Below are positions 1-64,000 of a DNA stretch of 64,000 nt, one piece after another. Below the pieces are notes generated by a model. The model made no database searches, was not told the DNA's origin, and worked only from the letters and a program-made list of their open reading frames with translations. The DNA comes from a virus. Every line of letters begins with the position of its first letter. Positions within the stretch are counted from its first letter, which is position 1. The DNA lies in IMG/VR virus record IMGVR_UViG_3300017917_003893, positions 1 through 64,000 of that record, one strand, 5' to 3'. A program made the position numbers and the translations under genes.

Positions 1-2
1 GT

Positions 3-1244
3 GGTTCATCGGGATCTTCAGGTACTTCAGGCTCAAGCGGATCGAGTGGATCATCTGGTTCTAGTGGATCAAGCGGATCTTCCGGTACTTCAGGCTCAAG
101 CGGATCATCTGGATCAAGTGGTTCATCGGGAACATCTGGTTCATCTGGTTCTAGCGGATCATCTGGATCATCAGGTTCATCAGGAACATCAGGTTCTAGT
201 GGATCTTCTGGTACAAGAGGAACATCAGGTACAAGTGGTTCATCAGGAACATCAGGATCTAGTGGCTCATCAGGTTCTTCAGGATCAAGTGGCTCATCAG
301 GTTCTTCAGGAACATCCGGTTCTAGCGGATCTTCAGGAACATCTGGTTCTAGCGGATCTTCTGGTACAAGAGGAACATCAGGAACATCAGGCTCTAGTGG
401 TACAAGTGGTTCATCTGGGTCAAGCGGTTCTAGTGGATCATCTGGATCAAGTGGTACAAGTGGTTCTTCCGGTACAAGAGGTACATCCGGAACATCAGGC
501 TCTAGTGGTAGTTCAGGTTCTTCTGGTTCAAGTGGTTCTTCCGGTACATCAGGATCAAGTGGTTCTAGTGGATCTTCTGGATCAAGTGGAACATCTGGTT
601 CATCAGGAACTTCTGGTTCAAGCGGATCATCAGGATCAAGTGGTTCAAGCGGATCATCAGGATCTAGTGGTACAAGTGGTTCTTCTGGTTCATCTGGATC
701 AAGTGGATCATCAGGAACTTCTGGTTCAAGTGGATCATCAGGAACTTCTGGTTCAAGCGGATCATCAGGATCAAGTGGTTCAAGCGGATCATCAGGATCT
801 AGTGGTACAAGTGGATCTTCTGGATCAAGTGGATCATCAGGATCAAGTGGTTCATCAGGAACTTCTGGTTCAAGTGGAACATCAGGTAGTTCAGGTTCTT
901 CTGGATCAAGTGGTACAAGAGGTACTTCAGGAACAAGCGGCTCATCTGGATCAAGTGGTACATCTGGATCAAGTGGATCAAGCGGATCATCAGGTTCTTC
1001 TGGTTCAAGTGGTTCTTCCGGTACATCAGGATCAAGTGGTTCTAGTGGATCTTCTGGATCAAGTGGAACATCTGGATCTAGTGGTAGTTCAGGTTCATCC
1101 GGATCAAGCGGATCAAGCGGATCAAGTGGAACATCCGGATCAAGCGGATCATCCGGATCAAGTGGCTCTTCAGGAACATCAGGATCAAGTGGTACAAGAG
1201 GTACATCTGGAACATCGGGCTTTGCTGGTAATGATGGCTCTAAT
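3..1244 (+). repeat. 9-bp-period Gly-X-Y repeat tract (GSS/GTS/GTR), about 138 triplets
   Basis: Gly codons stay in the 9-nt register from base 3 to base 1200 and beyond. Internal near-exact duplications, e.g. ~518-598 vs ~995-1075 and ~604-673 vs ~739-813. Confidence 0.95.
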
Positions 1245-4200
1245 TCTGGTATATGGACATATAATACCGGTGGTAGTACAACACCAGGAGCTACCATATT
1301 TACAGCTAATAATAATGCTATAAATGCTTTAGCATTAATATACATTAATGAAAATTCTCAAACAGGTGCATTATATACTTCATGGCTTACTACCTTATCA
1401 GGGTGGGTTGCTAACGGACATACTGTATATTTACAAATATATGAGAGAGGTAATAATAGTGTTCTTGGTATATGGCCTATAAGAACTGTAACTCCTGCTG
1501 GTTCAGTTTATGTTATAGATGTTACTGGTGGTAATATAGTTGCTAATGGTAACCTTTCTAATAATACAAATTATACAATATCTTGGGTTGTTAATGGTAT
1601 TTCTGGAACTAATGGGACATCAGGATCAAGTGGTACAAGAGGTACTTCAGGAACAAGTGGATCTTCTGGTTCTAGTGGCACTAGTGGATCATCCGGTTCT
1701 TCAGGAACAAGCGGATCATCTGGTTCATCTGGATCAAGTGGATCTTCAGGAACAAGCGGATCATCTGGTTCATCAGGATCAAGTGGATCATCTGGATCAA
1801 GTGGATCTTCAGGAACAAGCGGATCATCTGGTTCATCAGGTACTAGAGGTACATCAGGTACTTCAGGTACTTCAGGCACAAGCGGATCATCCGGTTCTTC
1901 TGGTTCTAGTGGATCATCTGGTTCTTCTGGTTCTAGTGGAACATCAGGATCTTCAGGATCATCGGGTTCTTCAGGATCATCTGGTTCTAGTGGAACATCA
2001 GGATCTTCGGGATCATCTGGTTCTTCGGGATCAAGCGGATCATCAGGTACAAGAGGTACTTCAGGTACATCTGGTTCATCGGGATCAAGTGGATCATCGG
2101 GATCCTCAGGTACAAGTGGTGTTAGTGGTGCCTCTGGAACATCCGGTTTAAGTGGATCATCTGGAACATCTGGTTCATCTGGTTCATCAGGTACATCAGG
2201 ATCAAGCGGATCTTCAGGATCAAGCGGATCATCAGGTACAAGAGGTACTTCAGGTACAAGTGGATCATCTGGTTCTAGTGGATCATCTGGATCAAGCGGA
2301 TCATCAGGTACAAGAGGTACTTCAGGTACAAGTGGATCTGTGGGTCCTGGTAATTTCGTACTATACTACACTGGTACTGACACATCTACTAATAATTTTG
2401 TGAGTCAAAATGTTACAATACTTGGTGTTACACCTCCTACTAATTTTGCTACAATTAATGGTGGTTATTTTAGATTTTCTATTACAGATAGATATGGTAA
2501 TGATATTTCTCAAACTCTTATAGATTTAAAAGATATTCTAGATAACTATGGAACCGTTGGTTTTATCATGGTGATGATTTCAAAAGTTAGCGATCCTACG
2601 CAGTATAATTATTATAGAGTCTGGGGTCAACTTTGGTCATTTACTGCCGGTAGTGGTTTACAGACAGATCATGTTTATTATAGTTCTGGTGCTGGTATAA
2701 CTGATTTTGGAACAGACGATATTGCTATAACATTTATTATACCTGGTAGACAAGGATCAAATGGAACAAGTGGTGGTGTTGGTGCAAGTGGTTCATCAGG
2801 TACATCAGGATCAAGCGGTTCCTCTGGTTCCTCAGGATCATCTGGTTCATCAGGTACAAGAGGTACATCAGGTACATCAGGATCAAGCGGTTCCTCAGGA
2901 TCAAGCGGATCGAGTGGTTCATCGGGTACTTCAGGTACAGGATTTAACACTGTTCAAAATCCTGGTACTAATAGAATACTATCAGCTTCCGGTTCATCAA
3001 CAAATCAAGCTTATGCTTGGACTACATTAACATATGATGGTAATACACTTTTAAATTCAGGTTCTTTTGCTCAGATATTAAATGGTAGTAATGTTTGGGG
3101 TGGTCAAATACCTCAATCTCTTTATGATACCTTTATAGTTAATGGTTCAGAGTCAGATTTTGTTGGTATCGGTAGTAAAACAGTTTCTGGTGCTGATAAT
3201 AACACACCAAGTATTATATTTGGTGATAATGGTGACGGTACAAATGATTTATTATTTAGTTATTTAGCTTGGGGAGCTGGATATACAGTTACTGATTTAA
3301 TGAAGCTTACTTGGGATGGTAAACTATTTATATTAACAACACCAACACTTAATGCTTCACCTACACAATATTTAACTAGAAACTCTACAACTGGTGAGAT
3401 TACCTACTCTAATGCTGGAGCTTCTGGATCATCTGGTACATCAGGATCAAGTGGTTCATCGGGTACTAGAGGTACATCAGGTACATCCGGTGTTTCTGGT
3501 GCTGCTGGATCTTCAGGCACATCAGGTGTTTCTGGTGCCACAGGTGTTGATGGTAATGATGGTTCTAATAGTGGTAGATGGAGAAATAATGGCACCGGTG
3601 GTGGAGCTCCTCCGTCTAATGCATTTACTTCGGATAATCCGGTGATAGCAAATATTACTAAACTAGAAATAAGTGATACTTCTTTAACATCAGGTGCATA
3701 TTTTAACTGGCACACTGCTGCTAGAAATTTACTAACAAACGGAAATACAATCTATTTACAATTATATGAGATAGGAAATACACAGGTATTGGGTATATGG
3801 ACAGTTACTAGTATAGTAAACTCAGGTGCTGGTTATCATACATATACTCTTAATCTTCCTACATTAGCAAATAATAGTAATATTACCAATGGTCAGTCAT
3901 ATACAATATCTTGGGTTGCTAATGGTAAAGATGGAACAAGTGGTACATCAGGATCATCTGGTTCTTCAGGTACAAGAGGTACATCAGGAACATCTGGATC
4001 AAGTGGATCTTCAGGTTCATCCGGCTCAAGTGGTACAAGAGGTACATCAGGAACATCTGGAGTGAATGGTGCGGCTGGAGCGGCTGGATCAAGCGGTACT
4101 TCAGGTACATCTCCCGCTGGTGGTGGTGTTGCGCTTTCTAATAACACTAATAACTATGTAGTAACTGCAACAGGTACCACTCCTGAATTGAATGGTGAGA

Positions 4201-4781
4201 TTGACTTGCAATTTGATGGTGAAACATTATTCCAACAATCGCCCGGTCTAACTTTGCCTAATAACCAAAAAGGTGGATTTGTTAGTAATTTAACAAGTGA
4301 TTTATTAACAAATAATGCTAGTGGTAATTATCCAGCCGAAAGTGATTATACAGGTGAAACTATATATGCTACTAACGTAGATAGTACTGCAATTTCTGTT
4401 GGTCAGTTATGCTATTGGACCGTTGTCAATGGTGCTCCTAATACATGGGGATTTAAATTGGCTACTGGTGGTGCTGGTTTGCAAAATACTTATATGTTGG
4501 GTATAGCTTTACAAGATATAAATACTAATGCACAAGGTCATTTCCTACTTAAAGGTTTTGTTTCAACTGTTCATGCTGATTTTAATGGTGCTACTGATGG
4601 TGAGCCTATATATATTCAAAGAAACACACCTGGTGGTAGAGTAACCTCAGCTGGAAACTATGCTGGTGGTGTTGGTGATGTTTATAGATCTGTTGGATAT
4701 ATAGTATCAACCGCTGGTAAAACTGGTGGTTCATTTGAAGTTATTAGGTTTGATCCTAGTACAGATTATATAATACTATAA
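3..4781 (+). CDS. Giant Ser/Thr-rich Gly-X-Y (collagen-like) virion fibre protein, 5'-partial (>1,590 aa)
   Basis: Frame 3 reads open from base 3 (GSSGSSGTS...) into the listed 2340..4781 ORF. Five Gly-X-Y tracts are separated by globular domains, two of them clearly homologous (1227-1598, 3552-3926). It also has fibre-type NN..NR/Y.V.TA.G...L.FDG motifs. Confidence 0.85.
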   Translation, partial: GSSGSSGTSGSSGSSGSSGSSGSSGSSGTSGSSGSSGSSGSSGTSGSSGSSGSSGSSGSSGTSGSSGSSGTRGTSGTSGSSGTSGSSGSSGSSGSSGSSGSSGTSGSSGSSGTSGSSGSSGTRGTSGTSGSSGTSGSSGSSGSSGSSGSSGTSGSSGTRGTSGTSGSSGSSGSSGSSGSSGTSGSSGSSGSSGSSGTSGSSGTSGSSGSSGSSGSSGSSGSSGTSGSSGSSGSSGSSGTSGSSGSSGTSGSSGSSGSSGSSGSSGSSGTSGSSGSSGSSGSSGSSGTSGSSGTSGSSGSSGSSGTRGTSGTSGSSGSSGTSGSSGSSGSSGSSGSSGSSGTSGSSGSSGSSGSSGTSGSSGSSGSSGSSGSSGSSGTSGSSGSSGSSGSSGTSGSSGTRGTSGTSGFAGNDGSNSGIWTYNTGGSTTPGATIFTANNNAINALALIYINENSQTGALYTSWLTTLSGWVANGHTVYLQIYERGNNSVLGIWPIRTVTPAGSVYVIDVTGGNIVANGNLSNNTNYTISWVVNGISGTNGTSGSSGTRGTSGTSGSSGSSGTSGSSGSSGTSGSSGSSGSSGSSGTSGSSGSSGSSGSSGSSGSSGTSGSSGSSGTRGTSGTSGTSGTSGSSGSSGSSGSSGSSGSSGTSGSSGSSGSSGSSGSSGTSGSSGSSGSSGSSGSSGTRGTSGTSGSSGSSGSSGSSGTSGVSGASGTSGLSGSSGTSGSSGSSGTSGSSGSSGSSGSSGTRGTSGTSGSSGSSGSSGSSGSSGTRGTSGTSGSVGPGNFVLYYTGTDTSTNNFVSQNVTILGVTPPTNFATINGGYFRFSITDRYGNDISQTLIDLKDILDNYGTVGFIMVMISKVSDPTQYNYYRVWGQLWSFTAGSGLQTDHVYYSSGAGITDFGTDDIAITFIIPGRQGSNGTSGGVGASGSSGTSGSSGSSGSSGSSGSSGTRGTSGTSGSSGSSGSSGSSGSSGTSGTGFNTVQNPGTNRILSASGSSTNQAYAWTTLTYDGNTLLNSGSFAQILNGSNVWGGQIPQSLYDTFIVNGSESDFVGIGSKTVSGADNNTPSIIFGDNGDGTNDLLFSYLAWGAGYTVTDLMKLTWDGKLFILTTPTLNASPTQYLTRNSTTGEITYSNAGASGSSGTSGSSGSSGTRGTSGTSGVSGAAGSSGTSGVSGATGVDGNDGSNSGRWRNNGTGGGAPPSNAFTSDNPVIANITKLEISDTSLTSGAYFNWHTAARNLLTNGNTIYLQLYEIGNTQVLGIWTVTSIVNSGAGYHTYTLNLPTLANNSNITNGQSYTISWVANGKDGTSGTSGSSGSSGTRGTSGTSGSSGSSGSSGSSGTRGTSGTSGVNGAAGAAGSSGTSGTSPAGGGVALSNNTNNYVVTATGTTPELNGEIDLQFDGETLFQQSPGLTLPNNQKGGFVSNLTSDLLTNNASGNYPAESDYTGETIYATNVDSTAISVGQLCYWTVVNGAPNTWGFKLATGGAGLQNTYMLGIALQDINTNAQGHFLLKGFVSTVHADFNGATDGEPIYIQRNTPGGRVTSAGNYAGGVGDVYRSVGYIVSTAGKTGGSFEVIRFDPSTDYIIL
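1596..2342 (+). repeat. Second Gly-X-Y repeat tract, about 83 triplets
   Basis: Gly at 1596 and at 2334 share the same 9-nt register, with GSS/GTS/GTR units between. Confidence 0.9.
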
Positions 4782-4791
4782 AATTAACATT

Positions 4792-5163
4792 ATGCCAAAG
4801 TATAACGGAATTTTAATTAAAAGTACAACTATTATTAGTGGTATAAGTATGTCGGGTAGAACATCTATTAAAATAGGTGGTAAAATTTTAACAATAGATA
4901 CTGCACCAACATATTACATGTATAATTTCAATAATACAGGTAGCTTTGAAGGAAATGAAGCTTGTGCTATTGGTGAGTTTGGTGAGCCTATAGAGTTATG
5001 GTTAAATCAACCAGATATAGGTCCAGGTGTAGTCGCTTATGCTGATTCCAGTGGTACTCCATTTAATGGTGGTAGAGTCTTTTATTTTAGTTCAGATTTG
5101 AAGGGTGTGGTTAATATAAATGAGGAGGGAATAATAACAGACTTTTTCTCATGTAAAAATTAA
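4792..5163 (+). CDS. Hypothetical protein, possibly fibre-associated
   Basis: 123-aa ORF starting 10 nt after the fibre stop codon. Confidence 0.65.
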   Translation: MPKYNGILIKSTTIISGISMSGRTSIKIGGKILTIDTAPTYYMYNFNNTGSFEGNEACAIGEFGEPIELWLNQPDIGPGVVAYADSSGTPFNGGRVFYFSSDLKGVVNINEEGIITDFFSCKN

Positions 5164-5909
5164 GGAGTTGAAACTCCTCTTTTAGAAACAACTAATGATG
5201 ACATCTTGTTTGCATAAACAATAGACTCTTTTACATCTCTATTCTCTATGTACTTTAGAATAAAAGATGACGTGAATGTGTCACCCGCACCACTGACATC
5301 TATAGTTTCCTGAGGATTATTGCTACTAAATATGACATCATTGAATTTAGCACCTTTGTCACCTAAAGTAACAATTATGTTTTTACAATCTTTTAAATGT
5401 TTATTGTTTATAGATTCTTTTTCATTTAGCTTTACAAATAAAAAAGAATCGACTATTTCTTTAGTTAATACTCTTTTTGAATCTATTATAGATATATTTG
5501 AATTTTTTCCTATTTTTAATAAATCATCATCTGATATAAATCCTTTATCATAATCGCTTACAATAACAACATCAAAATTTGTAATATCTGATATTCTATC
5601 TTCTATTAGTTCTATTTTAGATATTTCTTTCTCACCTTCATCTAGTCTAATAAACATGTGATTGCTTTTCTTTTCCACGAATCTAGTTTTAGTTATTTTT
5701 TCATCTTGATACCAATGTGTTACTAATATGTCTTTCCTCAATGAAATTAGATTTCTAACTACATTTCCAGCCATCCCATCATTTTCAACTACTTCTATAG
5801 GAACTAAAACAGGCACTGGTGCTTCTGGACTCAACCTAGATGCATCACAATAGATAAATCTATCCGTACACTTTTCACCAATTACTAAAATTTTAATCAT
5901 TACTTTCAA
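5160..5909 (-). CDS. hldA: D-glycero-D-manno-heptose-7-phosphate kinase (HldA/RfaE domain I, PfkB family)
   Basis: ILVIGE.C.DR.IY...SRLSPEAPVPV N-terminal signature, GMAGNV, SDYDKG, and the PfkB motif DVSGAGDTF. Confidence 0.85.
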   Translation of the reverse strand: MKVMIKILVIGEKCTDRFIYCDASRLSPEAPVPVLVPIEVVENDGMAGNVVRNLISLRKDILVTHWYQDEKITKTRFVEKKSNHMFIRLDEGEKEISKIELIEDRISDITNFDVVIVSDYDKGFISDDDLLKIGKNSNISIIDSKRVLTKEIVDSFLFVKLNEKESINNKHLKDCKNIIVTLGDKGAKFNDVIFSSNNPQETIDVSGAGDTFTSSFILKYIENRDVKESIVYANKMSSLVVSKRGVSTP

Positions 5910-6300
5910 TTATTTTTGTTGTTGAATACCCTTCTAATCTATCATAGAAGATTACTTTATCTACTAAATTAAATCCAACTACTTTTTTATCTTTATAGTC
6001 TGATCCAATTACTATTATATTAGAATTCCATTTTTTTATTTCATTTTCTAACTCAGTTTCATTTGAAAATGAAACAACACTATTAACATATTTTATAGAT
6101 TTCATAAATTCAATTCTATCATTGATATTATTAATAGGTCTTTTATCACCTTTTAACTTAGAAACTCTATCATCTGTGTCTATTCCAACTCTAACCTCGC
6201 CAAAACTACTAGCAAATTCTAATAATTTGATATGTCCTATGTGTAGTATATCAAATGTACCATTTACCCAAACCTTTACTTCTGTGAATCGCCTTTCCAT
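5893..6300 (-). CDS. hldC: Heptose-1-phosphate nucleotidyltransferase (HldC/RfaE domain II, cytidylyltransferase family)
   Basis: NGTFDILHIGH (HIGH motif), LKG..RPIN, GSDY, YSTTKII. Confidence 0.8.
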   Translation of the reverse strand: MERRFTEVKVWVNGTFDILHIGHIKLLEFASSFGEVRVGIDTDDRVSKLKGDKRPINNINDRIEFMKSIKYVNSVVSFSNETELENEIKKWNSNIIVIGSDYKDKKVVGFNLVDKVIFYDRLEGYSTTKIIESND

Positions 6301-6662
6301 ACTCTATATGAATCTGAATCTGAGTGAGTTGTTGATACTTCAAAAATAACTCCATCTGTTAGAGCTTCTAACTGATGAGGTTGACCAGGTTTTTGCCTTA
6401 CTGTATCACCTACAACTAGTTTTTGCTCAATTACATCTGCTGTTTCTGTATCAATCCATCTATATAAAAATTCTCCTTTATCTACATACCAAGTTTCATC
6501 TTTAATCATGTGATAGTGCATAGAGAATTTAGCACCTTTATTAAAACAAAGAAGTTTTCCACAATAAAGTTCATTGTTTTCAATTATAACTTCTTTGCCC
6601 CATCCTTTAGGAACACAACAACCTTCAGTCTTTAGAGCATTTATAATTTTAGGCTTTTGCAT
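6276..6662 (-). CDS. Cupin-fold protein, probable sugar isomerase/epimerase
   Basis: VPKGWGKE..., SMHYHMIKDETWY, PGQPHQL, FEVST cupin metal-binding pattern; lies within the sugar operon. Confidence 0.7.
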   Translation of the reverse strand: MQKPKIINALKTEGCCVPKGWGKEVIIENNELYCGKLLCFNKGAKFSMHYHMIKDETWYVDKGEFLYRWIDTETADVIEQKLVVGDTVRQKPGQPHQLEALTDGVIFEVSTTHSDSDSYRVWKGDSQK

Positions 6663-8847
6663 TTATAATTTTATTTATTTGATTAATAACCATTTGAGAT
6701 GATATCGACTTAGTGCATTCAAATTGTCTTTCAGTTCCTTTATGTTCTGGACACCAGTTCCAATCACCACCATTCAATCTATGTCTATTGAAGCAACCAT
6801 TACAAACATTTTTATTTATAACTCTATATGTGTTAATTGTTGTTTCACTATATTCTTCACTGAAACCTGATATTAAAACTGTTGGTAGACCTATAGCCCA
6901 TGATAACCAACTTAAACCAGATCCTAAACCAACAAAAAATTCACAAGTAGACATATCCTCTATTAGTCTTTCAATTGAACCAGGTTCAAATTTATTTATT
7001 CCAGTTGGATGATTATTACCCATATAACCATCATTCTCTTTAGAGTATAGAACTACTTCATATCCTAGTGAATTTAAGTAGTCAACAACTTCTTGCCAAC
7101 CTGTAGGATTATTCCAATATTTTGCTTGACAAGTAGAATGTAAACCTATACCAACTTTTTTCTTTTTATCTAGATTAGGTAATTTCAATAAAGGTCTAGT
7201 TTCTTTATACTCTAAACCTAAAATATCAGATGCTGTTTTTTGTAAAGGTTCTTTTCTAAAATCATTAGGATTTCTAGATTGGTCATACTCACCATTATCT
7301 TTATAAAACCATCCTATTTTATACATTGCGAATATATTATGAGCTGGCATACCTGGGTGAATAAATTCAATGTCAGGATATGTTTCGATAAATAGATCAT
7401 TCATGAATGTAGAAACTATCAAATCACATTGGTGTTTATCTTTAAATTCTCTAATATAAGGAATCCAAGATAAAGTATCACCTAAAGAACTACTTTCTAA
7501 AGCTATATAAACTCTTTTACCCTTTAAGTCTAGAGTGTAATCATATATTAGATTACTTTCTTCCCATACTTTAACATTCCATTTTGTATAATACTCTCTG
7601 TTTAATTTTACCCAATGGTTTATAGAAAGAACCTCACTGTAGTGACATTTACCTACTTCATCAAAAAACTCAATTTTAAATTTACTATCCGATGTTCCTT
7701 TTATTTCAATAAAAGGATTATTTACAAAGTTTACACTTATTTCTGGTTTTGGAATAAATCTACTTTGTTCCATTATAGGCATTCTGTGTATTTTTTTATA
7801 AAAATTAGAATAAGTATTTTTATATTGTTCCATTTGATCTTCAACTTCATATCTTCTTTCTGAGTAAAGAGTTTCTAATAATTTAGATTTAGTAGATTCT
7901 ATATCACCATCTATGTTGGTTATATAAGGTGTGTACATATCCATGTATTGGTCTAGATTTCTTGATAAAATTTTCAAACCATGTGAAACCGCTTCTCTTA
8001 AAACTAAAGGATTACATTCCCAAGTTGAGTTAAACATAAACAAATCTGCTGCTCTCATAAAATTATCAACATCCGCTCTTTCACCCCAAACTGTTACATT
8101 TGATGGTAGATTTTGCATAACAGGTCCCCAATAATCTTCAAAGTTTGGTGCTTGATTTCCGATAAAGTGAAAGTGTATTTCTGGATTAGACTCTTCTAAA
8201 AGTCTGGCAACTTCAACACCTTCTTTTTGGTTTTTACCAGAAGTCCACAATCCAACATTAATAACATGTTTTTTAGATAAGTCAAAACCTAAAAATGTCT
8301 TGGCTTCTTCTTTTTCAGCATCTGTTGATACTTTATTCTCAATAGGAAACTGAATTACTTCACCATATGATGGCATATCTGCAAAGGTTTTTGCTTTATG
8401 CCAAGGTGTACAGAAAGCATATCCATCAGGATTGAATTTTTTAGATGTGATAGGATTAAACCAAACATTATGACAAGTTTCGACCATTTTCCAAGTTCTG
8501 TTATTATCATATAAATCATTTAACATAGAATCTGGTATTTTATTTGAATGATCAAACCCTTCTAGTATTTCATCTGCGTGTACAATATCAATATTATTTT
8601 CACGAATAATATTCATTAAAATTGATTTATCCTCATATAGAGTAGTAAAGTTTTCAGGCTTTATTAAACTTTTAATCTCATTTTTTTGAACTACATAAGC
8701 CCAACCGCCAATATCAGCATATTCTACTACAAATAATTCAAAATCATCATTGTTAATTAATGCTTGTATTCTTTTTAATAAAAAAGATGGCATTCCTCCT
8801 GTTGATAAGTGAGGCGCTAAAAAAAGTATCTTTATTTTATCGGACAT
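6649..8847 (-). CDS. Two-module glycosyltransferase: N-terminal GT4 (GT-B) fused to an Aah/TibC-family protein O-heptosyltransferase
   Basis: N-half: HLSTGG, KNQ, AADLFMFNSTWECNPLVLREA (GT4 ExxxxxxxE motif). C-half: LDLKGKRV...SLGDTLSWIPY, FFVGLGSGLSWLSWAIG, LISGFS, and a four-Cys C.GC...WCP.H.GT.RQFECTK motif like the TibC iron finger. Confidence 0.85.
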   Translation of the reverse strand: MSDKIKILFLAPHLSTGGMPSFLLKRIQALINNDDFELFVVEYADIGGWAYVVQKNEIKSLIKPENFTTLYEDKSILMNIIRENNIDIVHADEILEGFDHSNKIPDSMLNDLYDNNRTWKMVETCHNVWFNPITSKKFNPDGYAFCTPWHKAKTFADMPSYGEVIQFPIENKVSTDAEKEEAKTFLGFDLSKKHVINVGLWTSGKNQKEGVEVARLLEESNPEIHFHFIGNQAPNFEDYWGPVMQNLPSNVTVWGERADVDNFMRAADLFMFNSTWECNPLVLREAVSHGLKILSRNLDQYMDMYTPYITNIDGDIESTKSKLLETLYSERRYEVEDQMEQYKNTYSNFYKKIHRMPIMEQSRFIPKPEISVNFVNNPFIEIKGTSDSKFKIEFFDEVGKCHYSEVLSINHWVKLNREYYTKWNVKVWEESNLIYDYTLDLKGKRVYIALESSSLGDTLSWIPYIREFKDKHQCDLIVSTFMNDLFIETYPDIEFIHPGMPAHNIFAMYKIGWFYKDNGEYDQSRNPNDFRKEPLQKTASDILGLEYKETRPLLKLPNLDKKKKVGIGLHSTCQAKYWNNPTGWQEVVDYLNSLGYEVVLYSKENDGYMGNNHPTGINKFEPGSIERLIEDMSTCEFFVGLGSGLSWLSWAIGLPTVLISGFSEEYSETTINTYRVINKNVCNGCFNRHRLNGGDWNWCPEHKGTERQFECTKSISSQMVINQINKIINAKA

Positions 8848-8929
8848 ATTATGATTGTATTTTTCTTATGAATTATATTATAAAATATGATAAAGTTACA
8901 TTTGATAATTAAAAAGTGCCTATAGAATT

Positions 8930-8938
8930 TAATATATA
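8930..8938 (+). promoter_or_regulatory. Putative late promoter TAATATATA (representative of 17 exact copies near gene starts)
   Basis: Lies 4 nt upstream of ATG 8943; the motif recurs before many virion genes (see findings). Confidence 0.65.
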
Positions 8939-8942
8939 CTTT

Positions 8943-9707
8943 ATGAAACTTGTTAAATATTTTGAATTCAATAAAAAAGATTTAGAACCTATTAAGTCTT
9001 TCTATCTTAAAGATGAATTGAATCCTAAGTTATGGAATGATTTTAACCTAGACAATGAGGTAAGAACTCAACTACTTACTATAGCTCAAGATTTTTACGA
9101 AAATATAGATTTTTCGGCTGACGTTGTTGATATAGTACTTGCTGGATCTTTGTGTAATTATAACTGGTCTGAAAAGTACTCTGATTATGACTTACATATT
9201 ATTATTAATTTTGATGATGTTGATGAAAACTATGATTTAGTTGAAAAGGCATGTGATTATGCTAAGAAAGTTTGGAATTCTCAACACGATATTAAGATTA
9301 AGAGTTATGAGGTTGAAATAGCGATTCAAGATAATGACGACTTAGATGAAGCTATAAAAGGTGGAAGAATGGGTGGTGTTTTTTCATTATTAAATGATAA
9401 ATGGATTAAAAGACCAGAGAGAGCTGATTTTGAACCTGATGAAAAACTAATATCTGAAAAAGCTAAAACTATAATGATGCAAGTTGACGATATTGAAGAA
9501 GAATCAGATGAAGATAAGTATGAGGCATTTGAATCTAAAATATCAAAAGTTTGGAAGAAAATAAAAGACTATAGACAAAGTGGTCTTGATAGTGAGAGTG
9601 GTGAATACTCTATAGGTAATTTAGTATTCAAGTTATTAAGAAGAAATGGTTACATTGGTAAAATAATGGAACTTAAAAGAAAAGTTTACGATAATCAATT
9701 TAAATAA
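8943..9707 (+). CDS. Pol-beta superfamily nucleotidyltransferase
   Basis: LAGSLCNYNW...SDYDLHI (GS..DxD) with a third acidic residue in YEVEIAIQD. ATG 8943 is preferred over GTG 8916. Confidence 0.75.
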   Translation: MKLVKYFEFNKKDLEPIKSFYLKDELNPKLWNDFNLDNEVRTQLLTIAQDFYENIDFSADVVDIVLAGSLCNYNWSEKYSDYDLHIIINFDDVDENYDLVEKACDYAKKVWNSQHDIKIKSYEVEIAIQDNDDLDEAIKGGRMGGVFSLLNDKWIKRPERADFEPDEKLISEKAKTIMMQVDDIEEESDEDKYEAFESKISKVWKKIKDYRQSGLDSESGEYSIGNLVFKLLRRNGYIGKIMELKRKVYDNQFK

Positions 9708-9708
9708 T

Positions 9709-10404
9709 ATGGAGATTAAAATATCAGAAATAGAACAAGTATTCAAGGATGTATTTGAAGAAGAAGAGGGTGTTGTTAACTCTGTTGATACTGTTTATGA
9801 AATGTCAGATGATGAAAAATTTTATAAATTAGTTATATCAATACATGGTTTATCTACACAAGATACCTCTATTATACACACTAAATTTATATTCAAGACA
9901 GACTTAGATAAGAGAAATTTAATTGAAGATACATTCATATATTTATATGATATAAATTGTATTTATCATAAAATAGAGTTTTCAAATATAGTTGATTTGA
10001 AGAAAAAGATAGAAGATATAATAGAGTCTAGAAACTTTGGTGAGGATTTACAAATACTTTCAGACTTCATTGAAGCACCTGCAATGTTCTTAAATTACTA
10101 TATGAGAAGAGATAATATCACAGACTATTCAATTTTTGATGTTGAGTACGAACCAAAGTTTAAAACTACTCCTTGTGATAAAACTACTTTTGATTTTAAA
10201 ATAAACATTAATAATAATTACGATATGGAACTATCTGTTTATAAAGTAGATAGAGTTGATCCAGAAGAGTTAGATACATATAAGTTTCAATTTAAATTTA
10301 TGGATGAAATAGAAACATTTGAATCTGATACAATTAAAAACGTTCACTTCTTTATTGGAGACCATATAGCTAAGATTCTTGATAAAAAATTAAAGAATAA
10401 GTAA
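9709..10404 (+). CDS. Hypothetical protein
   Basis: 231-aa ORF tightly coupled to both neighbours. Confidence 0.75.
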   Translation: MEIKISEIEQVFKDVFEEEEGVVNSVDTVYEMSDDEKFYKLVISIHGLSTQDTSIIHTKFIFKTDLDKRNLIEDTFIYLYDINCIYHKIEFSNIVDLKKKIEDIIESRNFGEDLQILSDFIEAPAMFLNYYMRRDNITDYSIFDVEYEPKFKTTPCDKTTFDFKININNNYDMELSVYKVDRVDPEELDTYKFQFKFMDEIETFESDTIKNVHFFIGDHIAKILDKKLKNK

Positions 10405-11069
10405 TGAGATTAAGGTATTTTGAGAATTTTGTTAATCATATAAACGAATCTAATGAAGATTTTACTGATTTATCTAAAGAAGAGTTAGATGAGTTACTTA
10501 TTCCTATTGTCGACTTAGGTATCGAGTATTCTTTTACTACACCGAGAGTTATTACGGATGGTGAGTTTTCTGGTTATAAATCAATGAATATACAATTTAA
10601 AAACACCTTTCAAATAGGACCAGCGGGTGGATATACTGAACAAATTATTGATGAGAAATTCTGGGATTTCTTAGACGAGTTAATAGCTCTTAAAAACCGT
10701 TTAGAAAGCACTAGAGTTTCTATTAATACTAACTGGAGACATTACATAATTGTTACTTTTATACAAAAAGCTAAAGTTGAAGGTGATTTATTTACAATAC
10801 AAAAGTTGTATAATGATATGGATTTAAGAACTAATGCTTCAAAGAGTGATTTTACAAATAATATGACTAAGACTTTAGATAAAGAAAATTTAAAAATTAC
10901 TGTTAGATGTGGTGGTACTTTTGATACAGCCTCTTATACTGATAGAAAGTGGAATGGTCTTTTCAGAGGTATAGATTTTTCTAAATTTAATGTAGAAAAA
11001 GAAATTACTGAAGATAGATTTGGTGATAAAACAGCTGTTATTACAATTACTTTGAAAAGTGAATCTTAA
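10404..11069 (+). CDS. Hypothetical protein with shared N-terminal motif (MRLRYFENF..INE)
   Basis: 221-aa ORF with a TAATG stop/start overlap. Confidence 0.75.
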   Translation: MRLRYFENFVNHINESNEDFTDLSKEELDELLIPIVDLGIEYSFTTPRVITDGEFSGYKSMNIQFKNTFQIGPAGGYTEQIIDEKFWDFLDELIALKNRLESTRVSINTNWRHYIIVTFIQKAKVEGDLFTIQKLYNDMDLRTNASKSDFTNNMTKTLDKENLKITVRCGGTFDTASYTDRKWNGLFRGIDFSKFNVEKEITEDRFGDKTAVITITLKSES

Positions 11070-11107
11070 TATTTAATATATAAAATTGATAAAAATAACA
11101 TAATAGA

Positions 11108-12562
11108 ATGTCTAATATATCATTAAAACAAGTACCTGCTTCTTCAGTTCCAACACCTGCTGCTAACTATGTTAGAATATTTAGCAATATAGGAGATGGT
11201 GGTAACTTGTATTTTAAAAATAGTTCAGGTTCTATAGAAACATTAGGTGGATCAACTTATGTTCCTGTTACTGAGGTTACATATACTGAGTTATATAACT
11301 TATATACAACTTCCTCATTTGTACCAGGTGCTTATTATCTAATAACAAATTTTGAATCAATATATAAACAACCAGATTTTTACTTAGATGGACTAATTAA
11401 GCCAAATTTAGTGACTAGAGGTAAGCCACCTGGATGGGGATATCAACCAATTTTAGTTATGGCTATATCTACTACAGCTCTTGCTGTAGATGCTTATCAA
11501 CCAAATATATCAGGTGGTGGTTATTCTGGATTTCATAAGGATAAAATTAAATATGATTTTTTATCTAATCAAACAGAATTTGGTGATTTTACTAAAGGTA
11601 GAATTATAGAAAGAATAGATGAGTTTGGTAATAGAACTGATTATGACCATAGAACAATATTGTTTAAAAGATATCAAAACTATGAAAGAGATACCTCATT
11701 AACAGGTACTATAACTGATTATAATTGTGTTACAGGTGTTGTTACTGGAAATAGTACCTTATTTTCAACTGAGTTATCAATTGGAGATATAATAATTTTA
11801 GATTCTAAAGCTGACTTGGGTTATGATATTGGTTTAAAGGTTAAAACAATTGTTAGTAATACTTCTATGACTGTTGAAGTTGATAGTGCCTATACCGGTG
11901 GTGTTCCAAGTGCTGTTTCATTAACAAACTCAACGACTATAACGCCTATTTCATATACATTTACATTTAAGTCTTTTGATTTTTGGATAGCTTCAGCTAC
12001 TGGTGAATTTAATCAATACAAAGAAGTTTATTTTGGTCAAAGTGATGATAGTGATTATGATGAATATTATACTTTTGCTTCAAATTCTTATGATAATAAA
12101 TTTTCAGAATATTCTTATAATTATTTTATTTCTCATGTTAATACACTAATATTAGCTAATAATGTCTTCATTAATGCTTCTAATAATAATAGGTTTGATG
12201 CTGTTTCTGCTAATAATACATTGTATAGCGCATATGGTAATTTATCAAATCATACCTTTTTTGGAAATGTGTCTTCTGGTGAATTCAATAATAATTTAAT
12301 AAACTCACCTTTTTATAATAATAAAATTGGTAGTGCTATTAATAATACATTCTTTGCTGATTTTATTAATAATTCACTAAATACTTCTTTGTATTTTAGA
12401 TTTAATAACTTTAAGTGTAATGTTAATAACACTAATTTTGTAACAGCTACACATGTTTATTTACCATATAACTGTGATGTATTTAAGAATTCGTTAGCTG
12501 ATGTGAAGTTATCTTATTATAATAATTCAAATTCTTTAACAGTTGATAATATCACTGCATAA
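11108..12562 (+). CDS. Putative virion fibre/spike protein with Asn-rich beta-helix-like C-terminus
   Basis: VTYTEL..L....FVPGAYYLIT motif, Thr/Ser/Gly-rich middle, repeated NN-x-F units; TAATATATA at 11074. Confidence 0.55.
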   Translation: MSNISLKQVPASSVPTPAANYVRIFSNIGDGGNLYFKNSSGSIETLGGSTYVPVTEVTYTELYNLYTTSSFVPGAYYLITNFESIYKQPDFYLDGLIKPNLVTRGKPPGWGYQPILVMAISTTALAVDAYQPNISGGGYSGFHKDKIKYDFLSNQTEFGDFTKGRIIERIDEFGNRTDYDHRTILFKRYQNYERDTSLTGTITDYNCVTGVVTGNSTLFSTELSIGDIIILDSKADLGYDIGLKVKTIVSNTSMTVEVDSAYTGGVPSAVSLTNSTTITPISYTFTFKSFDFWIASATGEFNQYKEVYFGQSDDSDYDEYYTFASNSYDNKFSEYSYNYFISHVNTLILANNVFINASNNNRFDAVSANNTLYSAYGNLSNHTFFGNVSSGEFNNNLINSPFYNNKIGSAINNTFFADFINNSLNTSLYFRFNNFKCNVNNTNFVTATHVYLPYNCDVFKNSLADVKLSYYNNSNSLTVDNITA

Positions 12563-12821
12563 AGTTAATTATAGTTTCTAAATTTTCTTTATTAAATTCA
12601 CCATTTAAAGGTTTTCCACCAGATTTTAGATATTGGTTGTATAATTCATTATACTCATCTATAGTATAAAATTTATTATCTAGTTCTGATAATATAATAT
12701 TTGTATCGTGAAAGTCTACAGTTTTGTTTTGTAGTCTTGTTTCACCGTATGCTGGACCTATAGGTCCTACTAACTCAGTACCTGATACTTCTTCGTTAAA
12801 TTGTTTGAATGATTTTATCAC
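12552..12821 (-). CDS. Small hypothetical protein with shared N-terminal motif (MIKSFKQFNEE)
   Basis: 89-aa ORF with an ATGA overlap to the upstream gene. Confidence 0.7.
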   Translation of the reverse strand: MIKSFKQFNEEVSGTELVGPIGPAYGETRLQNKTVDFHDTNIILSELDNKFYTIDEYNELYNQYLKSGGKPLNGEFNKENLETIINFMQ

Positions 12822-13273
12822 TTTTCTTTTTCTAATTTTTCAAAATATTCATCTTGTTCTTCAAGTGAATATTCATTTCTCTTAGTGTTATATATTAAAT
12901 TATAAAGGAACTTATCATGTAGTTTATGATGCTCATCGTGTACCATTGTTACAGTACAGGTTTCTTCTTCAAAATTGTTTTCAATTTTGATTATTTCCAT
13001 TCCAAATTTTCCATTCTTATCATGTAAATTACATATAACTTTTATTCTTTTTTCTAAAAGTTCTAAAATCTTTGAAAACGTGGAGTTTTTTGACAAATAA
13101 AGAAAGTCTTTCATTTCTTCTTTTTGAGTTGAGTTGTACAACTCTAAGAAACTTTGCTCTCTTTTGGTAAGTTGTTTCTTTCTAGAAACTTTATCCATTA
13201 TTCTTTTTACTTCCATTTGTTTAACAGATTCGTTGAATAGATAATACTTTATAAATCTTTCAATTTTCTTCAT
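12818..13273 (-). CDS. Hypothetical protein (MKKIERFIKYYLFNES...)
   Basis: Start at 13273 chosen because TAATATATA sits at 13305-13297 on the minus strand and the longer ORF overlaps the divergent gene. Confidence 0.65.
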   Translation of the reverse strand: MKKIERFIKYYLFNESVKQMEVKRIMDKVSRKKQLTKREQSFLELYNSTQKEEMKDFLYLSKNSTFSKILELLEKRIKVICNLHDKNGKFGMEIIKIENNFEEETCTVTMVHDEHHKLHDKFLYNLIYNTKRNEYSLEEQDEYFEKLEKEK

Positions 13274-13351
13274 ACAAATATAATACTTTCTTCTTTTATA
13301 TATTAAGAAGAATTTGTTTATTTTATATATACATTGTAAAATTATTTTGTT

Positions 13352-16300
13352 TTGATGGATCAAAGGTTATTAGAAAGTTTAGGCAATTTATCGCTTGCTT
13401 TAGAAGAGATTGCTTCAGCTCTTAAAGATAAGAGAGAGGCTCAATCTGCTACTGCTAAAGCTATGAAAGGTGGTGATTTTATTTCTGAAATAAAAGAAAT
13501 AAATATAGCTGTAAAAGATCTACAAAAAGATACTAAACAAATATTAGCTAATCAGCAAACCATTATGAAAATGGGTAAACAGAAAAAACAAGAAACTGAT
13601 GCTGAAAGACTAGGTGGTGATAAAAAATCACAAAATAATTTTAAAGATGGTCTAAAAGTAATACTGCTTATAGCAGTGGCTGTTTTAGCAATAGGTGCGG
13701 CTTTCTTACTTATAGGTAAAGTTAACTTCTTGTCAGTTATAGCCTTATCACTCGCACTTCCTTTATTGGCTATAGGATTTGCTAAAGTTCATACTGTGTT
13801 AAAAGAAGTTGGATTTGATCCAAAGAAAGACGCTACTAGATTTATAATAGCTGTTACTTCAATAGCTGTTGGTATAATGTTATCATCTTATATTTTATCA
13901 ATGATAACACCTTTATCTTTTGCTAAGTTCTTTACCGCTACTTTTATTGCATTGATGTTTGCAATGCTTGCTCCTTCAATAATGAAGTTTATGTTGGCAT
14001 TTAAAGATATGTCTTGGTCACAGCTGATAAAGTCTGTTATAGGTTTTCCTTTGATATTACCGGCTATTGCGTTAGGTATAGCCTTTGCCTCTTGGGCTTT
14101 ACAGCTTATTAAGCCTATATCATTTACTCAGTTCTTAACAGCTGTTGGTGTGGGTATAGTTTTTGCAATTATTTCTTTTGGTATAAGAAAGATGCTAAAG
14201 TCTTTTGATGGTCTTAATATAGCTGAGTTAAGTAAAGCAGTTGTATTTTTACCTCTTATATTACCAGCTATTGCTTTAGGTTTGGCTCTATCGACATATG
14301 CCTTTCAGTTAATTAAACCTATTTCTTTTGTTCAGTTCATAACAGCTGTTGGTGTATCTGTTGTATTTGCAATTGCTGCTTTTGGATTAAGAAAAATATT
14401 AAAATCATTTGATGGTATTGACCCTGGCACGGCTGTTGTCGCGTCTTTGATGATGCCTATTTTATTTGTAGGTTTATCTTATGCTATAGCTTACTCATCG
14501 GTTGCTCTTGGTAAAGTTAAACCTGTTAGTTTCATACAATTCTTAACATCTATAGGAATAGCGGCTGTATTTACAGTTCTTTCTATAGGCGCGGCTAAGA
14601 TAGCTAACAGTGTTAGAAAGATGACTGTTGGTGACTTATTTAAGTTGCCAGTTTTCTTTACACTTATGTCTATTGCTATAATGGCTTCTTCTTGGATATT
14701 ATCACTAACTAAGATAATACCTGTTGGTAATTTATTTAAGATATTATTATTCTCTATAGTTGCTTCAGCGGCTATAGTTGCAGTCGCTGGTGCTATGTGG
14801 TTGATGAATAAGATGGGTGTTACTATAAAAGATGCTATAATGGGAGGTCTTTTAATGGTTGTTATATCAGCCGCTATAATGATATCATCACATATTTTAG
14901 CACTTGGTAATTATAAAAAGTATCCAGATTGGAAATGGGCACTTGGTGTTGGCTTATCTTTAATTTCCTTCACGCCAGCAATTGTACTTTTAGGTGCTAT
15001 TGCTATGAGTGGTGTTGGTGCTCTTGCTATACTAGCTGGGGCTGGTATGATACTTATTGTTGCTGGTACTATTACTGCTGCTTCTTATATTTTAGCGGCA
15101 GGTAAATACGGAACATATCCACCTCTTGCTTGGTCGGCTTCTGTTGCTATATCTATGGCAGCATTTGGGGCTGGTATGGTTACTCTTGGTGCTTTAGTGA
15201 TAGCAACGTTTGGTATTGGAGGTGCTATGTTAGCCGCTGGTTCTGAGGCTGTTCTAATGGTTGCTGATACAATTGTAAAATCTTCTTATATTCTATCCAA
15301 AGGTAAATATACCAATGGTCCTACTTTAGAATGGGCTGGTGGTATTGCACTTGCTTTAGGTGCCTTCTCACCAGTTTATGCTATGTTAGCGGCTAATAGT
15401 ATACTTAGTCTTTTCGGTGGTGGAGGTGTTGGACCTGAAGATTTCTCTAAAGCTATTATTACAGTATCTAGAGGTATAGTTGATGCGGCTGGTTTCTTTG
15501 CTAAGAATAAGTCAGCATTTGTTAACGGACCTTCTAAGGCTTGGTCTGAAGGTGTTGGGTTGGCTATTGGTGCTTTTGCCCCTGTTTATAAAATGTTGGA
15601 AGATTTTCCTTTTACAGGTGGTGAAAAAATGAGTAAAGCTATAATAACTATATCTAAAGGTATTATAGCATCTGCTGGTATATTTGCTAAAAATAAGGCT
15701 ACTTTTGACAAGGGATATCCTTCTAAGAAATGGGGAGAGGGTGTTGGTGCAGCTTTAGGTGCTTTTGCTCCTGTCTTTAAGGCGTTACATGAAGATACTG
15801 GTTGGTTTACATCAGGTGATGATGTAATTAACAATATGAAAAAGGCGGTAATTACCATTTCTTGGTCTTTAGTTTCAGCCGCTAAAGCCTTTTCTTCGGC
15901 TGGTCCTGATGCTTGGAATGCTTATCCTACAGCAGCATGGGCTGATGGTGTTAAAAACTCTATAAATAATTTTATAGAGGTTTATAAATCTTTATCTGAG
16001 AGTGATACAAATCCTTCAGACCTTGGTCTAATTACAAAATATGCCAATCAAATGGCTTATACTGCTGCTATTTTAGGTAAAAATAAAAAGTATTTTGATA
16101 CTCAGATAGATCCAAACTTTGTTAAAAAGATGTCTAAGAACATTTTAGATTATCAAAACTTAGTCAATAGTATGTCTGGATTTAAGAGTGGTGGTTTTAT
16201 GTCTATGATTGGTTTAGATCCTGTTCAAAGAGTTGCTAATGGTATGGTTAAAATCGCGTCAGCTTATGATAGATTAGCAAGAGCAGTTAAAAACTTTAGT

Positions 16301-16696
16301 TCTGCTCTTAACTCAATGAGTCCTGGTAGTATAAACTCATTTACTAGATTAACTGGTAATTTGGCTGTTTTATCGGCTATGGATTCAGGTATGTTTAGTA
16401 ATATGTTAACTGTTCTTGAGAAGAGGTCTGGTGTATTTGCTAAATTAATAGATATGCAAGATAAAAAGTCACAGGCTTTTATGCCACAAGTTAAAGCTGG
16501 TGGTGGAGGAGAAGGTGCTGCTGTTAAAAATAAACAAGGTCAACCAAAAGACGCTAAAGGCGAAACAGAACTTCAGAAGTTAGACAAGATTATAGTATTA
16601 CTTTCTAAAATGAATAACAGTGTTGGATCAATTGACACATTCTTACAAAATCCTAAAGCTTCAAAAAATGAAGAAATAGGAAAAGGTGATGGCTAA
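13352..16696 (+). CDS. Tape-measure-like protein with hydrophobic internal repeats
   Basis: 1114 aa, Ala/Gly/hydrophobic helical composition, charged coiled-coil termini, 68-aa periodic repeats and a second GxY..YP...W..GVG repeat. Confidence 0.5.
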   Translation: MMDQRLLESLGNLSLALEEIASALKDKREAQSATAKAMKGGDFISEIKEINIAVKDLQKDTKQILANQQTIMKMGKQKKQETDAERLGGDKKSQNNFKDGLKVILLIAVAVLAIGAAFLLIGKVNFLSVIALSLALPLLAIGFAKVHTVLKEVGFDPKKDATRFIIAVTSIAVGIMLSSYILSMITPLSFAKFFTATFIALMFAMLAPSIMKFMLAFKDMSWSQLIKSVIGFPLILPAIALGIAFASWALQLIKPISFTQFLTAVGVGIVFAIISFGIRKMLKSFDGLNIAELSKAVVFLPLILPAIALGLALSTYAFQLIKPISFVQFITAVGVSVVFAIAAFGLRKILKSFDGIDPGTAVVASLMMPILFVGLSYAIAYSSVALGKVKPVSFIQFLTSIGIAAVFTVLSIGAAKIANSVRKMTVGDLFKLPVFFTLMSIAIMASSWILSLTKIIPVGNLFKILLFSIVASAAIVAVAGAMWLMNKMGVTIKDAIMGGLLMVVISAAIMISSHILALGNYKKYPDWKWALGVGLSLISFTPAIVLLGAIAMSGVGALAILAGAGMILIVAGTITAASYILAAGKYGTYPPLAWSASVAISMAAFGAGMVTLGALVIATFGIGGAMLAAGSEAVLMVADTIVKSSYILSKGKYTNGPTLEWAGGIALALGAFSPVYAMLAANSILSLFGGGGVGPEDFSKAIITVSRGIVDAAGFFAKNKSAFVNGPSKAWSEGVGLAIGAFAPVYKMLEDFPFTGGEKMSKAIITISKGIIASAGIFAKNKATFDKGYPSKKWGEGVGAALGAFAPVFKALHEDTGWFTSGDDVINNMKKAVITISWSLVSAAKAFSSAGPDAWNAYPTAAWADGVKNSINNFIEVYKSLSESDTNPSDLGLITKYANQMAYTAAILGKNKKYFDTQIDPNFVKKMSKNILDYQNLVNSMSGFKSGGFMSMIGLDPVQRVANGMVKIASAYDRLARAVKNFSSALNSMSPGSINSFTRLTGNLAVLSAMDSGMFSNMLTVLEKRSGVFAKLIDMQDKKSQAFMPQVKAGGGGEGAAVKNKQGQPKDAKGETELQKLDKIIVLLSKMNNSVGSIDTFLQNPKASKNEEIGKGDG

Positions 16697-16727
16697 ACAA
16701 AATCTTTTTATAATAATATAATTATAT

Positions 16728-17177
16728 ATGAGACGTAAAATATCTTTATGGAAAAAAATTAAACTTTTTAGAGAGTTTAGAAAAATTATCAAGGTAAATG
16801 AAACAGAAATTAATGAAGTTTTTGGTTCTAGAATTGATAGTGCTTATAGAATATACAACGTTTTAAACGTTCCCGAAGAGATGATAGGTGAACCCTATAA
16901 TCTAAGAAAGGCTGATATTGATAGATTTGCTGAAACAATGGTTAGAGAATATACTATTAAAATATCAGAGTATTTAGATTCTAAAAAACTAAAAGAAATG
17001 TATGATTTCTATGAAATCAGAAAGGTTGATAAATATGCTTATTTAGTTGTTTTAGGATTTTCAATACCAAATGATATGTTTAGAAGTAATGAATACTATG
17101 ACTTTATTAGATTTAGAGTTATTCCAGCTGCTAGTATTTTATTATTAATATTACTTCTACTTATTTTTCTTATTTAA
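16728..17177 (+). CDS. Hypothetical protein with C-terminal membrane anchor
   Basis: Ends in ...ILLLILLLLIFLI. Confidence 0.7.
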   Translation: MRRKISLWKKIKLFREFRKIIKVNETEINEVFGSRIDSAYRIYNVLNVPEEMIGEPYNLRKADIDRFAETMVREYTIKISEYLDSKKLKEMYDFYEIRKVDKYAYLVVLGFSIPNDMFRSNEYYDFIRFRVIPAASILLLILLLLIFLI

Positions 17178-17179
17178 TT

Positions 17180-17207
17180 AAACTTTTGCCACTACAGAAC
17201 TTATAAA
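17180..17207 (+). promoter_or_regulatory. Putative early/middle promoter AAACTT-N16-TATAAA (representative of 8 copies)
   Basis: The same architecture with an exact 16-nt spacer occurs upstream of seven other non-structural genes. Confidence 0.6.
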
Positions 17208-17226
17208 ATAAAAAAATAATATTCAC

Positions 17227-17658
17227 ATGGATAATTTTTATGAGGTATCTGAGGATTCAATCGCAAGATTTTTTGAAGTCTTTAACAAGAAATCCTTCCC
17301 AGTAAGTATCAAATTCCAATTTATTGGTAATGAAAAACAAAAAGAACTTATTAAAGTTTCAAAAATATCAGACAACTATGCTTTTATTTTACAAAAAGAA
17401 ATTCTAGTTACTATAAATGATGATTTAATGAGTGTATTTGATGATGAGTCAATACAGATCTTAATAGAACAAGAAATTGACAAAATCAATATCAATATTG
17501 AGACTGGTAAAATTAAATTTGTTAAAACCGACTTAAATACATTTTCAGCAATCGTTAATAAATATGGTGTTGAGAAAGTCGCAAGAGCAAATAAAGTAGA
17601 AGAGTTGTATCAGGAGCAGAAAAAAGATGCTAAGACTGACGAAGAATTTATAGCTTAA
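17227..17658 (+). CDS. Hypothetical protein
   Basis: 143-aa ORF, first gene of a three-gene unit. Confidence 0.75.
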   Translation: MDNFYEVSEDSIARFFEVFNKKSFPVSIKFQFIGNEKQKELIKVSKISDNYAFILQKEILVTINDDLMSVFDDESIQILIEQEIDKININIETGKIKFVKTDLNTFSAIVNKYGVEKVARANKVEELYQEQKKDAKTDEEFIA

Positions 17659-17660
17659 TT

Positions 17661-17897
17661 ATGAGTAGTATAGGACAAAATTACATAAATGCCTTGAGAA
17701 AAAGATATGAGGCACAAATCGAAGAAGCTAAAGCAAATTTAGCACTTTATTTTTCATCTTCAAATTTAGCGGCTATTGGAGAACACTCTGATTTATTAGC
17801 TGAACATGATAGATGGGTTGAAGCTTACGCTAACGCAAAAGATAAGTTAGAGTCTTTAAACACACTTTATAGTGATGATACCTTATTAAAAGGATAA
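17661..17897 (+). CDS. Small coiled-coil phage protein (IGEHSD motif)
   Basis: 78-aa ORF containing ALRKRYEAQIEEAKANL...IGEHSDL. Confidence 0.7.
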   Translation: MSSIGQNYINALRKRYEAQIEEAKANLALYFSSSNLAAIGEHSDLLAEHDRWVEAYANAKDKLESLNTLYSDDTLLKG

Positions 17898-17918
17898 AAT
17901 TAAAATTAAATAAAATAT

Positions 17919-18575
17919 ATGGAAAAAATTGAAACAAGAGTGGTTAAACCAGAAGTTATGTTTTTTGAAAATGAAATTAACAATTTGATTATAGATCCTC
18001 AAGAAGAGTCTTTTTTAGACTCTAAGATTAGTGACATTGAGAATTTCATGAAAGTTACCTCAGGTAAAGGTAAATCAGAAGAAGAAAAAGATGCAATTTA
18101 TCAACAATCGCAAGATATGTGGAATGTATTTGTTAATTCTTTGAAAGAAGCTAGATATAATTTTCACTTGAATAGACCTCAACATAAGTTTTTAACTGAC
18201 TTAATCTTAACTAAGATGGAGTACGATGTTAACACAGTATTCTTTGCTATAGAGTTAACAAATATGATGGGTGGTATGAAAGAAGCAAAATATACTAATG
18301 ATAAAGATTTAGTATCTTTTCCAGTAAATGCTACAGAAATTACTTATATTTATCACTTGATATCTAAACATAAAGTTAAAGGTTTAGGTAAAGATGCTTA
18401 CTTATTCTCACAAATTCTTTATAGAATTGGTAGTATAAGTAAAATCTTCAACTATTATGAGACAGTTTCAAAAAACTTGTCAAAAGATATTCAAGATTGG
18501 GTATTGACTTTTGAAGATGGTGTTACTTCTGATAAGTTTCAAGCACCGGTTGAAGAACAACCTTCTGAAGCATAA
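17919..18575 (+). CDS. Hypothetical protein
   Basis: 218-aa ORF followed by a terminator. Confidence 0.75.
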   Translation: MEKIETRVVKPEVMFFENEINNLIIDPQEESFLDSKISDIENFMKVTSGKGKSEEEKDAIYQQSQDMWNVFVNSLKEARYNFHLNRPQHKFLTDLILTKMEYDVNTVFFAIELTNMMGGMKEAKYTNDKDLVSFPVNATEITYIYHLISKHKVKGLGKDAYLFSQILYRIGSISKIFNYYETVSKNLSKDIQDWVLTFEDGVTSDKFQAPVEEQPSEA

Positions 18576-18597
18576 TAATCAGAAAAATTATAAAAAC

Positions 18598-18628
18598 AAA
18601 AGCCTCTGTTTTCACAGAGGCTTTTTTT
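18598..18628. terminator. Bidirectional intrinsic terminator
   Basis: AAAAGCCTCTGT-loop-ACAGAGGCTTTTTTT between convergent genes. Confidence 0.85.
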
Positions 18629-21600
18629 ATGTATTTAAGAAAGGTGATATATTTGTTGGTGATACACCAAGTTGAATAACATCTCTTACTAGGTTTAATT
18701 TGTTATTTACCAAATCTATCTTATATAGTAGAGGAGTATCTGGTATTAGAGTTGATATAGGCGGTGGTGATTGTGGTTTTCTAAAGTAAATATAAAGATT
18801 ATCAAATACTGTATTGCCCATAGTTTTATCGTTTCCTATTGATATTATAGAGTCTGCTGTATATAAAGGATTACCTGATAATATAGGGAATTCAGTATAA
18901 TAACTTCCACCAGGAACTTGTTTAATTATGTAAGGATCTGCAATATTAGAATCCCAGTTACCACTTAGGTATATTGTTCTAGTTCTTTGATAGTCATTTA
19001 TTCCATTCTCTGTTATTTCAACTAAAACACTGTTAAATCCACTTACACAAATAGCATATATTTTATTTTCTATGTATAGAAGAGATGTAACAGCATAAAC
19101 ATCTGTACTTCCTTGAGTAGATGAGAATGTTATGTTTCCTATTACTGGATTTGTATTAGGTGAATCTAATAACTCGGTTATCTGAGTGTTTTGTATAATA
19201 CCATATGCATTTGTTGACAAATCAATTGAGTATATTCTACCGCCACCCCAAGATACTAATACTTCATTTGCATTTGTTTTTCTTTTTGGTGCTATAGCCA
19301 TTGACTTGTAAGAAGAACCTGCATATGAACTAAATTGAGTTGTTGGTGAATTAAATCTCCAGTATGAGTAAGTTGATGTATTTATTGACATTGATAAATT
19401 ATCTGTTATATTATATCTATAAATTGTATTGAATGGTACATTAGGTGGAATTGAAGAGTTTCTATAAGATGTAGCAAATAAATAAGCCTCATTTATTCCA
19501 AGTCTTCTACTAAACACAAATTGTTGTGTAGGTAAATTACCGTTTGTTGCTATACTGAAGTCTGTCTTAATATTTGTTATATTATATGTAGCAAAATTAT
19601 CATAAACATTAGTATTATTGCCCAGTCTTGTTGTAGATACAATAGTTTGATTTCCTAATAGATTCAACGTTGGTACTTCTGGTATAACAATATCAAATGA
19701 TTGTGTTGCTACTCCTGTACTTGTGGTAGCTGATACTAGTACACTGTGAGTTCCGTATTCTAAGCTATCATTTGTATAAATTCCATAGTTAAATGTTATT
19801 TTACCATTCTGACTATTTATACTAATAGCAGTTGCTGATGACATTGTATAACCATTATATGAAACTTGTAATATACTAAATGATGGTGTTAATCCATAAG
19901 TGCTTATTAATGGTGTAGATGATGTTCCTGGTCCAAACATTTGATTTACAAAAGATGGTGAGTATACAAAATTACTAGGTGCTGGTGGATTTGGTGGTGG
20001 TGGAGCCGGTGCCAATACAGGTTTAATTGGTTCAAATGGTCCAATTAAGTCTACATATTCAGTAGGTTCTGTTAGATCTTTGGTTCCTCTAATTTCATAG
20101 TTTTTCTTGTCTCTATAAATTAAGCCATATCCGTTATCAGATGTTACTTCAATAACAATGAATGGATCTATATTGGAATCTATTGTAAAATTAAAAGGTA
20201 ATATAGGATTTGGTGGTGGTAACAAAGTACCAATTGTACTAGGAGTTACACCTTTTGGAATTCTTCTATACTCTTTAAGTGTTTGTACAGGTTCCCAATT
20301 AATTTCTTTCCATTCAGTTATCTTTAACCAGTTTTGAGTATCTAATAAAGGTGGTGTAGAACTAGTAGCAGATGCTGTTGATCCTAATCCACTATAAACA
20401 AAAATATCTTTCTTATATTCTACAGTATTTGTTACTGAGTATAAAGAATTTTCAACCCAAGTAGGAGTATTTTCATACTTTCTAGGATTTTTAATTTTGT
20501 TATTATTTATTTTAGACTCATATATTTTTCCGTAATATGAAACTTTATCACCAATATTGTATGTTTTAAATGGTGCCCATTCTTTGTAAGTTTTGTATGT
20601 TCTTACTGTTATATCAAAATAGTCTGGTAATTCTATACTAACTCCATTATATGGCTTTGGTGGTTCTACTAATCCAGTTGGATTTTTATCAGCACCTACA
20701 CCTGGATTTATTGTATAAAAGTCAATTACACAGTTATAAACAGTTGAACCACTATTTATAGGCATTAGGTAAGCTTCATTCAACTTGAATGATATAGGTG
20801 TCATATTTTGTTTTATATTAACAATTTGAGTATCATATGATGTGTGAATTATCTGATTCACTTGTTTAAAATATGCCTTACCTGTTATGTCTAATATTTT
20901 ATGTGTTAATGGTATTATATTTCTCTTTAGCCAATATTTAAGACCTTGTAGCTTTATTATAATTTCATCTATAGAATAAGTTATAACGTTATTTCCTTCC
21001 TTGTCAGTTATGTTGTATGTTAGATTAAACATATTAGTTTCTTCATAATCATCATTAGGAAAGTTGTTTTTAACAAATTCACTTTCAGTCCATCCTTCTA
21101 CAGTATTGTCAAATATATCAGGTATTTCAATTTTGAATAATTTCAAGAATTTTTCTGACTGAGGATTTATATTTCTATAATATTCGTTTAATTGTAAATC
21201 ATTATATCCAAAGAAGTTTATGGCATTTATAATTGATTTATATGAACCAATATATGGGTATATAAGATGCTTCATCATTAACATCTCTTTTCTTTTCTTA
21301 TTTAAGAAAGTCCAATCAATTCCACCCTCTAAGATATCATAATCTTTGAATATAAATACTTCATTTGGTGCTACTAATTTACCAACATTACCTAATTCAA
21401 TTTTAAATCTTATGTCTTCTATTTCAGTTTGACCGTAGGTTATAAATCTTCCTATTTCTTTATCTATAACTTTTATGTCAAATTTACAATATGTATTTTT
21501 ACCGGATGATGGATAGTTTAATATTACTGTTTCTTCTAAGAATAAAAAGTCATTTTCTGCTAAAAAGTCAACTACTAAACTCTTAAAGAATACATTTCTA

Positions 21601-24600
21601 ATTTTAACAATTCTACCATTATTTGATGAGATATATTGTTTTTTATTATTAGTTACATCTTTAACATAAATGGCTATTAGCTGACCAGCTTTTAGTCCTT
21701 TTTCAGTAAAGGTTTCATTAGAGTTTGTATTTATTTTTATAAAACCTCTTTTATCTGGTCCATTTACATCTAAAGTTTCAAAACTAATAACTGTATTATT
21801 AGTTGAAGTTGAATCATATGAAATAGATACATCTTCTTTTTTGTATAATTGTAAAATAGATCTTAAAGCACCCTCTTCTTCTGATTTGAATCCTATGAAT
21901 AATTCCATAGGCTCTGGTGCAGTTGATATATCATCCTCATCGTCTATGTAACTTAGTGTAAAGTTAACTCTATCAAATATAGTTTGCTGATATTCTGGTA
22001 AAGAACATTTAGTTAAATCTTTATTTGGTAGTTTATTTAAAACAGCCGTTGTTAGAGGTTTTGGTCCTGTATAAGCATATGAACCCGATATAGGTAATTG
22101 AGTTCCTGAGAAATCATATAAAAAGAATTCAGGTGCAACATCTGAGTACCATTTCCAGTAGTACTCTACTTGAGTATCACCTTGGAAATTCTCTCTTGGT
22201 CTTCTTAAATACTCTTTTGTTTTTAACCAAACATCTTTGTATGGTTGATAATCTGGACTTAAAGTTCCATATTGATTGTCTTCTGATGGTTGATAACCAC
22301 TTAGAGTTGGTATAATTGAACTGTTTACAGTCACTTCTACTTCAATCACTGAGTTAAGAGATGATTGTATTGTCCAAATAGATTTTCTCTCAGGATTATA
22401 AATAACTCTACCAGTCATTGCTGACATTGGTATATTTTTTATTATACTACCATTAACAGGATTTGCAACAAGTACAACATTACTAAATATAGATGAGATA
22501 TAAACATCACCATCATATTGATTTAATGCTAGATATCCATAGTTTCCAACTGATGTATTAAATGAGATTGAGTTAGTATTCAAATCAATTCCTCTAAACT
22601 GAGTCGATGAATCTGATAAGTTCATCTCACCTGTTAGATTATTAAATATAATATCATTAAATGTTCCTGTAGTTATAGATAATGACTGTGTTAGACCATT
22701 ATCGATTTTCCATAAATTGTTACTTCCAAAAACATAAATAGATTCATTAACCGGTTCATAGAATATTGATCCGGTCGCTCCTGGTACACCATATCCAGTT
22801 TGAATATCTCTAGTTGATCCATTTATTCTTAACACACTAATACTAGATGAGTTATTTACTATGTACATATCGGCTTCAAAGTTATTGAAGACCATTTTAC
22901 CCATAGATGTTGCATCAACTGGAAAGCTTGGTGTTGATGGTGTTAGATTACCAACTATCGCGTTGTTTAAGTTTCTAATTTCAACTTTTGCTATATTTTC
23001 AAATGAAATGTATACATCTCCATTTACTGGATTAATAGCTACATCTTTTATTGTATCTGTGTAACTCCAGTTTGTAATTACAGTGTTTATTAAAGGATCC
23101 ACAACATATACTATTTGTTTAGAAATGCAATATAGATAATTGTTTACTGTGTTGAATCTTAAAAATTGACTTTGAGTGTTACCTGGTAATGATATATTCG
23201 TTAAATATGTTGCTAAGTAAGCATCCATAACAGTTAAATCATCACCAAGTGAGTATATTGAGTTTGATAACTGAACATACATTATATCAACTAGGTTATT
23301 AGTTCCACTATATGATTGTAGATTGTATGTGTTTGTTATATAATTATTACCATTGTATGCTATACTGAATCCTGAGCCAAACTGTTCTTCGTTAAATGGT
23401 CCTCCTATTGCGCTACCAGTTGGTCCGATAGGTGTTCCACAAGCAGTTTGTCCAAATCCAACTTCAAATGCAAGAGTTATGAATGCAGATGAATTGCAAT
23501 CTATTGGAGTATTTCCCCAGAATGGACCTTGGTAACTTAGATTTAAAACTCCCGGATCTAAGTATTGTATATTAAACTCCGTATTATTCCAAGTATGAAA
23601 AGTGTTATTTACAGAAAACGCCATACCTGTTGCAAATCCAGCATCTTCAAATGAGTATGTACCTGCTGCCGCTTCTGTTAGTTTTAATTCATTTGATGTT
23701 ATTAATGCACCATGATTTCCTTTTATTTTATTAGTTATGGTAAAGTCTTCCATTCCTGGTAAGTGACTTTTCCCAGTTTTTATATTATAGTCTAGTCTTC
23801 TATCTAAGTATAGAGTGTCAAACTTTAAAAGGTTATTTATATTCGATACTATAATTCCAAAAGTTGATAAATACTGAGAGTGTTCATCTACCCAAGCTTG
23901 CAAAGTCGCTGGTATATCTGGATATTGTGAGTATGTTCCTGTTTGATATATTGTTGATTGGTCGTAAAAGTCATTATTTATCTCAATTGATAAATAACCA
24001 CCTAAATCATTAAATAAAACTCTTGAATGTTCTACATAATAATTAGCAGTTATACCTACAGATATCTCATTTACATCCATTTCAACGTTAGGATATTCAG
24101 TTCTAAGTTTTATCGAGTTGTAAAATGGTGATATAAAAGAACCAATATATTGTAAATCGGCTATTATTCCTAGTTTTTGAAGTTGTAAAAAGTTTCTAGT
24201 TAACCAAGACCTTAGTGTTCTATCTATAGTTCTTTCCATGTCTGGTGCGGCTCCACTATAAACCCAGTTTATTTCAGCTTCGTATAATTGTTTGTTTATT
24301 TTAATTTTTAAACCAAATTCATCTAAATCGGTAAATACTATATTTACTGAATGATTTGATGAAAAATCATAATTTAACTCTTTTGTTAGGCTTTCGGAAA
24401 CCTGTATTAATCTTTCTCTTGTTTCTATTTTACTTCCAACTGAATAAGTAGGTCCTATACTTCCGTTATAAAAGTTTACCTCAACGTAGTTACTAGGGTA
24501 CATTAAGTCTGCTTTTATTTTATTCTTCTCATAGTATAATTCCACATTAAGTGACTCAAAATCCGTTGAAAATTTCTCAGCAGCAGATGCTAAAGTTACT

Positions 24601-26117
24601 TTTCCACTTTGTGTAAATCCGTGTTGAAAATATAATTTATCTGTTGTTAAGTACAATTGACAATTTGATAAGAACTCGTTTGTTACACTCTCACTAACAT
24701 TAATATGTGTTATAGTTGTTGTCCAGTATGTTGTATTTTCTGGATTTACAAATTGTGTTGTTGAAGATGCATAGCTCTGAGTATAAGCCTGTACACACTC
24801 ATATATCTTATTGTTAAATAAAACTTGAGATTGTGTTGCATAAAAAGTTTGTTGAGAATTACCATTAAAAGTAGGAATACTAGCAACTGTTAGAAAGTTT
24901 TGATTGTTATTTGAACCTATTATTTTAAATTCTCTACCAGGTTTTAAAATTTCAGGTATTAATCCACCAAATGATAATCTATTTTCTGTACTTGTTAATG
25001 GATTTCCAACAGTTGTGATATTTATTACTAAGTCATCAACAAGTGACGTTCCGCCTATATAGGTACCGTCAATTATGAATGTATCACCAGGTGAATAGTT
25101 ATAACCTTTAATATTTGATACTACATTTGTAACTACCCCACCTGAAACAGTAACATCAAAACTAGCACCTGTTCCTGTTACTGAGGATGATAATCCGGTT
25201 GATGTTAGTGATGTGTATGTGTTATCAGTACCCGAACTTGTTGCATATGTAAATGATGTTATATAACCTCCGGGTGCTATCAGATTTGTAACCGGAGATA
25301 TATTTAAACTACCTTCATATATTTTAGGTAAATCAGTTTTTGTTGAAACTTCTATTATAATATCACTGTTAATTAAGCTTGAATCTGTATAGTATTCAAA
25401 GAACTTACAATCGGTTACTTCTTCTTCTATTACTGTTACAGTTTTATTATTACTTTTAGAGTTTATTATATTTAACTTTTTGTTCTTATACAATTTATCG
25501 TAAAAATTAGGTTCATTCCACAATGAAAGATTATTACTATAAGATGTATCTATGTAATTATAAACACCGATTGCATTTATTCCAGATATTGACTTACCTA
25601 TGTAAGTTGAATCTAATATAGATTGATTGATAAAGTTTGTTTCAAATGTTGCATTATCAACAGAACTTATAATCATTATTGCATTTTTCTTACTACCAAC
25701 TACAGTGTATGTTTGTAGTAGATTTGTAAATTCTAATAAAGTTGAGTCAAATCTTATTATACTACCTAATGGAAACTTTTTATCAAAAAGTTCTCCATAT
25801 ATCCACTTAGAGTAAAAACTTGGATCGTTGTTTATTGCTTCAATTTTAGTTATAGATTGAGTTGTGTAATTTGAAGCATAGAAGTCAAATCCGTATTCAT
25901 TAAATAATTGAAATTTATTAAGAGTTAATTCACCAGGCATCTCAAACTCGAATGATGGTATTCTTTCTAATGTGTAGATACCAGCAGTTTTGTATGTGTC
26001 GGATGAATTTTCATGAAATAAAATAGAACCTTCGAATCTATCATTTATCTCATTGTAACTAAAATTTAAATTATCTCCTTCTTTATTGAAGAAAAGTAAG
26101 TTTTTATGATTTGACAT
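18627..26117 (-). CDS. Very large baseplate/tail-associated protein (2496 aa) with beta-propeller and CBM5/12-like modules
   Basis: Baseplate-wedge-like GSYKSIINAINFFGY segment, YVTN-like repeats (NPVNGDVYI, YEPVNESIYV, YNPERKSIW), W...TYNIGDKVSYYGKIYES module, Pro-rich linker; TAATATATA upstream. Confidence 0.55.
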   Translation of the reverse strand: MSNHKNLLFFNKEGDNLNFSYNEINDRFEGSILFHENSSDTYKTAGIYTLERIPSFEFEMPGELTLNKFQLFNEYGFDFYASNYTTQSITKIEAINNDPSFYSKWIYGELFDKKFPLGSIIRFDSTLLEFTNLLQTYTVVGSKKNAIMIISSVDNATFETNFINQSILDSTYIGKSISGINAIGVYNYIDTSYSNNLSLWNEPNFYDKLYKNKKLNIINSKSNNKTVTVIEEEVTDCKFFEYYTDSSLINSDIIIEVSTKTDLPKIYEGSLNISPVTNLIAPGGYITSFTYATSSGTDNTYTSLTSTGLSSSVTGTGASFDVTVSGGVVTNVVSNIKGYNYSPGDTFIIDGTYIGGTSLVDDLVINITTVGNPLTSTENRLSFGGLIPEILKPGREFKIIGSNNNQNFLTVASIPTFNGNSQQTFYATQSQVLFNNKIYECVQAYTQSYASSTTQFVNPENTTYWTTTITHINVSESVTNEFLSNCQLYLTTDKLYFQHGFTQSGKVTLASAAEKFSTDFESLNVELYYEKNKIKADLMYPSNYVEVNFYNGSIGPTYSVGSKIETRERLIQVSESLTKELNYDFSSNHSVNIVFTDLDEFGLKIKINKQLYEAEINWVYSGAAPDMERTIDRTLRSWLTRNFLQLQKLGIIADLQYIGSFISPFYNSIKLRTEYPNVEMDVNEISVGITANYYVEHSRVLFNDLGGYLSIEINNDFYDQSTIYQTGTYSQYPDIPATLQAWVDEHSQYLSTFGIIVSNINNLLKFDTLYLDRRLDYNIKTGKSHLPGMEDFTITNKIKGNHGALITSNELKLTEAAAGTYSFEDAGFATGMAFSVNNTFHTWNNTEFNIQYLDPGVLNLSYQGPFWGNTPIDCNSSAFITLAFEVGFGQTACGTPIGPTGSAIGGPFNEEQFGSGFSIAYNGNNYITNTYNLQSYSGTNNLVDIMYVQLSNSIYSLGDDLTVMDAYLATYLTNISLPGNTQSQFLRFNTVNNYLYCISKQIVYVVDPLINTVITNWSYTDTIKDVAINPVNGDVYISFENIAKVEIRNLNNAIVGNLTPSTPSFPVDATSMGKMVFNNFEADMYIVNNSSSISVLRINGSTRDIQTGYGVPGATGSIFYEPVNESIYVFGSNNLWKIDNGLTQSLSITTGTFNDIIFNNLTGEMNLSDSSTQFRGIDLNTNSISFNTSVGNYGYLALNQYDGDVYISSIFSNVVLVANPVNGSIIKNIPMSAMTGRVIYNPERKSIWTIQSSLNSVIEVEVTVNSSIIPTLSGYQPSEDNQYGTLSPDYQPYKDVWLKTKEYLRRPRENFQGDTQVEYYWKWYSDVAPEFFLYDFSGTQLPISGSYAYTGPKPLTTAVLNKLPNKDLTKCSLPEYQQTIFDRVNFTLSYIDDEDDISTAPEPMELFIGFKSEEEGALRSILQLYKKEDVSISYDSTSTNNTVISFETLDVNGPDKRGFIKINTNSNETFTEKGLKAGQLIAIYVKDVTNNKKQYISSNNGRIVKIRNVFFKSLVVDFLAENDFLFLEETVILNYPSSGKNTYCKFDIKVIDKEIGRFITYGQTEIEDIRFKIELGNVGKLVAPNEVFIFKDYDILEGGIDWTFLNKKRKEMLMMKHLIYPYIGSYKSIINAINFFGYNDLQLNEYYRNINPQSEKFLKLFKIEIPDIFDNTVEGWTESEFVKNNFPNDDYEETNMFNLTYNITDKEGNNVITYSIDEIIIKLQGLKYWLKRNIIPLTHKILDITGKAYFKQVNQIIHTSYDTQIVNIKQNMTPISFKLNEAYLMPINSGSTVYNCVIDFYTINPGVGADKNPTGLVEPPKPYNGVSIELPDYFDITVRTYKTYKEWAPFKTYNIGDKVSYYGKIYESKINNNKIKNPRKYENTPTWVENSLYSVTNTVEYKKDIFVYSGLGSTASATSSTPPLLDTQNWLKITEWKEINWEPVQTLKEYRRIPKGVTPSTIGTLLPPPNPILPFNFTIDSNIDPFIVIEVTSDNGYGLIYRDKKNYEIRGTKDLTEPTEYVDLIGPFEPIKPVLAPAPPPPNPPAPSNFVYSPSFVNQMFGPGTSSTPLISTYGLTPSFSILQVSYNGYTMSSATAISINSQNGKITFNYGIYTNDSLEYGTHSVLVSATTSTGVATQSFDIVIPEVPTLNLLGNQTIVSTTRLGNNTNVYDNFATYNITNIKTDFSIATNGNLPTQQFVFSRRLGINEAYLFATSYRNSSIPPNVPFNTIYRYNITDNLSMSINTSTYSYWRFNSPTTQFSSYAGSSYKSMAIAPKRKTNANEVLVSWGGGRIYSIDLSTNAYGIIQNTQITELLDSPNTNPVIGNITFSSTQGSTDVYAVTSLLYIENKIYAICVSGFNSVLVEITENGINDYQRTRTIYLSGNWDSNIADPYIIKQVPGGSYYTEFPILSGNPLYTADSIISIGNDKTMGNTVFDNLYIYFRKPQSPPPISTLIPDTPLLYKIDLVNNKLNLVRDVIQLGVSPTNISPFLNT

Positions 26118-26186
26118 TTACCAACTATAAGTTTTACATATATATTAATTTATAGTTTCTTAGTAGGTAATTTTAATATATAAGAT

Positions 26187-26558
26187 ATGAAAATAAATAA
26201 CTTTGAAGATTTTATAAATGAAGAGTTCTTCAAGAGAATTTTTAATAATTCCAAGAAAAAAAACAATGTTATTGTTAACAGAGTTGATTCTTGCGTTGAA
26301 AACATATTAAATTTTCTATCAGAGAATGATGTTTATAATTGGAGTGGATTTATAAAAATGTCTCCTTTTGATAGAAGTGTTATTGATAAACTAATAGATA
26401 GTGAGGTTATAACAATGAAGGAGTTAGAAGAAGTTAGATTCAAGTTAAAGTTAGAACTAATGGATAAATCACAATTAATTGATTTTAAAAGTGAATTAGA
26501 ATCGGAAGAAGAGTATGAAAAATGCGCTCTAATTCTTAAAAAAATAAATCAAAAATAA
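26187..26558 (+). CDS. Hypothetical protein with shared N-terminal motif and C-terminal UVR-like helix (EEYEKCALI)
   Basis: 123-aa ORF 4 nt after TAATATATA. Confidence 0.7.
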   Translation: MKINNFEDFINEEFFKRIFNNSKKKNNVIVNRVDSCVENILNFLSENDVYNWSGFIKMSPFDRSVIDKLIDSEVITMKELEEVRFKLKLELMDKSQLIDFKSELESEEEYEKCALILKKINQK

Positions 26559-26568
26559 AATATCATAT

Positions 26569-27708
26569 ATGAAACACATTAAAAAATTTAATGAAACAAA
26601 AAAAGAAGAAAAGGTTAAAGACCAAGAAGTTCTTTTTACTGTTGATAATCTAATAGATGATAACGAACCATCTATTAAAACTCAATCTGAGGAAGATAAC
26701 GAAAAAGTTCAGAAAGAGTTTAAAAAGTCAATGGATAAAGTTGAAAAGTTTGAGGCTTTTATTGATGTTCATATAGATAATATTGAGAATGTTGAAGTTG
26801 ATTATGACTTTGATGAAGAAGATGAAGAGTTAGATGCCGATTATGAAGAAGATCCTGGTTGTGGTTGTTGTGATGATTGTCAAAGTGAGCCAGGGTGTAA
26901 CTGTGGTTGTGAAGATTGTAAATGTTCAGATATGACCGAAGAGCCAAGCTTAATGTCTGCTTCTGATTTTGTTTCTAATTTATTTTCAGAAAGTCTTAAA
27001 TATCATTTAGATAATAATAAACCTATTACTGAAAATATATTCAGACCTGGTTCAGAAGCTTTTTATCAAGTAATTAAAGAAGCAAGGCAAATGTTTGATT
27101 TAGGTAAAGTTACCCTATGTGATATTGATAGAGATATTTTTGAATCAACTGAGATTGGTAATTTTGCTATGTTCAAAGGTGAATTAGTTCCTTTAGACTT
27201 ACCAATGGAAACTATAGTTGAGACAAATCAGCCAGCATTTTCTATACACGATGTTACTCCTGATTTTAATTATGATGTTATGGGTAAAACAGTTACAAAT
27301 ATTAAACCTTTAACTTGGGTTAAAAACGGTGAAGCATCTTGTATGTCTTTTGAAGGCGAAGTTGATGGACAGACTTGTATGTGTAAATATGATGATGGTC
27401 AAGATGGTTATGTGTTTGAGGCTAAATATCATGGAAAAGAAGTTAAACTAAACTACCCTATGAGAGGTGGTACTAAAAAGTACTATGTTTATGTTAAGTC
27501 AGCAAAGGGTAATGTTAAAAAGATTTCATTTGGTGATGTTCACGGTGGATTAACAGCTAAGGTTAGTGATCCTAAAGCTAGAAAGTCATTTGCTGCTAGA
27601 CATCAATGCCATTTGAAAAAAGATAAAACTAAAGCAGGTTACTGGGCTTGTAGAATTAACAAGTATGGTCATTTGTGGGGTGGAAAAACTTATCCTGGAT
27701 ACTGGTAA
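26569..27708 (+). CDS. Multidomain hypothetical protein: N-terminal motif, acidic/Cys-rich segment, basic C-terminal domain
   Basis: MKHIKKFNE start; CGCCDDC...CNCGCEDCKC; C-terminal KKISFGD...RKSFAARHQC...AGYWAC. Confidence 0.75.
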   Translation: MKHIKKFNETKKEEKVKDQEVLFTVDNLIDDNEPSIKTQSEEDNEKVQKEFKKSMDKVEKFEAFIDVHIDNIENVEVDYDFDEEDEELDADYEEDPGCGCCDDCQSEPGCNCGCEDCKCSDMTEEPSLMSASDFVSNLFSESLKYHLDNNKPITENIFRPGSEAFYQVIKEARQMFDLGKVTLCDIDRDIFESTEIGNFAMFKGELVPLDLPMETIVETNQPAFSIHDVTPDFNYDVMGKTVTNIKPLTWVKNGEASCMSFEGEVDGQTCMCKYDDGQDGYVFEAKYHGKEVKLNYPMRGGTKKYYVYVKSAKGNVKKISFGDVHGGLTAKVSDPKARKSFAARHQCHLKKDKTKAGYWACRINKYGHLWGGKTYPGYW

Positions 27709-27710
27709 TT

Positions 27711-28127
27711 ATGAAACACTTAAAAACATATCAAATATTTGAATCTGTTAATAAAATGTTTGTTAAAGACTTTTTAACAGATTTTGGTACACTTATATCT
27801 CTTAATTTTAGTCAAATAACTAAAATGGGTAAAGATGTTGATGCTACAAAAGAATTAACTCTTATGATGCAACAACTTAGAAAGCCTATAATAAACGGTC
27901 AAAACTATTTTGATTTTCTTAAAGATAATATAAATATTGTTCCTAATAATCCAAAGTTACTCTCTACACTTCTAGGTGTGGTAAGAGATTATCTAATCTA
28001 TATAGAACCGAGAGTTCAAAAATTTGTAACTGATGAACCAGCATCAAATGGTGTTGATTATAAAGAGGCTTGGTTAAAAAGAATTGAAAAAATTAAAAAT
28101 GACTATAAACTAATAGTAAGTCAATAA
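27711..28127 (+). CDS. Hypothetical protein with shared N-terminal motif (MKHLKTYQIFES)
   Basis: ATG 27711 lies 2 nt after the upstream stop codon. Confidence 0.7.
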   Translation: MKHLKTYQIFESVNKMFVKDFLTDFGTLISLNFSQITKMGKDVDATKELTLMMQQLRKPIINGQNYFDFLKDNINIVPNNPKLLSTLLGVVRDYLIYIEPRVQKFVTDEPASNGVDYKEAWLKRIEKIKNDYKLIVSQ

Positions 28128-28128
28128 T

Positions 28129-28401
28129 ATGTCATTACCATTCAAAGAAACTAAACTAAGTGATAATACATTTATCAGAGAGTTCAAACAAGAAACGGAT
28201 TCTGGTGAGTTTATGTGGCACCGTGATAGAGAAGATAGAATAATTGAATCTATTGGTGGTAAAACAGATTGGTTAATTCAAATTGATAATGAATTGCCTA
28301 AAGAAATAAATGAGAAAGTATTTATACCAATGGGTGCTTATCACCGATTAATAAAAGGTACAAATGATTTGAAAATAAAGTTAATAAAAAACCCATCTTA
28401 A
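28129..28401 (+). CDS. Small cupin-like protein
   Basis: WHRDREDR...FIP.GAYHRLIKG. Confidence 0.55.
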   Translation: MSLPFKETKLSDNTFIREFKQETDSGEFMWHRDREDRIIESIGGKTDWLIQIDNELPKEINEKVFIPMGAYHRLIKGTNDLKIKLIKNPS

Positions 28402-28418
28402 AGATGGGTTTTGTTTTT
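28386..28418. terminator. Bidirectional intrinsic terminator
   Basis: AAAAAACCCATCT-TAA-AGATGGGTTTTG between convergent genes. Confidence 0.8.
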
Positions 28419-29541
28419 ATTCTGATTTTAATTTGTAATTTTCATTGTATATTCTTATAACTTCATCAAATTCATTTACAATTCCTGATTTGAATTTATC
28501 ATTTTCATACTTTTGTTTTAGAATATACTCTTTGATATAATCTTCATACTCTAATTGAACTGATATTTCCATTCCATTTTCATCTAGTTCAATTTCAGAT
28601 GATTCATTTATTTCTTCACCATCAACAAGTTCTTTTGTTATATCATCAATATATTCAACTGAGGCGAAGTTACCTTTCTCTAACATTACTTCTAGTTTTC
28701 TACGAAGTTTTCTGTTACTGATTAAAAGATTGTTTGATATTGCTAAATCGATGTAGTCTTTTGTATCTTTTAACTCATCTAAATTGTCAATATCTTCTTC
28801 AGTAACAACTCTGAATTTTCTAAAAATTGGTGAGTATGTGTTTGGTATAAAATCGATTTTATGAGTATTTAGGTCGAGAATAGTGATACCTTTTTGGTCA
28901 CCCATATCATTTCTATCCATTTGATAAGGAGAGCCTATAAACGAGAAATTTTCATTTGTTTGACGAATGTGTATATGTCCGCTAAAAACATGTTTATACT
29001 TCTTAAACTCATCAACATCAATCTTATCAGCATTTCTATGAGCTACTGAGTTTAAGTGCATTCTACAACCGTTTAAGTCCGAATGACAGAATAAATAATC
29101 ACCTTGATTACTGTTGATTTCTTTAATCATGTCTAATCTTTTTTCAACCCAAGGCATTAATACTAGTTTTTGACCACCGACTTCAATTGTGGTTGTATCT
29201 GTATAAACATTTACATTATTAACATGATTGAATAGTCTTACTGAGTTAATATCATTATTTCCTTTATTCCATAAATCGTGGTTACCTACTATAATATGTA
29301 GTGGTAAAATTTTAGATAATTCTAATAAAATCTTTTCGGCTTTATAAGAAGCAATAATAGGAATAGATGTTCTATTATCATATAAGTCACCGCAGTGAAT
29401 TAAGATATCACCTGGTTTAGCATTCTCTTTTATGTAAGGTATAAATGAGTTATAGAAGTAGTCTTCCATCATATTTAACCATTTATCTAAGTTATTTAGA
29501 TAAACACCGAAGTGCCAGTCTGTTGTAATAAAAACTTTCAT
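28417..29541 (-). CDS. gp47: Mre11/SbcD-like recombination endonuclease (T4 gp47-like)
   Basis: Metallophosphoesterase motifs TDWHFG, GDLYD, GNHD, CHSD, SGHIH, plus GSPYQ. Confidence 0.85.
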   Translation of the reverse strand: MKVFITTDWHFGVYLNNLDKWLNMMEDYFYNSFIPYIKENAKPGDILIHCGDLYDNRTSIPIIASYKAEKILLELSKILPLHIIVGNHDLWNKGNNDINSVRLFNHVNNVNVYTDTTTIEVGGQKLVLMPWVEKRLDMIKEINSNQGDYLFCHSDLNGCRMHLNSVAHRNADKIDVDEFKKYKHVFSGHIHIRQTNENFSFIGSPYQMDRNDMGDQKGITILDLNTHKIDFIPNTYSPIFRKFRVVTEEDIDNLDELKDTKDYIDLAISNNLLISNRKLRRKLEVMLEKGNFASVEYIDDITKELVDGEEINESSEIELDENGMEISVQLEYEDYIKEYILKQKYENDKFKSGIVNEFDEVIRIYNENYKLKSE

Positions 29542-29569
29542 TAAAAAATTGTTTTCTTTTTATATGAAA

Positions 29570-29917
29570 TTATTGAGTTATTGTTTCTTTTCTTCTGGCT
29601 TCTCTGGCACATTTTTCACAACCACTACCTGCGTATAGGTGACCATTTGGAGTTTGTTCAAATTCTCCGTGTATAGGACATATTATTTTTACTTTACTTC
29701 TACAGTTTTCATATATTACTAAGTCATAATTATACTTATTATTATGTTTAATCTTTGATTTTTCTACAAACTCTTTACTTTTCTTACTTCTTCTATTAAG
29801 AGCTTTCAACTCTTTACTAATTGCGTTTTCTTTAGTTTTGCAGTTTTTGTTGCAAAATTTTCTATCTGGTCTACCCCAAGTTATCTCTTTATTGCAATAT
29901 CTATAATTACACCTCAT
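29570..29917 (-). CDS. Zinc-finger protein resembling the DNA-binding part of phage homing endonucleases (no nuclease domain)
   Basis: CNYRYC..FCNKNC, then KHNNKYNY...KVKIICPIHGEFEQTP..H...GCEKC. Confidence 0.6.
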   Translation of the reverse strand: MRCNYRYCNKEITWGRPDRKFCNKNCKTKENAISKELKALNRRSKKSKEFVEKSKIKHNNKYNYDLVIYENCRSKVKIICPIHGEFEQTPNGHLYAGSGCEKCAREARRKETITQ

Positions 29918-30029
29918 AATCTATTTATTAAAAGGTGGAAATGGCATTTTTCACAACATAATTTTTAAAATAGAGGTAAAGAGGTAAAGAAGAAAAATAT
30001 ATAATTTATAAAAAATAATTTAAAAAAAT

Positions 30030-30650
30030 ATGCCATTACCGCACTTTACTCAATTACTGAATACAGGTTCTCCAGGTGGTCCAGGTACCTTACCTGATGA
30101 AGTAGTATATCTTAACTTGTTTGAGACTACTTTTGTATTACCTGTTATTTTACAAGCTCAGGGAAGAAACCCTATATTGCTTTTACAAAATGCTTTGAAC
30201 ATAGATTTCAACTTAACACAGTTTGATATCGGTGTTAAAGAACAAAGATTCAAGTATTCAACTCGTCAATTCTTGACAACTCCAACTAAAACCGCTGGTG
30301 AATTTAACATTAAATTCAATGTTAACGTTAACCAACAAGGTTCAATGGAGACTTGGAATACTTTGAAAGCTTGGTACGATTTAGTATTTAACTCACAAAA
30401 CGGTTCACTTCACTATAAGAGTGATATTATTGGTACTGTTATTGTTAACCAACACGATAAAAAAGGTGTTGTATTAAGACGTGTAACTTTCCAAAACGTA
30501 CAAATTAAACAATTAGCAGGTTATGCTTTAGACTGGTCTTCAAATAACATTATTGAATCAGTTCAAGCTGACTTTATCTATGACTACTTTATCGATGAAT
30601 ACATTGATAATAACTTTACAATTAATCCTCCATTAGTTTCTGGATATTAA
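30030..30650 (+). CDS. Tail tube protein (T4 gp19-like)
   Basis: 206 aa; W.DLVFN, YK.D, V.QHDKKG..LRR.TF.N...LDWSSNNI gp19-type pattern. Confidence 0.7.
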   Translation: MPLPHFTQLLNTGSPGGPGTLPDEVVYLNLFETTFVLPVILQAQGRNPILLLQNALNIDFNLTQFDIGVKEQRFKYSTRQFLTTPTKTAGEFNIKFNVNVNQQGSMETWNTLKAWYDLVFNSQNGSLHYKSDIIGTVIVNQHDKKGVVLRRVTFQNVQIKQLAGYALDWSSNNIIESVQADFIYDYFIDEYIDNNFTINPPLVSGY

Positions 30651-30671
30651 TATTAAAGAAATATTGAAATT

Positions 30672-30703
30672 AAAAAACCCATCTAAATTTAGATGGGTTT
30701 TTT
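30672..30703. terminator. Bidirectional intrinsic terminator
   Basis: AAAAAACCCATCTAAATTTAGATGGGTTTTTT. Confidence 0.85.
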
Positions 30704-30717
30704 GTTTTATAGTATTT

Positions 30718-30972
30718 TTAGTATTTAGGTATACTGTTTGCCATACTTGATGCGTTTCTCATCATTGAGTTAGCGTCAAAGTTTGGCATTCCTTTTTGTT
30801 GATCGCTTTCTTGCTTTTTTCTAGAGCTTTCTTCTTCTTCAACAATCTCATTAACCATTTTGATATTTTCTTCAAACATCCAAAAGGGCCACTCATCCAT
30901 TGCGGCTTCTTGTGTATGAAAGTGCTTTTGTAAAAGAAGTTTATTCTTTAATATATGCTTCAAAGGCATCAT
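30718..30972 (-). CDS. Small baseplate-hub/tail assembly protein (gp51-like position)
   Basis: LLLQKHFH...MDEWPFWMFE pattern; overlaps the 3' end of the gp26-like gene. ATG 30972 is preferred over TTG 31068. Confidence 0.5.
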   Translation of the reverse strand: MMPLKHILKNKLLLQKHFHTQEAAMDEWPFWMFEENIKMVNEIVEEEESSRKKQESDQQKGMPNFDANSMMRNASSMANSIPKY

Positions 30973-31888
30973 GAATAACGAAAATACCTGACGCTCCGTT
31001 GGGAAATTGCATTTCAGTGTGGACCTCCTCACCACACGAACACTTTTTCTTAACTTCTTTAATACCAAATGTCATTTTACTAACTGCTGCATTTAAGAAT
31101 TGGAAAGAAATATCATCTATTTCTTCAAACTCTTTTAACTTAGATTTAATTCCTTCGTAAGTTATAGAAGTTCTACCTACTAACATAAAAGGAATAATCT
31201 TTAAGAAAGAAAGATTTGGAGTTCTTTTTTCATTATTTTCTTTTAAGATATAGTCAGTGAATGCTTTTTGTAAACCAATATTCGGTGGTGTTAATTCAAA
31301 CTCCTTACCGTTTATAGTTGAGAAATGATATGTTCTAGTAGCAGGACTAAAGAATCTCTCAAGCTTTTCATCTATTTCATGAAAAGAGAAGTTTTCTCTT
31401 TTTAATTCAATACTTAATTCTGTTCCACATCCACAATTAGTTGTAACAGCTAACGAGTTACCTTGTTGGAATGTTAATTCTCTAATTAAGAATATTAAGA
31501 ACAATCTATCTTGGTCTTTTACTTCAAGATAAGATCCCATTTTACCGTCTGAGTACTTAATTCTAACACAAGATTGAAGAATGTCGTTCATTTTTTCTAC
31601 AATATCATAAAAGTTATTATCGTCAACCATAGAATAAGATTGTATTTCTTTTACTTGAGCTGGTCTAACCATTATAACAGTACCTGATGGGTAAAAATCA
31701 CCACAAGGTAGTTCTTTAACATCAAAGTTAAAATATTGTAAATCAGTAGTTCTTGTACTATCAATTTTTGGTTGTTCTACGAACGGAATATCTGTATTAG
31801 TTACATTTTGAGTCTTTGAGTCTAAAGATCCTAGATGTTTTTTTAAGTATTCCTCTTCACTCATGTTGTTTTTATTTTGTTCAGACAT
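30941..31888 (-). CDS. Baseplate hub/tail assembly protein (T4 gp26-like)
   Basis: ELP.G.FY...VRP..VKE, D..FL...IRE, and two CxC(G) pairs. Confidence 0.6.
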   Translation of the reverse strand: MSEQNKNNMSEEEYLKKHLGSLDSKTQNVTNTDIPFVEQPKIDSTRTTDLQYFNFDVKELPCGDFYPSGTVIMVRPAQVKEIQSYSMVDDNNFYDIVEKMNDILQSCVRIKYSDGKMGSYLEVKDQDRLFLIFLIRELTFQQGNSLAVTTNCGCGTELSIELKRENFSFHEIDEKLERFFSPATRTYHFSTINGKEFELTPPNIGLQKAFTDYILKENNEKRTPNLSFLKIIPFMLVGRTSITYEGIKSKLKEFEEIDDISFQFLNAAVSKMTFGIKEVKKKCSCGEEVHTEMQFPNGASGIFVIHDAFEAYIKE

Positions 31889-31959
31889 AAATAATCTATT
31901 ATTTTTTATTATATATTCAAGTGATCATTATCCCTTGAATTTAACCTTATTGTTATAAT

Positions 31960-31995
31960 AAAAAAAAAGAGGAAAGTTTTCACTTTCCTCTTTTT
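31960..31995 (-). terminator. Intrinsic terminator after tail sheath
   Basis: A9-GAGGAAAGT-loop-ACTTTCCTC-T5. Confidence 0.8.
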
Positions 31996-32015
31996 AGTAT
32001 AAATTTTGTATTTGA

Positions 32016-35000
32016 TTATCCGTTGATGAATCCACCTGCTGCGATAGCACCAGTTCTCAAGATAGTAATATTGTTTACAATAATACCCATACCCTTGATT
32101 GGCTCAACATATGTATCAAGAACACCGATTTGGTTATCTATGATTTCATTAGTGTTGTTTTCTTCATCCATCTTATTAAAGTAGTTGTATAAACCATTTC
32201 TACTTACATAAGTTTCACAGATAACGTCTGCTCTAAGTTTAATTTCAGCTCTCACATCAGGAGTATTAAATTTCCATTGGAAGTCTAATAACATTCTTGA
32301 TAATTCTCTTTCAAGTTCGATAAGAACCTCTCTAACGTGTATGTAAGAAAGAGCCGATCTATAAAGAGTTTGACCTGTATTTTCTGTTTCGATAACATTT
32401 CCTCTATTTCTCTTGAACACAATTGGGTTCATTTGAGCTTGATTGATGAATTCGATATCAGTAGCTGTGAAGTCCATTTCAGTTGATACGATATTGGTAA
32501 TTCTACCATTTGTAACACCTGCTGCGATTGTCCAAGGAGTCATACCACTTATATTTGAAATATGCTTTCTCATATATGTTGTTGCTACCCAAGCTGCTGG
32601 TGGAACATCAATTGGTCTACCGTTGTCATTTACAGTTAAGTAGGGTAAGAAGTATGCTACTGAAGTTGAACCTGCTCCGTCACCGAATGAGTAAAGGAAT
32701 GCTGGAGAACTTTCAGGGTCACCACCTTTAGCTACATATTCTAACTGAAGAACACCTTCAGCGTTTACGAAGCTTGGAGATGATGAGTTCTTAAATGACT
32801 TCATAGAAGGCATGTTTAAGATACCAAGAGCATCTAATCTATCACCACAGATATCTACTAGTTGTTGTTTAGATCTTTCAGTTAATCCTAATCCAAATGA
32901 GTCAACTAAATATCTGAAGTCGATAGCTTCTTTGTTAGTTATAGCTTTGAATAAAGGAGTTCCTTTAGCAACTAAATTTAATATCTGATTTTGTCTTGCT
33001 TCAGTTCCATCAGGTAATGAAGCATTTCTTACTCTAAATCCTTTTAGAGATATACCTTTATAAGTAACTGCGTAGTTATCAATACTTGTGTATCTTGTAG
33101 TTTGATAGTCACCACTATAGTTAACTTTATCAATTCTAGCATCACAAGTTATTTCAACTAAAGTCGCATCACCAGTATAAGCCTTTTTAGAAAGAATTCT
33201 TGTAAGTTTTCTAGCAACTTCACCTGGTTGAAGAGTTACAGTTGGGTCTACATATGCTGCTAAATAGTCGCCTACTTTAACTTCAGTGTATCTAGCACCA
33301 TTTACTAATATCTTATTAGGAACTTGAGTGTAACCAGTTGGTAACTCTATCTCTACAGTTTGCTTAAAGTTTGATTTAGCAGATTGTATAAAGAATGTGT
33401 TATTTGCTATAGTATCAACTGCTTCAGTTGCTGTATATGTTTCATCCATAAATGCAACATCTAAGTCACCATTGTTAGATAAATACATCTTTAAGTAATG
33501 TTTCTTTAAGAAGTTATAGATTGTGCTAACATTTAAAACTTCTTCATAAACAACTTCTTCTGATACTTCATATGCCCAGAAGTAAGATCCTGTTGAGTTT
33601 ATATAACCCATAGAGGATGCTAGTGCTGCTGGATTAGAAGCATCGATTATTGTAAATGAACCAGCGTTTCTAGCAGAATCTGGAACTATAATTTGGTCAT
33701 ATACTATCCAAGGATCATTTATATCAAAAGTTGGATTTGTATTAGAAGATGTTTCTATTATAATATAGTTTTTACCAGCAAATGATGATGTTACACCCAT
33801 TTGAGAGTTACCATCAGTGTTGTCTTCACCATCTATAAAGATAACGTTTACAGTTTCTTCGTTTTGAATTATTGACTGAGGTATTTTATTAGCATAGAAG
33901 TAGTCTCCTGTATTAACAACACCATCATAGAATTGATTGTATAGTTTTGAGTATTTAGAAACAACACCATCTGTAGAAGATGCTACTGCATTTGTTGTAG
34001 AAACTTTATCTGTTCCTAATATAAACTCATTGTCAGTTGTATATAGAACAAAGTAACCACCAATTACATCAACTAATTCAGCATTTGTTAAACCAGTGTT
34101 AAGTACAAATGATTTATTCAAAGTAGAAGAAGTAACAATATTTGATATTGTCATAGTTGATAAACTTGCTTTATTGTAGCCATTTGATGCTCCTAAACAT
34201 AAAGTCATTTTATCTTTATTTACTGAGTCAATTAAATCTACTAATCTGTTGAACATCTTAAATCTTCTATATTGAGCATAGTTTGAAGTAGATGGTACAG
34301 TATTAGTATTTTGGAATTCAACCTTAATAGAACCAGTAGTACTTTGAGTTGCTATATAATAATCATCATTTGCTCCAGTACCAAGACTAAAGTCTATGAA
34401 GCCAGCACTATCAACGCTTACATCTGTTACTGCAACACTAGCTGTTGCGAAGTAACCATCTTTCATATCAAATTCAATGTAACCTAATACTATATCACTA
34501 GCTGCAACTTGAGGTTTTGTTGGAGTTGAACCATAAGCTACACCAGTTGTGTTGTTAACAACATATATAGTACCTGTTGAATCCATTGCGAATGCTGATA
34601 CATATGACATTGTTCCATAAGAAGCAGCATAGTCAGTTGAACTTAAAGTTAATGTTTTTGAAACCACAGGAACTTTTGTTCCGTTTATTACCGCAAAAGC
34701 ATCTGATGTTGCTGTATAAGTTTGAGCAATAGATACTGTAGATGAAACTAAAGAACCTTTTGTTACATCAAAAGTAAATCCTTCACCAAACCAAGCAGTT
34801 CTGTTGTTACCATTTGCTACAATACCTGATTCAACTGGAACACCAGAACCATTATCAAATGCGTGTGCTAATGCACTACCGTTAACGTGTCCAGCATAAT
34901 CAAAACCACCACCTAACATAGCAGTTACGTTTCCAGGTAAGTCAAGTGGAACTGCTGTTATAGAAACAGACTCAGCTATTGTTTCTTTATATGAAAGAAA

Positions 35001-35966
35001 CTCAATAGAAGCCTCATTTACACCAGCTATTGTTTGACCTACTATGTCTAATAAACCATTGTAGTAGTCAGTCTCAACTAAATCTGAGTTGAAAGCACAA
35101 AATACTCCAGTTCTATCTGTATCTCTGTTAATTACCGTTTCAATAAAAATATTAGTACCGTTGGCATCTCTAAAATATGGTATTAATGACAATCCTTCAT
35201 AATAAGCTAACAATGTAACATTTCTATCGTTAGCGAAGTTTCTAATTTGACTCTTAATCAAACCAGATGTATTGAAGTAAGCACTCCATCTAGTGTCTAT
35301 TGCTAAAGTTTGATAGTCTGACCAGTCACCACCAACTACAACAACATCAACCATGTAGTCAGACGCATAATCATTTGCGTTAACGTATGGTGGGAGTTTC
35401 TCTTGAGAACCGTACCATTCGATTAGTGTTCTGTCAAATCCTGTTCTAGCACTTTTAACAATAAATACTGTAACAAATCTATCAGACAAGTTAGTTATGC
35501 TGAAAGCTCTTTCAGTATAGCCAGTATTATTTTTTGTTAAATTAATGAAAGATTCAGTATCTCTTTTCCAGAAACCTGTTGTGTCAAAGAATCTTCTATA
35601 AGGTCCTTCTCTTTCTATATCATTTGTGAATCCAGATGAAGATGACAATGATTTATACTCAATGACATCTAAAGTATCGTCTGTATTTAAAAGATTGATA
35701 GCGAATACAGGTGATGTTTCCAACATTTTTTGAATAGTTCTGTGGAAAAATGAACCTTTTCTTTCCAATCCTCTATCAAGTTGACCAAAGATAGATTCTA
35801 AGTCATTGACAGTTGTAAGTCTAATAGGGGTGTTAACTGGTCCTTTTTTAGAAACACCGATAACCATATTAGTAATACCCTCAACAACAGGAGTAGTTAT
35901 GATTGAATTATCAAACTCTTCTATGAAGATTCCTGGTCTTTTGTATTTTCCAATTTGAATTGCCAT
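32016..35966 (-). CDS. Contractile tail sheath protein (T4 gp18-like), 1316 aa
   Basis: N-terminal RPGIFIEEFDNS, G.SKKGP.NTP; C-terminal PW.IAAG.TNG, NPI, ALSYIHVRE, DEENNT.EIIDN. Confidence 0.9.
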   Translation of the reverse strand: MAIQIGKYKRPGIFIEEFDNSIITTPVVEGITNMVIGVSKKGPVNTPIRLTTVNDLESIFGQLDRGLERKGSFFHRTIQKMLETSPVFAINLLNTDDTLDVIEYKSLSSSSGFTNDIEREGPYRRFFDTTGFWKRDTESFINLTKNNTGYTERAFSITNLSDRFVTVFIVKSARTGFDRTLIEWYGSQEKLPPYVNANDYASDYMVDVVVVGGDWSDYQTLAIDTRWSAYFNTSGLIKSQIRNFANDRNVTLLAYYEGLSLIPYFRDANGTNIFIETVINRDTDRTGVFCAFNSDLVETDYYNGLLDIVGQTIAGVNEASIEFLSYKETIAESVSITAVPLDLPGNVTAMLGGGFDYAGHVNGSALAHAFDNGSGVPVESGIVANGNNRTAWFGEGFTFDVTKGSLVSSTVSIAQTYTATSDAFAVINGTKVPVVSKTLTLSSTDYAASYGTMSYVSAFAMDSTGTIYVVNNTTGVAYGSTPTKPQVAASDIVLGYIEFDMKDGYFATASVAVTDVSVDSAGFIDFSLGTGANDDYYIATQSTTGSIKVEFQNTNTVPSTSNYAQYRRFKMFNRLVDLIDSVNKDKMTLCLGASNGYNKASLSTMTISNIVTSSTLNKSFVLNTGLTNAELVDVIGGYFVLYTTDNEFILGTDKVSTTNAVASSTDGVVSKYSKLYNQFYDGVVNTGDYFYANKIPQSIIQNEETVNVIFIDGEDNTDGNSQMGVTSSFAGKNYIIIETSSNTNPTFDINDPWIVYDQIIVPDSARNAGSFTIIDASNPAALASSMGYINSTGSYFWAYEVSEEVVYEEVLNVSTIYNFLKKHYLKMYLSNNGDLDVAFMDETYTATEAVDTIANNTFFIQSAKSNFKQTVEIELPTGYTQVPNKILVNGARYTEVKVGDYLAAYVDPTVTLQPGEVARKLTRILSKKAYTGDATLVEITCDARIDKVNYSGDYQTTRYTSIDNYAVTYKGISLKGFRVRNASLPDGTEARQNQILNLVAKGTPLFKAITNKEAIDFRYLVDSFGLGLTERSKQQLVDICGDRLDALGILNMPSMKSFKNSSSPSFVNAEGVLQLEYVAKGGDPESSPAFLYSFGDGAGSTSVAYFLPYLTVNDNGRPIDVPPAAWVATTYMRKHISNISGMTPWTIAAGVTNGRITNIVSTEMDFTATDIEFINQAQMNPIVFKRNRGNVIETENTGQTLYRSALSYIHVREVLIELERELSRMLLDFQWKFNTPDVRAEIKLRADVICETYVSRNGLYNYFNKMDEENNTNEIIDNQIGVLDTYVEPIKGMGIIVNNITILRTGAIAAGGFING

Positions 35967-36027
35967 ATTTTTAATATTTTTTTTTATGTTATAGAGTATA
36001 TATAAAATGTAAAAAATGATATTTTTT

Positions 36028-36582
36028 CTATTTTGATGAGTTACTTGCTATTTTCTTTATGTTATCCATCATATTTTTTTCTATATCTATCATTTTCTTT
36101 TTCAGTGATGATTCAGCATCTGATATTTCTTTTGATAAAGATGCTATTTCAGCTGTTTTAGTTGATATTCTATTAGTTATATCAGTTATTTTAGCACCAA
36201 CTGCTTGTTTAATGCTACTTTCTTTTGATAAACTTAATTCTTGTGTAAAGTCGTCTTTTTTAAGTTTATCTGTAGTTATATCTTTTTGAGTCTTATCAAC
36301 TTTCCTTTTAAGATTAGCAACATGTAAGTAGTCAACTAAAAAGGGATTTCTATCAGTTCCTGCTTTTCCAACTATCTGATCTACTTTAGCTTGTAAATCA
36401 GCATCTGTGCTTGATTTTAGATAAGCATTATCAATTAGTGGCTTTTTAGTATTAAAGTCCACAATTTGTTTTTTTAACTTAGATAACTCTTCTTTAGCCG
36501 TCCTTATATCAGGACTGTCAGTAGATTGAACGTCAAACTCAGCTTCTTCTAAGAAGAGTTTATATGACTTAATATGACCCAT
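36028..36582 (-). CDS. Coiled-coil protein with shared N-terminal motif (MGHIKSYKLFLEE)
   Basis: 184-aa ORF with a TAATG overlap. Confidence 0.7.
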   Translation of the reverse strand: MGHIKSYKLFLEEAEFDVQSTDSPDIRTAKEELSKLKKQIVDFNTKKPLIDNAYLKSSTDADLQAKVDQIVGKAGTDRNPFLVDYLHVANLKRKVDKTQKDITTDKLKKDDFTQELSLSKESSIKQAVGAKITDITNRISTKTAEIASLSKEISDAESSLKKKMIDIEKNMMDNIKKIASNSSK

Positions 36583-39374
36583 TACTGTTTTTTCATTTCT
36601 GTTTTAGTTATACCGTCAGTTGATGATATTTTTGGAAATCCTCCAATATTATTTATTTGATTTGATATATCTTTATTTAAAACAAACCTAGTTTTACCAG
36701 ATGTAGTTTCAACATCTTTGGTATTTTGATATAAAGTATAACAGCTTTGTATATTAACAACTTCTGGTTTTTCAGATAACGTAGCTTTTGTATTCACATT
36801 ATTTGATTTACCATCATGTTTTGTTAGATGTGTTATGTCATATCCACCACTTAATTTGAATACACCGTCTTTTCCTATTAGATTTTCTATCTTCTTTTTT
36901 GTTGCTTTCAATCTAAAGTCACTTGCTTTCTCAGTTCCCTCTCCTGATAATCTATCTTTATTTAATCTGGGTAAATCTCCTTTTTCAAGTTTATTTGATA
37001 CACCTGATTGACTAATATACTTTTCAAAGAAATAGAAAGTTCTTGAGTATACTATGTATGCTGTATCACCTACTACATCTTGTATGAAGAAGTAGTATAC
37101 TTTACCATCTTTTGTAAGTGCTGAAAAGAAAGTTTTTTTCAAATTATCATTTGATTCAAACTTTATAGGATCTTTTGTGAAAAGTAAATCAACTGTTTTT
37201 ATACTATTGGCATTGCCACTAATTTCTTCAGCTTCTTTTTCACCACCAAATGTTGTATCTTGTGATATTTTATTAGGATCTGATTCTGTATAGCCAAAAT
37301 ATTTATCTAAGAATTTTGCTTGTTGTCCCTTGTCATCTTTGCCTGTTTTATATAGTTCATCACCATCTAGCATATCTGACATAAATTTTCTAAGATTAGA
37401 TCCGGCTTTTTCTATTAGCTCATCACCAACTTTTATTTTAGTTCCAACATTAAAAATAGGTTGATACTTTTTTTCTTTCATTATATCAAGAACTGTATTT
37501 TCCCATTGATTGAATATAGCATTATTTCTATAAGGACCACCTCCTGAACCAGCATTTGCTGGTGTTCCACCTCCAAAAGAGGTATATTCCATAAATGTTT
37601 TATTTGATACTTTACCGCCTGATCTACCAGAAGGTATTACTTGAGTTGTGTGTATTTTATATGCTCTATTAAAACATTTAACTACATCTAATACAGGATC
37701 CATTCCGTTTATTACAATAGAATCTTTCTTTTCTTTCTCAAGTTTATCAAACTTTTCTTTCATTTTAATAACTTCTGTTTTCTCCATAACAAAAGCTTTA
37801 ATATCTATTTTTTTCTTCCAATAGTCTTTAATCTTTTGTGATGTAGTCATAACATCAGGTGCTCCTACTTCATCACTTTTTTCTTTATCTTCTTCAGCTT
37901 CTTTTACTAATTTAATAAAGTTATTATATCTAAACAAAGACGATTCTTTTTTAGCTACAGTGTCAACTTCTTTTTGAGTCTCTTCTTTTTTAGGCTCACT
38001 AGGAACCATTCGCATTATTTGCTTAATAGATTCAACAAAATCTTGTAAAGGTTTAGTTAAGTCACCTAAACCACCGTATAATCCTTCTTTATCAAATTGT
38101 AAAGCTCTTTTAGAAAATCTAGCTATTTTTTCTGCAACTATAATTCTTTTGTTTTTATCAGATATAATCTCAAGACTCTCTTTATATAAAGGATCTTTCT
38201 CTTGTATTGTAGATTTTTTATCTCCAACTAAATATCTGTTTATTTCTGTATAAAGAGATTTTATTTGATTTTTGGCATTTGTATCTACAGACTTAGAAGT
38301 TATGTCATTTATAAAAGCAACATCAACACCTATTCCTTTTTCTTTAGATGATATTAATACTTCAATATCTCTTTTTAATTTTGAAAAAGCTTGAGTAAGA
38401 TGGTCTTCACCAGACTTTATATTTCCTCTATCTTGAGACCCACCAGGTTGATTAGTAGTACCAGGTACTGCTTCAAATATTGAAGATTCCATAACAAGTG
38501 CTAAGCCTGCTGGTAAAGTTTGGTTGTCTTTCGGATATTTTTGAAGTATTTTAGAATTTTTTGTTCTAATATCAGCTAAAGACATTTTTTTCTTATTTAT
38601 ATTTACATCTTTCTGTATTTTTTCAATCGTATCACCTTCTTTAGTTTTATAAGGCTCAATAGATGATGATTTAGCAACTGGTGTAGATGATTGGATTTTA
38701 ACTCTTTTATAAGCGTCTAATATAATACCTAATGATTTTAGGTTTTTAATCATAACTGGATAAAGAGATTCTGATGTTTTCCCTGATTCGGATCCTTTTT
38801 CAGATCCTTCTTCGGATCCTTCTTTGCCTTCACCTTCCTCTTTATCTTTGTCGGCCTCAGATTTACCACCCTCATCATCTTTGAATTGTTCTAAGAACTT
38901 TAGAAATTCTTCTAGTTGACTTATTAAATTTTCCTTATTTTCAAAATCTTCAAAATTCTTAATATCATTTATAGCCGCTCTTGTAAGATTTTTTATCTCA
39001 CCAACATTTGCTCCTTCTTCAACCGCCTTCTGTAAACTATCAATAAATGAGAATACTATAAGTCTTCTATATTCTTTTCTATCCTCTTCTGATAACTCAG
39101 CAGCAGTTGATGTTCCTAATAGTTCGTCAAAGGTGTCTCTTAATCTTCTAGCGACTCCTTTAATTCTAACTAAGTTGGCGCCTATTTTGGCTTTTCTTAT
39201 TGTAGAGTTTATTAATCTTCCTAGTAAAGAATCACCCCAAGGTATATCATTTGCAAATGGACCACTATTTTCAACGTCTTCATTTATTGAATACAAATCA
39301 TCGTATTTTTTGTACTCGTCTATTTTACTGATACTTCTTTTAAGGAATTCTTCTCTGTTATTAAGGTATTTCAT
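36582..39374 (-). CDS. Large Lys/Glu-rich protein with LysM-like segment, putative virion internal protein
   Basis: About 930 aa; YKTKEGDTIEKI...N...LPAGLAL; TAATATATA at 39406-39398. Confidence 0.65.
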   Translation of the reverse strand: MKYLNNREEFLKRSISKIDEYKKYDDLYSINEDVENSGPFANDIPWGDSLLGRLINSTIRKAKIGANLVRIKGVARRLRDTFDELLGTSTAAELSEEDRKEYRRLIVFSFIDSLQKAVEEGANVGEIKNLTRAAINDIKNFEDFENKENLISQLEEFLKFLEQFKDDEGGKSEADKDKEEGEGKEGSEEGSEKGSESGKTSESLYPVMIKNLKSLGIILDAYKRVKIQSSTPVAKSSSIEPYKTKEGDTIEKIQKDVNINKKKMSLADIRTKNSKILQKYPKDNQTLPAGLALVMESSIFEAVPGTTNQPGGSQDRGNIKSGEDHLTQAFSKLKRDIEVLISSKEKGIGVDVAFINDITSKSVDTNAKNQIKSLYTEINRYLVGDKKSTIQEKDPLYKESLEIISDKNKRIIVAEKIARFSKRALQFDKEGLYGGLGDLTKPLQDFVESIKQIMRMVPSEPKKEETQKEVDTVAKKESSLFRYNNFIKLVKEAEEDKEKSDEVGAPDVMTTSQKIKDYWKKKIDIKAFVMEKTEVIKMKEKFDKLEKEKKDSIVINGMDPVLDVVKCFNRAYKIHTTQVIPSGRSGGKVSNKTFMEYTSFGGGTPANAGSGGGPYRNNAIFNQWENTVLDIMKEKKYQPIFNVGTKIKVGDELIEKAGSNLRKFMSDMLDGDELYKTGKDDKGQQAKFLDKYFGYTESDPNKISQDTTFGGEKEAEEISGNANSIKTVDLLFTKDPIKFESNDNLKKTFFSALTKDGKVYYFFIQDVVGDTAYIVYSRTFYFFEKYISQSGVSNKLEKGDLPRLNKDRLSGEGTEKASDFRLKATKKKIENLIGKDGVFKLSGGYDITHLTKHDGKSNNVNTKATLSEKPEVVNIQSCYTLYQNTKDVETTSGKTRFVLNKDISNQINNIGGFPKISSTDGITKTEMKKQ

Positions 39375-39501
39375 GTTTTTTGAAAATTTTTTCAATTTAT
39401 ATATTAAAAATTATTAGCCAAAAATAGACTAATTAGAAATTATCCGTACATTTGTGTATGTAAATAAATAAGATAGTAAAAGTCAAAATAATAAAATAAA
39501 T

Positions 39502-39532
39502 TTTGTTATTTACGATTTTATCCTTATATTTG
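39502..39532 (+). promoter_or_regulatory. Bacteroidota-type primary-sigma promoter (-33 TTTG, -7 TATATTTG)
   Basis: TTTG at 39502-39505, a 19-nt spacer, then TAnnTTTG at 39525-39532. Confidence 0.7.
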
Positions 39533-39563
39533 TATAACAAATCCACTACAAAAACAAAAAGAT

Positions 39564-40034
39564 ATGGCAACTCTAAACTTAAATAAAGTAATCTGTGTAA
39601 GTCTAAAGTCTCACAATGAGTCTCAACTTGATGCAATTGGTGCTACTTACAATATTAGCCTTGATTCATTAATGAAGGCAAAAAATGATGGTTGTAAGAA
39701 GTTATGGGTTCATATCGGCGGTGGTATTGTAATTGCTGGTTTAGACACAGACAACATCGATGATGTTTATTTTTCTCCAGAATATTTACCAATGACTGCT
39801 AAAGTTCGTAAAGCTATCTTAGCTATCAAGCCTGTAAAAACTCCTAAGATGCCAACTAAAACTAAAGTTAAAGTTGATAATGTAGATGTTGATAACTTTG
39901 TCGATATCACTAGCTTAATCGATGAGGCGTTTTCTAACCTTGATGTTGATGCTATTCTTGATAAGATTTCTGCTAAAGGAATGAATTCTTTGACTAAAAA
40001 AGAACTTGAATTCTTGAAAAACTCTAGTAAATAA
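39564..40034 (+). CDS. Hypothetical early protein with C-terminal D.ILDKIS..G..SLT..E..FL motif
   Basis: 156 aa; stand-alone unit with a host-type promoter and its own terminator. Confidence 0.7.
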   Translation: MATLNLNKVICVSLKSHNESQLDAIGATYNISLDSLMKAKNDGCKKLWVHIGGGIVIAGLDTDNIDDVYFSPEYLPMTAKVRKAILAIKPVKTPKMPTKTKVKVDNVDVDNFVDITSLIDEAFSNLDVDAILDKISAKGMNSLTKKELEFLKNSSK

Positions 40035-40054
40035 TCATTTTTTTCCAATAACAT

Positions 40055-40083
40055 AAAAAACCGAGTCTTATCTCGGTTTTTTT
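40055..40083 (+). terminator. Intrinsic terminator
   Basis: AAAAAACCGAG-TCTTAT-CTCGGTTTTTTT. Confidence 0.85.
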
Positions 40084-40195
40084 ATTTTAAAATAAATTTA
40101 TTTTTTTAACATTCGAAATTTTTAAAAAATCCTCGATTTGATTTTTGACGTAAAAAAACTCAAATATATAAGTCATATAAATTCATATTTTTTAT

Positions 40196-40489
40196 ATGAG
40201 ATACTCTGAATTAAATCTTCATGGAAAGACTTACACAAGTCAAAGGGAAATAGAAGAAATACTTACTAAACACAAATTCTATTGGCTAATAGATTCTGAA
40301 ATTGAGAATGCTAAGATAGAAATAGTTAACGACACAATTATATGGCATGATGGTAGTTTCTACACAGGAGACTGGCATTATGGTATTTTTAAAAATGGTA
40401 GTTTCTACGGAAATTGGGAAAATGGTATATGGGAAAGTGGTAATTTTGGCGGAAAATGGCAAAGCGGTATCAATCTTAAACAGATATAA
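40196..40489 (+). CDS. Hypothetical protein with short G-x-(W/F) repeats
   Basis: WHDGSFYTGDWHYGIFKNGSFYGNWENGIWESGNF. Confidence 0.7.
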   Translation: MRYSELNLHGKTYTSQREIEEILTKHKFYWLIDSEIENAKIEIVNDTIIWHDGSFYTGDWHYGIFKNGSFYGNWENGIWESGNFGGKWQSGINLKQI

Positions 40490-40505
40490 AAAATAAACAA
40501 TTACT

Positions 40506-40976
40506 ATGAAAAGAAAAAGAATTACTCTTGAATCACAAGAAAAAAAACAAGAGAAGGAAATTTTCAATCAGAGAACGGGTGCGGCGGTTATTAAGGAAGG
40601 TGACGAGTATTTTTTTGAAATTGGCTCAGAAATGACAACAGATGTAGCAGAGGCGGTTTCGATATTTATGAGAAATATAGACTGGAATGACCCTATTTGG
40701 AATACGGCAGTGAATGAAAAAATGATATACGAAAATATAACACCTGAGAAGTCTCTCTATTGGTTAACAGGTGGTGTTAAAGAATGGAGTTCATTAAATC
40801 ATTATAACAGACCTTGGTGTGATTGTTATTTAGACTTCCAAGAGGAATTTGGTTTTCTAATAGTAAACATTGTAAAAAAATCAAAAACGTTATTAGATAT
40901 TAGAAACTCTTTTATGAAGTATCTTAACTTACCGATACTATATAATTTTGCAATTAGTAAAAATATGATTAAATAA
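40506..40976 (+). CDS. Hypothetical protein
   Basis: 156-aa ORF followed by a terminator. Confidence 0.7.
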   Translation: MKRKRITLESQEKKQEKEIFNQRTGAAVIKEGDEYFFEIGSEMTTDVAEAVSIFMRNIDWNDPIWNTAVNEKMIYENITPEKSLYWLTGGVKEWSSLNHYNRPWCDCYLDFQEEFGFLIVNIVKKSKTLLDIRNSFMKYLNLPILYNFAISKNMIK

Positions 40977-40995
40977 ATAAAAATAAACTTAATAT

Positions 40996-41027
40996 AAAAT
41001 CCCATCACAATGATGGGATTTTTTTTT
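40996..41027 (+). terminator. Intrinsic terminator abutting a late promoter
   Basis: AAAATCCCATCA-CAA-TGATGGGATTTTTTTTT, then TAATATATA at 41027. Confidence 0.85.
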
Positions 41028-41039
41028 AATATATAATCT

Positions 41040-41321
41040 ATGGAACAATTAAAAACAGTTTGTAGAAACCCTTGGTGTAAAGCCACTTTCTTTTATAAAG
41101 AAGAAGACATGGTTGTTTTATCACAAGATATTAGAAAAAATAATATTGATGCTGTTTTAGATGAGGTTCAAAAAGTTCCACCAACAGTTTGTCCAAAGTG
41201 TAAAAGTTTTGATACAGAGCTTAGTGGTGGTGTTCAGTGGAAAACAAAAGATTACGAAGGTAGTAGGTTTGATGGTTCTCCACATGAAATTAGATATAGA
41301 GTAACAAATTATAAATTATAA
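41040..41321 (+). CDS. Small zinc-ribbon protein
   Basis: CRNPWC...CPKC. Confidence 0.65.
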   Translation: MEQLKTVCRNPWCKATFFYKEEDMVVLSQDIRKNNIDAVLDEVQKVPPTVCPKCKSFDTELSGGVQWKTKDYEGSRFDGSPHEIRYRVTNYKL

Positions 41322-42166
41322 TGAAAGCACATTTTTTTGATATAGATTCTATTTTAGAAGTTAATGCTAAGGTTTGGATTGTTGATAAAACTATTCCTAA
41401 TATACCTATTATGAAGATATCTCAGTCTGATTTTAATTTAATCAAAAATGGTATCTATAGAAGTCAAGGCAATTCTATTAGTTTCAGTGGACACAACTAT
41501 TGGTTACCAACTGATTTGTTTGAAAAGTTAAAGATAAAATCAAAAAATCATAGAACTGATATTTCTAACTTGTCTTTTTCTATGCAAGAGTTTATGAACA
41601 AAGAGTTAATTGAAAACTTAGACTATGATATAAACTTTGATAATATATCACATCTTAAAAATACTGATGATGATATTTATGTTATATGTTCAAAGAATAC
41701 TAAAAGAAACTACGAACTTATGATATCTAAGATAGAAGATAAACTAAAAGATAATGGTTTATCTATCAAAAAGTATTATTATATATCAGAAACATTTTAT
41801 AATAGAAGTGAAGATGATATATCACATAAAAAAGTGAGACTATTGTTACAACATCTTATAGGCTATAAAACAGAGTTAGATAAGTTTATAGATGAAAAAA
41901 TAGAAAAGTATGACGAGTTATATTTCTATGATGATGAAATATCATCTATTAAGTTATCTATTGATTGTAATAAGTTATTAATGTATTTACTTTCTAATAC
42001 AGATTCTTCTATAAAAGATATAATAAAACAAGATATAAAACAAAGTGAGCCTTTATTAGTTGTTAATCAAATAACTGGAAATAAAGTTAATAGATTTATA
42101 TCGACAGATGTTAAAATTCAATTTAGCAATCTTATAAAAGTTTTTGAAAGTTTTAAGTGGAAGTAA
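41321..42166 (+). CDS. HAD-like hypothetical protein
   Basis: HFFDID N-terminal DxD motif and LYFYDD motif IV-like segment. Confidence 0.5.
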   Translation: MKAHFFDIDSILEVNAKVWIVDKTIPNIPIMKISQSDFNLIKNGIYRSQGNSISFSGHNYWLPTDLFEKLKIKSKNHRTDISNLSFSMQEFMNKELIENLDYDINFDNISHLKNTDDDIYVICSKNTKRNYELMISKIEDKLKDNGLSIKKYYYISETFYNRSEDDISHKKVRLLLQHLIGYKTELDKFIDEKIEKYDELYFYDDEISSIKLSIDCNKLLMYLLSNTDSSIKDIIKQDIKQSEPLLVVNQITGNKVNRFISTDVKIQFSNLIKVFESFKWK

Positions 42167-42799
42167 TTACTTATCCTTCTCTTTGTTTATCATAGCGTTT
42201 TTAATAAGCTCATTTAACTTTCTATTATCCATTATTGACCCACCTGTATCTACATCGGATTCTGTCATAGCCTCGTTTTGAGCTTTTACCACATCTGGAT
42301 TTTCAATTTCATTTAGACCTAAGTCTTTTCTTAGATTCTTGTAAAACTTTTCAAGTTCGGTTCTTTGAGTAGATGAGAATTTAGAGTTTTCTCTAATTTG
42401 ACCAATTGTTTGATTAACAACTTCATGCATTCTTGCTGAGTTGTCACCGTTGTCAACTTGTCTTAATTGTGATAAGAAGTTTTTTCTAGTCATTTTTTGT
42501 AAAAATATTGTTTCAGCGTAGACTTTAGCATCTTCTCTCATCTTGTTTCTTATATATGGGTGTTCTTTTAATTGAGGCACATCGCTTAAATATAAATCAA
42601 TAAGAGATTCTAATACTTCCATAGACTGTTGACTGGCAACTGTCATATCTGAATCATAATCATATATTTCAATTTCACCTAAATCTGGTAAATCTTCAGG
42701 TCTGGCTAGGTGTTTACTTATATCAAATTCACCATTTTCTGATTGAATTTCATCAAATTCATCCTTTATTCTATTTCTTTCATTTTCAGTTTTTGACAT
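42167..42799 (-). CDS. Candidate terminase small subunit (T4 gp16-like)
   Basis: Helical protein with an SARMHEVV segment reminiscent of gp16 PRxxEV; divergent from terL. Confidence 0.4.
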   Translation of the reverse strand: MSKTENERNRIKDEFDEIQSENGEFDISKHLARPEDLPDLGEIEIYDYDSDMTVASQQSMEVLESLIDLYLSDVPQLKEHPYIRNKMREDAKVYAETIFLQKMTRKNFLSQLRQVDNGDNSARMHEVVNQTIGQIRENSKFSSTQRTELEKFYKNLRKDLGLNEIENPDVVKAQNEAMTESDVDTGGSIMDNRKLNELIKNAMINKEKDK

Positions 42800-42846
42800 A
42801 GAAGACGGTTTTTTACAATATATATTAAAAAATATGTTTTCCTAAA

Positions 42847-44982
42847 ATGGCATTTGCACCACAACAAGAGAGACAAATGGTCTTTACGACCAAGTTAGTA
42901 GATGAGGCAACTGATAAGATTAATGATGGTATTGTTATAAAACGATATCAAAATCCTTGGCTTAAAAGTGAAGTTGGTTTGAGAAGAGCTGGTGTTTCAT
43001 TTAGAATGTCGGCTGATGAACAACAAGAGTACGTTAGATGTGCTTTAGACGTTCATTACTTCGTAGAAAAATATTGCAAAGTAAAGAGAGAAGATGGTTC
43101 TGTTGGTTCTATTAAACTTAGAGATTACCAAAAGGAAATTCTGGATAATTTTGTTAATAATAGATTTAACATTCTAATGGCGTCCCGTCAGGTTGGTAAG
43201 ACAATATCATCTGCTATTTTCATGTTACATAAGATATTATTTGATAATGATAAGAATATAATGATTGTTGCTAACAAAGGTGATACCGCTGTTGAGATTG
43301 TAGATAAGATTAAGTCTATTTATACTTTACTACCTTTCTTTTTGAAGCCAGGTATTAAAACATGGAATCAAAAATCATTAACATTTGAAAACGGTTGTAG
43401 AATTAAAACATCTGCTAGAACAAAAACTCCAGCTATTGGTTTTACCATTGATGTTCTTTATCTTGATGAGTTCGCGCACATTCCTTCTAATATTATTGAG
43501 CCTTATTATACTGCGGCTTTTCCAACAACTGCGGCTGTTCAAAATTCAAAGATTATTATCACTTCCACTCCGAATGGTATGAACTTGTTTCATAGGCTTC
43601 TAACAGATGCTGAAAGACCTGAGGGTGATCCACTAAAGAACAACTATAAACCCATGAGAGTTTATTGGTATCAAGTTCCTGGTCGATTTGTTACTTACAT
43701 AAGACTTAATTCTCATAAAATGTATGAGCATGGTGTTACTAAAGAAGAAATATTTAATTTAGTTAATGATACTTGGGGTTCTCAGACTAAGGTCTTTATG
43801 GAATATAACATGGATTTACTCAAAGATGTTATTAATGTATTCAATAATGATTCTTGTACAGATGAAGATGTTAAAAAGATGACCTTTATAGATAATAAAG
43901 GATTTGAAGTCCCTATAATGGCTATAGCCGAAGTTACAACATGGAAAGAAGAGGCTATTAAAGATATTGGTGGTGAGGATGCTTTTAACCAAGAGTATGG
44001 TTTGAGATTTATTAACGCATCTAAGTCATTATTAAATGAGGCTATTATAGATGAATTATTAAAAGGTAAAAAGAACTATGTTTGGGAACAAATACCCGAA
44101 CTTGATAGAAGATTGAAGTTTAGTTATCAAGACTTGAAATGGGTAGATGATGACAATATATTTATACCTATAATGAGAAAAGATTATAAATTTGTTATAT
44201 CTGTCGATATATCTGAAGGTTTGGGTCAGGATTACTCTATCATAAATATATTTAAGATATCTGAAAAGCCAAAAGATTTAATAGAAATACAAAAGCCTTC
44301 ATATAAATCAATAGTTGACTTTTTTAGGCTTGAACAGGTTGGTATTTATAGAAACAACTACATATCTGTTAAACAATTGGCTGAGTTGCTTTATATGATT
44401 GTATTTGAATATCTAAATCCTGATAATTGTAAAGTTGTTGTTGAGTTAAATAACTATGGTAATACTCTATTTGCGGAATTACCACACGTTTTTGATGGAA
44501 ATAACAACTATGGATCTTCAGTATTTGTTAGATATAAACATAGAGCAGATGCAACTGAAGAAAAAGTAGGTCTTAAAGTAGGTGAAAATAAGAATCTAAT
44601 GGTTAAAGACTATCAAGACTTAATGCAGTCTAAAGGATTTATTATAACAAATGAAGATAATATTAGAGAAATTACAACATTTGTTAAACATACAACATCA
44701 GCAGGTAATACGAGATATGCGGCAGATGTCGGACATGATGATACTGTAATGACTATAGTTAACGCCACTACTGTTTTTGGTCGTCATGATTTTAGTGAAA
44801 TGGTTGAAGAATGGTCTTCTAAATTTGTTGATAAAGAATTTATGAACTATGTTCAAGAATCTCTTAGAAACATTGACTATGTTGAGGGTGTTGACTATGG
44901 TCAAGTTCTAAGAGTTCGTAGACAACAAATGAATAGAAATAAAGGTAAAAACTTAAATAGTGGTGGTTGGTTTAATAATTAA
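42847..44982 (+). CDS. terL: Terminase large subunit (T4 gp17-like)
   Basis: LRDYQ, ASRQVGKT (Walker A), LYLDEFA (Walker B), ITSTPNG, VDISEG.GQDYS, GHDD nuclease motifs. Confidence 0.95.
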   Translation: MAFAPQQERQMVFTTKLVDEATDKINDGIVIKRYQNPWLKSEVGLRRAGVSFRMSADEQQEYVRCALDVHYFVEKYCKVKREDGSVGSIKLRDYQKEILDNFVNNRFNILMASRQVGKTISSAIFMLHKILFDNDKNIMIVANKGDTAVEIVDKIKSIYTLLPFFLKPGIKTWNQKSLTFENGCRIKTSARTKTPAIGFTIDVLYLDEFAHIPSNIIEPYYTAAFPTTAAVQNSKIIITSTPNGMNLFHRLLTDAERPEGDPLKNNYKPMRVYWYQVPGRFVTYIRLNSHKMYEHGVTKEEIFNLVNDTWGSQTKVFMEYNMDLLKDVINVFNNDSCTDEDVKKMTFIDNKGFEVPIMAIAEVTTWKEEAIKDIGGEDAFNQEYGLRFINASKSLLNEAIIDELLKGKKNYVWEQIPELDRRLKFSYQDLKWVDDDNIFIPIMRKDYKFVISVDISEGLGQDYSIINIFKISEKPKDLIEIQKPSYKSIVDFFRLEQVGIYRNNYISVKQLAELLYMIVFEYLNPDNCKVVVELNNYGNTLFAELPHVFDGNNNYGSSVFVRYKHRADATEEKVGLKVGENKNLMVKDYQDLMQSKGFIITNEDNIREITTFVKHTTSAGNTRYAADVGHDDTVMTIVNATTVFGRHDFSEMVEEWSSKFVDKEFMNYVQESLRNIDYVEGVDYGQVLRVRRQQMNRNKGKNLNSGGWFNN

Positions 44983-45263
44983 CCATTTGCTTCCATAGTA
45001 GCACTTAGACCAGCACTTCTTAGTTTGTCTTTCATTGTTGAAATAGTATCTAAATCACCATATTTTACATCACATTTTCCGCTAAAATGTACAATATGAG
45101 CACACTGAGTAGCTTGTTCTTCTTCGTGTTTACAGATTTTCATCAAACATGTTATTACCCAATCAAAAGTATTATGATCGTCATTGTGTAGAACAAGTTT
45201 GTATGGTTTAGATAGTATTTCTTCTACTTTTGAAGATGTTTTCTTTTTAGTAATTGTTGCCAT
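44979..45263 (-). CDS. clpS: ATP-dependent Clp protease adaptor ClpS
   Basis: YKLVLHNDDHNTFDWVI...QA.QCA.IVH..GKC.VK.G. Confidence 0.85.
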   Translation of the reverse strand: MATITKKKTSSKVEEILSKPYKLVLHNDDHNTFDWVITCLMKICKHEEEQATQCAHIVHFSGKCDVKYGDLDTISTMKDKLRSAGLSATMEANG

Positions 45264-45288
45264 ATAATAATATTATATATTTTTATTT

Positions 45289-45807
45289 TTAATATGTTGA
45301 TTCTGTTTTGTTGATAACATCAATAACTTTAACACTTACATGATGTTCAGCTGCCCATTCCTTAAATCTTACAAGATGCTCATGTCTATCATCATACATG
45401 ACAAATTCGTCTACTCCAAGCTCTTCAATTTTTTCTTCAAATAACTTAGTTTTAAAGTTATAAGTATCACCACCCCAGTTTAGATGGATTTCATCAAATG
45501 ATAGATTGTGTTGATTTAAAATTTTCATCACGTTTTCAAGCATACCTTCTTTTTTTCTAAGTCTTCCGGTTGCTAAAATAACGTAGTTTTCTGGATCAGA
45601 AACAGCTTCTAAATACTTTTTATAAACCCATTGATTTAGTGGTATGTAGAATATATCAGGATCGATACTTTCAGAGCGACCCCACCAGCCATTATAAGGC
45701 CAATCTGTACCAGTTTTTTCCTTCCATATTAGTTCGCCTTCCTCTGGTTTAGGTGTGTGACAAAGAGTGTCATCAAAGTCAAATGAAATAAGTCGCTTAT
45801 AAGCCAT
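45289..45807 (-). CDS. HAD-superfamily phosphatase (Swiss-Army-Knife RNA-repair-like HAD)
   Basis: SFDFDDTLCHTP, WW, LATGR, FK, MYDDR. Confidence 0.7.
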   Translation of the reverse strand: MAYKRLISFDFDDTLCHTPKPEEGELIWKEKTGTDWPYNGWWGRSESIDPDIFYIPLNQWVYKKYLEAVSDPENYVILATGRLRKKEGMLENVMKILNQHNLSFDEIHLNWGGDTYNFKTKLFEEKIEELGVDEFVMYDDRHEHLVRFKEWAAEHHVSVKVIDVINKTESTY

Positions 45808-45908
45808 ATATAGTTTTTTCTTTTTATTTTACAAAGATATATATAAATTTTCGAAAATAAAAGGGTCAGATTATAAAATAATATATAATTACAAAAATTA
45901 TAAGTTTT

Positions 45909-46325
45909 ATGAAATTAGACACTAAATCTATCTTAATTTTAGCTTTGCTCGGACTATCTTTATTTTTTGGACTAAAATGGTTTTGGAGTGGAGATAGCGC
46001 ATCAAAAGAAAGAGTTAAACAACTTGAACAGGAATTCAAACAATTGGAATCTCAAAAAAAAGTAGTCGATTTGGAAATAATAGCATGGAAAGCTAAGTCT
46101 GATAGCCTAAGGTTGTTAGATGCTAAGTTACAAAAAGAGATTGAGAATCAAGAAATGTTAACTAGAAAGGCTGAACAAGAAGCTAAAAATTCAAGATCTA
46201 ACTTAGAAAAAATGAAAAAAGAACTAGCAGAGACTAGACAAAAAATAGATGAAATTAAAAGTAATCCGCCTAATAGAACAGGAGATGCTCTTTTAGAATC
46301 ATTAAAAAATAAAACAAAAAATTAA
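45909..46325 (+). CDS. N-terminally membrane-anchored coiled-coil protein (spanin-like candidate)
   Basis: TM segment at residues ~8-26 followed by a long coiled coil; TAATATATA upstream. Confidence 0.5.
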   Translation: MKLDTKSILILALLGLSLFFGLKWFWSGDSASKERVKQLEQEFKQLESQKKVVDLEIIAWKAKSDSLRLLDAKLQKEIENQEMLTRKAEQEAKNSRSNLEKMKKELAETRQKIDEIKSNPPNRTGDALLESLKNKTKN

Positions 46326-46326
46326 T

Positions 46327-46836
46327 ATGAAAAGATTTTTATCACTAATCGTTGGTTTGATATTGAGTTTTAGTTCATTTGCTCAAGTTTCTAACCCTAT
46401 AGAGTATCCTAAATATGACACGGATTCAAATGGTCAACAAGTTCTTGTTATGACAATTCAACAAGCTCAGGCACTTGATAATTCAACTGATTTATTAGCT
46501 TTACTTGAAAAACTAAATACACAGATGAGTGACTATGATTCTATATGTGTTAAAGTTATAAATGATAAAGAAGTTGTTATTGCATCTCAAAAGATTGAGA
46601 TATCAAAATTAAAACAGTCTTTAGATAATAAAGATGAACAAATTAAGTCATTACAAGGTGAAGTTGCATCATATTTGAAGAAAATATTGATATTAGAAGA
46701 TCAACTTGCTAATAGACAAAAAGTTATAGATGAAAAAAATATACAATTGAGAAAAGCCAAGACTAAAATGATTTTTGGTGGAATAGGTGGTAGTGTCATT
46801 ATTTCTGTTTTAGTGGGACTATTAATAGTAAACTAA
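46327..46836 (+). CDS. Exported coiled-coil protein with C-terminal TM (spanin-like candidate)
   Basis: Signal peptide MKRFLSLIVGLILSFSSFA|Q, a coiled coil, and a C-terminal hydrophobic helix. Confidence 0.5.
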   Translation: MKRFLSLIVGLILSFSSFAQVSNPIEYPKYDTDSNGQQVLVMTIQQAQALDNSTDLLALLEKLNTQMSDYDSICVKVINDKEVVIASQKIEISKLKQSLDNKDEQIKSLQGEVASYLKKILILEDQLANRQKVIDEKNIQLRKAKTKMIFGGIGGSVIISVLVGLLIVN

Positions 46837-46895
46837 TTGAAAAAAAATGACTTTTTTAGTTTAATATATAACTTATAAAAAATATTCAAATAAAA

Positions 46896-47504
46896 ATGAA
46901 GCATATTAGAACATTTGAATCATATCGTGTTAAGAAAAACAGAGAAGAGATAATTAAAGAATCTGTTCTTCAGGTAAACGATATCTACAAAGTAAAGACT
47001 ATGATTGATATTCCTCAGTCATTGATTAACGCTTATGTTAAAAAAGTAAAAGACACAACTGGTAAAAACTTACGTCAATTTTTTGGTGATGTTGACATCG
47101 CTGAAGAAATTGTTAAGTATATCAATATGAATAATCTTGATGTTGAAAAGATTCCTGGTGGTGCTTTAATGGGTGGTGGTCAATCACAGGCTCAAACACA
47201 ACCTCAAGCTCAGCCTCAAGTTCAAGTTGAAGGTGAGACTCAAGCTCAAACACAAGCTCAAACACAAGAAGCTCCTCAAGCTCAACCTCAAGCTCAAACA
47301 CAAGAAGCTCCTCAAGCTCAGGCTCAAACACAAGAAGCTCCTCAAGGAGAATTTGAAGAACCACAAGCTCAAGCTCAAACACAAGAAGCTCCTCAAGCTC
47401 AAGGACAAGCTCAAACACAAGAAGCTCCACAAGCACAAGGTCAAGGTCAGGCTCAAGAAGAGGAAGAAGAAACTGAAGAAGGAGAAGAAGAATTACCGCT
47501 TTAA
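46896..47504 (+). CDS. Gln/Ala/Glu-repeat protein with shared N-terminal motif (MKHIRTFES), putative prohead core/internal protein
   Basis: 202 aa; QAQTQEAP repeats and an acidic C-terminus. Confidence 0.75.
   Translation: MKHIRTFESYRVKKNREEIIKESVLQVNDIYKVKTMIDIPQSLINAYVKKVKDTTGKNLRQFFGDVDIAEEIVKYINMNNLDVEKIPGGALMGGGQSQAQTQPQAQPQVQVEGETQAQTQAQTQEAPQAQPQAQTQEAPQAQAQTQEAPQGEFEEPQAQAQTQEAPQAQGQAQTQEAPQAQGQGQAQEEEEETEEGEEELPL
47181..47460 (+). repeat. Imperfect tandem coding repeat (CAAGCTCAAACACAAGAAGCTCCT; QAQTQEAP, about 5 copies)
   Basis: Directly visible in the sequence. Confidence 0.9.
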
Positions 47505-47532
47505 TTTTTGAATATTAAATATGAATATACAG

Positions 47533-47558
47533 AGCCCATCAGAAATGATGGGTTTTTT
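47533..47558 (+). terminator. Intrinsic terminator
   Basis: AGCCCATCA-GAAA-TGATGGGTTTTTT. Confidence 0.85.
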
Positions 47559-47574
47559 ATTTAATATATAGTTT

Positions 47575-48186
47575 ATGAGATTCCTTAAAACGTTTGAAAG
47601 TTATGGTAATGAAACATTAATTATTGTTGATGTTCAAAAGTCATTCAAGAAATTCTTTTCGGAAATGTATTTGAATGAGTTGAAAAAGTATTGTAATAAC
47701 TTCCAAAGTGTTTACCAAATATGGGATAACCATATCGATGGTAAAAAAGTGGATAAAGATTATCTATATGATAATACACCAGAGATTCCAATTCATGATG
47801 ACCTTTATCATTTTCCTAATCAAAAAGACTTGATTGAGAAGAGATATAACTATGATGTTGATGCTGATTTTTATAAAAAGATATTAAGTAAAGAAGTTTA
47901 TAAAGAAATTAGTGATAAGGAAGATAAAAAAGAACTTAAAAAAGGCGATATTTTCTCTACTAAAGAAGGTACAATAATAACTTACATTGGTAATAACCAC
48001 GTTTGGTTTCACGTTCCTATCAAATTGTATGAACTATTACAATCATTAAAAGGTAAAGAAGTTACAATAGTTGGTGGTGCTGACTCTGAATGTCTTGAAG
48101 ATATAGTAACAACCGCTGAGAAATTAGGTGTTAAAATTAAAAGAGATTATAAATATATTTATACTGCTAGTAGTTGTCCAATTTAA
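47575..48186 (+). CDS. Isochorismatase/nicotinamidase-fold cysteine hydrolase
   Basis: LIIVDVQ, IEK, IVGGA..EC pattern; N-terminus MRFLKTFES. Confidence 0.6.
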   Translation: MRFLKTFESYGNETLIIVDVQKSFKKFFSEMYLNELKKYCNNFQSVYQIWDNHIDGKKVDKDYLYDNTPEIPIHDDLYHFPNQKDLIEKRYNYDVDADFYKKILSKEVYKEISDKEDKKELKKGDIFSTKEGTIITYIGNNHVWFHVPIKLYELLQSLKGKEVTIVGGADSECLEDIVTTAEKLGVKIKRDYKYIYTASSCPI

Positions 48187-48680
48187 CCTTCATCAGGCAT
48201 ATCAAAACAAATTCTTAAAACATCTCCGTCAAATCCAATTGAACATTGTTCAAAATTAGAAAAAACTTGAAACCTTGGAACAATTTCTTCTTGGAGTAAT
48301 TTAAATATTTTCTTAATTTTATTATTATTAGCCATAATAATATCTAAATTGTTTCTTAACTTTTCTAGATTTTCAATCTGATTATCAACTGAATAGTTTA
48401 ATGAAGTATAATATGATTCTATATTTTCTGGACCATCTGTTGGTGGTAAAGCATCTGTTAAATATCTAGCAGTTAAGTATGTTCCTTCTTCATCAATCTC
48501 TTCATCACTTATTTGAGGTATTGTTAATTCGCAGTCATAGAAATAATCTTCATCTGTATAATCATGAAATACACATTGGAAATAATCAGATAATTCCATC
48601 ATAATTTCTTTGAATGTCTCAAAATCACATTCTTCATTTGAAGCCTCATTGAACTTCTTTAGATATACTAACTTTTTCAT
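48183..48680 (-). CDS. Acidic hypothetical protein with shared N-terminal motif (YLKKFNEA)
   Basis: 165-aa ORF with an ATGA overlap. Confidence 0.7.
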   Translation of the reverse strand: MKKLVYLKKFNEASNEECDFETFKEIMMELSDYFQCVFHDYTDEDYFYDCELTIPQISDEEIDEEGTYLTARYLTDALPPTDGPENIESYYTSLNYSVDNQIENLEKLRNNLDIIMANNNKIKKIFKLLQEEIVPRFQVFSNFEQCSIGFDGDVLRICFDMPDEG

Positions 48681-49768
48681 ATATTACTTATAAATTTATA
48701 TAATTTTTTTATATATTCTCTTCTTTTATATTCTGGATTTGTCATACAATAAACAACAAAAGCAAAATATTTAACTTTTTCTATAAGAACCTCTCTTTCA
48801 ATTATACCACCAGCATATCTAAATTCGCAATAGTTATCAGAAAGCTTTGTTATATTAAATCCAAGATTTTTAAATCCTATTTGATTTACCTTCTTTGTTA
48901 AGAAGCTATTTAATACCTCTTCGGATTCTTCAAGATTATTAATATCAAGTCCTTTGATTATATTTTTTTCTTTATCACTCATTTCTTTAAGATATGGTAT
49001 TAATGATCCGCAAAACTTGTTATTCATTCTCCAAGTCATATCTTTGAATGTGTATGGTGTTGAATCTTTATCAGAAAAGTCATTTAATATTAACAATCCT
49101 TTAATTGGATTCCATTTAACCTTTTGATTGGAACCTAGATTTATATGTATTCCAGTTCTTTCTGAAAAGTGCCAGTAATCCTGTTTTTCTAAATCATTGT
49201 AGAAGTCATTTATCATTTCAATAGATTCTGATAAACTAGGTATATAAGTCTTTGGTTTTATTTCAATTCCTCTTTCAAGAGTTGCATCTCCAACAAAGTC
49301 AATCTTTCTATTCCATTTTCTAACAAAATTAGGCATATGTGTTCTTACCATTCTTTTTAGATATGTATAGTCTTCTTCTATAATAACTGATTTTAATGAG
49401 TTTTTCAAATGAGATACTATTTCTATTTGTCTCTCATCTGTATATTTGCTTATGTCAAATATTCTATCAAATGTGTTTTCATTGACATTTTTAGATTCCA
49501 CTTCATCATATAATGAATATGCTAGATTGAATATTAATTCCTTCTCTGATTTCTTTCTAATTTTAAAGTCTTTAGTTACTGTTTCTAAAACATCTTCAAT
49601 AGTTTCTTCATCTAAATCTTTGTATTTATACTTTAGATTACCTTTGTCTAATGTTTCTATTTCAAACTCAAATGCCACTGTAAAGTAGTTATTTAATTCA
49701 GATTCTATGAATGCTATATCTCTTGGGTTAACCTCTTCAAATAGAGAAAATTTTACTAAGTATCTCAT
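48677..49768 (-). CDS. Putative amidoligase (COOH-NH2 ligase fold)
   Basis: FEFEIE, D.TL..GIEI, TGIHIN, EFRY.GG motifs. Confidence 0.65.
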   Translation of the reverse strand: MRYLVKFSLFEEVNPRDIAFIESELNNYFTVAFEFEIETLDKGNLKYKYKDLDEETIEDVLETVTKDFKIRKKSEKELIFNLAYSLYDEVESKNVNENTFDRIFDISKYTDERQIEIVSHLKNSLKSVIIEEDYTYLKRMVRTHMPNFVRKWNRKIDFVGDATLERGIEIKPKTYIPSLSESIEMINDFYNDLEKQDYWHFSERTGIHINLGSNQKVKWNPIKGLLILNDFSDKDSTPYTFKDMTWRMNNKFCGSLIPYLKEMSDKEKNIIKGLDINNLEESEEVLNSFLTKKVNQIGFKNLGFNITKLSDNYCEFRYAGGIIEREVLIEKVKYFAFVVYCMTNPEYKRREYIKKLYKFISNI

Positions 49769-49811
49769 AAACTATATATAAAATTAATATATAAAAAAAC
49801 TAAATATAATT

Positions 49812-50054
49812 ATGCCAGCTCGTTCAAAAACACAACAAAGATTAATGGGATTAGCTTATGCCTATAAAACAGGTGAGATAAAAGCTAAAGATTTAAATCC
49901 AGAATATGCTGATGAAATTAAAAAATTAGCTAAATCAATGACTGAGAAACAACTAAGAGATTTTGCTAAAACTAAACATAAAAACCTTCCTGAAAAAGTA
50001 GAAGAAAGTAGAATAATGAATTTTAATTCATTTGTAAATAACAGTTGTTTGTAA
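49812..50054 (+). CDS. DUF3008-like small basic protein
   Basis: MPARSKTQQR.MG.A.A.K.GE...MTEKQLRDFAKTKHKNLPEK. Confidence 0.65.
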   Translation: MPARSKTQQRLMGLAYAYKTGEIKAKDLNPEYADEIKKLAKSMTEKQLRDFAKTKHKNLPEKVEESRIMNFNSFVNNSCL

Positions 50055-50429
50055 TTAAGTTATAGTTGCGTAAACTTGATAATCAGATACTTCAAAATAT
50101 ACTTCCATGTATTCTTGATATCGTTCAGGATCCTCAAATATATTTACACTCAAAGTATAAGTTAGAGATTCTAACTCTGGTATATACTGTCTTATTTGAC
50201 CTCTTAGAGACGACTCTATTGTCTCAGCTGATAGTCTTGTTTCATGTAAATAAACAGGTAAATCTCCACCAAAATTTGGATCGTAAAATAGTTCACCTTT
50301 ACTAGTGAATACTATCATTTCCCACTTTTGTACAATAACTCTTATAAGCTCATCCTCAATGATTTTTGCATCATTAAATCTTGGATGACCTGGGAAACAA
50401 ATATAAAAGTCTGAAAAATCAAAAGCCAT
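50055..50429 (-). CDS. gp25: Baseplate wedge protein (gp25/GPW family)
   Basis: FTSKGE..YDPNFG..L..YL.E and I.QYIP. Confidence 0.75.
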   Translation of the reverse strand: MAFDFSDFYICFPGHPRFNDAKIIEDELIRVIVQKWEMIVFTSKGELFYDPNFGGDLPVYLHETRLSAETIESSLRGQIRQYIPELESLTYTLSVNIFEDPERYQEYMEVYFEVSDYQVYATIT

Positions 50430-50462
50430 AACATATATATTAATATATTATGGCTTCTTTTA

Positions 50463-51425
50463 TTAGAGAAGAATTTCTCTAAACTTACCTATTATTGTAA
50501 GTCCTAGTATTATAGGGTCTGTGTTTGTTTCTAATTTAGATGAATAGTCAGCTATTATAAAATTACATTCAAATAGTTTATCTACATTTTTACCTTCGGA
50601 TATTGACCAGTCTATAAAAGGTTTTCCTAATAATCTAATCATTACGTCAATCTTTTCAGCGCCAAAATTTGTCATTAAAAAGTGATAAATTTTCTCATAA
50701 TCTAAAGATTTTTCATATATGCAGTTGTATAAATCTAGTTTTACTTTATTTGATACATTGGATGTATTACTACCAAGACTTCCGGTTTCTAAATAGTTTT
50801 GAACTTCAACCATTATAGATCTAAAGTCTGGAAACTTCTTAGTTATTATTGAAATTAGGTCTTCTTTAGGTATCTCTTTGTTTTCTTTAGGTAGAATTAC
50901 ATTATTAATTCTTTTGTAGATTTCTTGTTTAAGATATTTTTCTTCATCTAAGCTCTGACAATCAAAATTTATTTGAGGTATTCTAGATTTAATACCGTCA
51001 GATATTTTATTAATATGATTTGTTGTTATAATAAATCTTACATTTTTATTGTATTTCTCAATAAAAGCTTTGAACGCATCTTGGAACTGAGGAGAAACTC
51101 TTTCAAATTCATCTAAAAAGATAAATTTTATATCGGAATCAGTCTCCATCATAGGTTTAAACTTACAGAAGTCCTCTATCTCACTTCTTAATACATCAAT
51201 AGATGTGTAAAGTGATGAGTTTAATTCTAAGAAAGGCTTATCTTTTGTATATCTACCTATTAATATTCTAGCCAGACTTGTTTTTCCGGTTCCAAAGTGA
51301 CCGTAAAATATAAAATTTTGATTTATACCACTCTCAAAGTGTTTTCTAATTCTTGGTAAAAGAATAACATCGTCCATATTTTTTGGACGCCATTTTTCCC
51401 ATAAAAGTAATGAATTAACAGACAT
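50463..51425 (-). CDS. gp44: Clamp loader AAA+ subunit (T4 gp44/RFC-like)
   Basis: LWEKWRP..., GHFGTGKTS, LDEFE, SR, FPDFR. Confidence 0.9.
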   Translation of the reverse strand: MSVNSLLLWEKWRPKNMDDVILLPRIRKHFESGINQNFIFYGHFGTGKTSLARILIGRYTKDKPFLELNSSLYTSIDVLRSEIEDFCKFKPMMETDSDIKFIFLDEFERVSPQFQDAFKAFIEKYNKNVRFIITTNHINKISDGIKSRIPQINFDCQSLDEEKYLKQEIYKRINNVILPKENKEIPKEDLISIITKKFPDFRSIMVEVQNYLETGSLGSNTSNVSNKVKLDLYNCIYEKSLDYEKIYHFLMTNFGAEKIDVMIRLLGKPFIDWSISEGKNVDKLFECNFIIADYSSKLETNTDPIILGLTIIGKFREILL

Positions 51426-51491
51426 ATTAATATAATTATTATTAGGTATATAAACTTATTAAGAGAAAGTTTATTATTAATATATACTCAT

Positions 51492-52445
51492 ATGATAGGT
51501 GAAAGATTTAATTTTGAAGACGTATTTTTTAGAGATTTAACAGTCTGTGTTCTTGATACTTTAGAAGGTCAAGTCAAATGGATAAATAGATTCTCATCAG
51601 GTGATGTTTTTGTGCAAGTTCCTTTTTACTATTCTTTAACTGGTGATGAGAGATTTTTATTAGATTCATTTGCAGATGATATAGTTTCTGAAAATAGATT
51701 CGTTGAGTTAAACACTGATATGATACCAAGAGGTCATCTTACTATGACTGGTTTTAATATTAGGTCTGATGAATTTGCAAATCCTAATGTTTGGCTAAGG
51801 ATGGTTGTTGAGAATGAGGTCGAGATTAGAAAAGTTATAGCTAAAGTTAGAGCTGTTCCAATTACGGTAAATTATGACTTAGAGATATTATTAAGTTCTG
51901 AAATCGATACATTTAAATGTAGTCAGGCTATAATGGATACATTATGGCTTTATAAGTTCATGTATTTTGAGTATAATTTTATGAATATTGATGCTGTTAT
52001 ATTAATGCCTGATAGTAATTCTATTGAGATGTCAAGAGAGAAAAATCTTACAAGTGATAATAATATAAAGATGAAAGTTTCTTTTACAGTTGAGACTTAC
52101 TATCCAGCATTTAGAAGTGATAGAGTTAACTCTACCGGTTATCCTCAGTCTTATGGTTCTGGTATGTCAGACCTAAATGGATTTGCTTTTTCAGGTGGAT
52201 ATTCTGACTTTTTTAATCAACCAGGTAAAGCAACACCTTATGGACAAACAGGTAGTTTCTATAATACTCAAGGTGCAGCATCGCCTACTGACCCATATGG
52301 AAGTTCTACAAATTCAGACTATCTTATTGTAGGACCAAAACGAACTAGATGGTTTAATAATATACTTAGGGCAAGAGAAAAAGCCAGTGGAAATATTAAT
52401 AATCCAAATGGTATAAAAAGTCCAAGAGACTCGTCAAATCCTTAA
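51492..52445 (+). CDS. Tail terminator/sheath stabiliser (T4 gp15-like)
   Basis: VQVPFYY, IPRG, VPITVNYDLEI, F.VETY.P pattern. Confidence 0.6.
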   Translation: MIGERFNFEDVFFRDLTVCVLDTLEGQVKWINRFSSGDVFVQVPFYYSLTGDERFLLDSFADDIVSENRFVELNTDMIPRGHLTMTGFNIRSDEFANPNVWLRMVVENEVEIRKVIAKVRAVPITVNYDLEILLSSEIDTFKCSQAIMDTLWLYKFMYFEYNFMNIDAVILMPDSNSIEMSREKNLTSDNNIKMKVSFTVETYYPAFRSDRVNSTGYPQSYGSGMSDLNGFAFSGGYSDFFNQPGKATPYGQTGSFYNTQGAASPTDPYGSSTNSDYLIVGPKRTRWFNNILRAREKASGNINNPNGIKSPRDSSNP

Positions 52446-52530
52446 TAATAAATAATTTTAAAAAGTGGTAAAAAATGACTTTTTGCCATTAATATATAGA
52501 GTATATAAATAAAAAAAAATATTTTAAAAT

Positions 52531-53814
52531 ATGAAGAATCTTAAACTTGAGTTATTTAACTTCAAAAAGAATCTTACTCTTGACCAGGAGGAAGTTTCTG
52601 TGATAGTTGAGGGACATATGAATGCTTGTAACGAATTATCGGAAAAGCAAGTTATCGTTTCTCTTAATGAAAGACTTAAACCATACACATACGATAAGGA
52701 TGTTAAATCACTTTTGGAAAGTCTTAATGATGATATGAAAAACTATGAATTGTTATATGAATTGAAAAATTTATATAATGTTCTTAATTCTAAAAATCAA
52801 GGAGAACTTTACAGACAACCATTAAATGTTGTTCTTCAAACAATTAACTTAGAAAGTGACCAAGATAGAATGTCTAAAATTCTTAACGAATTAGCAGTTT
52901 ATGATTGGGTTCCTGAAGTTAAATTATTTGTTCATAACTTAACAAAATCACCAGAAAAGAAAACAAATCTTTTAAGTGGTGGTAAAGGTGAATCTACATT
53001 CACTATAGTTGAACAAGTAGAAGATGGTCATGTTGCTTTAGTTAAAGATTCTTGGTTCTTATTAAGTGAAAATGCAATTGAAAAAACATTATTAGAAAAT
53101 CATGTTAAAGATGAGGAAGCTCTAAAATCTTTAAGAATGTTGGAAACAGCAATGAAGTATGCTCAAGTTACTGAAGATAGAGTTAATTTTAGAATTTCTG
53201 AATACTTAACTGTTGGTTTATCTGTTGGTAAAAAATCTGGTCTATATATCAACGATGATGAGTTAAATGAAGATACAACATTAGAATCTTTATTCTCTTC
53301 TCCAATAGTTCCTATTGTTAATAAAAATTTCTATCCAATTTTAGTTGAAGTTTCTAAGAACTTAGACAAATTTGTTGAGTTAGATGTTGTTAAAAGAGTT
53401 AACAATTTAATTAATCCTTATTTAGAAGTTTTTGCTTTCAATTACAAAAACAATGTATTTGTATACAGATGTGATGAGAGATATGGTAATTCATTCTTCA
53501 AATATGAATCAGCTCTTGAATTAGTAAATGAAGTTAGAAATGAATTAAACTATGATTTAACTTATTTCTATGAGAATTCTTTATCTAAAGAATTAATCGT
53601 TAAAAGAAAACTTGAAGATAAAGAAAGAGAAATCACTCTTAAATTAGAAGATGTTAACTTTAACATTTCTAAAGTTAAAGGTTCTATAAAAATGATAGGT
53701 GAGTCTGAAGTATTAACAACAGCTCTTAAAAACCTAGAGAAGAGAAAGCAAAACTTAGATACTGAGTTAAATGCTACTAAAGAACTTCAATATAAAGAAA
53801 GAGTTAAACTTTAA
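52531..53814 (+). CDS. Hypothetical late protein with C-terminal coiled coil
   Basis: 427 aa; own TAATATATA promoter and terminator. Confidence 0.75.
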   Translation: MKNLKLELFNFKKNLTLDQEEVSVIVEGHMNACNELSEKQVIVSLNERLKPYTYDKDVKSLLESLNDDMKNYELLYELKNLYNVLNSKNQGELYRQPLNVVLQTINLESDQDRMSKILNELAVYDWVPEVKLFVHNLTKSPEKKTNLLSGGKGESTFTIVEQVEDGHVALVKDSWFLLSENAIEKTLLENHVKDEEALKSLRMLETAMKYAQVTEDRVNFRISEYLTVGLSVGKKSGLYINDDELNEDTTLESLFSSPIVPIVNKNFYPILVEVSKNLDKFVELDVVKRVNNLINPYLEVFAFNYKNNVFVYRCDERYGNSFFKYESALELVNEVRNELNYDLTYFYENSLSKELIVKRKLEDKEREITLKLEDVNFNISKVKGSIKMIGESEVLTTALKNLEKRKQNLDTELNATKELQYKERVKL

Positions 53815-53828
53815 TATTAAATATTAAT

Positions 53829-53861
53829 AAAAATCCTCAAAGAAATTTGAGGATTTTTTTT
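53829..53861 (+). terminator. Intrinsic terminator
   Basis: AAAAATCCTCAAA-GAAA-TTTGAGGATTTTTTTT. Confidence 0.85.
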
Positions 53862-53953
53862 ATTTTAAATAAACTTACATGTTACATGATTATATAACAT
53901 GAAAGGTTAAAGAATTTAATTTTACTAAATTCTTAAAAAATAAGAGCCTATGA

Positions 53954-54319
53954 ATGTATTTAAATAATAAAGACCTGTATGTTGAAATTATAGTTTCTAA
54001 AGCACAGGGAAAACTAACAAGAAATGCCGAAAAAATGTTGGAGTTATTGGCTAAAAAAACAATCAAAAAAATGAGGTATTGGTCAAATGATGATAAACTT
54101 GATTGTTATCAATCCGGACTTCTTGATATGTTTCAAAATTGGTATAACTTTAACGAAGATAAATCTGTAAATGCTTTTGCTTATTTTACTGAAGTCTTCA
54201 AAAGAGGAATAGCTAAAGGTTATAATGAACTGTATAAAAAGAAAGGTGATAATGAACATCAAATTAGATTAATTTCAATTGAAGGTTCTAATGATGGACA
54301 AGGATTACACTCTTTATAA
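53954..54319 (+). CDS. gp55: Late-transcription sigma factor (T4 gp55-like), 121 aa
   Basis: YLNNKDL N-terminus and the NFNEDKSVNAFAYFTE region-2 signature. Confidence 0.75.
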   Translation: MYLNNKDLYVEIIVSKAQGKLTRNAEKMLELLAKKTIKKMRYWSNDDKLDCYQSGLLDMFQNWYNFNEDKSVNAFAYFTEVFKRGIAKGYNELYKKKGDNEHQIRLISIEGSNDGQGLHSL

Positions 54320-54337
54320 TAAAAAGAACTTTAAAAT

Positions 54338-54366
54338 AAAAAACCCACTCAATGAGTGGGTTTTTT
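54338..54366. terminator. Bidirectional intrinsic terminator
   Basis: AAAAAACCCACTC-AAT-GAGTGGGTTTTTT. Confidence 0.85.
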
Positions 54367-54387
54367 ATTCTTCATCTTCATCTATTT

Positions 54388-55476
54388 TTATGCTTCTGTT
54401 GATACTTCAACTTCACTGTATACTGTTTTAAGCATTCTAAGTGCAACTTGATAAGGGTTGCAATTTGAAGCCGGTCTTCTATCCTCAAAATATCCTTTTC
54501 CTTCAACGATTGCCTGAGCTGGAATTCTTATAGAAGTATCTCTTGTGCTATATCCAAAACTAAACTCGTGAATTCCTGATGTTTCGTGAGCACCTGTTAA
54601 TCTTTGTTCATTATGAAGACCATAAACTTCTATGTGTTTCATATGATTCTTTTCCAATTTAGCCATAGTTTCTTTAATTAAATCAAGACCACCTTCTTCT
54701 CTCATCTCTTTTGATGAAAAATTAACATGACATCCTGTTCCATTCCAGTCACCTTTGATTGGTTTTGGGTGTAGAGAAACGTTTACATTATGTTTTTCAG
54801 CAACTCTATCTAGAATATATCTTGAAATCCATAATTGGTCAGAACCTTCTAAAGCAGTTACTGGTCCAATTTGATATTCCCATTGACCTAATAGAACTTC
54901 AGCGTTAATTCCTGAAATATCTAAACCTATTTCCATACACATATTCATATGCTCTTCAACTATTTCACGTCCAACAACTGTGTCGGCTCCAATTCCACAA
55001 TAGTAATCTCCCTGAGCTCTAGGTGTTTTGTCTATTTGAAATCCTAAAGGTAAACCAATTCCTTCGCCAAATGGCATATGTGGTTTATGAGTTAGAGTAT
55101 ATTCTTGTTCCCATCCAAACCAAGGAAGACTATTTTTGTCACCTTTCTCATCTAGTTTCAATTCATTTAGTTTATTAACTAATGATCTTCTATGATTTGT
55201 TTTATGTGGTGTTCCATCTGGGTTAAGAACTTCACAAAAAACTAATCTATTTGGAAATCCTCTGAATGGATCAGTTACTACAAAAACAGGATTCAAAAGA
55301 CAATCTGTGTTTTTTCCTTTACCAGCTTCAGCCTGTAAAGTTGAACTTCCATCAAATGACCATATTGGATAACTATCTGGGTCATTGGAGTGAATCTCTT
55401 TTGCTATTTTAGTTTTACTTCTTAATCTTTGTGGATTTGATCCATCAAGCCAAATGTACTCTAATTTAATATTCAT
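54388..55476 (-). CDS. glnII: Glutamine synthetase type II
   Basis: LEYIWLDG, FDGSST.QA, WFG.EQEY, QG.YYCG, GINAEV..GQWEYQIG, HPKP..GDWNG.GCH.NFS, GYFEDRRPASN. Confidence 0.95.
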   Translation of the reverse strand: MNIKLEYIWLDGSNPQRLRSKTKIAKEIHSNDPDSYPIWSFDGSSTLQAEAGKGKNTDCLLNPVFVVTDPFRGFPNRLVFCEVLNPDGTPHKTNHRRSLVNKLNELKLDEKGDKNSLPWFGWEQEYTLTHKPHMPFGEGIGLPLGFQIDKTPRAQGDYYCGIGADTVVGREIVEEHMNMCMEIGLDISGINAEVLLGQWEYQIGPVTALEGSDQLWISRYILDRVAEKHNVNVSLHPKPIKGDWNGTGCHVNFSSKEMREEGGLDLIKETMAKLEKNHMKHIEVYGLHNEQRLTGAHETSGIHEFSFGYSTRDTSIRIPAQAIVEGKGYFEDRRPASNCNPYQVALRMLKTVYSEVEVSTEA

Positions 55477-55560
55477 ATATGTTGTTTTTTTTTTAATTTT
55501 ATATCATTTACTAAACTTTGTTTATTCGTTTTAATAAAATATTTATCTAAATTTAAAATA

Positions 55561-55860
55561 ATGAATAAGGTACTATTACAACTCTGGGAAGAATCTAATA
55601 ACAATAATGATTTTTTAAGTGATGGTTGTTCTTTACATATAGATTTAACACAAAGAAATAATTATATATCATCTATTTATGGTGATAGAAGTCATAATAG
55701 TGAAGGTTATGATAGAATAGTTGGCGACTGCGTTGAAGTTTTTGTAACTGATAAGTTATATGAGATGATTAAAAATGATAAGAGTGTTAAACTACCAGAG
55801 TCTTCTTTTCAAAATTTATTAACTTTTGAAGATATAATCTATAATAAGTCTATAGTATGA
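55561..55860 (+). CDS. Hypothetical protein
   Basis: 99-aa ORF with a QLWEES...DGCSLH motif. Confidence 0.65.
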   Translation: MNKVLLQLWEESNNNNDFLSDGCSLHIDLTQRNNYISSIYGDRSHNSEGYDRIVGDCVEVFVTDKLYEMIKNDKSVKLPESSFQNLLTFEDIIYNKSIV

Positions 55861-56195
55861 TGTTTTATTTACCCATAATTCTCTTTATTTGGTCAGAGAT
55901 ATACTATGTTTACAATAAGTCTAAATTAGATGTTAGATTTAAAAATAAAGATATTTCAAACTCATCTAAATATGATTTACTCTATTATTTTAGTAGGGTA
56001 TTTTACTACATTTGGTTATCTTTTGGAATTTTTACAAGTCAATCAGATATATTTATCTTTTTATTTATTTTAATACTATTAAAATTACCTTTTTATTTTA
56101 TTAGTAAAAGAGTTTATTTTATATGGAATAATATACTACCTAGTATTTCAGTTATCTTTATGATAATTGCACTTGTTTATTATATTAAAGGTTAA
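55857..56195 (+). CDS. Small multi-pass membrane protein
   Basis: Three to four hydrophobic segments. Confidence 0.6.
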   Translation: MMFYLPIILFIWSEIYYVYNKSKLDVRFKNKDISNSSKYDLLYYFSRVFYYIWLSFGIFTSQSDIFIFLFILILLKLPFYFISKRVYFIWNNILPSISVIFMIIALVYYIKG

Positions 56196-56712
56196 ACTTT
56201 TTTAAGTGATGTTCTGTTATTATGATAAATTCATAACCTTTTCTATTACACCAATTTATCATAGTTTCCCATTTTTGCTTATTCTTATAAGCCATTTTTA
56301 AGTCATATTCAAAGTTTTTTAATTTCTTCATACCCTTTTCTGGTACTTCTAATTTACCTTCATTTAAGTCTTGTACCATTTTGTATTCTTTAAATGGTTT
56401 AACTTCAACTACAACTTGCTTTAAAACACCTTCAGAGTTTCTCATTTCGTAATAGAAATCTGGATAGTAACAGTGTTCTTTTACTTTTGTATCACCATTT
56501 TCAAAATGTGTCATTTGGTAAGGTATTATTAAACATTCCGCGCCCCACTTTGATATACTCTTGTTATTATCTAACCATGTCATTATTTTTCTTTCCCACG
56601 AGCTTCTGTAATATACACCACCTTGTGTATTTAATTTGATTACTTTGTCTTTGTATTTTGGTATATAGTTACCTTGACTATAATTTGCGTTATTTGGTCT
56701 TGAATTTAACAT
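56185..56712 (-). CDS. gp4: Head completion nuclease (T4 gp4/TnsA-like)
   Basis: YRSSWE, WG.E...IPY, YYPDF, VEVKP, NK.KW, F.IITE..L. Confidence 0.85.
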   Translation of the reverse strand: MLNSRPNNANYSQGNYIPKYKDKVIKLNTQGGVYYRSSWERKIMTWLDNNKSISKWGAECLIIPYQMTHFENGDTKVKEHCYYPDFYYEMRNSEGVLKQVVVEVKPFKEYKMVQDLNEGKLEVPEKGMKKLKNFEYDLKMAYKNKQKWETMINWCNRKGYEFIIITEHHLKKFNL

Positions 56713-56757
56713 CTCTGTAGATTTGTTTCTTTTATATATAAAAGAAAATTTATTTCC

Positions 56758-57453
56758 ATGGGAGAATTAGTTGATAGAATTGGATTAAGAATGTTGGTCG
56801 ATGGTAGTGGTTTAGCTGATAACTTTAAAAATAATACACTATATTTTTATGATAAATATCAAAAATCCGATGAGTTAGTTACAGCTATAGGTATAAATGA
56901 CATACTTCCTGGTATGTTTTATCATTTTCACTATTTAGATAGTTCTAATTGGATGCAATACTCTCCAGTTTTTGTAACAAATTATAAAAAAGTTTCTAAT
57001 AAAATAATAATATTCGGTGTTAATTTTAATTTTATTCCTTTGGAAGTTAGAGCCTATTTATTTGATAAGTTTATGATAGAAGAAAACTTTGAAAAAGAGT
57101 TACCTTTAAAAGTTGATTACAAGGGAATGTATGACGAACTTAAAAAGTATGGATTTGAGTATGCTTTAGTTGAATATAACGCTTCTCAGATTAAATTAGT
57201 TCACAGAATTAAAATGGATGTTGTTCCTAGGTTTTTAATATCATCTCATCCAAAAAATAAATATGATCCGGCTAAATTATTTAGCATATGGCAAGTTAAG
57301 ATAAAAGATAGAGATAAAAGAGACCAAGAGATTATGCAATCAACTATTGATGATTTTTTTGATGTTAAGGATCAAATAAATGAGAAGTATGTTTTACTAA
57401 AAGACCATATTAAAAGAATTCAAGCCAATATGAAAAAATATGGAAATAGATAA
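56758..57453 (+). CDS. DNA end protector-like protein (T4 gp2-like)
   Basis: PG.FY.F.Y...SPVF...GVNFNFIP..R; divergent from gp4. Confidence 0.5.
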   Translation: MGELVDRIGLRMLVDGSGLADNFKNNTLYFYDKYQKSDELVTAIGINDILPGMFYHFHYLDSSNWMQYSPVFVTNYKKVSNKIIIFGVNFNFIPLEVRAYLFDKFMIEENFEKELPLKVDYKGMYDELKKYGFEYALVEYNASQIKLVHRIKMDVVPRFLISSHPKNKYDPAKLFSIWQVKIKDRDKRDQEIMQSTIDDFFDVKDQINEKYVLLKDHIKRIQANMKKYGNR

Positions 57454-57487
57454 TAATATATACATTAATAAAAAAACATCATAATAA

Positions 57488-57961
57488 ATGAGACATTTAA
57501 GAAAATTTGAAGAACTTGACTATTCAACATATATGAGTGCTGCTGATAAGATGGCATCTTATGGTCAAACATCTAAAGCTGAAGAGGTTAGAAAACACGC
57601 TCTTTCTATGGCTAGAAGAGTAATTGATGATATGAATTTTGGAATTTTAGTCGGTGGTGTTAGAACTTTTCCTAATGCTAAATTTGAAAATGCTAGAATA
57701 TTTAAATCTGGTAATGCTTGGTCACTTCAAGTAATACTTAAATCTGATGAAAATACACACAGTGTTAACTGTAAAGTTTTAGAGAATGGTGAGATTTCTT
57801 GGGCTGATGGAAATAAGTTTATGGATAGAGGTTCTGTTCTTAAATTTCAACAATTAGTTAAACAACTTGCTAAATTTCAACCAGACTTTTTAGCATTTAT
57901 AAAGGATAATAACTTAACACCTGAAGATCTTAAAGTTGTTTTAAGAACTTTTTATAATTAA
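57488..57961 (+). CDS. Hypothetical protein with shared N-terminal motif (MRHLRKFEE)
   Basis: 157-aa ORF; TAATATATA at 57454. Confidence 0.75.
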   Translation: MRHLRKFEELDYSTYMSAADKMASYGQTSKAEEVRKHALSMARRVIDDMNFGILVGGVRTFPNAKFENARIFKSGNAWSLQVILKSDENTHSVNCKVLENGEISWADGNKFMDRGSVLKFQQLVKQLAKFQPDFLAFIKDNNLTPEDLKVVLRTFYN

Positions 57962-58062
57962 TTATCTGTAAAAAACCTATCTTCTTTACTAGCTTGACTT
58001 TTGGTTAATTATGGAGGAAGATGCGTTTTTTAATATATAATCTAAATACTAATTAAAAATAA

Positions 58063-59781
58063 ATGGCATCTTATAATCAATTTAGTGCTGGTTCAAATCA
58101 AACAAATTTCGCCTATACAAATGGTGCAGTAGAAAATAAAGGACTATTTAGTAGAATTTTAAGAGGTCTATCATCATATGGTATGAATTATGATGATATG
58201 ATTATCAGAAACCAAGTTGGTGTTGGTATAAACGAAGATCCATTTGCTGCTAGAGGAAATTCAATGTATGACTTTTTCTCACAAAGAGCAGTAGCCTCTG
58301 TGTTAAATAGAAAGTCTATTCCTTATCTTGATAAAGCATATGCTGATAAAAGAAGAATACTTAGAGAATATTCTATTAAAGATGAAATTAGAGACTTTGT
58401 TAGCTCTATTGCTGATGAATCTATTATTTATAATGATGATAAAGACTTTTGCTCACCAAAACCACTTTCTAATGACTATTCACAAGAAGTTAAGGACAAG
58501 TATCAAGAATTTTTTGAAAAAATATATCATAAATTTGGATTTTCAGATAGTATAACCGCTTGGAATATGATGAAGGATTTCTTAATTGATGGTTATATTG
58601 CACTTGAAATTATTTATGATGATAAGAAAAAGAATATTATTGGATTTAATAGATTAAGACCAGACACTTTAGTTCCGGCATTTGAGCCTAGTATTGGTCA
58701 CCTTTGGATTCAGTTTCCAGAAGATCCTCAATTAAGAAGAATATTCCTTGACTCTCAGATAGTTTATATATCATACTCTAGTCAGAATGATTACTCAGAG
58801 ACTTCATATGTTGAAGGTTTAATTAAGCCTTATAACCAGTTAAAAATTCTTGAGCAAACAAGAATTATGTTTAACATTATCAATGCTACTGTTTATCAAA
58901 AGTTTACTATTCCTATCAAAGGTTTATCAAGACAAAGAGCTGAAGAACAAATAGGTCAACTAATTAATGATTATTCTGAAGAAGTTGAATGGGATGATAC
59001 TTTAGGTACATTGACTATTAATGGCGCTAAACACTTACCTTATAATAAGCAAATATGGTTTCCTGAGGGAGATGCTGGTACACCTGCTATGGAGTTAGTA
59101 TCACCAGAAGGTCACAATCTTAATGAGAATGATATGTTAACTTGGTTCTACAATGCTTTGAAAAGAGCATCTAGAATTCCTTTTCAAAGATTTGATAAAG
59201 AAAATGGTGGTGGTAACTTGATTAATGACTCTGCTGATATGACAAGAGATGAGATTAAGTTTTATAGTTTCATAAGTCGTTTAAGAGCAAATTTCAAAGA
59301 ATTGATAGTTAAGCCACTTAAACTACAACTTTTAATTGAATTTCCAGAACTTAAAGAAGATGAGATATTATTAAATCAAATTGATATATCATTTAATTCT
59401 AATCAAGTATTTGAAGAATGGAAAAAATTAAATAACTTATCTAAAAAGGCTGAAATATTTGGAACTTTAGTTGGTGTTATGAACGGTGATAAACCTTACT
59501 TCCACGTTGAGTACTTAATGGATCATGTTTTCAAACTAAGTCCAGAAGATAAAGCTGAAAATCAAAAATATTGGGCTAAAGATGCCGCTGGTGTTGCTGC
59601 TGGTGGTGCCGCTGGAGCTGAGGGTGCTCCTGCTGAAGGTGGTGAAGCGCCTGTTGAGGGTGGTGAAGCACCAGCTGAAGGTGGTGAGACTGCTGCACCT
59701 GAGGCACAAGCCGCTCCTGAGACTCCTCCTGCTGAAGGTGGTGGAGAGGCCGAAGGTGGTGGAGCTGAATTTGAGTTCTAA
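58063..59781 (+). CDS. gp20: Portal protein (T4 gp20-like)
   Basis: FLIDG, KPYNQLKILE, RAEE, L.RASRIP..R, TRDEIKF..FI.RLR..F motifs. Confidence 0.9.
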   Translation: MASYNQFSAGSNQTNFAYTNGAVENKGLFSRILRGLSSYGMNYDDMIIRNQVGVGINEDPFAARGNSMYDFFSQRAVASVLNRKSIPYLDKAYADKRRILREYSIKDEIRDFVSSIADESIIYNDDKDFCSPKPLSNDYSQEVKDKYQEFFEKIYHKFGFSDSITAWNMMKDFLIDGYIALEIIYDDKKKNIIGFNRLRPDTLVPAFEPSIGHLWIQFPEDPQLRRIFLDSQIVYISYSSQNDYSETSYVEGLIKPYNQLKILEQTRIMFNIINATVYQKFTIPIKGLSRQRAEEQIGQLINDYSEEVEWDDTLGTLTINGAKHLPYNKQIWFPEGDAGTPAMELVSPEGHNLNENDMLTWFYNALKRASRIPFQRFDKENGGGNLINDSADMTRDEIKFYSFISRLRANFKELIVKPLKLQLLIEFPELKEDEILLNQIDISFNSNQVFEEWKKLNNLSKKAEIFGTLVGVMNGDKPYFHVEYLMDHVFKLSPEDKAENQKYWAKDAAGVAAGGAAGAEGAPAEGGEAPVEGGEAPAEGGETAAPEAQAAPETPPAEGGGEAEGGGAEFEF

Positions 59782-59799
59782 AATTTACTATAAAAAATT

Positions 59800-59825
59800 A
59801 AACCTCTCGATTGAGAGGTTTTTTT
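59800..59825. terminator. Intrinsic terminator
   Basis: AAACCTCTC-GATT-GAGAGGTTTTTTT. Confidence 0.8.
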
Positions 59826-60264
59826 ATGATGTCATTTTCGGATAAGTGAAGTAGAATGACTTAACTTGGTTATCTATAATTCTTTGGTTAATATCAATTT
59901 GAACTTTAGATTCTAATAAGTCGTTAATTATTTTACCCCACTCTGTTGTTAAAGTCTTTATTTTAATTTCTAATTCTAAAACATTGTTTTCTTTTAGAAT
60001 GAATTTCATAAATTTTATACTTGCTGATGCTTTTGTCAATACATCAAAATCATTTTCATCTATTACTGTGTTTACATATAATACACCAAATGAGTGGGAT
60101 GATATATCTAAAGTAAATTCTATTTTTTTATCTTCTAAAAGTGAACTTAATTTAATTTCTCTCTTGTATTCCGGCCAATTTTTAAAATTAGATAATATAC
60201 TCTCATATTGATCAAGAGTATTATTATCTAGATTTATATTAAATTTCTTTAATAACTCACTCAT
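59824..60264 (-). CDS. Hypothetical protein
   Basis: 146-aa ORF directly downstream of rnr. Confidence 0.65.
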   Translation of the reverse strand: MSELLKKFNINLDNNTLDQYESILSNFKNWPEYKREIKLSSLLEDKKIEFTLDISSHSFGVLYVNTVIDENDFDVLTKASASIKFMKFILKENNVLELEIKIKTLTTEWGKIINDLLESKVQIDINQRIIDNQVKSFYFTYPKMTS

Positions 60265-60265
60265 T

Positions 60266-62143
60266 TTAGAATAATGTGAAATCTATTTGTTTCTTTTCTA
60301 AATCAACTGACTTAACTACAACTTTAATAGGATCACCTAATCTGATTTTATCACCCATTTCATTAGTTATAGTATAGTTGTTTGTATCTACTAACCATTT
60401 TCCTTCAAGTGACTGGTATCTAATCATACCTTCACACTTACTTTCAATTAATTCAACATACATACCCCAATCAGTTACACCTGAAACAATCCCGTCAAAT
60501 ACTTTCCCAATTTTATCAAGTAAGTATTCAGCTTGTTTATATTTAATTGAATCTCTTTGTGCTTTCGCTGCTACTAATTCTCTTGATGAACACCATTTAG
60601 ATTGGTCTTCAATTTTACTTGGATTTCCTTGTTTACCTTTATTTAAGAAATCAAAAAGAATTCTATGTGTAATTAAATCTGGATATCTACGGATAGGTGA
60701 AGTAAAGTGAGAATAGTGAGTAAAACCTAATCCATAGTGTCCAATATTCTTAATTGTATAAGTTGCTTTAGACATACATCTTGTAACTAATGTTTCAATC
60801 ATATTTTCTTCAGGAGTTCCTTTTATTTCTTTTATTAATTTATTTAATGCTTCTTTTATTTGATTAGCATCATCGTTGATAGTTAACTCGTGTTTGAATG
60901 TGTTACAAATATTTACTAATTCATTTAATTTATCCATGTTTGGTGTATCGTGTACACGATAAACATTTGTCCATCCAGCTTCTGATAAAGTTTTAGCTAC
61001 CGACTTGTTAGCAAGTAACATAAACTCTTCAATTAACTTATTAGCTTCTTTTTGTTCTTTGAAATAAACTCCAATAGGTTTCTTATTATCTTCGGCTAAT
61101 TTGAATCTTACTTCAATACCACCCATTTCAATTGAACCTTCTTTAATTCTTTTCTTGCGAATTTTTTTAGCCAATTGGTCTAATAATCTAATCTCACTTG
61201 AATAATCACCATCGTTACCTTCAATTATTTCTTGAGCTTCTTCATAAGTGAATCTTCTATCCGAATGAATAACTGTTTTGCCTTGCCAAGAATCTAATAT
61301 GTTAGCATCTTTATCTAAAGTAAAGATTACAGAAAATGCTAATCTGTCTTCATTTGGTTTTAATGAGCATATACCATTACTTAATCTTTCTGGTAACATT
61401 GGTACACATCTATCGACTAAGTAGACAGAGGTTGCTCTTTTATAAGCCTCTTTATCTAATTCTGAATCTGGTTTAACATAGTGACCTACATCTGCTATAT
61501 GAACACCAACTTCTATTTTATCTCCTTTTACTTCTATTGAAAGTGCGTCATCAAAATCTCTAGCATCTACTGGGTCAATAGTCAATGTTGTAATACTTCT
61601 CATATCTTTACGAGATGATATTTCTTTTTCACTAATAACTTCAGGAACCAAAAATGATTCATTGATAACTTCTTGTGGAAATTCAACAGGTAAACCATAC
61701 TCAATCATAATTGAGTTCATCTCTGTATTGTTATCTCCAGAGTTACCTAAAATCTTTGTAATTTTTCCTTGAGGTGATTTTGAGTCTTCCCATTTTGTTA
61801 GTTCGACTACAACCTTTTGGTCGTTTTCAGCTTTTAACCCACCTTTGACGTAAAAGTCTACTGGAATTTTATTACTATCCGGAACAACAAATATAGTTTT
61901 TTTACCTATCTGTACTCTACCAACGAACTCTTTTTTAAATCTTGAAATAACTTCAATTACTTTTCCTTCTAATTTTTTTTCAGCTTTAAATATTTCTATT
62001 TTAACTTTATCTAAATGTAAAGAAGTGTGAGTATTTTTTTTATAAATGAATATTTCTTTTTCTTGTACTGTTAGAGATGCGTTACCGTTCGTTGAAAACT
62101 CTATTTGTCCTTCAAACACATCTCCCTCTTTTAATTCTATCAT
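60266..62143 (-). CDS. rnr: Ribonuclease R (RNB family)
   Basis: TIDPVDARDFDDALS, VHIADV, LIEEFMLLAN, YSHFTSPIRRYPDL, and a C-terminal S1 domain. Confidence 0.95.
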   Translation of the reverse strand: MIELKEGDVFEGQIEFSTNGNASLTVQEKEIFIYKKNTHTSLHLDKVKIEIFKAEKKLEGKVIEVISRFKKEFVGRVQIGKKTIFVVPDSNKIPVDFYVKGGLKAENDQKVVVELTKWEDSKSPQGKITKILGNSGDNNTEMNSIMIEYGLPVEFPQEVINESFLVPEVISEKEISSRKDMRSITTLTIDPVDARDFDDALSIEVKGDKIEVGVHIADVGHYVKPDSELDKEAYKRATSVYLVDRCVPMLPERLSNGICSLKPNEDRLAFSVIFTLDKDANILDSWQGKTVIHSDRRFTYEEAQEIIEGNDGDYSSEIRLLDQLAKKIRKKRIKEGSIEMGGIEVRFKLAEDNKKPIGVYFKEQKEANKLIEEFMLLANKSVAKTLSEAGWTNVYRVHDTPNMDKLNELVNICNTFKHELTINDDANQIKEALNKLIKEIKGTPEENMIETLVTRCMSKATYTIKNIGHYGLGFTHYSHFTSPIRRYPDLITHRILFDFLNKGKQGNPSKIEDQSKWCSSRELVAAKAQRDSIKYKQAEYLLDKIGKVFDGIVSGVTDWGMYVELIESKCEGMIRYQSLEGKWLVDTNNYTITNEMGDKIRLGDPIKVVVKSVDLEKKQIDFTLF

Positions 62144-62156
62144 ATGAGTATTCTAT

Positions 62157-62552
62157 TTAAGAAATCTCATTTTGTTTATCTCTCTTTGATATATTATCAA
62201 CCCCATACTTCTCTATAAGAGTCTTTTTCATCTTATTTAAGACTTTTTTATTTTGTATTGGGTAGTCAACTCCAAAATTTTTTCTTAAAGTTTGTTTTCT
62301 TTTAGATTCTGAACATTTTCTACAATAGTATTCTCCCCATGGGTTATCATATTTTACATAATTTTTAAAGATAACTTCTTTTTCCACACCACAACTATCA
62401 CATTTACATTTTATTTTATAGTGTGATCCTTTAGACATTAATTCGATAGGTATTTTTACAATCTCTCCTATTGACACGTCATATCCTAAATCATCATAGT
62501 ACTGATAATTTGATTCATTTATTTTAATTTCTATCTCTCTAGTAAGGATCAT
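62157..62552 (-). CDS. Zinc-binding protein resembling N-terminal modules of phage endonucleases (no nuclease domain)
   Basis: CKCDSCG, YCRKC, and two K.T...K(N/Y).GVD repeats. Confidence 0.55.
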   Translation of the reverse strand: MILTREIEIKINESNYQYYDDLGYDVSIGEIVKIPIELMSKGSHYKIKCKCDSCGVEKEVIFKNYVKYDNPWGEYYCRKCSESKRKQTLRKNFGVDYPIQNKKVLNKMKKTLIEKYGVDNISKRDKQNEIS

Positions 62553-62724
62553 AAAAAACCGCTCAATTTCTTTTATTTATTAATTTTTTCTTTCTTCCTC
62601 ATGGTTTTTATAGAATATAGTTCCCGTTTGAAACATGAGTTGTCTATAAAAAATCCATCTTAAAAAAAAGGCGGTTTTTCATCGAATATATATACTCTAT
62701 ATTTTAAAAAATAAATACATTTAA

Positions 62725-64000
62725 ATGAAACCAGTTTTAATCGTAGAAAATTCAACTAACGCTCTTATTAGAGAGAACGCTAGTTCTGGTAAGAAGGATT
62801 ATGTTCTTGGTGGTACATTCACAGAATTTGGAGTAAAAAACCGTAATGAAAGAATTTATACTGCTGAAAAATTCCTTCCTGCTCTTCAAGAGCTTAATGA
62901 AAGAATAACCAACCTAGGTGTTGTTTATGGTGAGTTTGATCACCCAGATGTTTTTGACACATCTCTTTCAAGAGCTTCTCACATAATCACAAAAGCAAAC
63001 TATGTTAAAGAATCTAACTTAGTTTCTGGTGAAATCAGATTACTTAATACTTATTGGGGTAAAGAAGCTAAGGCTTTAGTTGATGATGGTTGTCCAGTTT
63101 TCGTATCTTCAAGAGCGGCTGGTATTACTGAATCAGACGGTACTGTTTCTTTAAAGAAATTATTCACTTATGATATCGTTGCTGACCCTGGGTTTGCTTC
63201 TGCAAAGATGAGTGTTAAATCACTTAACGAGTCATTAGGATACAATGAAAACACCAACTTTAGGATATTTGAAATGTCCGATGAGTCAAAAATAAATCAA
63301 CTATTTGATATGAACAAAAATGAATTTGTAACAAAGCAACAGTTAACTGAGTATTCTCAATATTTAGTTAAAGAATTAGCTTCTACTAAGAAAGAAGTTA
63401 AGAGTGCTCTTACTAAAGGTAACCTATCGCCTAAGAAGATGGAGCAACTTTTAGAGTACTATGAAGAGTTGAATGCTACAAATGCTCAAGTTGTTAAGTA
63501 TTTAGATTACTTAGCTGAGAAAGTTCAAATTATGGTTAACGAGAACAAGTCATTGAGAGAAACAACTGACAAACTTATTAAGCATAATGACTACTTAGCA
63601 GAGAATTTAGAAAAAGCTGTTAACTACACTGAGTATTTAGCTGAAAACTTAGACAAGAACATTGAATATTCTGAGTATTTAGCTGAGAACTTAGATAAGA
63701 ACATTTCTTATGCTGAGTACATCGCTGAAAATCTTGATAAGAACATTTCTTATTCAGAATACTTAGCTGAAAATCTTGATAAAAATATTGAATACTCTGA
63801 GTATTTAGCTGAGAATTTAGATAAGAATATCGCTTACTCTGAATATATCGCTGAAAACCTAGACAAAAATATCGCTTACTCTGAGTATATCGCTGAACAT
63901 GTTGATAACTCAATTGCATATTCTGAATATTTAGCAGAACATGTTGAAGGTAACATCGCTTACTCTGAATACATTGCTGAACATTTAGATGATAATATCG
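62725..64000 (+). CDS. gp21: Prohead protease (T4 gp21-like) fused to a repetitive scaffold-like region, 3'-partial
   Basis: Not in the ORF track because it runs off the window. Frame 1 from ATG 62725: KNRNERIY, GEFDHP, ASH, VSSRAAG, YDIVADPGF, then 14-aa repeats. Confidence 0.9.
   Translation, partial: MKPVLIVENSTNALIRENASSGKKDYVLGGTFTEFGVKNRNERIYTAEKFLPALQELNERITNLGVVYGEFDHPDVFDTSLSRASHIITKANYVKESNLVSGEIRLLNTYWGKEAKALVDDGCPVFVSSRAAGITESDGTVSLKKLFTYDIVADPGFASAKMSVKSLNESLGYNENTNFRIFEMSDESKINQLFDMNKNEFVTKQQLTEYSQYLVKELASTKKEVKSALTKGNLSPKKMEQLLEYYEELNATNAQVVKYLDYLAEKVQIMVNENKSLRETTDKLIKHNDYLAENLEKAVNYTEYLAENLDKNIEYSEYLAENLDKNISYAEYIAENLDKNISYSEYLAENLDKNIEYSEYLAENLDKNIAYSEYIAENLDKNIAYSEYIAEHVDNSIAYSEYLAEHVEGNIAYSEYIAEHLDDNI
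63592..64000 (+). repeat. 42-bp/14-aa tandem repeat Y(L/I)AE(N/H)(L/V)DKNIxYSE, 9 full copies plus a partial one
   Basis: Units start at 63592+42n; synonymous positions have diverged while the peptide is conserved. Confidence 0.95.

Follow-up and report, generated by a model that had tools for sequence, protein, structure and literature searches.

A shared N-terminal peptide on unrelated proteins of an uncultured megaphage and its likeness to the T4 capsid-targeting sequence

Why would many otherwise unrelated proteins of a single phage begin with nearly the same few residues? The window analyzed here is a stretch of 64,000 nucleotides (positions 1 to 64,000 of the IMG/VR record IMGVR_UViG_3300017917_003893) from an uncultured phage of the ~600-kb class, in which an N-terminal peptide of 8-13 residues is common to about 1 in 5 genes. 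The consensus of this tag is M-K-[YH]-[LI]-K-[KT]-[FY]-[NEK]-E-F, usually with a Glu not more than a few residues further on, before a variable linker. The original prediction listed 14 such N-termini and took them for putative capsid-targeting and cleavage signals like those of the T4 internal proteins. We found no paper describing the tag in the literature.

Occurrence of the tag in the window and in related genomes

Translation of the window reproduced all of the 14 listed N-termini, 6 of which are on the minus strand. The gene at 8943..9707 (+ strand; 254 aa, MKLVKYFEF; tag profile score 19.2 bits) is matched to phrog_36119 (unknown function), and its orthologue in the 634-kb relative LR745206 keeps the tag (MKLNKFYEF). 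The gene at 10404..11069 (+; 221 aa, MRLRYFENFVNHINES; supported by translation and profile score) has an orthologue that is still tagged (MKHLTQFFDYIKES) despite 34% identity. Two minus-strand genes are 12818..13273 (151 aa, MKKIERFIKYYLFNES; translation and profile score) and 12552..12821 (89 aa, (V/M)IKSFKQFNEE). The latter has a GTG start, yet it is conserved, with orthologues at 65-71% identity, and the one in LR745206 has an ATG start (MIKKFYQFINE). The gene at 26187..26558 (+; 123 aa, MKINNFEDFINEE) contains the full pattern of T4 IPIII, aromatic-x-x-aromatic-[ILVMF]-x-Glu, while the tagged genes at 26569..27708 (+; 379 aa, MKHIKKFNET) and 27711..28127 (+; 138 aa, MKHLKTYQIFES) are operon-internal.

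The full T4 pattern also occurs in the gene at 36028..36582 (-; 184 aa, MGHIKSYKLFLEE), whose orthologues keep the tag at 42% identity. The long gene at 36582..39374 (-; 930 aa, MKYLNNREEF) carries a variant without the aromatic residue at position 7, and its orthologues begin MKYLSKRSEY and MRYLKQREEF. The product of 46896..47504 (+; 202 aa, MKHIRTFES) is weakly matched to a PHROG of single-strand DNA-binding proteins and has an acidic C-terminal tail, and that of 47575..48186 (+; 203 aa) consists of MRFLKTFES, a linker and an isochorismatase/nicotinamidase-like hydrolase. For the gene at 48183..48680 (-; 165 aa, MKKLVYLKKFNEA), the orthologue begins MIYLKKFNES. The gene at 48677..49768 (-; 363 aa, MRYLVKFSLFEE; translation and profile score) has a tagged orthologue in LR756502, and in the LR745206 orthologue the tag is lost and a stop codon is located just upstream. 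The gene at 57488..57961 (+; 157 aa, MRHLRKFEE) is directly upstream of the portal gene. The sheath, portal, terminase, protease and capsid proteins have no tag, with profile scores not above 0.8.

For a held-out test, an HMM built from 13 window tags was scored on the 104 genes that the contig contains beyond the window, at 64001-143336. Scores of at least 6 bits were reached by 18% of the held-out N-termini; in the controls, the proportion was 1.4% for internal-Met windows, 1.8% for N-termini after shuffling and 1.0% for internal windows drawn at random. Scores of at least 10 bits were reached by 10.6%, against 0.1-0.2% in the controls. With the threshold of 6 bits, the tag is found in 33 of 168 genes on the contig (a 143-kb fragment) and in 158 of 930 genes of LR745206, and in 1-2% of genes in T4, Staphylococcus phage K, Tenacibaculum phage PTm1 and Lak-A1. 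The tag is thus a real enrichment that is specific to the N-terminus. In LR745206, a short core motif has 76 N-terminal copies, and its internal copies (61) equal the shuffle expectation (59), so internal core motifs were rejected as cleavage sites. By blastp, only three pairs of tagged proteins are similar past residue 20, and the rest are mostly unrelated.

Upstream motif and modular nature of the tag

The tag had also been linked to transcription units headed by a promoter-like motif, and this association is strong. Units with the TAATATATA-type motif contain 30 of the 33 tagged genes on the contig but 58 of the 135 untagged ones (p=4e-7), and in LR745206 139 of 158 tagged versus 227 of 772 untagged genes (p=4e-44); taken together, 88-91% of tagged genes belong to units headed by [AT]ATATATA. 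For instance, TAATATATA lies 23 nt upstream of the 12818..13273 gene. The [AT]ATATATA motif is also located ahead of the sheath, protease, capsid, portal and terminase genes, which supports a putative co-regulation of tagged and structural genes.

The signal of the tag acts at the protein level and only at the N-terminus, and the tag is a disordered extension placed on unrelated folds and followed by a variable linker. A tagged HAD paralogue is 12 residues longer than the untagged paralogues, and a SET-like protein that is tagged in LR756502 has an untagged counterpart on the contig. The family of the 47575..48186 gene gives the most detailed picture. Among its 120 orthologues, K5, F7 and E8 are 93-100% conserved and Glu8 is invariant, while the adjoining linker is variable (entropy 1.87 vs 0.49); distant homologues have no tag, and their domain begins at residue 4-5. 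The AF2 model shows disorder at residues 1-10 (pLDDT 49 against a model mean of 87.6) and a fold that starts from residue 12; in Foldseek it has only weak matches, to folds of nicotinamidase and isochorismatase (E 5e-3, TM ~0.45). As an anecdotal observation on this family, six fused homologues contain h-N-E-S about 10 residues ahead of the domain. Besides, we considered the 5' coding sequence as a recombination linker for cassette exchange and rejected it, since the tags differ freely at synonymous sites.

Two explanations that need no sorting signal can be weighed against these results. With 29.5% GC in the genome and AT-rich codons for the tag residues (Lys, Phe, Asn, Glu, Ile, Tyr), the tag might be a functionless chance outcome of codon bias. 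However, it is 10 to 100 times more frequent at N-termini than in shuffled and internal controls from the same proteins, and it is kept in orthologues of just 34-42% overall identity. Three other phages of 26-30% GC remain at the background of 1-2% (3 of 234 genes in phage K and 6 of 311 in PTm1, both 30% GC; 3 of 272 in the first 286 kb of Lak-A1, 26% GC), and AT bias is therefore not the source of the tag. The claim of enrichment over an AT-biased background holds, and the chance explanation, refuted by the shuffled, internal and other-phage controls, has practically no probability left. The tag could also be an mRNA- or translation-level feature of late genes, such as a 5' coding-region enhancer for transcripts with very short or missing leaders in hosts without Shine-Dalgarno pairing. 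In favor of this, the promoter-like motif is only 4-5 nt upstream of the ATG in several genes, and synonymous differences between orthologues are somewhat rarer in the tag (28% of identical residues vs 42%). On the other hand, GC3 of the tag codons (0.179) is the same as that of gene bodies (0.178) and codon usage is likewise equal, the substitutions are conservative (K/R, F/Y, I/L) and register shifts stay in frame. The tag is also found equally on genes with 4-5 nt spacing, with 20-27 nt leaders and inside operons, while many late genes, including all structural ones, have no tag. We regard a translation-level origin as very improbable.

Likeness to the T4 capsid-targeting sequence and the head module

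In T4, genetics assigned residues 4 and 7 (Tyr, Phe) of the capsid-targeting sequence (CTS) to targeting and residues 8 and 10 to processing (PMC9026906), and gp21 cleaves after Glu in I/LxE motifs and weakly in xxE (PMC12991175). The window-trained HMM gave the T4 CTS, MKTYQEFIAE, 7.1 bits and ranked IPIII, IPI and IPII within the top 5 of 260 T4 ORFs. In an alignment of 188 tags anchored at their first aromatic residue, position +3 was Phe/Tyr in 60% and position -3 was Leu/Ile in 85%, so that the aromatic-x-x-aromatic pair (spacing 3) is kept at the targeting positions mapped in T4, usually followed by Glu. The exact IPIII pattern is found in 8 genes, versus 0.2% of internal windows, and hydrophobic-x-Glu in 25 of 33 tags, versus about 33% of background windows; the other 8 tags (the KTFES class) have only x-[FY]-Glu, with no hydrophobic residue at P3.

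The proposed parallel with the T4 CTS therefore stands in part. Both are short N-terminal peptides on otherwise unrelated, fast-evolving proteins, both have the aromatic pair, followed in the T4 CTS by [ILF]-x-Glu as the processing site and in a part of the tags by a putative site of this kind, and both genomes contain a gp21-family protease with gp20/gp23-type head genes; the retrieval of the T4 internal proteins and the upstream motif shared with the head genes point in the same direction. The scale is different, with 17-20% of genes (~160 per genome) here and 3 in T4, or 4 with gp61.1. Unlike the T4 CTS, the tag has an extra M-K-[YH]-[LI] prefix, and a large subclass, about a quarter of tags, ends in [FY]-Glu-Ser without a hydrophobic P3. 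The predicted cargo has an acidic net charge and comprises enzymes as well as membrane-like proteins, which sets it apart from the T4 internal proteins.

The phage has a T4-type head module. The untagged gp20-like portal protein is encoded at 58063..59781 (+; phrog_213, 3e-59), and the gene for a fusion of a gp21-family prohead protease with a scaffold (714 aa; phrog_207, 6e-33) occupies 62725..64000 on the same strand and continues to 64869 past the window. The protease shares 33-37% identity with annotated g21 of T4-like cyanophages (tblastn, E down to 2e-17), and its score against Pfam PF03420 (Peptidase S77), 20-23 bits, is under the 27-bit cut-off. Among solved structures, a phmmer search with this domain found chance matches only. 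In the phmmer comparison with T4 ORFs, His73 (GEFDH73) aligns with T4 GELNH85 and Ser128 (VS128SR) with VS140SR, i.e. with the catalytic residues His85 and Ser140 of T4 gp21 (PMC12991175), and both are invariant in 21 homologues. The capsid protein contains the Pfam Gp23 domain (PF07068; E 8.6e-29, 101.5 bits vs a cut-off of 24.4), which begins at residue 84 behind an N-terminal piece that resembles the T4 propeptide.

Compared with T4 gp21 and gp22, the catalytic His and Ser are kept, the scaffold is rich in [IL]-x-Glu (the highest density in the proteome), and an [IL]-x-Glu is located at residue 8 of the protease, as in T4 gp21 (LIE-9). Differently from T4, protease and scaffold form a single polypeptide, which contains about ten copies of a 14-residue repeat, YSEY[IL]AENLDKNI, and an acidic Cys-containing segment. 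The repeat was considered as a mimic of the tag and rejected, since the tag HMM found no match in it and the likeness of EY[IL]AE to T4 EFIAE is by eye only. The protease-scaffold fusion is likely the reader and cutter of the tag.

On this basis, we lean towards the reading of the tag as an expanded T4-type capsid-targeting propeptide system, against which stand the score of just ~7 bits for the T4 CTS and the absence of the M-K-x-[LI] prefix from T4. We infer that tagged proteins would enter the head, be cleaved after their Glu and be injected. Late in infection, they would be synthesised alongside the head proteins, and the flexible tag may dock them onto a prohead core made of the fusion. 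Judging from the homology to T4 gp21 and the site statistics, the protease would then cleave after Glu, which would release the tag and break up the repeats of the scaffold. The mature proteins would remain in the capsid with the DNA and could reach the next host, with a predicted cargo of about 33 proteins on the 143-kb fragment and about 160 in the complete 634-kb relative.

Tagged cargo and other possible readers

Most tagged proteins have no Pfam or PHROG match. The few recognisable families include NUDIX, Acb1-like, RNA-ligase, cyclase, NFACT-R and nicotinamidase-like enzymes, and some tagged proteins of LR745206 also match GH108, M15 peptidase, Toprim and DNA polymerase B exonuclease, for which a cytoplasmic or lysis role could equally apply. 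Membrane-like segments occur in 4 of 33 tagged proteins, in one of which a PQ-loop domain comes after a stretch that resembles a signal peptide. The net charge is acidic (-3.8 per 100 aa), while T4 internal proteins are highly basic. One copy each of the LR745206 tagged proteins would total 3.7 MDa, and a T4 head packs about 1000 internal-protein molecules. We know of no precedent for ~160 different cargo species per phage. Also to our knowledge, the propeptides of phiKZ-like phages are long and have no common N-terminal motif, which leaves no short tag from which to list their cargo. Their cleavage motif is S/A/G-x-Glu. These giant phages resemble the system predicted here from sequence in packing diverse proteins with a gp21-related prohead protease. 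SPN3US, for example, packs diverse proteins amounting to tens of MDa, which such a protease trims after Glu, and its inner-body/ejection proteins show propeptide-dependent loading and gp175/gp245 processing (PMC5694885, PMC7411985).

Several of these features would also suit a real sorting or handling signal of late proteins that is read by something other than the prohead. The reader might be a different late assembly, or a chaperone or protease of the phage that controls when the proteins are active or turned over; the tag might also be a localisation signal. In that case, the resemblance to the T4 CTS would be no more than a common amphipathic-helix pattern. The membrane-like and signal-like stretches, the acidic set, the possibly cytoplasmic or lysis-acting enzymes and the unprecedented number of cargo species are in line with it. 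So are PTm1 and Lak-A1, which have related gp21/gp23-type head genes with the tag only at background; the head module alone is thus not predictive of the tag, and the virion proteomics of the cultured PTm1 provides no test of the idea. No such reader was found, however, and this explanation needs a coincidental cross-detection of three T4 internal proteins together with the match at mapped positions, while an invariant Glu followed by a variable linker suits a cleavage site. A reader outside the prohead seems to us rather unlikely, though a good deal less so than a translation-level feature.

The wider form of the capsid-targeting reading is more doubtful and is offered as a tentative suggestion: in the largest known phages (Bacteroidota-associated, 460-735 kb), a single short N-terminal address may load at least ~150 different proteins into the capsid, about 1/6 of genes, including anti-defence-like, RNA-repair and nucleotide-signalling enzymes, so that an early proteome is ready in the next host and can be listed from sequence. 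If the tag is a capsid address, packaged and probably injected proteins of uncultured megaphages would be predictable from metagenomes, ~160 per genome and mostly without known family, and candidates for first-strike anti-defence and host-takeover functions could be short-listed from them. Such a cargo would help to account for part of the additional coding capacity in the largest phages and would mean that the T4 CTS, which is known on a handful of internal proteins, is scalable to genome-wide sorting. The peptide would also provide a compact natural tag to load foreign proteins into very large capsids.

Tag-like peptides had also been noted at the C-termini of the products of 41321-42166 and 49812-50054. 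Both exist, but only the former is conserved in orthologues. No C-terminal motif common to the tagged proteins was found, so a second label at the C-terminus was rejected, and K-[YF]-N-[ILV] at the stop occurs in only one untagged gene on the contig. The untagged gene at 41321..42166 (+) ends in ..NLIKVFESFKWK, and this peptide is kept in both of its orthologues (..HLKKTFESFIYKRY and ..NLIKAFESFKFGK).

Frequency and anatomy of the tag

The contig that carries the window (its first 64 kb) is 143,336 bp long, with 29.5% GC and an estimated completeness of about 25%. Its closest sheath, capsid and protease genes come from the uncultured 634-735-kb phages LR745206 and LR756501-4, a group of 'Mahaphage' huge phages whose predicted hosts are Bacteroidetes (PMC7162821), and more distant matches come from Lak phages and Tenacibaculum phage PTm1. 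All 14 N-termini in which the original prediction saw a shared peptide translate as listed. The 14th tag gene (12821) has a GTG start; it is conserved, with an ATG start in the LR745206 orthologue.

An HMM was trained on 13 window tags, and the genes at contig 64001-143336 were held out. At a threshold of at least 6 bits, 18% of the 104 held-out N-termini carry the tag versus 1.0-1.8% of the control windows (internal-Met, shuffled and random internal), and at least 10 bits are reached by 10.6% versus 0.1-0.2%, which bears out the proposed enrichment. With the 6-bit threshold, the tag is found in 33 of the 168 genes of the present contig (19.6%) and 158 of the 930 genes of the complete LR745206 (17%; 112 at 10 bits), compared with 3 of 234 in Staphylococcus phage K (30% GC), 6 of 311 in PTm1 (30% GC), 3 of 272 in the first 286 kb of Lak-A1 (26% GC) and 5 of 260 in T4. 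Such low counts in the comparison phages indicate that base composition is not the source of the tag, which is confined to a single subclade.

The consensus of 188 tags aligned on the first aromatic residue is M-K-[YH]-[LI]-K-[KT]-[FY]-[NEK]-E-F, with the aromatic residue occupying position 7 in 116 of 191 tags. Hydrophobic residues recur with a spacing of three and are followed by Glu within a few residues. The tag is strictly N-terminal: in LR745206 the short core motif has 76 N-terminal occurrences, while its 61 internal occurrences are close to the 59 expected from shuffles. It is also a modular add-on. For instance, a tagged HAD-like paralogue has 12 additional residues before its DxD motif versus two untagged paralogues, a SET-like protein is tagged in LR756502 and has an untagged match on the present contig, and one 48677-49768 orthologue no longer carries the tag.

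In contig 123115-123501 (+), the longest ORF starts 14 codons 5' of an in-frame MKYINLFEEF and the third Met is probably the true start, so simple ORF calling misses some tagged genes; several similar upstream-extended ORFs over tag starts are present in LR745206.

Resemblance to T4 and the putative reader

The capsid-targeting sequence (CTS) of T4, MKTYQEFIAE, scores 7.1 bits with the window-trained HMM, with KTYQEFIA aligned to the K-x-[FY]-x-E-F core, and the top five N-termini among all 260 T4 ORFs include the internal proteins IPIII, IPI (MKTFKEFTS...) and IPII. According to T4 genetics, residues 4 and 7, both aromatic, serve capsid targeting, and residues 8 and 10 serve processing (PMC9026906); the aromatic pair is kept in the tag. 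A hydrophobic-x-Glu site is contained in 25 of the 33 tags versus about one third of background windows, and the exact IPIII pattern occurs in eight genes versus 0.2% of internal windows. The CTS is already known from T4, as are CTS-like internal proteins from its close relatives (PMC9026906). Full-text literature searches, huge-phage papers included, found nothing about a common N-terminal tag in huge phages.

T4's top match to the tag profile is gp61.1, a hypothetical protein of 54 aa (gene 61.1; NC_000866, about 18966-19130, -), which begins MKTFKEFIKE and has the full CTS pattern. To our knowledge it is not among the listed T4 internal proteins.

The contig carries a T4-type head module, including a portal (58063-59781; phrog_213), a protease-scaffold fusion of 714 aa (window 62725 to contig 64869) with a gp21-family protease domain, and a Gp23-family capsid protein (64950-66623; PF07068, 9e-29), in which the PF07068 domain begins at residue 84 and leaves an N-terminal piece over. 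The protease domain shares 33-37% identity with annotated g21 of T4-like cyanophages, and its His73 and Ser128, invariant in 21 homologues, align with His85 and Ser140, the catalytic residues of T4 gp21 (PMC12991175). It is followed by about ten 14-residue repeats (YSEY[IL]AENLDKNI), an acidic segment with repeated Cys-Gly-Pro and a conserved C-terminal domain. The [LI]-x-Glu density of the fused scaffold is the maximum of the proteome (4.5 per 100 residues versus a mean of 1.4; 6.4 in the repeat region). Since T4 gp21 cuts on the C-terminal side of Glu in I/LxE motifs, with weaker cleavage at xxE (PMC12991175), the scaffold looks made for shredding by a protease specific for Glu, and a site of the same type would be present in the tags. 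The head module with its protease-scaffold is the likely reader of the tag. More than 4,700 homologues of this protease-scaffold family exist in public metagenomes, on contigs of up to 816 kb. The module is flanked by tagged genes at 57488, 66703 and 68533, the latter two with positions conserved in LR745206.

Contig 67127-68533 (+) and 84122-85222 (+) encode a pair of peptidase-like paralogues (phrog_4191; HLDT...GADDK motifs). The copy adjoining the capsid gene is extended N-terminally by 140 residues, beginning with MDKLLRYNQIFEAG, and its LR745206 orthologue has no tag-like start.

Tagged proteins and competing explanations

Outside the tag, the tagged proteins are mutually unrelated, most have no Pfam or PHROG family, and from phage to phage their sequences change more quickly than those of neighbouring untagged proteins. 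Only 21 Pfam families are found among 150 tagged LR745206 proteins, such as NUDIX (two proteins), poly(A) polymerase head domain, T4-type RNA ligase, 2'-5' RNA ligase, nucleotide cyclase, NFACT-R, Acb1-like, GH108 and M15 peptidase. In the family of 47575-48186, K5, F7 and E8 are 93-100% conserved over 120 orthologues, and the four residues after E8 are the most variable of the protein. Among distant homologues, the domain begins at residue 4-5 in some and others have different CTS-like extensions. The AlphaFold2 model (mean pLDDT 87.6) leaves residues 1-10 unstructured (pLDDT 49) and folds from residue 12, with weak likeness to nicotinamidase and isochorismatase hydrolases; an Asp/Lys/Cys trio is almost invariant in the family.

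The original prediction placed all tagged genes in motif-headed units, and this holds for most of them: units headed by [AT]ATATATA contain 30 of 33 tagged versus 58 of 135 untagged genes (p=4e-7), and in LR745206 139 of 158 versus 227 of 772 (p=4e-44). The same motif precedes the genes for sheath, protease, capsid, portal and terminase, and because of these downstream genes we read it as a putative late promoter.

The best-supported reading, in which we have moderate confidence, is that the tag may represent a capsid-targeting propeptide system of the T4 type that has grown to cover between a sixth and a fifth of the genes. Capsid capacity is no barrier to such loading: one copy each of all tagged LR745206 proteins amounts to 3.7 MDa, the T4 capsid holds about 1000 internal-protein molecules beside 170 kb of DNA, and SPN3US is reported to contain over 40 MDa of ejection proteins (PMC7411985). 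Our confidence goes no higher because packaging, cleavage and injection are all steps that we infer, and because several points fit capsid loading poorly. PTm1 and Lak-A1 (first 286 kb) have the same head module and the tag only at background frequency, a hydrophobic P3 residue is absent in 8 of 33 tags, membrane-like segments are present in 4 of 33 tagged proteins, and the tagged set is acidic whereas T4 internal proteins are basic.

A different sorting function for late proteins, with a reader other than the prohead, is possible but rather unlikely. We consider a translation-level feature very improbable. The signal acts at the protein level: tag codons do not differ from gene bodies in GC3 or in synonymous codon choice, and variation within tags is of the K/R, F/Y and I/L kind. 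Chance is practically negligible, as the N-terminal enrichment is far above the shuffled and internal controls and does not come from base composition.

One tagged protein would be an odd candidate for capsid cargo. In the product of contig 129074-129772 (-), the tag runs straight into a signal-peptide-like stretch (LRSAVLGAGLAASLFANSPNVNAQ); a soluble region follows, and the PQ-loop domain at the C-terminus contains three membrane-like segments.

Upstream and C-terminal motifs

A TAATATATA motif is located upstream of about 40 genes of the window and contig, with a preference for two spacings to the ATG (4-5 nt or 19-27 nt), and the shorter spacing implies almost leaderless transcripts. Some public gene calls translate this motif in frame as ..FNIY.. 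5' of the true start.

The untagged 281-aa protein of window 41321-42166 (+) ends with a tag-like peptide (NLIKVFESFKWK), and both orthologues conserve this ending (HLKKTFESFIYKRY and NLIKAFESFKFGK). By analogy with T4 Alt and gp21, which also undergo C-terminal processing (PMC9026906), it could be a C-terminal form of the signal. Beyond the window, a second shared peptide, approximately R-x-x-K-[IL]-x-x-[IL]-[LF], lies near the stop of many small untagged proteins (contig 72497-72715, 86312-86803, 132934-133098, 133091-133420, 134288-134548, 136440-136811, 136828-137205 and others).
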